The notes below the pieces were generated by a model, which was not told the origin of the DNA, did not search any database, and saw nothing but the letters and a program-made list of their open reading frames with translations. The position numbers and the translations under genes are program-made. Positions 1 to 29,693 of a DNA stretch of 29,693 nucleotides are shown here, in pieces. Source of the DNA: Candidatus Omnitrophota bacterium (GTDB lineage: Bacteria; Ratteibacteria; UBA8468; MWAK01); the NCBI GenBank assembly GCA_043797665.1, contig JAZDPL010000081.1, positions 1 through 29,693 of the forward strand, read 5' to 3'. Positions within the stretch are counted from its first letter, which is position 1, and every line of letters begins with the position of its first letter.

Positions 1-16
1 AAATACTGTATTCATC

Positions 17-83
17 TGTCATTCTGAACGACAGTGAAGAATCTCAAAATAGGGATTCTTCGCAAAAGCGGCTCAGAATGACA
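17..83. repeat. REP-like palindromic element, full copy 1
   Basis: Outer inverted repeat TGTCATTCTGA (17-27) / TCAGAATGACA (73-83) and inner inverted repeat GAAGAATC (36-43) / GATTCTTC (54-61). The same architecture recurs at 1370-1442. Confidence 0.85.
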
Positions 84-171
84 ACAAAAAGTATTTTTCT
101 CTCTTACCACTACTATTTTTTAGGAAAACTTAACTGTTACCTTTTTCAAAGATTTCTTTCCGGTCGGGCCC

Positions 172-199
172 TTGACAATTCCTGTAAATGTTATATAAT
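172..199 (+). promoter_or_regulatory. Sigma70-type promoter of regulator 1
   Basis: TTGACA at 172-177 and TATAAT at 194-199 (16-nt spacer), with a second TATAAT at 199-204. The ATG follows at 211. Confidence 0.7.
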
Positions 200-210
200 A
201 TAATGTAATA

Positions 211-1260
211 ATGAATACCCTATACCTGCAAATAAAAGATTATTTGAGTGATGAAATCGGGAAGAGAAACGCCGGGGAACTGTTGCCCGCCGAGTCCCAA
301 CTATGTGAGATGTTCAGGGTCAGCCGGGTCCCGGTGCGAAGAGCGATGGAGGATTTGGTAAAGGACGGGTTGATTTACAGAAAGAAGGGTAAAGGAACAT
401 TCGTCAGGAAAATCGCCGCCTCACAACAGCCGTTGAGTTTTACCGTTGTCCTCCCCATGGGCGATAGAGAAATCCCTTTCTATTCATCCATTTGCATGGG
501 AATCATCGCAAAAGCGACGGAATTAAGAGCTGATACTCATATTCTCCCTTTTACCTCAAACAGAAAGAGCGTACTTGATAAGGTGGAAAACTCTCCTGAA
601 ACCGGAATAATATGGGTAGCGCCGGTTGGTGACGACCATGAAGTTCTTGAGGAATTGAGGGAACAAGGGTATCACGTGATGATCCTTAACCGGGTGATGA
701 AAAACTCGCATTTCAACTATATCAGCACAGACCATAGAAAAGGGGCGAGAGATATAACACTTCATCTCCTTGATAAGGGACACAAGAAGATCGGATTTGT
801 CGGCCGGTGGGAACTGAACCCTTCATTTGTACAGCGCTACGCGGGTTTCCTGGAGGCTTTTCAGTTGCGGGGGATGGACCGGCCGGATGGAATGATGGAA
901 TGCGTGGATGGAGGTGAATTGCTCACCTCTTCCGGTCTCAAAACCCCCTTGACAAAGATGTTTTCCCGCTACTCCCCGACCGCTCTTTTTCTCTGCGGCG
1001 GGAACTTCATAGAACCGGTGCTTACGTGGATGAAAGAGGCGCATCTGCGGGTTGCAGAAAATCTGGAAATTGCCACATTTGATGAAGTGCCTCCTTCTCA
1101 TGACGAGAAAGCGCTTATCCATGAGGTGATTCAACCCTTGAGAGAGATGGGGGTCCTGGCAGTTGAAGAGATGAGGAAAATCCTATCGGGAAAAAAGAAT
1201 CTGGTGCGGATAACTCTTCCTCCATCCATAAGGATAAAATCGCAACCCGGGAGAGCGTGA
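211..1260 (+). CDS. GntR-family transcriptional regulator with LacI-type sugar-sensing domain (AraR-like architecture)
   Basis: N-terminal GntR winged HTH (LPAESQLCEMFRVSRVPVRRAMEDLVKDGLIYRKKGKGTFV). C-terminal LacI/periplasmic-binding fold (TDHRKGA..HLLDKGHKKIGFV, RYAGF, ATFDE, VIQPLREMG). Confidence 0.93.
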   Translation: MNTLYLQIKDYLSDEIGKRNAGELLPAESQLCEMFRVSRVPVRRAMEDLVKDGLIYRKKGKGTFVRKIAASQQPLSFTVVLPMGDREIPFYSSICMGIIAKATELRADTHILPFTSNRKSVLDKVENSPETGIIWVAPVGDDHEVLEELREQGYHVMILNRVMKNSHFNYISTDHRKGARDITLHLLDKGHKKIGFVGRWELNPSFVQRYAGFLEAFQLRGMDRPDGMMECVDGGELLTSSGLKTPLTKMFSRYSPTALFLCGGNFIEPVLTWMKEAHLRVAENLEIATFDEVPPSHDEKALIHEVIQPLREMGVLAVEEMRKILSGKKNLVRITLPPSIRIKSQPGRA

Positions 1261-1275
1261 TGTCGCTCCCCGGTT
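1244..1275 (+). other. GC-rich stem-loop overlapping the regulator 1 stop codon
   Basis: AACCCGGGAGAGCG (1244-1257) pairs imperfectly with CGCTCCCCGGTT (1264-1275). There is no clear U-tract. Confidence 0.4.
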
Positions 1276-1336
1276 CCGTTCATGAATCCGCAAGAATATC
1301 AGTTGGGAAAACTCCTCCAAAGGAAGAAAGGAAAAA

Positions 1337-2152
1337 ATGATTAAGAAAATGCTGAATAGAATAGGTATATGTCATTCTGAGTGCAACGAAGAATCTATCT
1401 TTAACTTCGGGATTCTTCGGGACATTGTCCCTCAGAATGACAGGAAGAGGAGCTTTACGTTGATTGAGCTTTTGGTCGTTATCGCCATCATCGCCATCCT
1501 GGCGGCGATGCTCCTGCCGGCGCTCAGCCAGGCACGGGAGAAAGCCAGAGCGGCTACTTGTCTAAATAACCTCAAGCAGTTGTATCTTTGTTTCGTTTTG
1601 TACACCCAGGACCATGATGACTGGTGCCCAACCGCATACGACGGAATGGGTGGTGGAACAGAGGGTGATTATTACAAGATTTGGTTTATCAGGATGCAGA
1701 GAGCAGGATATATACCCACTCGCCCGGGTTGGGTGAGCCGGCCGGCTGATTACCAAGCCAATAAGAAGTTAGCAGGCATTCTCAGTTGCCCTTCTCTGCC
1801 CGTTGTTCCACCGACGTATGGCAATTGGGGGACGGATTATGGGATGAACAATTATGCTTCATGGGCTGGTGGTGCAGCCCAATTCGCGGACTTCTTTAAA
1901 TTCCCCAATGTATCCCAACCCTCATCGGTATTCCTTTTGGCAGATGGAGGGGACCCTGGTCGGGATTATTTTCAAATTTTTAAAGTCGGGGATCCCGAGT
2001 ACCCGACCGATCCCTTTGGCCCCGACTATCGTCATGCTGGAGGCACAAATGCACTCTATTTTGACGGCCACGTCAGCTGGGTTAAGGTGCCTTTTCCAGC
2101 ACAACCAACATATAAACAAACGGGAAATCGTCTCCCATGGTATTACAGGTAG
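1337..2152 (+). CDS. Prepilin-type N-terminal cleavage/methylation protein with H-X9-DG motif (DUF1559-like), pilin 1
   Basis: [46 protein letters not shown] and [13 protein letters not shown] purine-rich SD (AAAGGA) precedes the ATG. Confidence 0.93.
1370..1442. repeat. REP-like palindromic element, full copy 2, inside the pilin 1 leader
   Basis: TGTCATTCTGAG (1370-1381) / CTCAGAATGACA (1431-1442), inner CGAAGAATC (1387-1395) / GATTCTTCG (1411-1419), and a small GGGAC-ATT-GTCCC hairpin. Confidence 0.85.
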
Positions 2153-2174
2153 TTATTTGATGAGGAGGGGGAAA

Positions 2175-5100
2175 GTGAAAAAGAGAAATCTGGAAAAGAT
2201 TTTGGTGATTTTAGGGATGATTATTGGACTGAGTAAAATAAACCTTTCGGCAGAAATAACGGGAGAGAAAAACTTGATTGTAAACGGTGGTTTTGAAACG
2301 GCAGGAGAATGGAAACCAGGGAAACTTCCTGAAACATGGGGTATGTGGAACTATAAAACCTTAAAGGAAGGGGAGATTATTCTGGACAGTCAGGTAAAAC
2401 ATACGGGTAATTATTCGGTCAAGTTCACCAATTCAGCCCATGGTTTAGAACAACACATTCGCGTAAAAGCAGGTGAAAGATACAATTTCAGTTTTTATGT
2501 CAAGACCACTTTAACCACCGGAGGAATGGGGTTTTCCGTCCAGTGGCTGGACACAGAAGGTAAATGGGTTACCCGAGAAGCGTTTGAGAGTGAAAAAGAC
2601 AAACCGTGGGTCGTAAATGGAAGAGTTGGAATCGGTCATAATAGCAACTGGTATAGTATCAGGGATTGGCAGAAAGCAGAATTATCAGATATCAAAGTGC
2701 CGGAAACAGCAGTTATTGCATATATACAGATTAGTCCAATCGTTCTCCCTGTCACGGGAGAGTTCTGGGTGGATGATGTCGTTATGGAACCGGTAACTGC
2801 TAAAGAGACAATGGGAGAGATTAAGTCCCTGGTAACGATTAGCAAAACTGATACTCCTCCAATCCTGGACGGCAAGTTAACGGAAGCAATTTGGGGGAAC
2901 AGTACTGAAATAACACATTTTACGGTTGCTACGGGTTTAAATACATTAGCCCGTAAACAGACTTTGGTAAAATTATGTTATGACAATAAAGCGCTCTACG
3001 TCGGGATTCAATGCGAAGAGCCGAAGCCGGATAAACTTACGATAAAAGCTAAAAAACATGATGATGCCCAGACTTATTTTGATGATTGCATTGAAATCTT
3101 TCTGGCTCCTGAGGGAGCAGGCAAGAAGCAGTTTCACCTCTTAGTCAATCCGGCCGGAGTTTGTCAGGATAGGACAGAACTCTGGAAGGAGACAACCGTT
3201 GAGGCTGATGATGCCTGGAACCTAAACGAGAGCGATATTGTTGCTTCAATTGGGGAAAAAACCTGGACGGTTGAAGCGAAAATCCCATTTGCTGATTTAG
3301 GAATAACCGCGCCGACAAATTCGGAAACATGGGGTTTTAACGTCTGCCGCAATTCTCAGTTGCCAGAATTAGAACAAAGCAGCTGGTCTCTTCTGAATAC
3401 GCTTGCATTTCAACGTCCGGAAGGTTTTGGTAGATTAGTTTTTGAGGAAAAGGCACCGGGCATCAGGTCCTATGGCATTTCGGAACAACAAGGCTCATTC
3501 TATGTCAGCAATTCATCCAACAAGCAGGTTTCTCTCAATTTCAGCATAGAAGAACAGGAGGGGACATTTCTCTGGCCTCTCGCCCAGGGAAATATTGTTC
3601 TGGGACCAAGTAAACAACAAATTGTTCCCTTAACGCTAACAAAACCGGCTGGTAGTTTGCTGTGGGCATCGGTATATTCAGCCGATAGTCAGAGAATTCT
3701 ATATCGGGAAGGGTATCTCCCGATGTCTTCCTATGCTGTAATTGGTTGGTATGACCCGGAAAAAGTTTTAGGAAATAAGATGTATGTCGCAAGCGATTTG
3801 CGTTCTTTCAAATGTTTTTCCATTACGCATAACTTTGAAGGCGGGGCAGGAAACCCGAAACTTATCCGCCGCGAACAGAAACCGGTAGATTTATATTTTG
3901 AACTGCCGGAAGAGATTCAGGCAATCTCTCAGGTGATGTTTGTCAACGACTGGCAGTGGTGGCAGCCAATCTCTCCGGCCGAGAAGATACCATTTAACCG
4001 GGGTAATAAGAAATATGTACGTTATAAATTTGAATTACCCGCCATAATGAACTACGATAATATTATGGCTGTCTTCTTTGAAACTTCTCTGCCGCCGGGA
4101 GAGAAAAGAGACGGCTCTTGTTATTTGAAATGGGAAGGCGGCCAACAATCTACCCGACCTCTGGAAATTGAAACACTGAATATAGGAAGAACTCCGCCGC
4201 TAAAGAAGTTTGTTCATGGCATCTATTACGCCCCACCAGAATTCTGGCTGACCTGGCTGCCTAACTTAGGTGAAATGTTCCCTAAATTAGGACTTAACCT
4301 GGTAGAAATTGACCCCGTTCCAGCGGGAAAATATGACAAGGGAAGTTCTGGCCTGCCTGGTTCTCGTGAAGAATGGTTTGATGAGTTAGTGAAAGAAGCC
4401 GATAAAGGAAAAATATTTATCTCAACTGATCTTAGTGCATCAACTCCCTACGCCTGGCGTTGGGTAAGTGACGAAACAGCCCGATCTTTAAACATTAAAG
4501 GGGAGCCGATAACGGATTCCCGCGGTTATGGTTATTCCCTTTGTCCGCTCTATCGGGGAAAATTCTTCCAGGAATATATCAATAACTTTACCAACGGCGT
4601 TCCTTTTCAAAAATATAAGATTAGCTGGTTATCACTCGACCTTGAATTATGGACCGACGAGGCGTGGGAAGAAGGCTGCTTTTGTGAACGTTGTCTCAAT
4701 GCATTCAAGCAATATACGGTTGAAAAATACCCGGGAGAGGATGTGGGAGACCCGCGTCAGTTTATGTTAAATCCTGAAACCCATCCAAAGCCGGTAAAAA
4801 TCTGGAAAGAATTTAGAGCAGGGACACGACTTACATTTATCTCTGACATACGTAAACCAATAGAAGAGATTGTTCTCAAACACGGCAGGCAGACCAGTCC
4901 TAAACCCGGTCTTACCCTCTCTGATTGGTACTGGCCCAATTCAGAACTTTTTAGTGTAGTAGATTATTTTGAATCCAATCTTTACTACCGCCCGACTGAA
5001 GTGGCCAGAAGACTGGGAATATACCTGGAGAGGGCAAAAGGAAAGAAGATAATTATCGGCACTCCCAGTCCAGGCCAAGCGTGGCTGCCGGATGCAAGAT

Positions 5101-5555
5101 TAACACCTCAGGAAATGCGTTACAATATTTTCGAATGCGCTGCCGCCGGGGTGCAGGGAATGCGCTGGTACTGGATTCTGTGTTTTGATGCCTTGAAGAT
5201 AAAAACAATGGTAGAGGGAATCCGTACAATTCAACCTTTTGAAGATATCGTTTTAGAAGGGGAATGTTTTGCAGATCTCCCCTGTGAAGGAAAAGAGACA
5301 AGTGCACGAGGAATAAAATTAGGTTCAGAGTCATTGGTAATTGTCCGTTCTTATGAAACAACTAAGAAAGTAGAGGCTAAAGTAACTTTGCCTTTCGTGA
5401 AAGAAGAATCAGTAGTTTTTGATTGTTATACCAAGGAAAAAGTCGGGAGAATAACGCCTCAAAATTCTCAGATTATCTTGCCCATTACTACTGAACGCGC
5501 CAGATTATTCTATATCGGTTCGGAAACAAATTTGGAAAGGCGATTCCAAAATTGA
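2175..5555 (+). CDS. Secreted multidomain glycan-active protein: signal peptide, CBM4/9-like domain, CBM9-like domain, C-terminal glycoside-hydrolase-like barrel
   Basis: Start moved from 1854 to GTG 2175 because SD GAGGAGG lies at 2162-2168 (ATG 2160 is an alternative). MKKRNLEKILVILGMIIGLSKINLSA looks like a signal peptide. NLIVNGGFE...FWVDDV fits a CBM4/9-type fold. PILDGKLTEAIW...YDNKALYVG...DDCIEIFL...WTVEAKIPF...WGFNVCR fits CBM9-like. The C-terminal part has LCP and GCFCERC. Confidence 0.8.
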   Translation: MKKRNLEKILVILGMIIGLSKINLSAEITGEKNLIVNGGFETAGEWKPGKLPETWGMWNYKTLKEGEIILDSQVKHTGNYSVKFTNSAHGLEQHIRVKAGERYNFSFYVKTTLTTGGMGFSVQWLDTEGKWVTREAFESEKDKPWVVNGRVGIGHNSNWYSIRDWQKAELSDIKVPETAVIAYIQISPIVLPVTGEFWVDDVVMEPVTAKETMGEIKSLVTISKTDTPPILDGKLTEAIWGNSTEITHFTVATGLNTLARKQTLVKLCYDNKALYVGIQCEEPKPDKLTIKAKKHDDAQTYFDDCIEIFLAPEGAGKKQFHLLVNPAGVCQDRTELWKETTVEADDAWNLNESDIVASIGEKTWTVEAKIPFADLGITAPTNSETWGFNVCRNSQLPELEQSSWSLLNTLAFQRPEGFGRLVFEEKAPGIRSYGISEQQGSFYVSNSSNKQVSLNFSIEEQEGTFLWPLAQGNIVLGPSKQQIVPLTLTKPAGSLLWASVYSADSQRILYREGYLPMSSYAVIGWYDPEKVLGNKMYVASDLRSFKCFSITHNFEGGAGNPKLIRREQKPVDLYFELPEEIQAISQVMFVNDWQWWQPISPAEKIPFNRGNKKYVRYKFELPAIMNYDNIMAVFFETSLPPGEKRDGSCYLKWEGGQQSTRPLEIETLNIGRTPPLKKFVHGIYYAPPEFWLTWLPNLGEMFPKLGLNLVEIDPVPAGKYDKGSSGLPGSREEWFDELVKEADKGKIFISTDLSASTPYAWRWVSDETARSLNIKGEPITDSRGYGYSLCPLYRGKFFQEYINNFTNGVPFQKYKISWLSLDLELWTDEAWEEGCFCERCLNAFKQYTVEKYPGEDVGDPRQFMLNPETHPKPVKIWKEFRAGTRLTFISDIRKPIEEIVLKHGRQTSPKPGLTLSDWYWPNSELFSVVDYFESNLYYRPTEVARRLGIYLERAKGKKIIIGTPSPGQAWLPDARLTPQEMRYNIFECAAAGVQGMRWYWILCFDALKIKTMVEGIRTIQPFEDIVLEGECFADLPCEGKETSARGIKLGSESLVIVRSYETTKKVEAKVTLPFVKEESVVFDCYTKEKVGRITPQNSQIILPITTERARLFYIGSETNLERRFQN

Positions 5556-5812
5556 TTAATTGAAACATCCCTGCCGGATGATTACCTTGAAGCAATCAGC
5601 CGGTCCGGCTATAACGCCCCATATGGCTCCACCTGGTTTTAAGGGAGAGCGTGCCTTCCAGGCTCTTTCCGGATAACGATACTAAAAAGAACCGGATATC
5701 CTGCCTAAACCGTTTGGTGAAAAAGGTGGACCGGTTTGATGAAAGATTAAAGTTGATGAAGTTACTTTGGGACGTTGATTTGCGAATTGAACCACATCCT
5801 TTACTGGATTAA
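5556..5812 (+). pseudogene. Frameshifted gene fragment homologous to the 20284-23223 protein, with a tail resembling a small nucleotidyltransferase
   Basis: Reads LIETSLPDDYLEAISRSGYNA, then 2 extra C at 5619-5620, then IWLHLVLRESVPSRLFPD...DRFDERLKLMKLLWDVDLRIEPHPLLD*. It aligns without gaps to PEEYLNRLAHEGINGLWLTLHFFQTVPSRIIPE (20836-20934). It has no start codon or SD. Confidence 0.7.
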
Positions 5813-5860
5813 GAATTGTGTAGTTTTGCTATTTTAAAACGAACAGGTTTAGTTAAATAT

Positions 5861-6547
5861 TTACAATTTCTGGTGCCAAAACAGGACTCCATCCGGTGTG
5901 TTGGCTAAGTTTTCCGCACACCAGTCTGCACCGACAGAAATAAGTTCCTTCCGGCTAAAACTGGTGGTTAGAGCCAGACACCGCGCCCCACTCCTTTTGG
6001 CCGCCACCACGCCATTAAGGGCATCTTCTACAACCAGACAATCCCGGGCGTCTAAACCCAGATTTCTGGCGGCGGCAAGAAATATTTCCGGGTCCGGTTT
6101 CTTACGGGTAACATTACTTCCGGTCACCATCGCCTCAAAAGAATCCGGAGGCAGGCCTATTTCTTTCAGCGTTCCCAAAACCTTCGTATCATCCGCGCTG
6201 GTAGCCAGCGCCATTTTCTTTCCGTTTTTTCGGCATTCCTCAATAAACCCGGGTACCCCGGGTAAAGGCTGCAGTTCCCCCTTGATAATCTCAAGATATA
6301 TTTCATAAGTGCGCCTTTTGTCCCGTTCCAGATTTAAGGGGAAACCGTATTTTGCGGCCACCCCACCTAAATATCGGTTTTCTCCGGCGCCTACAAAGGG
6401 GACAAAGTCTTCCGGTTTGACCATAAGGCTATGTTCGGCAAACATCATCGAGGCTGCCCGACAGATAAACGGTTCGGAATCAACCAGCACTCCATCCATA
6501 TCCAGAATTACTCCGAAAGGTAATCTCGCCGGTGTTATCTTCACCAT
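5861..6547 (-). CDS. HAD-superfamily hydrolase (beta-phosphoglucomutase/CbbY-like sugar phosphatase)
   Basis: Motif I DMDGVLVD, motif II ATS, motif III KPDPEIF, motif IV VVEDALNG. SD CAGGAGAGG lies upstream on the minus strand. Confidence 0.92.
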   Translation of the reverse strand: MVKITPARLPFGVILDMDGVLVDSEPFICRAASMMFAEHSLMVKPEDFVPFVGAGENRYLGGVAAKYGFPLNLERDKRRTYEIYLEIIKGELQPLPGVPGFIEECRKNGKKMALATSADDTKVLGTLKEIGLPPDSFEAMVTGSNVTRKKPDPEIFLAAARNLGLDARDCLVVEDALNGVVAAKRSGARCLALTTSFSRKELISVGADWCAENLANTPDGVLFWHQKL

Positions 6548-6579
6548 GGTCCTCTCCTGTCTACTGCCTGCTTATTTTC

Positions 6580-6588
6580 ATTATACCA
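6580..6588 (-). promoter_or_regulatory. Extended -10 promoter for the HAD gene
   Basis: The minus strand reads TGGTATAAT (TGnTATAAT) about 33 nt upstream of the HAD start, back-to-back with the regulator 2 promoter. Confidence 0.55.
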
Positions 6589-6598
6589 CAAGCCCCCC

Positions 6599-6627
6599 TT
6601 GACACTTTCTTATTCCTGAGGTATAAT
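6599..6627 (+). promoter_or_regulatory. Consensus sigma70 promoter of regulator 2
   Basis: Perfect TTGACA (6599-6604), N17 spacer, TATAAT (6622-6627). Confidence 0.85.
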
Positions 6628-6659
6628 AGTGTTATACAATGTAAGTCAATATATGGCGT

Positions 6660-7775
6660 ATGGCTAAAATTAACCCCAAAAGTGCAATACCCCTGCCCCT
6701 TCAGATTAAAGAAGACATCCGGACACGGATAATCTCCGGGCAGATGAAACCGGAAGACAAACTGCCTTCCGAAACCACCCTGGCGGATGAATACGGGGTC
6801 AGCCGGATGACCAGCCGGCAGGCTCTGATTGAATTGATTAACGAAAGTATTCTCTACCGTATCCCGGGTAAAGGCACCTTTGTTGCCGGCAGACGCGATG
6901 GGAGTAATATTGATACGGGATTAACCAACCGCTTGATTATGCTCATCACCCCTGATTTACAACAATCTTTTTATTACCAGATTATCCGAAGTACGGAAAG
7001 AACCCTCACCAAAAATGGCTACGAACTTATCCTGCGTTCGGCCAGGGAAGACCCGCTGGAAGAAAGAAAATGCCTCCAGAAAATCCTGGAGGGAGCTGTA
7101 AAGGGACTCATCCTGATTGCGGAAAAATATTCGGTTACCAACCTGGACATACTGCAAAAAGTCAGGCGGAGGATACCCATTGTGATGGTTGATGTGGCTG
7201 TTCCCGGTCTGGCGACCGACCTGGTCATCTCCGACGACCAGAAAGGCGGCTTCCTTATTACGGAACACCTGATTGAATCAGGTCACAAAAATATTCTCCA
7301 CCTATCTGGTCCGGAAGGTGACTCCAGCGCAGAAAAAAGGTTATCCGGCTATCAAACAGCCTTAAAGAAACATAACCTAAAGTATCAGACAGACCTGGTC
7401 CGTTTTACTGAATGGCACGTTGCAGAAGGTTACTCTGAAACAAAGAAGTTTTTCCTGAACGGTGCGAACAAAGAAAAGGTTACCGCTATCTTTGCCTGCA
7501 ATGACGAGGTAGCCTGCGGTGCCTTTAAAGCCCTTTCGGATTTGGGAATTAAGGTCCCAAGCAATGTTGCGCTGGCCGGCTACGGAAATCTGGATATTTG
7601 TCGTTTTCTGGAAATTCCTTTGACCACGGTTGACCAGTCAACCGCAGAGATGGGTCAGACCGCCAGCCAGATGATTCTGAATAAGATTTCCGGGCAGAGG
7701 GAATTCAAGGAAAGCAAGACGGTCGTAATCCCGACAAAATTAGTAATCCGCCAATCCTGCGGATTACAGAAATAA
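6660..7775 (+). CDS. GntR-family transcriptional regulator with LacI-type sensor domain (regulator 2)
   Basis: KLPSETTLADEYGVSRMTSRQAL..LYRIPGKGTFV HTH. LacI-like C-terminus (SDDQKGG..EHLIESGHKNI, TAIFACNDEVACG, LTTVDQ, PTKLVIRQS). Confidence 0.95.
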   Translation: MAKINPKSAIPLPLQIKEDIRTRIISGQMKPEDKLPSETTLADEYGVSRMTSRQALIELINESILYRIPGKGTFVAGRRDGSNIDTGLTNRLIMLITPDLQQSFYYQIIRSTERTLTKNGYELILRSAREDPLEERKCLQKILEGAVKGLILIAEKYSVTNLDILQKVRRRIPIVMVDVAVPGLATDLVISDDQKGGFLITEHLIESGHKNILHLSGPEGDSSAEKRLSGYQTALKKHNLKYQTDLVRFTEWHVAEGYSETKKFFLNGANKEKVTAIFACNDEVACGAFKALSDLGIKVPSNVALAGYGNLDICRFLEIPLTTVDQSTAEMGQTASQMILNKISGQREFKESKTVVIPTKLVIRQSCGLQK

Positions 7776-7851
7776 ACCCTTTAAAGCACGCTTTTTGCCA
7801 CCTCAAGGTCGGAAATCTATTCGGCAAAATGTGTGGACCAAACACAGCAAC

Positions 7852-9993
7852 ATGAAAACAGAGATTATGCCGGAACCGAAGAAAATTATTTCTCATCAGG
7901 GAGATTTTCGCATTTCGATCGGGTCGAAAAGACATGAAACCTGTTTTTTAATATCCGATGAGCGGGCGTGCATACCGGCCGGGCTGATAGCGGAACGGTT
8001 TAAGGCGCAAATTGTGTCCGGGGAACAGGCCAAAAACATCCATATCCGGGTAAATATTGTTAAGGACCTTGATTTTTCGCGCAAACTCCGCGCTGATCAA
8101 CGCATTGAGGCTTACCGTCTGGAGGTTTCAAAAAATGGCATAAAGCTCTCTGCCCTAACCGCGGAAGGATTACTACGCGGAGCGGCAACATTGTTCCAAA
8201 TAACGCGTTGGGAAAAAGGGCGGGGGATTGTGCCTTGTGCGGTCATAAATGACTGGCCGAATTTCCGTTATCGCTGCGGGTCAGACTGGCTGTTAAACGT
8301 AGAGGCCAACCGCTGGTCTTACGATTGGGGAGACGGCCGCGACGCTTTTCTTAAACGAATAAAGCGCAAACTTGATTTTTGCTTTGAGCATAAAAATAAT
8401 ATGGTCTGGTTTGATGGCTTTGGCTGGAATACGGAACGCTTTCCGAGGTATGCCTCTCTAATGAAAGAATGCACCCGCTACGCCCGCCGTCTGGGCATTA
8501 AACTGTTGTTTGGCGGCTATGGTGGCGGATATGGAACGGCCTATCAGCAGGGGGAGATATACCGGTGCGGCTATTTCGGAAATGTCTATCGCAACAGCCG
8601 TCCTTACCCGGACGGTGAAGTATACGACTGTTGTGGATTACCTTCAGTAGACGGAAGCCGCCGTTACGGCACCTGTCTTTCCAACGAGCAATTAAAATCA
8701 GCGAAACTGGAGGAGATGAAACGTTTTGTGGCCGAAGTCAATCCTGGGTTCATGTATATTCATGACATTGATGCCGGCGGATGGCTGTCCGCCAATGAGG
8801 CCTGGAAACAGCGCTGCGGGGAATGCCGCAAACGCTGGCCGAGCGACGAATTATCCGGCGCGGATGGCCAGGCCGGAGCTTATGCCTCCTGGTTCAGACA
8901 GGTACGCCAAGAATTAAGCGCTCTGTCATCGTCCAATGATTATTCCCCGGCGCGTGACCTGGTTTTGATTTTTATTTCGCCGTTATACACTTCTTATGAC
9001 GAGCGGGGGCCGGAAAATCTCTGGAAACTTGAAATGCAGTACTTTAACAGTTTAAGCCGGTTGATTGGGCCGGAGCATGGTATTGAATTTGGACTGCGGG
9101 AACAGTTTTATTACGCCGAGAACCGGAAGAAAATTCACAGTTTGCGGGATATGTTGGAAAAAAATGGCCATGGACATGGAATTCACGTCATTTCGTTCGG
9201 CGGCGGAGATAACTATCTAAGCGATGATTTGAGCAATATTTCGGGTGCGATGGCGCATTTTTACGAGGGGGCCGAGTCCGTGTGTTTGTCCAATGGCGGC
9301 ATGCATGAAGAACCGGTTCAGATGCTTAACGCGGAGTTTTTATGGAATGGGTCCGCCGGGGGCTACCGTGAAAATCCCGCAAATGAGATGAAAGCAGTGG
9401 CGGTTTTTAAGAAGATTGCCGCCGGCAGGTATAAACCATCGAAAATATTTGCCGCCGACGGATTTTTTGAACGGATATGTATCCGATTGTGGGGCAAAAA
9501 AGCCGGACAATTAATGAATCTCGCTCTCCAAACCAGGCATAATGGCCAGTTGCCTGTCAGCCATGTCTGGTGGTCGATAACACAAACCGTGGCCATGCTC
9601 AAAAATGACGAGGTCTGTTCCCAGATGAACTGGGAAAAAGAATTTAAACAATGGACCGGCCGCGCGCAGGCCACTGCTTTGGCTCTGAAATATGCGCGCA
9701 AAGCGGCCGGGATTTCAGATAATGAAGATATTCATTGGTTTGCCAGTTGCCTTGAAGTCGGGAAGCAATATGCTGAAGCGCTTAAATTGCTTGTCCTTTT
9801 AAAATCAGGCAAAGATAAAGCCGCGGGCGCCCGGCTGGACCGCGTAATTAGTGATCTTGAGGCGTATATTCGCAAAAATCTTGTCATTGAAAAAACAGAT
9901 ATTTTAGGGGGCGATCCGGGATGCTGGCTGGAGACAATTGCGGAAATAAAGCAATTATCGAAATCTTTCATGAAACTGCAAAAAAAGCGGTAA
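7852..9993 (+). CDS. Glycoside-hydrolase-like protein with N-terminal GH20 domain-2 (hexosaminidase-type) module
   Basis: IMPEPKKI...EAYRLEV...GLLRGAATLFQ...INDWPNFRYR is typical of GH20/GH84 domain 2. ATG 7852 is preferred over TTG 7795 because the domain begins there. No signal peptide is visible. Confidence 0.72.
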   Translation: MKTEIMPEPKKIISHQGDFRISIGSKRHETCFLISDERACIPAGLIAERFKAQIVSGEQAKNIHIRVNIVKDLDFSRKLRADQRIEAYRLEVSKNGIKLSALTAEGLLRGAATLFQITRWEKGRGIVPCAVINDWPNFRYRCGSDWLLNVEANRWSYDWGDGRDAFLKRIKRKLDFCFEHKNNMVWFDGFGWNTERFPRYASLMKECTRYARRLGIKLLFGGYGGGYGTAYQQGEIYRCGYFGNVYRNSRPYPDGEVYDCCGLPSVDGSRRYGTCLSNEQLKSAKLEEMKRFVAEVNPGFMYIHDIDAGGWLSANEAWKQRCGECRKRWPSDELSGADGQAGAYASWFRQVRQELSALSSSNDYSPARDLVLIFISPLYTSYDERGPENLWKLEMQYFNSLSRLIGPEHGIEFGLREQFYYAENRKKIHSLRDMLEKNGHGHGIHVISFGGGDNYLSDDLSNISGAMAHFYEGAESVCLSNGGMHEEPVQMLNAEFLWNGSAGGYRENPANEMKAVAVFKKIAAGRYKPSKIFAADGFFERICIRLWGKKAGQLMNLALQTRHNGQLPVSHVWWSITQTVAMLKNDEVCSQMNWEKEFKQWTGRAQATALALKYARKAAGISDNEDIHWFASCLEVGKQYAEALKLLVLLKSGKDKAAGARLDRVISDLEAYIRKNLVIEKTDILGGDPGCWLETIAEIKQLSKSFMKLQKKR

Positions 9994-10067
9994 CGTTTTC
10001 AGTGATTTCATAACGGAGGAACCTGATAAACTCTGGTGGAATATGATACGAAAGGAGAGGGTGTAAA

Positions 10068-10877
10068 ATGATTAAGAAGATGCTGGAGCAGATGGTTGGT
10101 AATCTGATGAAGTGGCTGGTCAAGACGTTTAACGAGGTCAATATGACACGGAGAGCGGAAAGCTGGGGAATTAACCCCTTTAAACCGTACTATTTACCAT
10201 ACCGAGTTCGGAGGTCTATTTGGCAAAAGGTGTCTCCCTTACACAGACATGCCTTCACGCTAATAGAGCTTTTGGTGGTAATTGCGATTATCGCAATCCT
10301 GGCCGCGATGCTCCTGCCGGCGTTGAGCCAGGCAAGAGAAAAAGCCAGGCAGGTAAGCTGCATGAACAATCTAAAGCAAATAGGATTAGCCTGCCTCATG
10401 TACGCGCAGGATAATGACGGATGGGTAGGTGTCTATAGTCTCCCGGGGTTATTCTGGTGGCAACAGTTTCCGGAATGGAACACGCTTACGGCCACCGCCG
10501 AAAATATGCGCAGAATCACCTGTCCTTCCGGCAAAAAACCGGTGAACGGGTATACCACGTATGGAGTTCGACTGGAGACGAGTGGAGACAACGTGGCAAG
10601 AACAGAGGGCTACGCATACTACAACAAGATTCTCAATCAGCCGAATCCTTCCGCGTACCACTTTATCGCAGATTCTGCGGGTGTGGAAGGCTATCAAGCC
10701 GAGTATTATTATACGTACAATGCCGGGGCGGACTTCTGTTACGTGTGCATCCGCCACAACGAGCGCGCCAACATCTGGTTTGTTGACGGCCATGCAAGTT
10801 CCTGCAGCCGGTCGGACCTGAAACAGCTCGGTATCACCTACGTCAGATATAACGATGGAACAGGAACGCAACCATAA
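10068..10877 (+). CDS. Prepilin-type N-terminal cleavage/methylation protein with H-X9-DG motif, pilin 2
   Basis: [47 protein letters not shown] and [22 protein letters not shown] lies upstream. The start could also be an internal Met. Confidence 0.9.
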
Positions 10878-10885
10878 GGGGGAAA

Positions 10886-11611
10886 ATGCGGCGCAGAATA
10901 ACGCGGTTGGGGATGGTTCTGGTGTTGGGTCTGTTGTTCCAGGGGATCGTCTCCCGGCTTCTTGCCGATGAGAAAGGCCTGGTAGGCTACTGGAAGTTCG
11001 ATGAAGGAGAGGGAACGACAGCCAGGGATTCTTCCGGCAAAGGCAATGACGGAACAATCTACGGGGCGACCTGGACACGGAAGGGGCAATCAGGAAGCGC
11101 GCTTTTCTTTGACGGCGAGAGTTATGTCGACTGCGGCAAGGACAAGAGCCTTGATATTACCGGCGAGTTTACGATCGAGGTGTGGGTTAAAATATCGGAG
11201 TCGAAAGAGAAGTTCGAAGCGTGTACGCTGGTGAAAAAAGGGTTCTACCGCGGCGGCTGGCAGACCTATATCCAGGAAAACTTCCTGGCCGTGTCCTCGG
11301 ACGGGGGAGCCAGCGGTGTGTATTATAGAAAGTTTCTTTCCGGAAAGTTTTATCCCTTTTATCACATAGTAATCACCTGTGAAAAAGCGGAAACAGAGAG
11401 CCAGCTGAAGTTCTATGTCGATGGGGTCCTGGGAGAAACGCTGCCGGTGAAGAGCGGATTGAAGAGCTCGGAATCCCCCCTGGTTATCGGGGCATGGGCC
11501 AGCGCCGAAGCGGATTATTTCAAGGGCATTCTCGATGAGATCAGGATTTACAACAGGGCATTAAGCGGGGAAGAAGTGAAAGCCCACTATGACGCACTGT
11601 CGGCATTATAA
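10886..11611 (+). CDS. Secreted LamG-like jellyroll (concanavalin A-like lectin) protein
   Basis: Signal peptide, then GLVGYWKFDEGEGTTARDSSGKGNDG...FTIEVWVK...FYVDG...FKGILDEIRIYNRALS. Confidence 0.9.
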   Translation: MRRRITRLGMVLVLGLLFQGIVSRLLADEKGLVGYWKFDEGEGTTARDSSGKGNDGTIYGATWTRKGQSGSALFFDGESYVDCGKDKSLDITGEFTIEVWVKISESKEKFEACTLVKKGFYRGGWQTYIQENFLAVSSDGGASGVYYRKFLSGKFYPFYHIVITCEKAETESQLKFYVDGVLGETLPVKSGLKSSESPLVIGAWASAEADYFKGILDEIRIYNRALSGEEVKAHYDALSAL

Positions 11612-11643
11612 CACATTACGCCCACACGTTAATCGGAGGTCAC

Positions 11644-14600
11644 ATGAGGATAACTGATCGGATGGCCGGAATTTTCGGGATGATGATGCTCGGATTGCTT
11701 CTGCACGGCGCATGTTCCGCGCAGGAGAAGAGAGAACCCATTCTGAATAAAAGAATCGTCGTCTTTTATCCGGAGGGTTTTCCGGAGACGAAAAGCCCGA
11801 AGCCTCTTTCCTGGTACCGGGAAGTTCTCGGCGGTTTTGGACTCGAGGTGACGACAGCGGATGTAAAAAACCTCTCGGATACCGGATTTTTAACCAGGCA
11901 AAAGTTTGACACGCTCATCCTGCCCGACGGCGAGTACATTCCTTTCGAAGCCGAATATTCAATTGTCCGCTTTCTGGCCGAGGGCGGGAACGTGGTTACT
12001 TCGGCCATTCCCTATGTCAGCGTGAAGTATGACGCGGAAACAAAAACATGGATGAGCAAAACGCATTACCGGGGGTGGTTCGCCGCGTTTCAAATACGCC
12101 GTCTGGAAACCTGGGGAGAGTTTGCCTGGGCCAAAAGAAGCCTGGATAAACCGGTAACAATCAATTCCGACCTCCCCTCGTTCCTGTCAAGCAGGCTTCC
12201 CCCGGTCGCAGGCCCGTTCAACATGACATTCGGCATGTCGGACAAGCTGAATCTCTATGGGCGGGGCGACGCCGATGTCAACGGAGAAAACGCGGAACTG
12301 GCCGCCAATATCATTTTCCCGCTTTACCTTCTTCGCAACGGAGAACCTTCAGATTTTATCGCGTACCGTTATCACAATAAAGTCATCAACGGTTCCACAA
12401 TGGTCATCTTTGGAAAACTGGGCACAGCGTTGTTTGACGGCGATACCGCCCGGGAAATGCTCTATGTATCCCTGAAACTCTGCGAGACGAAACTCCCCGG
12501 CGAGCAGGACAAATCTTATTACGAAAGGTTGATCCGGCTGAACGGAGAGATGAGCAGCCTGGAGGAAAGCTACATCGACACCGATGCGATGCTGCGCGAT
12601 GCCGCGCTCCATTCCTTCTACCAAAACGACGACGGGGACTGGCAGGACTATCGGGACCAGGTATCGTCCTACAGGGAGAAATTTTCCGAAATTTTCAAAG
12701 CGAAGCGACTGCTGGACCAGATGCTGACGTCCGACGAGCCCGATTGCGCAAAACAGGATGCCGTCCGCAAAGATCTTTTGAAAAGCATCACCGAAACAAA
12801 AAAAGAATTTCAGGGCATTCAACGCGGGTGCGCCGCGTTATTGAAGGAAATTCCCGGCAGTGAAAAACCGCCGGTCAGGAACCCTCTCAAGACGCTCCAG
12901 GTGGAGGCGATGCTCACGATTCCGAACAATCTTTACATGTTCCGGGAGTGGCATTTCCAGAATTTGAAAAAACTGGGAGTGAACGCCTATAGCTGGCAGT
13001 TTCATCCCTGGTATTGCAACGACAGCAAGGTGCTGGAGCAGATGCGGGGCGTCAAGCTGGACTTCGGTTTCTACAACTGGCCGTACATGGAACTTATTCC
13101 GTCGGCCGGCGAACTGAACCCCTCCACCGGACAGATCACGGAAACAGAGCGGCAGGTTTTTGATTACGAAAAATCCGACGCCTGCTTGAAAAAGCTTCTT
13201 GAGCCCCGGAAGGGAATCGACGTTCTGCGGATCGTCACCCATTCAGAGACCGGCATGAGGTACGGGTACTGGGGAGCCCAGGCCCGCGAAGAATATCAGG
13301 AATACCTGAAAACAAAATATGACGGCATCGAGAAGTTGAATGCCCACTGGGGGACCGACTTTAAAGATTTCAAGGAAATCCTCCTTCCGACGAAGAAACC
13401 GGTGACCGTCAGCGAACACTGCAACTGGGAGCACTGGCGCAGTTTTCGGGAAAAAAAGTATGAGGACTTCCTCAAATTCAGTTACAACACGGTGAAGAAA
13501 TACGCTCCGGACATGCCGGTGTCGCATATGGTGTCGACCGGCGCCATGAGTTCCCCCCTGTACGGGGTGAATTTTTATAATGTGACCAGATATCTGGATA
13601 TCAGCGGTATTGACGGGACGTGCGTGGGCTCCAGCATGGAATGGTTCTATCTTGACCTGACCCGCAAGCCGGTTCTGACCTGTGAGTGGGGGGGGCTTTA
13701 TAACCCGGTAACCGATGCAGTGGACGGAATACAAGGAATGAGGGCCAAACTCTGGGAGGAAGTCTGCGGAGGAAGCCTGGGTATCCCCTTTGGCAACTAC
13801 ATATGGAGCTGGGGAGGGTTTTCCGCCGGCAATTTCGTCGACAGCGTCGGCCTTCCGACCCTCTACGGCTGGGCGGGAAGGCAGGTCGTGAGGGACCTCA
13901 GGAAAATCGAGCATATCCTGCTGGACGGTTCCAGGAAGAAACCCGAAACCGGCATTCTTTTCTCCCAGACCAGCCGCTGCCACGATCAGGGATGGGGAGC
14001 CGGGGGCGAAGGGAACTTATCCAATCACACCCAGTCGGTCAACACCTATTACTCGCATCTGCTGCAATTCCATCGTTCCGGCCGGGTGATACCGGAAGAA
14101 ATGTTTGCGGAGGGCGATGACCTCAGCCATTTGAAACTGCTCATGGCGCCCCAGGCCGAGTATCTTTCCGAGGCGGTTCAACGGAAACTGATCGAATACG
14201 TCAAAAACGGCGGCAACCTGCTGTGCGAGGGGCGCACCGGAAACCTGGACAATTTCGGGCATCCGCTCAACCTGATTTTTGAAGAGGCAGGCGTCATTCC
14301 CTCGGTTGCAAAGGCACGGAGCCTTATCCTGAACAACAAGGAATACGCCCTGGCCGACAATGACGGCATTTTTGTTCCGGCTTCGCCCGCACAGGCCGGG
14401 GAAGTCCTGGCCGTGTACGCGGACAAACAGCCGGCGATCGTCTCCATTCCGCTGGGAAAAGGCAGGGTGATCGTTTCCGGGGTTTCTTTCGGCCGGCACA
14501 ATTACGCCTTCATGGACGAGGTTCTTGCCGCGGTGTGGAAAAATGTCGGCCTCAGGGAAAAATATCTTTCCAGCGAAAAAACAGTAATCTTCCGGGAATG

Positions 14601-16428
14601 GGTTTACAACGGCGAAAACTACCTTCTGTGCACCTGGAAGGCCGGCAGCACGCCGATTGAAAAGACGACGCTGCAGATTCGGGGGAATTACACGGTAAGG
14701 GATTACATGATGGGGAAAGACCTTCCTGTTTCCTTCGACGGGCAGTACACGTCGTTCTCAACGCTCTTTGATAACGGAGGCCGGATTTTCAAGGTGTCGG
14801 AACAGTCCGGGAAAACCGGGCAAGGCATAGTACCGCAGGCTTCTGTTCCCGCGCAGACAGCCCTGGCCGGTGGCGATGGAGAAATTAAAAGCGCGTCTTT
14901 GCCGTACCAGGGATACGTGTATTGCGACATTCCGCTCGACATCCAGGGATATGTTTTTCAGGCGAACGTGGTTGCGTCCGGCGACAAGGTGGACAAGGGC
15001 GAGGCGTACCTTGTGGTCAGCAGGGGCAGGGAAACGCAGAAGAAACGGCTTTACCCCGGCGGGGAGTATTATTTCAATTTCAGGGACAAAAGTTTCCTGG
15101 TGAAATGCGAGGGCTTTCGCGCCATGCAACCCTTTGTGATCATCGCCGGGATCGAGGAAACCCGCGGGAGGGGAAAGCCGTCGGCATGCTCGCTCAGGGC
15201 GGAGAACAACATCCTGACCCTTTCCAACGGCATGATCAGCGTGAAACTCGACACCGCAAGGGGCGGCAGGATAACCGAATTCGGCACGGTTGCCGACGGG
15301 GTCAACCAGATTACCGGGTTCGGCCCGACCAACGCCATGTCGGAGTACGATATGAAGTTTCCCGGTTTCTTTCTTGAGCAGCAATTCCAGCACACAACCC
15401 TTAATGATTCCCCCGGCGAAGTCAGGGTGCTGCTTGAAATGACTGCGCCGGTCAACGGCGTGCTGTTGAAAAAAACGCTGGCGCTGAAGGCGGGCGAATC
15501 GGCGCTGGAGATGCAGCTGCGTAATTACAACTTTTCCGCGTCGCGCGCGCCCGCGCCGGTGGCCGTGAATTTTCACACCGAATTGAATATCGGCGGCATG
15601 GCCGACGCAAAGGACTTCCTCATCGTGCCGGATGTCTTCAGGGGGCCCTGCCTGCCGCTGTCGGACGACGCGTATTACAAACCAAAACACAATTGGGCCG
15701 CGTGTGTGGACCGAGGGGAAAAACTTGCCTACATCAACCGTTTTTCCCTCGACGAAGTAAACAATGTGTACGTGTGGATGGACCGGCAGTTTTATACCTT
15801 CGAACTTTTCGGATTCAGGAAAGAAGTGGGGTATGGTGAAAGCGTCGATCTTGCCAACCGCATTTATTTGATGCGGGGAGCCACGGAAATAGACGGCTTC
15901 AGCAAAGGGATCGCCGCCGGCCTGGTGATGAAAAATAAAATCGACCAGCGTGATCCGGTTGCGTGCACCCTGGAAATCGCCAGTGCGCACGAGGCCGTAA
16001 AAAACGTGAAAATAGCCGTCGCCATGTTTCAGAACAATGTGAAGATAATGGATATCGCCGCCGCAGATAGCGTGTCCTTCGAACAGAACATCGAGAGGGA
16101 TTTTTCCTTTGACGCTTCGAAATTGACGGACGGAAACTATGAGATAGGCGTCGCTGTGCAGGTTGACGGCGAACAGGAACCTCTTTCGTTCAGAAAAAAC
16201 ATTGTGCTTGCCGGGACGGAGATACGGGAAAATCTGCGCCGTTACAATGAATTCAAGGCAAGGCTCGGCGAGGTGCAGAAAAAGAAAGGCGAAACACAGA
16301 AAAAGGAAATCTTCAAGATCTTCGGGATGATAGAGGATTTCAGGACAGCCCTGGAAAACGCCGGGAAGGATGACATCAGTTCCCGGATCAGGAAGATTAC
16401 CGAGAATTTGACGCGGCTTGAAGAATGA
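11644..16428 (+). CDS. Large secreted GH42-like (beta-galactosidase-type) multidomain protein
   Basis: SD GGAGG and a signal peptide. YLKTKYDGIEKLNAHWGTDFKDFKEI is a GH42-like signature. LKLLMAPQAEYLSEAVQRKLIEYVKNGGNLL resembles the GH42 trimerisation domain. The C-terminal LTLSNGMISVKLD..GGRI region resembles a galactose-mutarotase-like supersandwich. Confidence 0.75.
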   Translation: MRITDRMAGIFGMMMLGLLLHGACSAQEKREPILNKRIVVFYPEGFPETKSPKPLSWYREVLGGFGLEVTTADVKNLSDTGFLTRQKFDTLILPDGEYIPFEAEYSIVRFLAEGGNVVTSAIPYVSVKYDAETKTWMSKTHYRGWFAAFQIRRLETWGEFAWAKRSLDKPVTINSDLPSFLSSRLPPVAGPFNMTFGMSDKLNLYGRGDADVNGENAELAANIIFPLYLLRNGEPSDFIAYRYHNKVINGSTMVIFGKLGTALFDGDTAREMLYVSLKLCETKLPGEQDKSYYERLIRLNGEMSSLEESYIDTDAMLRDAALHSFYQNDDGDWQDYRDQVSSYREKFSEIFKAKRLLDQMLTSDEPDCAKQDAVRKDLLKSITETKKEFQGIQRGCAALLKEIPGSEKPPVRNPLKTLQVEAMLTIPNNLYMFREWHFQNLKKLGVNAYSWQFHPWYCNDSKVLEQMRGVKLDFGFYNWPYMELIPSAGELNPSTGQITETERQVFDYEKSDACLKKLLEPRKGIDVLRIVTHSETGMRYGYWGAQAREEYQEYLKTKYDGIEKLNAHWGTDFKDFKEILLPTKKPVTVSEHCNWEHWRSFREKKYEDFLKFSYNTVKKYAPDMPVSHMVSTGAMSSPLYGVNFYNVTRYLDISGIDGTCVGSSMEWFYLDLTRKPVLTCEWGGLYNPVTDAVDGIQGMRAKLWEEVCGGSLGIPFGNYIWSWGGFSAGNFVDSVGLPTLYGWAGRQVVRDLRKIEHILLDGSRKKPETGILFSQTSRCHDQGWGAGGEGNLSNHTQSVNTYYSHLLQFHRSGRVIPEEMFAEGDDLSHLKLLMAPQAEYLSEAVQRKLIEYVKNGGNLLCEGRTGNLDNFGHPLNLIFEEAGVIPSVAKARSLILNNKEYALADNDGIFVPASPAQAGEVLAVYADKQPAIVSIPLGKGRVIVSGVSFGRHNYAFMDEVLAAVWKNVGLREKYLSSEKTVIFREWVYNGENYLLCTWKAGSTPIEKTTLQIRGNYTVRDYMMGKDLPVSFDGQYTSFSTLFDNGGRIFKVSEQSGKTGQGIVPQASVPAQTALAGGDGEIKSASLPYQGYVYCDIPLDIQGYVFQANVVASGDKVDKGEAYLVVSRGRETQKKRLYPGGEYYFNFRDKSFLVKCEGFRAMQPFVIIAGIEETRGRGKPSACSLRAENNILTLSNGMISVKLDTARGGRITEFGTVADGVNQITGFGPTNAMSEYDMKFPGFFLEQQFQHTTLNDSPGEVRVLLEMTAPVNGVLLKKTLALKAGESALEMQLRNYNFSASRAPAPVAVNFHTELNIGGMADAKDFLIVPDVFRGPCLPLSDDAYYKPKHNWAACVDRGEKLAYINRFSLDEVNNVYVWMDRQFYTFELFGFRKEVGYGESVDLANRIYLMRGATEIDGFSKGIAAGLVMKNKIDQRDPVACTLEIASAHEAVKNVKIAVAMFQNNVKIMDIAAADSVSFEQNIERDFSFDASKLTDGNYEIGVAVQVDGEQEPLSFRKNIVLAGTEIRENLRRYNEFKARLGEVQKKKGETQKKEIFKIFGMIEDFRTALENAGKDDISSRIRKITENLTRLEE

Positions 16429-17804
16429 CGATGCAATACTTCAAGCCTGATGGGAATTTCTTCGTTGGGGATTGCATGCCGTTCTTCCATGACGGCACAT
16501 TTCGGCTGTACTACCTCCTCGATGAAGGTCACTTTGGTGCGGCAGGGGGACTGGGCGGCCACCAGTGGGCTCAGGCGAGCACGGAAGACCTGGTTCATTG
16601 GACCCACCATCCATTAGCCATACCCATTACGGAGGAACGTGAGGGCTCGATCTGCACAGGTTCGGTGTTCTTCCACGATGGCATGTACTACGGTTTCTAC
16701 GCCACTCGCCGGCGCGACCTGAAGCAGCATATTAGTCTGGCGAAGAGCAAAAATGGCATCCACTTTACGAAGACCAGCCCGAATCCGCTGGTCTCCCCAC
16801 CACCAGGATACAACCCGTGCCACTACCGTGATCCCGTCGTTTTCCATGACCCGGAAACCGGCCTCTTTCACATGCTCGTGACGGCACTGCTGGATGACTA
16901 TCCTCTTGCCGGCCGCGGTGGCTGTCTGGAGCACCTGGTCTCCCGTAATTTGGTAAACTGGGAACACAAAGAGCCGTTTCTCATCCCCGGATTCGTAGAT
17001 GTACCCGAATGTCCGGACTATTTTTTCTGGAACGGTTGGTACTACCTTGTTTTCAGCAACGGTGGGGTGGCGCGATACAGGATGTCCCGCCAGCCTCTGG
17101 GCTCCTGGTCCCGTCCCACGGTCGATATCCTCGATGGTGGCTTCTCGCTTGTCATGAAGACTGCGGCGTTCACCGGCAATCGCCGTATCGGCGTTTCCTG
17201 GTTGGGTGGACGTGTTGGTGAAAAAGACAGTGGCGCCCAGGAATTTGCAGGAAATGCCGTTTTCAGGGAACTTGTGCAACATGCCGACGGCACTCTGGGC
17301 ACGCGCTTCCTGCCGGAGATGCTTCCGCAGGGCAGAGAGACCTTCACTCCCGCGCCGGACGCGCTTACCACCGGCACTCAGTGCAAGCCCGGCAATGTTC
17401 GCCTGGACGCTCCCCACGGTATGGAGGCCGCTCTCCTCAAAGGAGTACCGCGCAATTTTCGCATAACGGCAGAGATTTCAGGGGTTTCCGGAACAGGGGT
17501 GTTCGGTCTGCGTCTCCGCCGCAGCGGTAACCGCACCGATTACGCTATCGATCGGGGTTACGATGTGTGCCTGGATCCTACCTCGAAAACTGTTCAATTG
17601 CATGCCCAAGTGATCACTCGGGTCGAGGGGCTTCAACATCCCTTCCGGCTGGATCTGATTGCCGTCGAGTCCCTCATCGATTTGTGCCTGGATAACCGTC
17701 GTTGCCTGATTGACCGCTGCCCCGAGCAGCAAGGGGACAGCCTGTTGTTCTACGCATGGGATGCGGCGGCAACCTTCAACAACATACGGATCACCGCCCT
17801 GTAG
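16425..17804 (+). CDS. Glycoside hydrolase family 32-like (five-bladed beta-propeller)
   Basis: GDCMPFFHDG.F.LYYL, WAQAST.DLVHW, CTGSV, YRDP and PECPD motifs. The ATGA overlap with the upstream stop suggests translational coupling. Confidence 0.85.
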   Translation: MTMQYFKPDGNFFVGDCMPFFHDGTFRLYYLLDEGHFGAAGGLGGHQWAQASTEDLVHWTHHPLAIPITEEREGSICTGSVFFHDGMYYGFYATRRRDLKQHISLAKSKNGIHFTKTSPNPLVSPPPGYNPCHYRDPVVFHDPETGLFHMLVTALLDDYPLAGRGGCLEHLVSRNLVNWEHKEPFLIPGFVDVPECPDYFFWNGWYYLVFSNGGVARYRMSRQPLGSWSRPTVDILDGGFSLVMKTAAFTGNRRIGVSWLGGRVGEKDSGAQEFAGNAVFRELVQHADGTLGTRFLPEMLPQGRETFTPAPDALTTGTQCKPGNVRLDAPHGMEAALLKGVPRNFRITAEISGVSGTGVFGLRLRRSGNRTDYAIDRGYDVCLDPTSKTVQLHAQVITRVEGLQHPFRLDLIAVESLIDLCLDNRRCLIDRCPEQQGDSLLFYAWDAAATFNNIRITAL

Positions 17805-17884
17805 GAGCGCTCAGAACAAAAAAATCTCCGGATGACTGTCTGTTGCCTTTTGCCGTCCGGATAGATCAGGCTGTGGAGGAATAC

Positions 17885-20218
17885 ATGGAACATTCCGGTT
17901 CTTCTCAGTGGTTGAACGTAATCGAGTGCGGGGCTTCGGGGTCGGGTTTTGAAACCACTGTTGCGACCACAGCAGGTTCACGGCAGATAACAACCTTGAA
18001 CGTGGGAGATTTCAGGCCCGGCCAGGACGTGGTCCTTTCCAAGTGTTGTTATTACCAGAAAATGCTGTGCTGCATCCAGGGAGCCTGTCAAAACGTGACC
18101 TGGTCCAAAGAGCTCGGCGACAGGGCGGAGCTCCGCGGATATGACGGCAGACAGGGGGATTGGCTCACGATTTTTCTCGACATGCCGGAAGGCGATTCCG
18201 CCGTGTTCCGCTGGTCGGAAGATTTCGGTCGCACATGGCATCCCGTCATTCCGATCACCGGCGACTGGCAGTCTCTGCGCGACGGGATGGAGGTGCGCTT
18301 CAACACCTATGACTGGGAGAACGGATATACCGTTTTATTCAGCCTGCGCAGCTACCTGGCGACGACCATCGAAGCGATCGAAGAGAACAAGATCACGCTG
18401 AGGGATGCTCCGATGCGCTCGACAAGAGACTCCGTTATGGGCCACCGCGATGACGATGCGCTTCAGGCGGTGATCGACCGCGCAATCAGGGAAAAGAAGC
18501 ATGTCTGCTTTCCGGTGGGGCACTACCGGTTGATGCACGGCCTTTTCGTAAACGATGCAAGCGGCATCACAATCGAGGGTGCCAGCGGCGTCGACACGGT
18601 CTTCGATATCAGACAGGGCGAAGGGGCCTGCCTGACGCTGACCAACGGCACCGAGGTCAACATCCGCAACTTCAGGATGGTCGGCCATTCCGGTTACGAC
18701 AAGCGCGATTGCTGCGGCAATATCCCCCTGCTCGGCGCCTGGTATATCTGGGGCTTTTTTGCCAACTGGTGCGCCGGCGTGGGCGTTCACGGGACGGAGA
18801 GGGTACTGCTCGAGAACTGTCACGGAACCGGGATGTCCCACGAATGTTTCTACTCGCGGGGCCCGCACCGCCAGGGCGCGGAGGAGCCCGAACATTACAC
18901 GAAAGACCTCACTTTCCTGCGGTGTTCGGTTGTCGATTCCGCCCGAAACGCCTTCAACAACAACGACCGGGCTGAAAACACGAGCGTGCTCTACTGCCGG
19001 ATCGTGGACGTGGGCGGCTGTTCATGGGAGGGCGCGTCCCGTTTCGTCAGGTTCATCGGCAACTACGTGCGCAACGCCGGTCCTGTGGCTATGGGCAACA
19101 TCTACGGGCGGGAGGCCGACCTCGAGAAATATCAATCCGGTCAGCACATCGTGGCCGACAATGTGTTTGAGGGACGGCTCTCCTACGGCGGTTACGTCAT
19201 CGGCGCGTCAGCCGGCGCGGCGCAAATCATCATCCGCAACAACCTGTTCGTCAACTACAACTCCTCGGCTGTCCAAATCATGGGGACCGGCAGCGACAGG
19301 GACCTGCCTGCGGCCAACGCAACGGTTACCGGAAACATCTTCGACATGACCAATGTCGGAGAGGAGTCCATGCCCCGCACGGCGATTCATGTCGCGGCGC
19401 CGGACATGCTGGTCAGCGATAATCAGATCTATGTCCGGAACGGACAGAACCCGGACGTGACGGCGATCCGGGTCACGGAACCGGCCCTGAACGCGAACAT
19501 TCACGACAACCTGATCCGGAATTGCGGAGCAGGCATCGTGACCGCGGCTCCCCAGTCCAATGTGGGTGAGATCTTTGACCCGCAGACCTTCTCGCACGCC
19601 GGCGGTTTGAAGGAGTTCCGGGAATGGTGCTGCCCTGCGAAGGTTATCGCGAGGGTCACGGTCGCGGTTCCTTACGAACGGCGGCAGTCGCACCGGTACC
19701 GCGGCTGGACGATGGTTCCGCTGCGTGACGGCCGGCCCGCGGGCACGCTGGTGATCGAGGATTTCGACCCGGAGACGCTGCGGTTCAAACTGCGCGAACC
19801 CCACGGCATGGAATCCGGCCAGGCCTTCGAGGTCATCGTTCCGGCGGCCAACTGGAATATCCATGACAATACAATCGACGGCTGCCTGAAACCGGTCCGG
19901 TTGGTCAGCTATGGCAGTCCGACATCCCTCTTTAGGAATAACCTGATTACGCGCGGCGCGGCGGCAGGCGTGATGGAAGCCGTCGTAGTGAGCGGCGTTT
20001 TCACTCTGGCCGGCAACACCATCGCCGGTTTTGACGAGCCCGGCTCGGCGGCGCTGGTTCTCTTTCCCGACCGCTTCGACAAAGCGCCTCGAAACGTATA
20101 CCGCGGAAACGTTTTTGAACAGTGTTCCTGCGCGGTCAGAGAATCCGGGAGCAGACTATGGGAATCCGCCCGTTCCGAGGCGAACCTCTTCATTGAATGC
20201 AAACAAGAGGTCGGATAA
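17885..20218 (+). CDS. Right-handed parallel beta-helix protein (pectate-lyase-fold)
   Basis: Start reassigned to ATG 17885 (SD GGAGG at 17875-17879). DDALQAVIDRA..VCFPVGHYRL plus repeated IxxNxF/I coils (IVADNVF, IIRNNLF, VTGNIF, IHDNLI). No signal peptide is visible. Confidence 0.8.
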   Translation: MEHSGSSQWLNVIECGASGSGFETTVATTAGSRQITTLNVGDFRPGQDVVLSKCCYYQKMLCCIQGACQNVTWSKELGDRAELRGYDGRQGDWLTIFLDMPEGDSAVFRWSEDFGRTWHPVIPITGDWQSLRDGMEVRFNTYDWENGYTVLFSLRSYLATTIEAIEENKITLRDAPMRSTRDSVMGHRDDDALQAVIDRAIREKKHVCFPVGHYRLMHGLFVNDASGITIEGASGVDTVFDIRQGEGACLTLTNGTEVNIRNFRMVGHSGYDKRDCCGNIPLLGAWYIWGFFANWCAGVGVHGTERVLLENCHGTGMSHECFYSRGPHRQGAEEPEHYTKDLTFLRCSVVDSARNAFNNNDRAENTSVLYCRIVDVGGCSWEGASRFVRFIGNYVRNAGPVAMGNIYGREADLEKYQSGQHIVADNVFEGRLSYGGYVIGASAGAAQIIIRNNLFVNYNSSAVQIMGTGSDRDLPAANATVTGNIFDMTNVGEESMPRTAIHVAAPDMLVSDNQIYVRNGQNPDVTAIRVTEPALNANIHDNLIRNCGAGIVTAAPQSNVGEIFDPQTFSHAGGLKEFREWCCPAKVIARVTVAVPYERRQSHRYRGWTMVPLRDGRPAGTLVIEDFDPETLRFKLREPHGMESGQAFEVIVPAANWNIHDNTIDGCLKPVRLVSYGSPTSLFRNNLITRGAAAGVMEAVVVSGVFTLAGNTIAGFDEPGSAALVLFPDRFDKAPRNVYRGNVFEQCSCAVRESGSRLWESARSEANLFIECKQEVG

Positions 20219-20283
20219 GCCCTTGCTGTATCCTGGGCCCGGCACCGCATCATGGGAATAAAATAAATTTGGAAGAAGCAAGC

Positions 20284-23223
20284 GTGAAACGCCTTGATTC
20301 GATACCCTTTGACCCGGGCAGAATGCCGCCGCAGCCCGAGGAAAAGACCTGGGCATTTATCGAAGATCTGCGGAGCAGGCATTATCATCAGAAAATCATA
20401 TGGACCCGGCGGGAAAAAAAGCCGGGCGAGATATCTTTTCCGGGCAGCATCCGCCTGGACCACCGCTTCGACGATCCGCGCGGGCTGCTCGATACGGCCA
20501 TCGCGGATTTCCGCTGTTTTCTGGGCACGGTGGGCCTTGGGAGCAATGAAGGTTATCCGCTTGTGACATGCCGACGCAGGACTTCGCTCCGCGAGGAGTA
20601 CCGTATCAGCATTAGTAACGAGCGCTGCGAGCTCGGCGCGGATGACACCGAAGGCATCCGTCGCGGCCTTGTATGGATCGAAGACGAAATGCTGCGTCGA
20701 GGCGGGACCTTCCTGCCTGTCGGCGACTTCACCCGCACACCGGTCATTCGCACGCGAATTTCCCGCTGTTTCTACGGGCCGGTCAACCGTCCGCCGAAAA
20801 GCAAGGATGAACTCGCGGACGATGTGGATTATTACCCCGAGGAATATCTGAACCGGCTTGCGCATGAAGGCATCAACGGGCTGTGGCTGACCCTGCATTT
20901 TTTCCAGACTGTGCCGTCCAGGATCATTCCCGAATACGGCAGGAACGCCGGGCCGCGCCTGGAAAAACTTCGGAGCGTGGTGCAGAAATGCGGGCGCTAC
21001 GGCATCAAGATCTATCCATTCTGCATTGAACCCGCGGCGTTCAACTGGCCCAGCAGGGAGGTGGCTGCAGCCGCGGCGGCCCACCCGGAGCTCAAGGGGC
21101 ATAATGATGCCTTCTGCACCAGCACCGAGAAGGGGCAGGCTTATCTCGAAGAGGCCACTCGCACCCTTTTTACCGAGGTGCCGGGTCTCGGAGGCTTGAT
21201 GGTCATTCCGGTGGGCGAACGCTTCACGCACTGTTATTCCGGCGTGATCCCGCACGACGGCCCTCCCTTCTCGAACACCTGTCCGCGTTGTTCCAAACGC
21301 ATGCCCTGGGACGTACTGGCGGATATCCTCGCCGGCCTGGCGCGCGGGATGCAGGCCATCGACCCTGAGGCGGAACTGATCGCCTGGCCTTACGGACAGA
21401 GCGTGTGCTGGGGAGCGGAAAATACCGTGAAGTCGGCCGGGCATATGCCCGGAAACGTGATTCTTCAGCACAACTTTGAAACAGGCGGCAGGAACGTTCA
21501 GCTCGGAAAGGGGCGTCCGACCTGGGATTACTGGCTCTCGTACGTCGGGCCCAGCGACCTTTTCCGGGATTGCGCCGGGGCTGCGATACGGTGCGGCACG
21601 CGCGTCTCTGCAAAACTGCAGGTCAGCTGTTCCCATGAAGTGGCCACCACGCAGGTCGTGCCGGTGCCGGGCATCCTTTACAAGAAATACCGGCGCATGC
21701 ATCAAATGGGGGTCAGTTCCGCCATGCATTCATGGTACTTCGGCGCCTATCCTTCGCTTATGACCCGGGCTGCGGGAATGCTCTCCTTCGCGCCTTTCCC
21801 TGCCAGGGAGCGCGACTTTCTCCTTTCGCTCGCACGGCGGGATTGGGGCAGGCATGCCGTCGACGTCGTGAAGGCCTGGCAGTGCTTCCAGAAGGGATAT
21901 TCCCAGTATCCGACAGCCCACATCTTCGGCTACTTCGGACCCGCGCATGACGGCCCGGTGTGGCCGCTCCATCTTGTGCCGCGCCGCCTGCCGCTCGCGC
22001 CGACCTGGCAGATCGGGTACCCGCCTTCCGGGGATTACATCGCGGAATGCATTACGAACGGGTTCACGCTCAGGGAAACACTCATACTCTGCCGGCGGAT
22101 GGCTGAGCACTGGAACAGGGGCGTCGGAATATTGAAAAAGCTCAAACCCTGTTTCAAGGCAGAGCCCGACCGGATAAAGGATATCGGTATCGCCGCGGCG
22201 CTGGGGCTTCAGTTCCAGAGTACCTGCAACATACTGGAGTTCTATTCCCTGCGGGAGTCCCTGGCCGAAACACGTCTGCCCGCCGGACGGCGCCGGCTTC
22301 TGAAAACCATGAAGGAGATTGTCCGCGCGGAACTGGAAATCGACGAAGCATTACTGCCTCTGGCGCGCGCCGATTCGCGGCTGGGGTTTCATTCCGAGGC
22401 CGAGGGGTACAAATACTTTCCGGACCTGATCCGCTGGCGGATGAAGCAGTTACGCCATTTGTTGAAAGAGGAGTTTCCGGCTGTTGAACGCCGGACGGGA
22501 AAAAACGAACCGCTTTTCCCTGATTACACCGGTGAAAAACCGTCCGGCCCGGTGTATGCCTGCAGGTTTCTGCAAAAAGCCCCGTCCTTCGGCAGGAAAC
22601 CTGCGGGCGTGTGGGACGAACTGCCGCAGGCTGAATGCATCCACTGGCTTCAGCAGGAGTTCAACCACGAACGCTGGAAAAAGTGCGGATATGACGGGTA
22701 CGACCATCTCCCGGTGCCCGATGAGGAGAAACAGGGCCGCCGGGTATTCTGGAAAGCCGGTTATGACAGCCAGGCGCTTTATGTCTCCCTCCTGTGCCGG
22801 GCCGGAAAGGATGAGGCATATCCGGCAGGCGCTTTCAGGGAAAACGAGTTGCAGGTTTTTATCGAACCGCGGCGGACGCTGCCCAGGGTCATCTTTTCCC
22901 TCAGCCCTGATGGTTCTGCGCGGTGTATAAAGGACGACGGGTATATTCCGCGAAACGACAACCCCTGGAGTGTTTCTTCGCGCCTCGATGAGAACGGCTG
23001 GTCCGTGCGGCTCAGGGTTCCGTTCAAATGGCTCGGATCAGGCGGGCCTGGAACGAAGCGGAAGCCGGGCCGGTTCAATGTGGTGTGGAACTGCTCCCGT
23101 GAGGGGAAACCGGGCAGGAAGTCCTGTTCCTGGGTAAAAACAGAGCCGGTCAAAGGCAGGCTTGTGTGGAACTATCTGAATCCTGCCACGGATTTCGGCT
23201 GGTTGTTCTTTGAAAAAACATAA
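20284..23223 (+). CDS. Uncharacterised glycoside-hydrolase-like protein (GH20-domain-2-like N-terminus, barrel core, degenerate CBM9-like C-terminus)
   Basis: EEYRISIS...GADDTEGIRRGLVWIED...PVIRTR, then YPEEYLNRLAHEGINGLWL, then C-terminal YDSQALYVS...WSVRLRVPF..RFNV. The start is uncertain (ATG 20197, TTG 20269 or GTG 20284). Confidence 0.65.
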   Translation: MKRLDSIPFDPGRMPPQPEEKTWAFIEDLRSRHYHQKIIWTRREKKPGEISFPGSIRLDHRFDDPRGLLDTAIADFRCFLGTVGLGSNEGYPLVTCRRRTSLREEYRISISNERCELGADDTEGIRRGLVWIEDEMLRRGGTFLPVGDFTRTPVIRTRISRCFYGPVNRPPKSKDELADDVDYYPEEYLNRLAHEGINGLWLTLHFFQTVPSRIIPEYGRNAGPRLEKLRSVVQKCGRYGIKIYPFCIEPAAFNWPSREVAAAAAAHPELKGHNDAFCTSTEKGQAYLEEATRTLFTEVPGLGGLMVIPVGERFTHCYSGVIPHDGPPFSNTCPRCSKRMPWDVLADILAGLARGMQAIDPEAELIAWPYGQSVCWGAENTVKSAGHMPGNVILQHNFETGGRNVQLGKGRPTWDYWLSYVGPSDLFRDCAGAAIRCGTRVSAKLQVSCSHEVATTQVVPVPGILYKKYRRMHQMGVSSAMHSWYFGAYPSLMTRAAGMLSFAPFPARERDFLLSLARRDWGRHAVDVVKAWQCFQKGYSQYPTAHIFGYFGPAHDGPVWPLHLVPRRLPLAPTWQIGYPPSGDYIAECITNGFTLRETLILCRRMAEHWNRGVGILKKLKPCFKAEPDRIKDIGIAAALGLQFQSTCNILEFYSLRESLAETRLPAGRRRLLKTMKEIVRAELEIDEALLPLARADSRLGFHSEAEGYKYFPDLIRWRMKQLRHLLKEEFPAVERRTGKNEPLFPDYTGEKPSGPVYACRFLQKAPSFGRKPAGVWDELPQAECIHWLQQEFNHERWKKCGYDGYDHLPVPDEEKQGRRVFWKAGYDSQALYVSLLCRAGKDEAYPAGAFRENELQVFIEPRRTLPRVIFSLSPDGSARCIKDDGYIPRNDNPWSVSSRLDENGWSVRLRVPFKWLGSGGPGTKRKPGRFNVVWNCSREGKPGRKSCSWVKTEPVKGRLVWNYLNPATDFGWLFFEKT

Positions 23224-23254
23224 TGGCCTATTATGTAGGCATAGGATATAATAA

Positions 23255-24352
23255 ATGAAGATGACACAACGTGAACGTTTGTTGGCGCCCTTCAAGGGAA
23301 TCGTGCCGGATCACCCATGTTGGACGGCGGACCTCACCTATTGGCACGGTGCAGCGGCCGCGCGCGGAAGGCTGGAAGAACGCTACCGCACAACCGCCGG
23401 GTTCAAGCAGATGCATCTGGATCTGGGTCTCTGTTATTACTACAACTACGGTGAATCGCCCCTCAAGTCTCTCGACCCAGAAACGGAATGCGGCATCGAG
23501 GAGAAAAATGGAGTGCGGCGGCGCTGGTGGCGTACGCCTGCGGGTACGCTGACCGAACGATGGCGGTTTCTGCCGGAATCCTACTGCTGGGCCCCCGAGG
23601 AATACGCCGTCAAAGAACCTTCCGATTTTGCCGCGCTGCGTTTTGTCTTCGCGCAGCGGCGTTATGAGCCGAACTATGAAACCTTCATACAACGCGATGA
23701 ATTCGTTGGTGAATCAGGTGTCCCCTTGACGGCCATGCCGCGCAGTCCCCTCCCGGCATTGCTGACCGATTGGTGCGGTGTCGAAAAAACCATCTACTTC
23801 CTGGTCGACATTCCCGACCTTGTCGCGGAGACGTTGAGCTGTATAGACCGGTCCAACGATGCTGCCGTTGAAATTCTCCTGGGCAGTCCGGCGGTCCTGT
23901 TCCATTTCTGCGATAATCTCGACAGCAGCGCTTCGACGCCGTTCTTTAAGGACTACATGCGGGAATATTATCAGCACCGCCTGGCGCAGGTCCACCAGGC
24001 AGGCAAATATGGCGTCGTTCATCTGGACGGACGGGTACGCGGCCTGATCGGCAAGCTGGCCGGCTGCGGGTTCGACGGTATTGAAGCGATCACGCCGGCT
24101 CCGGTCGGTGATGTGAGCATCGAGGAAACGCGTGCGCTGGCCGACAATGACCGGGTGGTGTTGTGGGGCGGCGTGCCCGGCGCCATGTTTGTGCCCCCAT
24201 GGCGGAAATCCGACGTGTGCGAACAGACGCGTCGCGTCGTGAAAGCCTGGGGCGGAACCGGGAAGGTGATCGTCGGAAGCGCAGATCAGGTGCCGCCGGA
24301 CGGCTGTCTGGAATTTTGCCGGGCGATCGCCGAAACGGTCGAAAGCCTGTAG
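23255..24352 (+). CDS. Uroporphyrinogen-decarboxylase/MtaA-CmuA-superfamily (URO-D/CIMS-like) protein
   Basis: MTQRERLLA, WRTPAGTL, CDNLDS, VVHLDG, DGIEAITPAPVGD, VLWGGVP and IVGSADQVPP follow the URO-D-like barrel pattern. Confidence 0.8.
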   Translation: MKMTQRERLLAPFKGIVPDHPCWTADLTYWHGAAAARGRLEERYRTTAGFKQMHLDLGLCYYYNYGESPLKSLDPETECGIEEKNGVRRRWWRTPAGTLTERWRFLPESYCWAPEEYAVKEPSDFAALRFVFAQRRYEPNYETFIQRDEFVGESGVPLTAMPRSPLPALLTDWCGVEKTIYFLVDIPDLVAETLSCIDRSNDAAVEILLGSPAVLFHFCDNLDSSASTPFFKDYMREYYQHRLAQVHQAGKYGVVHLDGRVRGLIGKLAGCGFDGIEAITPAPVGDVSIEETRALADNDRVVLWGGVPGAMFVPPWRKSDVCEQTRRVVKAWGGTGKVIVGSADQVPPDGCLEFCRAIAETVESL

Positions 24353-24422
24353 AACCCTATGTATATCACGGCGAGTTCAACGACCGCCGCAAACGGGTAC
24401 TCATTAAAATCATAGGTGACGC

Positions 24423-25247
24423 ATGAAAATGAGAGAGCGGTTCTGGCTTTGGGGACAAGATGCCGGAAGCCATCACGGGGCGGCCGGCAATGCCACCTGG
24501 AAACTGCCGGGAACAAACCGTATGGACCCGGCGGAAGGGGCGGCCTATTTTGGAATCAAAAACATGTGCCGGGTAGTGATGTGCGGAAAACCGGAACCGC
24601 CGTTCGATAATGAATCCGCCAAACTTGTTTCCATGGATCAGGTGGTGTGGTCGGCCATCGGCGACAGCGGTTCCACTCGTAATAACGATAATGAGAGCGA
24701 TCTGGATGAAGTTTTGCGGCAGGCCGGGAAATTTCCCAATATCACCGGCGCTGTCCTGGACGATTTCTTTGTGGCCAGAAGAACCCCGGGCGCCTCATAC
24801 GGTCGGCACTCTGTGGAGAGCATCGCGAAGATGCGTGACCGGCTGCACCGTTTTCCAAAACGACCGCTGGACCTCTGGGTAGTCTGGTATAAACGCCAAT
24901 TGGGTTTTGAGATAGATGACTACTTGAATCTGTTTGATGTAATCACCTACTGGAATATGCGTGCCTGCTCGGAGTATGCCCAGATTGATGACGATATCGC
25001 CCGGGTCGTGCGCCGGACTCCGGGCAAGCGGCGGCTGGCCGGATGTTACATGTGGAATTACGGTGAGGGCAAGCCCCTGACAATCAAAGAAATTCAGGAC
25101 CAGTGCGAAAAATACCATACCTGGATCAAAAAGGGATACATCGAAGGCATCGTCTTCGTCTCAAATTGCATTGCGGATCTCGGTCTGGAGGCGGTGGAAT
25201 GGACCAGGAATTGGATAGGGGAAATCGGCAACGAAGAGACGCCGTAG
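24423..25247 (+). CDS. Hypothetical protein, possible small TIM-barrel enzyme
   Basis: Open 274-codon frame in operon context with alternating beta/alpha segments (ITGAVLDDFF, LWVVWY, DVITYW, LAGCY, EGIVF). Confidence 0.7.
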   Translation: MKMRERFWLWGQDAGSHHGAAGNATWKLPGTNRMDPAEGAAYFGIKNMCRVVMCGKPEPPFDNESAKLVSMDQVVWSAIGDSGSTRNNDNESDLDEVLRQAGKFPNITGAVLDDFFVARRTPGASYGRHSVESIAKMRDRLHRFPKRPLDLWVVWYKRQLGFEIDDYLNLFDVITYWNMRACSEYAQIDDDIARVVRRTPGKRRLAGCYMWNYGEGKPLTIKEIQDQCEKYHTWIKKGYIEGIVFVSNCIADLGLEAVEWTRNWIGEIGNEETP

Positions 25248-25298
25248 GCGACGAATTTCGAAACAAAATGAGATTATCCAGTCAAAAGAGGGGGAAAT

Positions 25299-26459
25299 AT
25301 GCCTACACACAAAGAAACGGTTATCACGAATGCAGAATTCAAATCCAGAATCAGTAATCTTCAATCCATACTTGCCAATGAGGAACCGGATGCCCTGCTG
25401 GTTTTTTCCACCGAATCCGAACCGGCGGGAGTAAGGTATTTTTCAGATTACTGGCCAAGTTTTGAAACCGCCGGAGTGTTGGTGCCGAAAAACGGAGCGC
25501 CCGCGCTTCTTATCGGCCCGGAAAGTATGGCTTTTGCAAAGGGCAGGTCAAAAATAGAAAACATCATAAGGATAAAGGATTTCAGGGAATCTTCGCAACC
25601 GGATTATCCCGGCTCAAAATTAATTTCGTGGCCGGAATTATTTAATAATTTCAAAGTAAAAAAACTTGGGATAGCAGGATGGCACATGTTCCCCCATACC
25701 ATTTTTAAAAATATAGCCGCCGCACTAACGGATAAAAATGTATACTGCGCAGACGAAATTGTAAGAAAGGTTACCCTGAAAAAAAGTCCGGCTGAACTGG
25801 ATTGTCTGAGAAAAGCCGCAAAAATTTCAGAGCTGGGCTTTAAGGCGGTTTTAGAAAACATAAAATCCGGAATGACGGAAGCTCAACTTGCCGGAATTGC
25901 CGCAGGAGAAATGATGAAGAACGGAGCGGAATCCACGGGATATCCGATCTGGTGCTGCAGCGGACCTAACTCAACCCAGGCTATCAGCCGCCCCAGTCAC
26001 CGGCAGGTGAAAGAAGGCGAGATTATTCATTTCAGTATTGGCGCGAAAGTTTCCGGATACAGCGCCAGCATAGGCCGTCCTGTTGTGTTGGGACATTGCC
26101 CGGAAGAAACACTCAAATTCCTGCAGGTTGGTTTAGATGCGGAAAACATGACCATTGATTTGATGCGCGCCGATACTCACGCGGCCAGGGTTGCGGAAAA
26201 AGTGCACGGGTTTATCCGGGAAAAAGGTTACGGCAATACAATTCTTTACGGTCCCGCACACGGATGCGGGCAAATGGAATGCGAGTTTCCGTTTCTGGAA
26301 ACATCTTCGGAATTCACGTTGGAAACAGGAATGGTTTTTATGGCAGATATTTTTCTGGCAAACCAGGAGATGGGTTTCAGATGGGAAGACGGAGTTATCA
26401 TCACCTCCGGCAAACCGGAAGAACTTTCAACCTATAAAAGGGAAATGAACATATTATGA
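25299..26459 (+). CDS. M24-family (creatinase/Xaa-Pro peptidase fold) hydrolase with altered metal ligands
   Basis: Creatinase-type N-terminus (RISNLQSIL..DALLV..VRYFSDY), KSPAELDCLRKAA, HGCG, GMVF and RWED. SD GAGGGG lies upstream. Confidence 0.88.
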   Translation: MPTHKETVITNAEFKSRISNLQSILANEEPDALLVFSTESEPAGVRYFSDYWPSFETAGVLVPKNGAPALLIGPESMAFAKGRSKIENIIRIKDFRESSQPDYPGSKLISWPELFNNFKVKKLGIAGWHMFPHTIFKNIAAALTDKNVYCADEIVRKVTLKKSPAELDCLRKAAKISELGFKAVLENIKSGMTEAQLAGIAAGEMMKNGAESTGYPIWCCSGPNSTQAISRPSHRQVKEGEIIHFSIGAKVSGYSASIGRPVVLGHCPEETLKFLQVGLDAENMTIDLMRADTHAARVAEKVHGFIREKGYGNTILYGPAHGCGQMECEFPFLETSSEFTLETGMVFMADIFLANQEMGFRWEDGVIITSGKPEELSTYKREMNIL

Positions 26460-26562
26460 TTCACTACTGCCCGGTTAAAGATTGAATAATAGCAACTGTT
26501 TCGGGCTTTCAGTATCTATAGGTATTTTGTAATTGTGTTGAGAAAGCAAGTATTCCGCCCCC

Positions 26563-26591
26563 TTGACGTTCTTTCCCTTCTGAGGTATAAT
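26563..26591 (+). promoter_or_regulatory. Sigma70 promoter, duplicate of the regulator 2 promoter
   Basis: TTGACG (26563-26568), N17 spacer, TATAAT (26586-26591). Positions 26580-26698 are identical to 6616-6734. Confidence 0.8.
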
Positions 26592-26623
26592 AGTGTTATA
26601 CAATGTAAGTCAATATATGGCGT

Positions 26624-26785
26624 ATGGCTAAAATTAACCCCAAAAGTGCAATACCCCTGCCCCTTCAGATTAAAGAAGACATCCGGACACGGATAATCGC
26701 CGGGCAGAGGGAATTCAAGAAAAGCAAGACGGTCGTAATCCCGACAAAATTAGTTATCCGTCAGTCCTGCGGATTACAGAAATGA
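26624..26785 (+). pseudogene. Internally deleted duplicate of regulator 2 (53-codon in-frame remnant)
   Basis: Translates MAKINPKSAIPLPLQIKEDIRTRIIAGQREFKKSKTVVIPTKLVIRQSCGLQK*. This is the first and last parts of 6660-7775 joined at CCGGGCAGA, with 954 nt missing. Confidence 0.92.
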
Positions 26786-26791
26786 ATTTAT

Positions 26792-26821
26792 TGTCACTCT
26801 GAGGGAATCCCGAAGAATCTC
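26792..26821. repeat. Left half of the REP-like element (copy 3)
   Basis: TGTCACTCTGAG-N7-CGAAGAATCTC matches the left arm of copies 1 and 2 and directly precedes the pilin 3 SD (AAAGGAGG). Confidence 0.7.
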
Positions 26822-26837
26822 ATAAAGGAGGAACCTT

Positions 26838-27593
26838 ATGTTGCGAAGTAAAAAAGTAGTTTGGAAAAAAGGCAGAAAATCGTTTACGTTGATTGAGCTC
26901 TTGGTCGTAATCGCTATCATCGCGCTTTTAGCGGCGATGTTGTTACCGGCATTGTCTCAAGCGCGGGAAAAAGCGCGCCAGGCTAACTGTATGAACAACT
27001 TGAAGCAAATAGGGATAGCTTTAATGCTATATGCGGATGATAACGACGGCTGGACGCCGTATTCGTGGGATGGCACATCGAGATGGCATCGGTACCTGAC
27101 CAACAACTCCTCCTATCTTCCCGCCCCCCTTTACGGTACGACCTCGAACAGAGGCATCATTCTGTTCTGCCCCAGCGGCCAACCGAGGAATTTTGCTGTC
27201 AGTAATTATGTCAACTATACGTATGGATTCCGAACCAATGCTAACCAAAATAATTCCTGGCAAATAGGCGGCGGTTATCCGGTACGTTGCTATAGCCTCA
27301 ACAACAGTAGCTACATCCCCTCAACATTGGGAGCGAGTGACCTGGCGCTTATCGTTGATAGTATGGGGTCAACTTCCAATCCAGGTACAGCGGGGTCTGG
27401 ATATGGAACATATTATTGGGAATATGCCAACGTCGGGTATAGCTATGCAGCAAAAATTTGTGCGCGGCATAACGGCATGGCCAATATACTTTACGCGGAC
27501 GGGCATGTGCAAAGCAGCGGCCCAGGGGACCTGCCGAATATCTGCGGGGATACTGGCTGGTACGATGGGTCCGGTACTTTACTGGGCCGGTAA
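26838..27593 (+). CDS. Prepilin-type N-terminal cleavage/methylation protein with H-X9-DG motif, pilin 3
   Basis: Basic leader, then [47 protein letters not shown] and [21 protein letters not shown] lies upstream. Confidence 0.93.
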
Positions 27594-27648
27594 AGAACAG
27601 GAAGCTGGCAGGTAAAACTTTTATCGTCATTTTCAAGGAGGTGGCAGC

Positions 27649-29693
27649 ATGATCGGAAAAGAAGCAGCGGGAATTATGGTTGCCGCGCTACTGGCGGTGG
27701 TTGCATTCTGTGCGCGTGCGGAAAGCGGCGCTCTGGTGAAAGACGGGAAGGCGGTCAGTTACATAGTTCTGCCGGACAATGCCGGCCCGGCGGAAAAACA
27801 TGCGGCGAGCGAGCTGGCGGGTTTTCTCGGCAAAGTAACCGGAGCGGCGCCGGAAATAGGAATAGCACCTTCGGAAAATCTGTGGAATATCTATCTTGGA
27901 ACAACTGAAACCAAGAACATGCCCCGCTCACGCGCCGGCGACGAGGCCATTTCCCAGTTGAAAAACGACGGGTTCGTACTGGCGGTCGACAAAGACGGTC
28001 TGCGTGTGATAAGCAGGAAACCGGTGGGCGTGCTTTACGGCGTTTACGATATTCTGAAGAAATACGCGGATATCAGGTGGTTTGCGCCCGGGGCGGATTT
28101 CGAATACTGTCCGAAAAAACCGACTGTCATCGTGCCGGAACAGGTCACGGTCAGCAACCCGTCGTTCAGGGTCCGTGAATTGGGCTTCGTCTGCGCCAAC
28201 TGGAATTCAAAAACCATAGACAGTTGGGATTGGATGGTGCGCAACGGCATGACCGTCCAGTTTGGCAAGCATTACTACAATCTGGACGCGAGTTTGCGTA
28301 ACGAGGTGGAAAAACGCGGAGTGACGATCGGCCGTGACGGAGGCCACTGTTTCGCCTATCTGCTCAGCGACACTCTCTTTGCCCAGCATCCCGAATATTT
28401 CGGGCTTTTCGACGGCAAGCGCACACCTCAGGATCTTGGCGATGGACGGGGCGCGCGCCGGCAGCCCTGTACTTCGAATCCGGACGTCGCAAAAATCATG
28501 ACCGAGGGCATAAACAAGTATTTCGATACGACGCCCAAAGGGGGAAAATATCTCATTGGCAACAACGATGCCAGCGATTGGTGCCAGTGCGAGAACTGCG
28601 TCAAATTGGATCCTCCGGAAGAAAAACGAAAGGGATTCGTCAGCACGAGATACTGGACGCTGGTCAATAAAATCGCCGCGGAGGTCTATAAAACCCACCC
28701 TGATGCCAATCTCGGGGCATGGGGATACCAGAATTTTCAATATCCGCCAACCGGAGTCGTGCCCGATCCGCGGCTTTTTGTTCAGGTTTGCCTGCACGGC
28801 CGTTGCTACCGCCACTCCATGGCGGATCTTCAATGCCCGGCCAATGAGAGGTATCGCGATATCCTTGGTCAATGGGGCAAGTTGAAAAACACCATTTGCA
28901 CCCTGGAATTTCTTGGCGGCGATTGCGGGTTTCCCGCCTATGCGCCCATAGAGAAAACCTTTGCCGAGGACATCAAATATTACAAGAAGATTGGGCTGCT
29001 CGGAATCGACATCTTTACCGTGCCTCCCGATGGGGTATTGATCCCAGATTTCCGCTCTCCGCGATACCAGGAAGAAATGCTGACACAATGGCAATGGTAT
29101 TACATCATCGCGCAGTTACTCTGGAACAGCGACGCTGATTACGTGGCAATTTACGAGGACATGGGGAGCAAATATTACGGAGCCGCCTGGCCGGTCATGA
29201 GCCGATACCGCGCGCTATTGACCAGGGCTTTTATGGAAACCTCGGGCCATATCTGCTATGGAACTCCGGAATATGTGATGGGCAAATGCCTGGAAAAGCC
29301 GGGCGTGGAGGCGGTGCTTTTCACCATGCTGGACGAGGCCGAAAAGTCTGCGGCCGCCGACCCGGCCGCGGTGAAAAGGGTACAACGTGACCGGCATTTT
29401 TTTCAGGCATACTGGCAGCCCCTTCATAAGGAGTTTTTGTCCAAACAGCAGAAGGAGCTTAATGCCAATAAAAAAGTCGATAAAATCGTCATAGACGGGA
29501 ATTTTGAGGAACCGGACTGGAAAAAAGCCGACTTCACCTCCGGCTTCATCGTGACGGACGGCAAGACGGCAGCTTTGCCGCAGACCTTTGCAAAAATGCT
29601 CTATGACAATGACAACATCTATTTTGCCGTTGAGGCCATGGAACCCGAACCGGCCAGGATGAAAATAAAGGCAGAGGAGCGTGACGGCGCGGT
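27649..29693 (+). CDS. Secreted DUF4838-type glycoside-hydrolase-like protein with CBM9-like domain (3'-truncated by the window edge; absent from the ORF track)
   Basis: SD AAGGAGG at 27635-27641 and ATG 27649. My translation gives MIGKEAAGIMVAALLAVVAFCARA (signal), AASELAGFLGKVTG, DGFVL..GVLYGVYDILKKY..IRWFAPG, HPEYFGL.DGKR, QPCTSNPDV, NDASDWCQCENC, then IVIDGNFEEPDW...LYDNDNIYFAV. The frame stays open to the edge. Confidence 0.85.
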   Translation, partial: MIGKEAAGIMVAALLAVVAFCARAESGALVKDGKAVSYIVLPDNAGPAEKHAASELAGFLGKVTGAAPEIGIAPSENLWNIYLGTTETKNMPRSRAGDEAISQLKNDGFVLAVDKDGLRVISRKPVGVLYGVYDILKKYADIRWFAPGADFEYCPKKPTVIVPEQVTVSNPSFRVRELGFVCANWNSKTIDSWDWMVRNGMTVQFGKHYYNLDASLRNEVEKRGVTIGRDGGHCFAYLLSDTLFAQHPEYFGLFDGKRTPQDLGDGRGARRQPCTSNPDVAKIMTEGINKYFDTTPKGGKYLIGNNDASDWCQCENCVKLDPPEEKRKGFVSTRYWTLVNKIAAEVYKTHPDANLGAWGYQNFQYPPTGVVPDPRLFVQVCLHGRCYRHSMADLQCPANERYRDILGQWGKLKNTICTLEFLGGDCGFPAYAPIEKTFAEDIKYYKKIGLLGIDIFTVPPDGVLIPDFRSPRYQEEMLTQWQWYYIIAQLLWNSDADYVAIYEDMGSKYYGAAWPVMSRYRALLTRAFMETSGHICYGTPEYVMGKCLEKPGVEAVLFTMLDEAEKSAAADPAAVKRVQRDRHFFQAYWQPLHKEFLSKQQKELNANKKVDKIVIDGNFEEPDWKKADFTSGFIVTDGKTAALPQTFAKMLYDNDNIYFAVEAMEPEPARMKIKAEERDGA

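Follow-up and report, generated by a model that had tools for sequence, protein, structure and literature searches.

The H-X9-DG (DUF1559) prepilins that accompany glycan-utilization genes in this Candidatus Omnitrophota genome are probably subunits that equip a shared, retractile type IV filament with substrate-specific receptors, serving glycans at the loci described here and vitamin B12 elsewhere, a reading in which we place modest confidence. Each of three sugar-enzyme clusters was found to carry a pilin of its own, searches of the genome revealed no TonB receptor, and a B12-operon paralogue of these pilins is swapped for such a receptor in related genomes; the pilins are therefore likely to be substrate-specific capture subunits. 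The window locus thereby joins the question of how polysaccharides are taken up without SusC/D in Planctomycetota, Verrucomicrobiota, Lentisphaeria and related uncultured groups to the function of DUF1559, which is, to our knowledge, one of the largest families without known function in those three taxa and their relatives. If the reading is correct, pilin counts and neighbors would read out the substrate range of thousands of genomes, and the variable heads would be a source of new glycan-binding modules.

Three prepilin-led modules

The window, i.e. the whole stretch of 29,693 nucleotides that was analysed, carries the three modules of the original prediction, all on the + strand, and their pattern extends genome-wide. 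Module 1 consists of a regulator with GntR (HTH) and LacI-type sugar-binding domains (211..1260; Pfam GntR and Peripla_BP_3), prepilin 1 of the H-X9-DG/DUF1559 type (1337..2152; mature F1 at 1454, Ser at -1), and an exported CBM4_9 + CBM9 protein of 1126 aa (2175..5555) which has a signal-peptide-like N-terminus and whose C-terminal ~700 aa are devoid of any Pfam match. Module 2 is headed by a promoter-like site and a second GntR-LacI regulator (6599..7775; ORF 6660-7775), followed by a GH20-domain-2 protein without signal peptide (7795..9993; start between 7795 and about 7850), prepilin 2 (10068..10877; mature F1 at 10254, Ala at -1), an exported stand-alone LamG/ConA-like lectin-fold protein (10886..11611) and an exported GH42-like protein of 1594 aa (11644..16428). 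Seven further co-directional genes continue this module (16425..26459), among whose products are a GH32/43-like protein, a beta-helix protein, a 984-aa unknown, a URO-D-like protein, a 274-aa unknown and an M24 peptidase; the first three lack a signal peptide. No transporter or pilus-assembly domain was present among the 17 window ORFs scanned, in keeping with what had been noted, and neither a SusC/SusD pair nor a match to an Rfam family was found in the window. RNA data for the window (one run, 0.06 share of words) amounted to just three short contigs inside the GH42-like gene, which say nothing on co-induction.

Module 3 had been described as opening with a promoter. The promoter-like site is indeed present (TTGACG-17-TATAAT, 26563-26591), and can now be recognized as part of a copy of regulator 2 and its promoter (26558..26786; 94% nucleotide identity, in two pieces) in which a deletion bounded by short direct repeats (parental positions 6736-6744 and 7690-7698) has cut the regulator to 53 codons, the remaining ORF spanning 26624-26785. 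Prepilin 3 (26838..27593; mature F1 at 26883, Ser at -1) and an exported DUF4838 + GH67N protein truncated by the contig end (27649..29693), of which a 93% nucleotide-identical copy lies on contig C81, complete the module. The head of prepilin 3 is 86% identical to that of its C81 paralogue; the leaders differ, with a crossover in the first ~10-25 codons. Judged from its sequence, module 3 is a chimera: its copy of regulator 2 bears a deletion, and its pilin has a crossover within the stalk DNA. Stalk-internal crossovers were found in all three recent pilin pairs of the genome, whose heads yielded dN/dS values of 1.05, 0.74 and 0.36, and the heads themselves have few kin: that of prepilin 2 has one relative among 5.8 billion proteins and that of prepilin 3 was found in 0/20 relatives. 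Near-private heads together with a dN/dS of 1.05 could reflect phage escape instead of ligand fidelity.

The prepilin family and its neighborhood

The genome, 86% complete, encodes 61 H-X9-DG/DUF1559-type prepilins, which we sort as follows: a core pilin shared across the class, a conserved type of the B12 regulon, and some 55 private types that mostly lie in glycan loci. The three window pilins are, as had been noted, near-identical through their first ~42 mature residues, with an overall identity of 38-40%, and all display the N_methyl prepilin motif followed by SBP_bac_10 above both Pfam cut-offs. The TIGR04294 model (H-X9-DG, far from the N-terminus) scores pilins 1 and 3 above its cut-off of 19 (28.7 and 21.1 bits) and pilin 2 at 18.3 bits, the literal motif being present in the latter. 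Their leaders have the features of class III signal peptides: the residue at -1 is G, A or S in 59/61 paralogues, A and S at this position being cleavable, and F1 and E5 are invariant in 58 aligned rows. Most leaders are preceded by a ribosome-binding site of their own, visible by eye; in prepilin 1, a REP-like repeat (1370-1447) lengthens the leader without breaking the frame. Because the pilins are full length and most have a leader and a ribosome-binding site, silent pilS-like cassettes were ruled out. Two upstream DNA elements considered as cassette signals were also rejected, the REP-like repeat having 46 genome matches with only 3 near pilins, and the second element 4 matches with 2 near pilins. 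The predicted richness of the heads in W, Y and N held across the 61 paralogues (W, 3.9% vs 1.4% in other proteins; Y, 7.5 vs 3.5; N, 7.0 vs 3.8).

An AF2 model of prepilin 2 (pLDDT 84.4) has a type IV pilin-like fold, with a helix at 3-53 plus strands and a large variable head. PilA4 was the best structural match of this model (Z 5.9, rmsd 3.0, 111 aligned) and of a second pilin model (Z 6.2), both scores being middling (rmsd 3.0-3.4, 111-123 aligned); nearly all of the top 20 or so matches were pilins, none of the structural matches was a solved DUF1559-like structure, and a Foldseek search returned no match at E<=0.001. The prediction is of an invariant stalk and core (C36, C90 and the H-X9-DG hairpin) carrying variable, aromatic-rich segments; C36 and C90 might form a disulfide, and a His/Asp/His metal site is conceivable. 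The H-X9-DG/Cys site had been named as a place to look for a pocket. That specificity lies in such a pocket now appears less likely: judged from secondary structure and conservation alone, these motifs belong to the predicted core, and they are common to B12-type, core and glycan-locus pilins, so that ligand specificity more likely resides in the variable segments.

Genome-wide, the expected association of pilins with carbohydrate genes was confirmed. The next gene encodes a GH, CBM or lectin domain in 30/56 pilins compared to 4/150 control genes (Fisher p=1.6e-16), and in 20/34 compared to 4/17 when only proteins of at least 500 aa are considered (p=0.02); such a domain occurs in the first or second gene of 41/56 pilins (second genes scanned, 41/52). 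Regulators of the three families found adjoining pilins lie within two genes upstream of 29/54 pilins vs 73/1989 other genes, and 16 of the 33 GntR-LacI genes adjoin a pilin. Pilin and next gene are co-directional in 58/60 cases, many pilins coming directly after a regulator. Similarity between heads was linked to that between neighbors only in the closest pairs (4/7 at 100 bits or more, 0/5 at 60-100 bits, about 6% below). Pilin and DUF4838 counts across 21 genomes were discarded as support, their correlation dropping from rho 0.59 to 0.17 (p=0.45) with genome size removed. In a cross-phylum survey of next genes relying on crude ORF picking, the glycan link held in Lentisphaeria (7/14 loci) but not elsewhere, where 0/26 next genes were named GH, CBM or PL and one had a PA14 domain; Ig-domain proteins, phosphoesterases and other non-glycan proteins were found instead.

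The assembly machinery was, as anticipated, encoded elsewhere in the genome: prepilin peptidase (one PilD), four secretins, four PilC/GspF, GspG, GspK and PilM were identified alongside PilB/GspE and the retraction ATPase PilT, with 12 ATPases above the T2SSE cut-off, two of which also exceed that of the PilT family. Three of the secretins were scanned with NF042912 (Amuc_1098-type secretin) and scored 59-78 bits against a cut-off of 750. Neither the barrel nor the plug of TonB-dependent receptors (PF00593, PF07715) was found in this 86% complete genome, and a tblastn search using proteins of relatives did not detect TonB either. Sugar importers of the inner membrane are few (1 SSF, 3 MFS and 7 ABC permease matches), and the import route is therefore incomplete.

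A B12-operon paralogue and the proposed role of the pilins

One paralogue, at C85:39554, is the last gene of a cob/btuFCD/btuR operon. Its head type is kept in 34/51 genomes of the class and occurs in 132 proteins, among the source names of which are Armatimonadetes, Omnitrophica and Planctomycetota. A cobalamin riboswitch heads the B12-pilin unit in 14/14 testable loci (of 17), and stands directly before the pilin in 12. In sister species, the pilin is exchanged one-for-one with a TonB-dependent receptor (TBDR) plus TonB: genome G049 reads tRNA-riboswitch-PILIN-btuF-btuR-btuC-btuD, and its congener G048 tRNA-riboswitch-TBDR-TonB-btuF-btuR-btuC-btuD with the same next gene, while the btuR-PILIN-btuFCD of G006 corresponds to btuR-TBDR-TonB-btuFCD in G001, a member of the genus to which the window belongs. 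A plug domain was found in 2/34 genomes with the B12 pilin compared to 6/17 without it (p=0.012, kin not being independent); two genomes hold a TonB receptor as well as the B12 pilin, which counts against our reading. The B12-type head has 48 columns conserved at 80% or more, compared to 12 such columns among all paralogues of the genome, which is what one would expect of a head that determines the ligand. No cobalamin riboswitch was found in the window's genome, whose B12 operon runs off its contig; the sole TPP switch of this genome heads thi4, not a pilin. Co-folding the B12-type head with BtuF scored 0.00, a result weighing neither for nor against binding. This paralogue provides a handle on the whole idea: it points to a known ligand, its head is conserved, and it swaps naturally with a TonB-dependent receptor. 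It lends strong, if indirect, support to the analogy with SusC/SusD drawn in the original prediction, and it shows where that prediction was too narrow: the link to glycans held, and the role is not limited to them. Genome comparison indicates a receptor role only for the B12 paralogue, from which it is carried over to the window pilins by homology.

We propose that the prepilin of each cluster does the job that a TonB-dependent receptor and TonB perform in ordinary polysaccharide loci. The regulator would induce the pilin together with the enzymes; PilD would cleave its leader, and the pilin would take its place among the minor subunits of the filament, for whose major subunit the polA-linked pilin on contig C1 is a candidate. 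The head would then bind a glycan or oligomer, and retraction by PilT would carry it through the secretin to lectins and hydrolases in the periplasm. Further modules may form when the conserved stalk DNA recombines and a head plus enzymes is thereby placed behind a new promoter. More tentatively, and with somewhat more doubt than belief, these elements may add up to a TonB-independent mode of outer-membrane uptake in which one retractile filament accepts a library of exchangeable receptor pilins (some 55 for glycans, a single one for B12 and a core subunit found across the class), each induced with its operon and reshuffled through stalk DNA. In PVC-group and related bacteria, DUF1559/H-X9-DG proteins would then be the functional equivalent of a repertoire of TonB-dependent receptors, and they would explain the planctomycete 'fishing rod' at the molecular level.

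The pilins might instead serve export, each acting as a cargo-specific T2SS pseudopilin that selects the co-encoded lectin or hydrolase and pushes it out or holds it at the surface without binding any glycan. Complete T2SS gene sets are present in the genome, an exported protein is encoded in 55/58 pilin operons, and the next gene looks exported in 37/58 by a generous heuristic (background, 337/1701), which suits this explanation equally well; ten pilins, moreover, directly precede a small stand-alone LamG or CBM4_9 protein (six LamG and three CBM4_9 besides the LamG of module 2). The non-glycan next genes of other phyla point the same way, as do signal-peptide genes, described in excerpts of PMC8567305 as often flanking genes of this kind. 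We nevertheless deem an export adaptor unlikely: the B12 pilin takes the place of a receptor and TonB, which serve import, and the BtuCD proteins with which it is partnered act at the inner membrane; in G017 it follows a riboswitch with btuFCD absent; and 21/58 next genes lack even a generously called signal peptide, GH29, GH38, GH2 and GH95 enzymes among them.

That riboswitch-controlled paralogue in the receptor slot and the cytoplasmic-type glycosidases of the pilin operons are likewise left unexplained if the pilins are glycan-specific adhesins tethering the cell to glycan particles, with secreted enzymes staying close and products entering through porins rather than being pulled in. Aromatic-rich variable heads, few recognizable importers and the MUL2 type IV-like pilus proposed for glycan attachment in Akkermansiaceae (PMC13174399) would suit such adhesins, which we consider rather improbable. 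The stalk-internal crossovers in every recent pair, head dN/dS of up to 1.05 and near-private heads would also be compatible with a variable-antigen or phage-escape library that spreads via conserved stalk DNA and hitchhikes in flexible carbohydrate islands. Mere passengers would, however, hardly keep a fixed position, co-directional with the next gene and often right after a regulator, nor a ribosome-binding site on most leaders, nor a B12 head conserved across phyla behind a riboswitch, and we find this explanation very hard to credit. Substrate-specific receptor subunits thus remain the reading that we favor.

Comparison with known systems

The SusC/SusD loci of Bacteroidota comprise a regulator, a substrate-specific gene and CAZymes, and btuB-btuFCD a riboswitch, an outer step and BtuFCD. 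The likeness lies in gene order, a sugar-sensing regulator standing beside CAZymes here too; in contrast, searches here revealed neither a TonB-dependent barrel or plug nor TonB itself, and a ~210-aa prepilin occupies the slot. Domains (PF07596, PF07963), TIGR04294 motif and paralogous expansion are those of the DUF1559 family elsewhere, from which the present set differs by its division into core, B12-regulon and private types, mostly in glycan loci. According to excerpts of PMC8567305, Planctomycetales have undergone a large paralogous DUF1559 expansion, with members that are expressed and occur in membrane fractions. A literature search retrieved no published ligand, pathway or substrate-receptor role for the family, and term look-ups in the main texts of PMC11685898 and PMC11535203, supplements excluded, gave no mention of pilins in glycan loci.

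The 'fishing rod' of planctomycetes resembles our proposal in that polysaccharide-binding, pili-like fibres, shown to bind dextran (excerpts of PMC5394234), are proposed to pull their load into the periplasm, and differs from it in that the consulted portions of PMC5394234 and PMC12078418 give no subunit genes, substrate-specific subunits or vitamins. Akkermansia MUL2 (PMC13174399) likewise links a type IV-like pilus of the PVC group to glycan use, through a single conserved locus for the machinery, whose pilin (Amuc_1102) is of archaeal type and whose proposed role is attachment, as opposed to one pilin per enzyme locus here. In the Sulfolobus bindosome (excerpts of PMC3047682), binders with class III signal peptides undergo type IV pilus-like assembly and are needed for sugar uptake; these binders have the fold of ABC solute-binding proteins and the archaeon has no outer membrane, whereas here the pilin head itself would bind and an outer membrane would be crossed. 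Among the families listed by structural searches of our pilin models, pilins stood on top, not solute-binding proteins. Neisseria ComP is a minor pilin through which a shared retractile pilus gains specificity for the ligand that it takes up. It resembles the present pilins as the ligand-specific part of such a filament, the structural match being weak (5hz7 and 2nba; Z 4.5-5.0), and differs in scale: ComP is one DNA receptor, while the pilins described here form a library of about 60 regulated subunits.

Pilin-led glycan modules in the window and across the genome

The window is the complete contig C46 of a 2.69-Mb genome (G000; 93 contigs, 86% complete). Pfam analysis of 17 window ORFs bore out the original prediction of three modules, each where it had been placed and each consisting of a regulator or its promoter, a prepilin and one or more secreted CBM/GH-like proteins. 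Two regulators (each GntR plus LacI) and three prepilins (each N_methyl plus DUF1559) were recognized. Pilin 1 is followed by a CBM4_9+CBM9 protein, pilin 2 by a LamG protein and then a GH42-like protein, and pilin 3 by a DUF4838+GH67N protein, all with signal-peptide-like N-termini. As had also been claimed, no transporter or pilus assembly domain was found among these 17 ORFs, and the three pilins are nearly identical over their first ~42 mature residues and thereafter share short motifs (CPS and H-X9-DG-H), for an overall identity of 38-40%. Module 3 begins with a copy of the second regulator and its promoter, 94% identical and reduced to 53 codons by a deletion between two short direct repeats. 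The leader peptide of pilin 1 contains an in-frame REP-like palindromic repeat (window 1370-1447) with 46 matches in the genome, and similar insertions occur in the leaders of pilins on contig C37; a second element of ~75 bases, with 4 genome matches, is found after regulator 2 (7776-7849) and again within the pilin 2 leader (10176-10252). Window positions 1-141 recur unchanged at the ends of contigs C50, C82 and C89, a repeat at an assembly break.

Our own codon model called 2222 genes in G000. A stalk profile (the conserved N-terminal part, as opposed to the variable head) recovered 61 full-length H-X9-DG pilins there; TIGR04294 yielded 52 matches, 46 of them above cut-off, whereas 14 control genomes gave no match. 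Outside the window lie 58 pilins; one of these precedes another pilin and one a contig end, leaving 56 for a next-gene test. The next gene encoded a named GH, CBM, LamG or F5/8 domain in 30 of these, the remainder being DUF4838 alone (1), DUF6259 (2), no match (14) and other (9). Such domains occurred in 4 of 150 control genes, drawn from the 151 genes of 20 random regions more than 5 genes away from any pilin after discounting a LysM protein (p=1.6e-16), and, when only proteins of at least 500 residues were considered, in 20/34 pilin neighbors versus 4/17 controls (p=0.02), both p-values being too strong because the controls are clustered. Counting the first or second gene, a GH, CBM or lectin-type domain accompanied 41/56 pilins (41 of the 52 second genes were scanned). 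Regulators were likewise associated with pilins, lying within two genes upstream of 29/54 pilins versus 73/1989 other genes, where those counted were a GntR-LacI cluster and two small clusters (labeled FadR-like and AraC-like on visual inspection) chosen because they had been seen beside pilins. Of the 33 GntR-LacI genes, 16 are immediately adjacent to a pilin, and just 7/58 pilin operons contain a multi-spanning membrane protein. The pilin-led glycan module is a real, genome-wide pattern. Two further sugar regulators, outside the count above, are each fused in frame to a pilin (C8:31843-33750 and C65:29412-31388). The genome also carries 55 URO-D-like genes in 2.7 Mb, which we take to be possibly corrinoid-dependent methyltransferases; several lie within pilin-led glycan loci and one at window 23255-24352.

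Recent duplicates suggest how such modules may arise. Contig C81 carries pilin 3 and its DUF4838 partner again at 92-93% nucleotide identity, with a 1196-residue gene in between (C81:2042-5632) that has no Pfam match, is missing from the window copy and has one paralog, 30% identical, on C22. Three recent pilin pairs, this one included, have unrelated upstream DNA; most differences in their first 10-40 codons are synonymous, with dS of 0.53-0.59 in the stalk versus 0.08-0.17 in the heads. Unrelated upstream DNA, a divergent stalk start and close heads together place the crossover within the conserved stalk DNA, which lets a head and its enzymes shift behind a new promoter. Head dN/dS was 1.05, 0.74 and 0.36, versus 0.45 for the DUF4838 pair, from small counts that are no proof of selection for change.

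To look beyond the class, 77 named loci from several phyla were sampled; 46 of them contained a total of 50 complete H-X9-DG pilins, giving 40 scorable next ORFs. The originally predicted linkage to carbohydrate genes held in G000 and in Lentisphaeria, where all seven next ORFs with a GH, CBM or lyase domain (7/40) fell within 14 loci; it was not seen in the other 26, which yielded none save one PA14 domain, ORF picking being crude in this GC-rich DNA. Glycan loci are therefore not the family's sole setting, and its link to glycans may be lineage-dependent.

Pilin heads, predicted fold and assembly machinery

The heads are of three kinds. Those of the private type include that of pilin 2, with a single relative among 5.8 billion proteins, and that of pilin 3, which had no match in 20 relatives' genomes. 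The core type is represented by a stand-alone pilin (C1:5737-6336) whose head was matched, at the same threshold, in 16 of the 20 relatives; it adjoins polA in 8 of the 14 loci inspected, frequently in tandem arrays of two or three copies, and we infer it to be a candidate major subunit. In G000 it follows polA and faces an O-antigen-ligase/TPR gene and a bacterial sugar transferase gene, possibly a glycosylation locus. The third kind is tied to cobalamin genes and is described in the next section.

AlphaFold2 models of pilin 2 (58 alignment rows, pLDDT 84.4) and of the B12-type paralog (116 rows, pLDDT 91.9) both predict a helix of 50 residues and a head rich in beta structure. Their best structural matches were nearly all pilins, PilA4 ranking first with middling Z scores of 5.9 and 6.2, respectively; Foldseek returned no significant match. 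In the pilin alignment C36 and C90 never vary, H168, N173, D178 and H180 hardly ever, and the H-X9-DG stretch is modeled as a two-strand hairpin (residues 171-185). Since this hairpin is common to all pilin types, it probably belongs to the pilin core rather than forming a specificity site. The segments between motifs vary in length (for instance 27-68 and 4-43 residues), with W+Y reaching 11-15% in four of five. The predicted richness of the heads in W, Y and N was recovered across all of them, together with enrichment in G and S and depletion in K, E and R.

The machinery expected elsewhere in the genome is present: four secretins, 12 ATPases above the T2SSE cut-off, four PilC/GspF proteins, GspG, GspK, PilM and one prepilin peptidase, as well as two proteins above the PilT cut-off. 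G, A or S precedes F1 in 59/61 pilins, one of the two exceptions being a parsing error. Four or five pilin-like genes are grouped in each of two paralogous clusters (C52:87679-92448, which ends with an H-X9-DG pilin, and C30:7199-10688), candidates for the tip complex of a machine using these pilins. This 86% complete genome yielded no TonB-dependent barrel or plug, nor did tblastn with relatives' receptors and TonB proteins return a convincing match. Inner-membrane importers are few (one SSF protein, three MFS and seven ABC permease matches, the latter resembling phosphate, peptide and molybdate types). The SSF protein and all three 12-helix DUF6785/DUF6784 membrane proteins (C63:9641-20368, C72:24233 and C79:66287) lie 2-4 genes from a pilin, and the 12-helix proteins are candidates for importers in a genome otherwise poor in recognized ones. 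The C63 locus also encodes an OPT-like protein and a peptidase M28-FtsX fusion.

Exchange of a pilin with a TonB-dependent receptor at cobalamin loci

The B12-type pilin at C85:39554 terminates an operon for cobalamin salvage and ABC import (C85:39554-50194) comprising cobS, cbiB, an aminotransferase gene, cobQ, a DUF71-type gene, btuF-, btuC- and btuD-like genes and btuR. Its head was matched in 11/20 relatives, in 34/51 genomes of the class at least 80% complete, and in 132 database proteins whose source names span several phyla; it has 48 columns conserved at 80% or more, versus 12 among the G000 paralogs. btuFCD-like genes follow the pilin in 9/11 loci, and a cobalamin riboswitch directly precedes it in 12/17 loci and heads its operon in two, the contig ending upstream in three. 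One relative (G017) retains riboswitch and pilin on its contig C15 (L183:5028-8219), followed by a DUF4838 gene instead of btuFCD. A locus from a record titled Clostridium (L093:49-2342) has an AdoCbl-II riboswitch, a pilin whose head is unmatched by the C85 head and a Peripla_BP_2 gene, and may represent another B12-linked type or come from a mis-binned contig.

At the same position, some relatives carry a TonB-dependent receptor. In genus g17, G049 has the order tRNA, riboswitch, pilin, btuF, btuR, btuC, btuD, whereas its congener G048 has tRNA, riboswitch, receptor, TonB, btuF, btuR, btuC, btuD and then the gene that also comes next in G049; the receptor version is present in G047 too. Likewise, G006 has btuR-pilin-btuFCD, versus btuR-receptor-TonB-btuFCD within the cob operon of G001, which belongs to the window's genus and lacks the B12-type pilin. 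A plug domain was detected in 2/34 genomes with this pilin versus 6/17 without (p=0.012, kin not being independent). Where a genome carries plug domain and pilin alike, as two do, it is the pilin that follows the riboswitch; the receptors sit at contig edges or close to them, and the sequence available around them contains no riboswitch. Glycan loci offer a weak parallel, in which receptor-TonB-GH42-like-DUF6785 (G002, at a contig edge) corresponds to pilin-GH42-like-GH2-DUF6785 (G000, C79), the enzymes not being orthologs.

A proposed receptor function for the pilins and its relation to known systems

Gene context and the exchange at the cobalamin loci lead us to favor, with somewhat better than even confidence, the view that the pilins act as receptor subunits, each specific for its substrate, in a retractile filament that they share, replacing TonB-dependent receptors at the outer-membrane step. 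Following leader cleavage, the pilins, with their predicted pilin-like fold, would assemble into this filament; heads would bind substrate and filament retraction would drive import. The main competing explanation, that the pilin serves as an adaptor through which the co-encoded enzyme is exported or anchored, agrees with the exported protein encoded in 55/58 pilin operons, but with neither the B12 exchange nor the 21/58 next genes that lack a signal peptide; we consider it unlikely. A pure adhesin, which fits these observations more poorly than a receptor, seems improbable, and a hitchhiker, also the poorer fit, very improbable indeed. Pilus-driven import by receptor pilins, if confirmed, would be categorically new.

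The DUF1559/H-X9-DG family itself is already known, but without an assigned ligand in the literature found, where nothing tied it to glycan loci or B12 uptake, subscription papers and supplements being thinly covered. Members are reported to be expressed, to associate with membranes and frequently to have signal-peptide genes as neighbors (PMC8567305), and elsewhere are labeled solute-binding and stress-regulated (PMC2754498). In planctomycetes, dextran is bound by pili-like fibers (PMC5394234), and such fibers have been called 'fishing rods' (PMC12078418). MUL2 has been described as a type IV-like pilus proposed to serve attachment (PMC13174399), and the bindosome is an assembly of class III sugar-binding proteins (PMC3047682). 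The original prediction had likened the pilins to SusC/SusD; the pilin-led loci are not SusC/D loci but likely function in a similar way.
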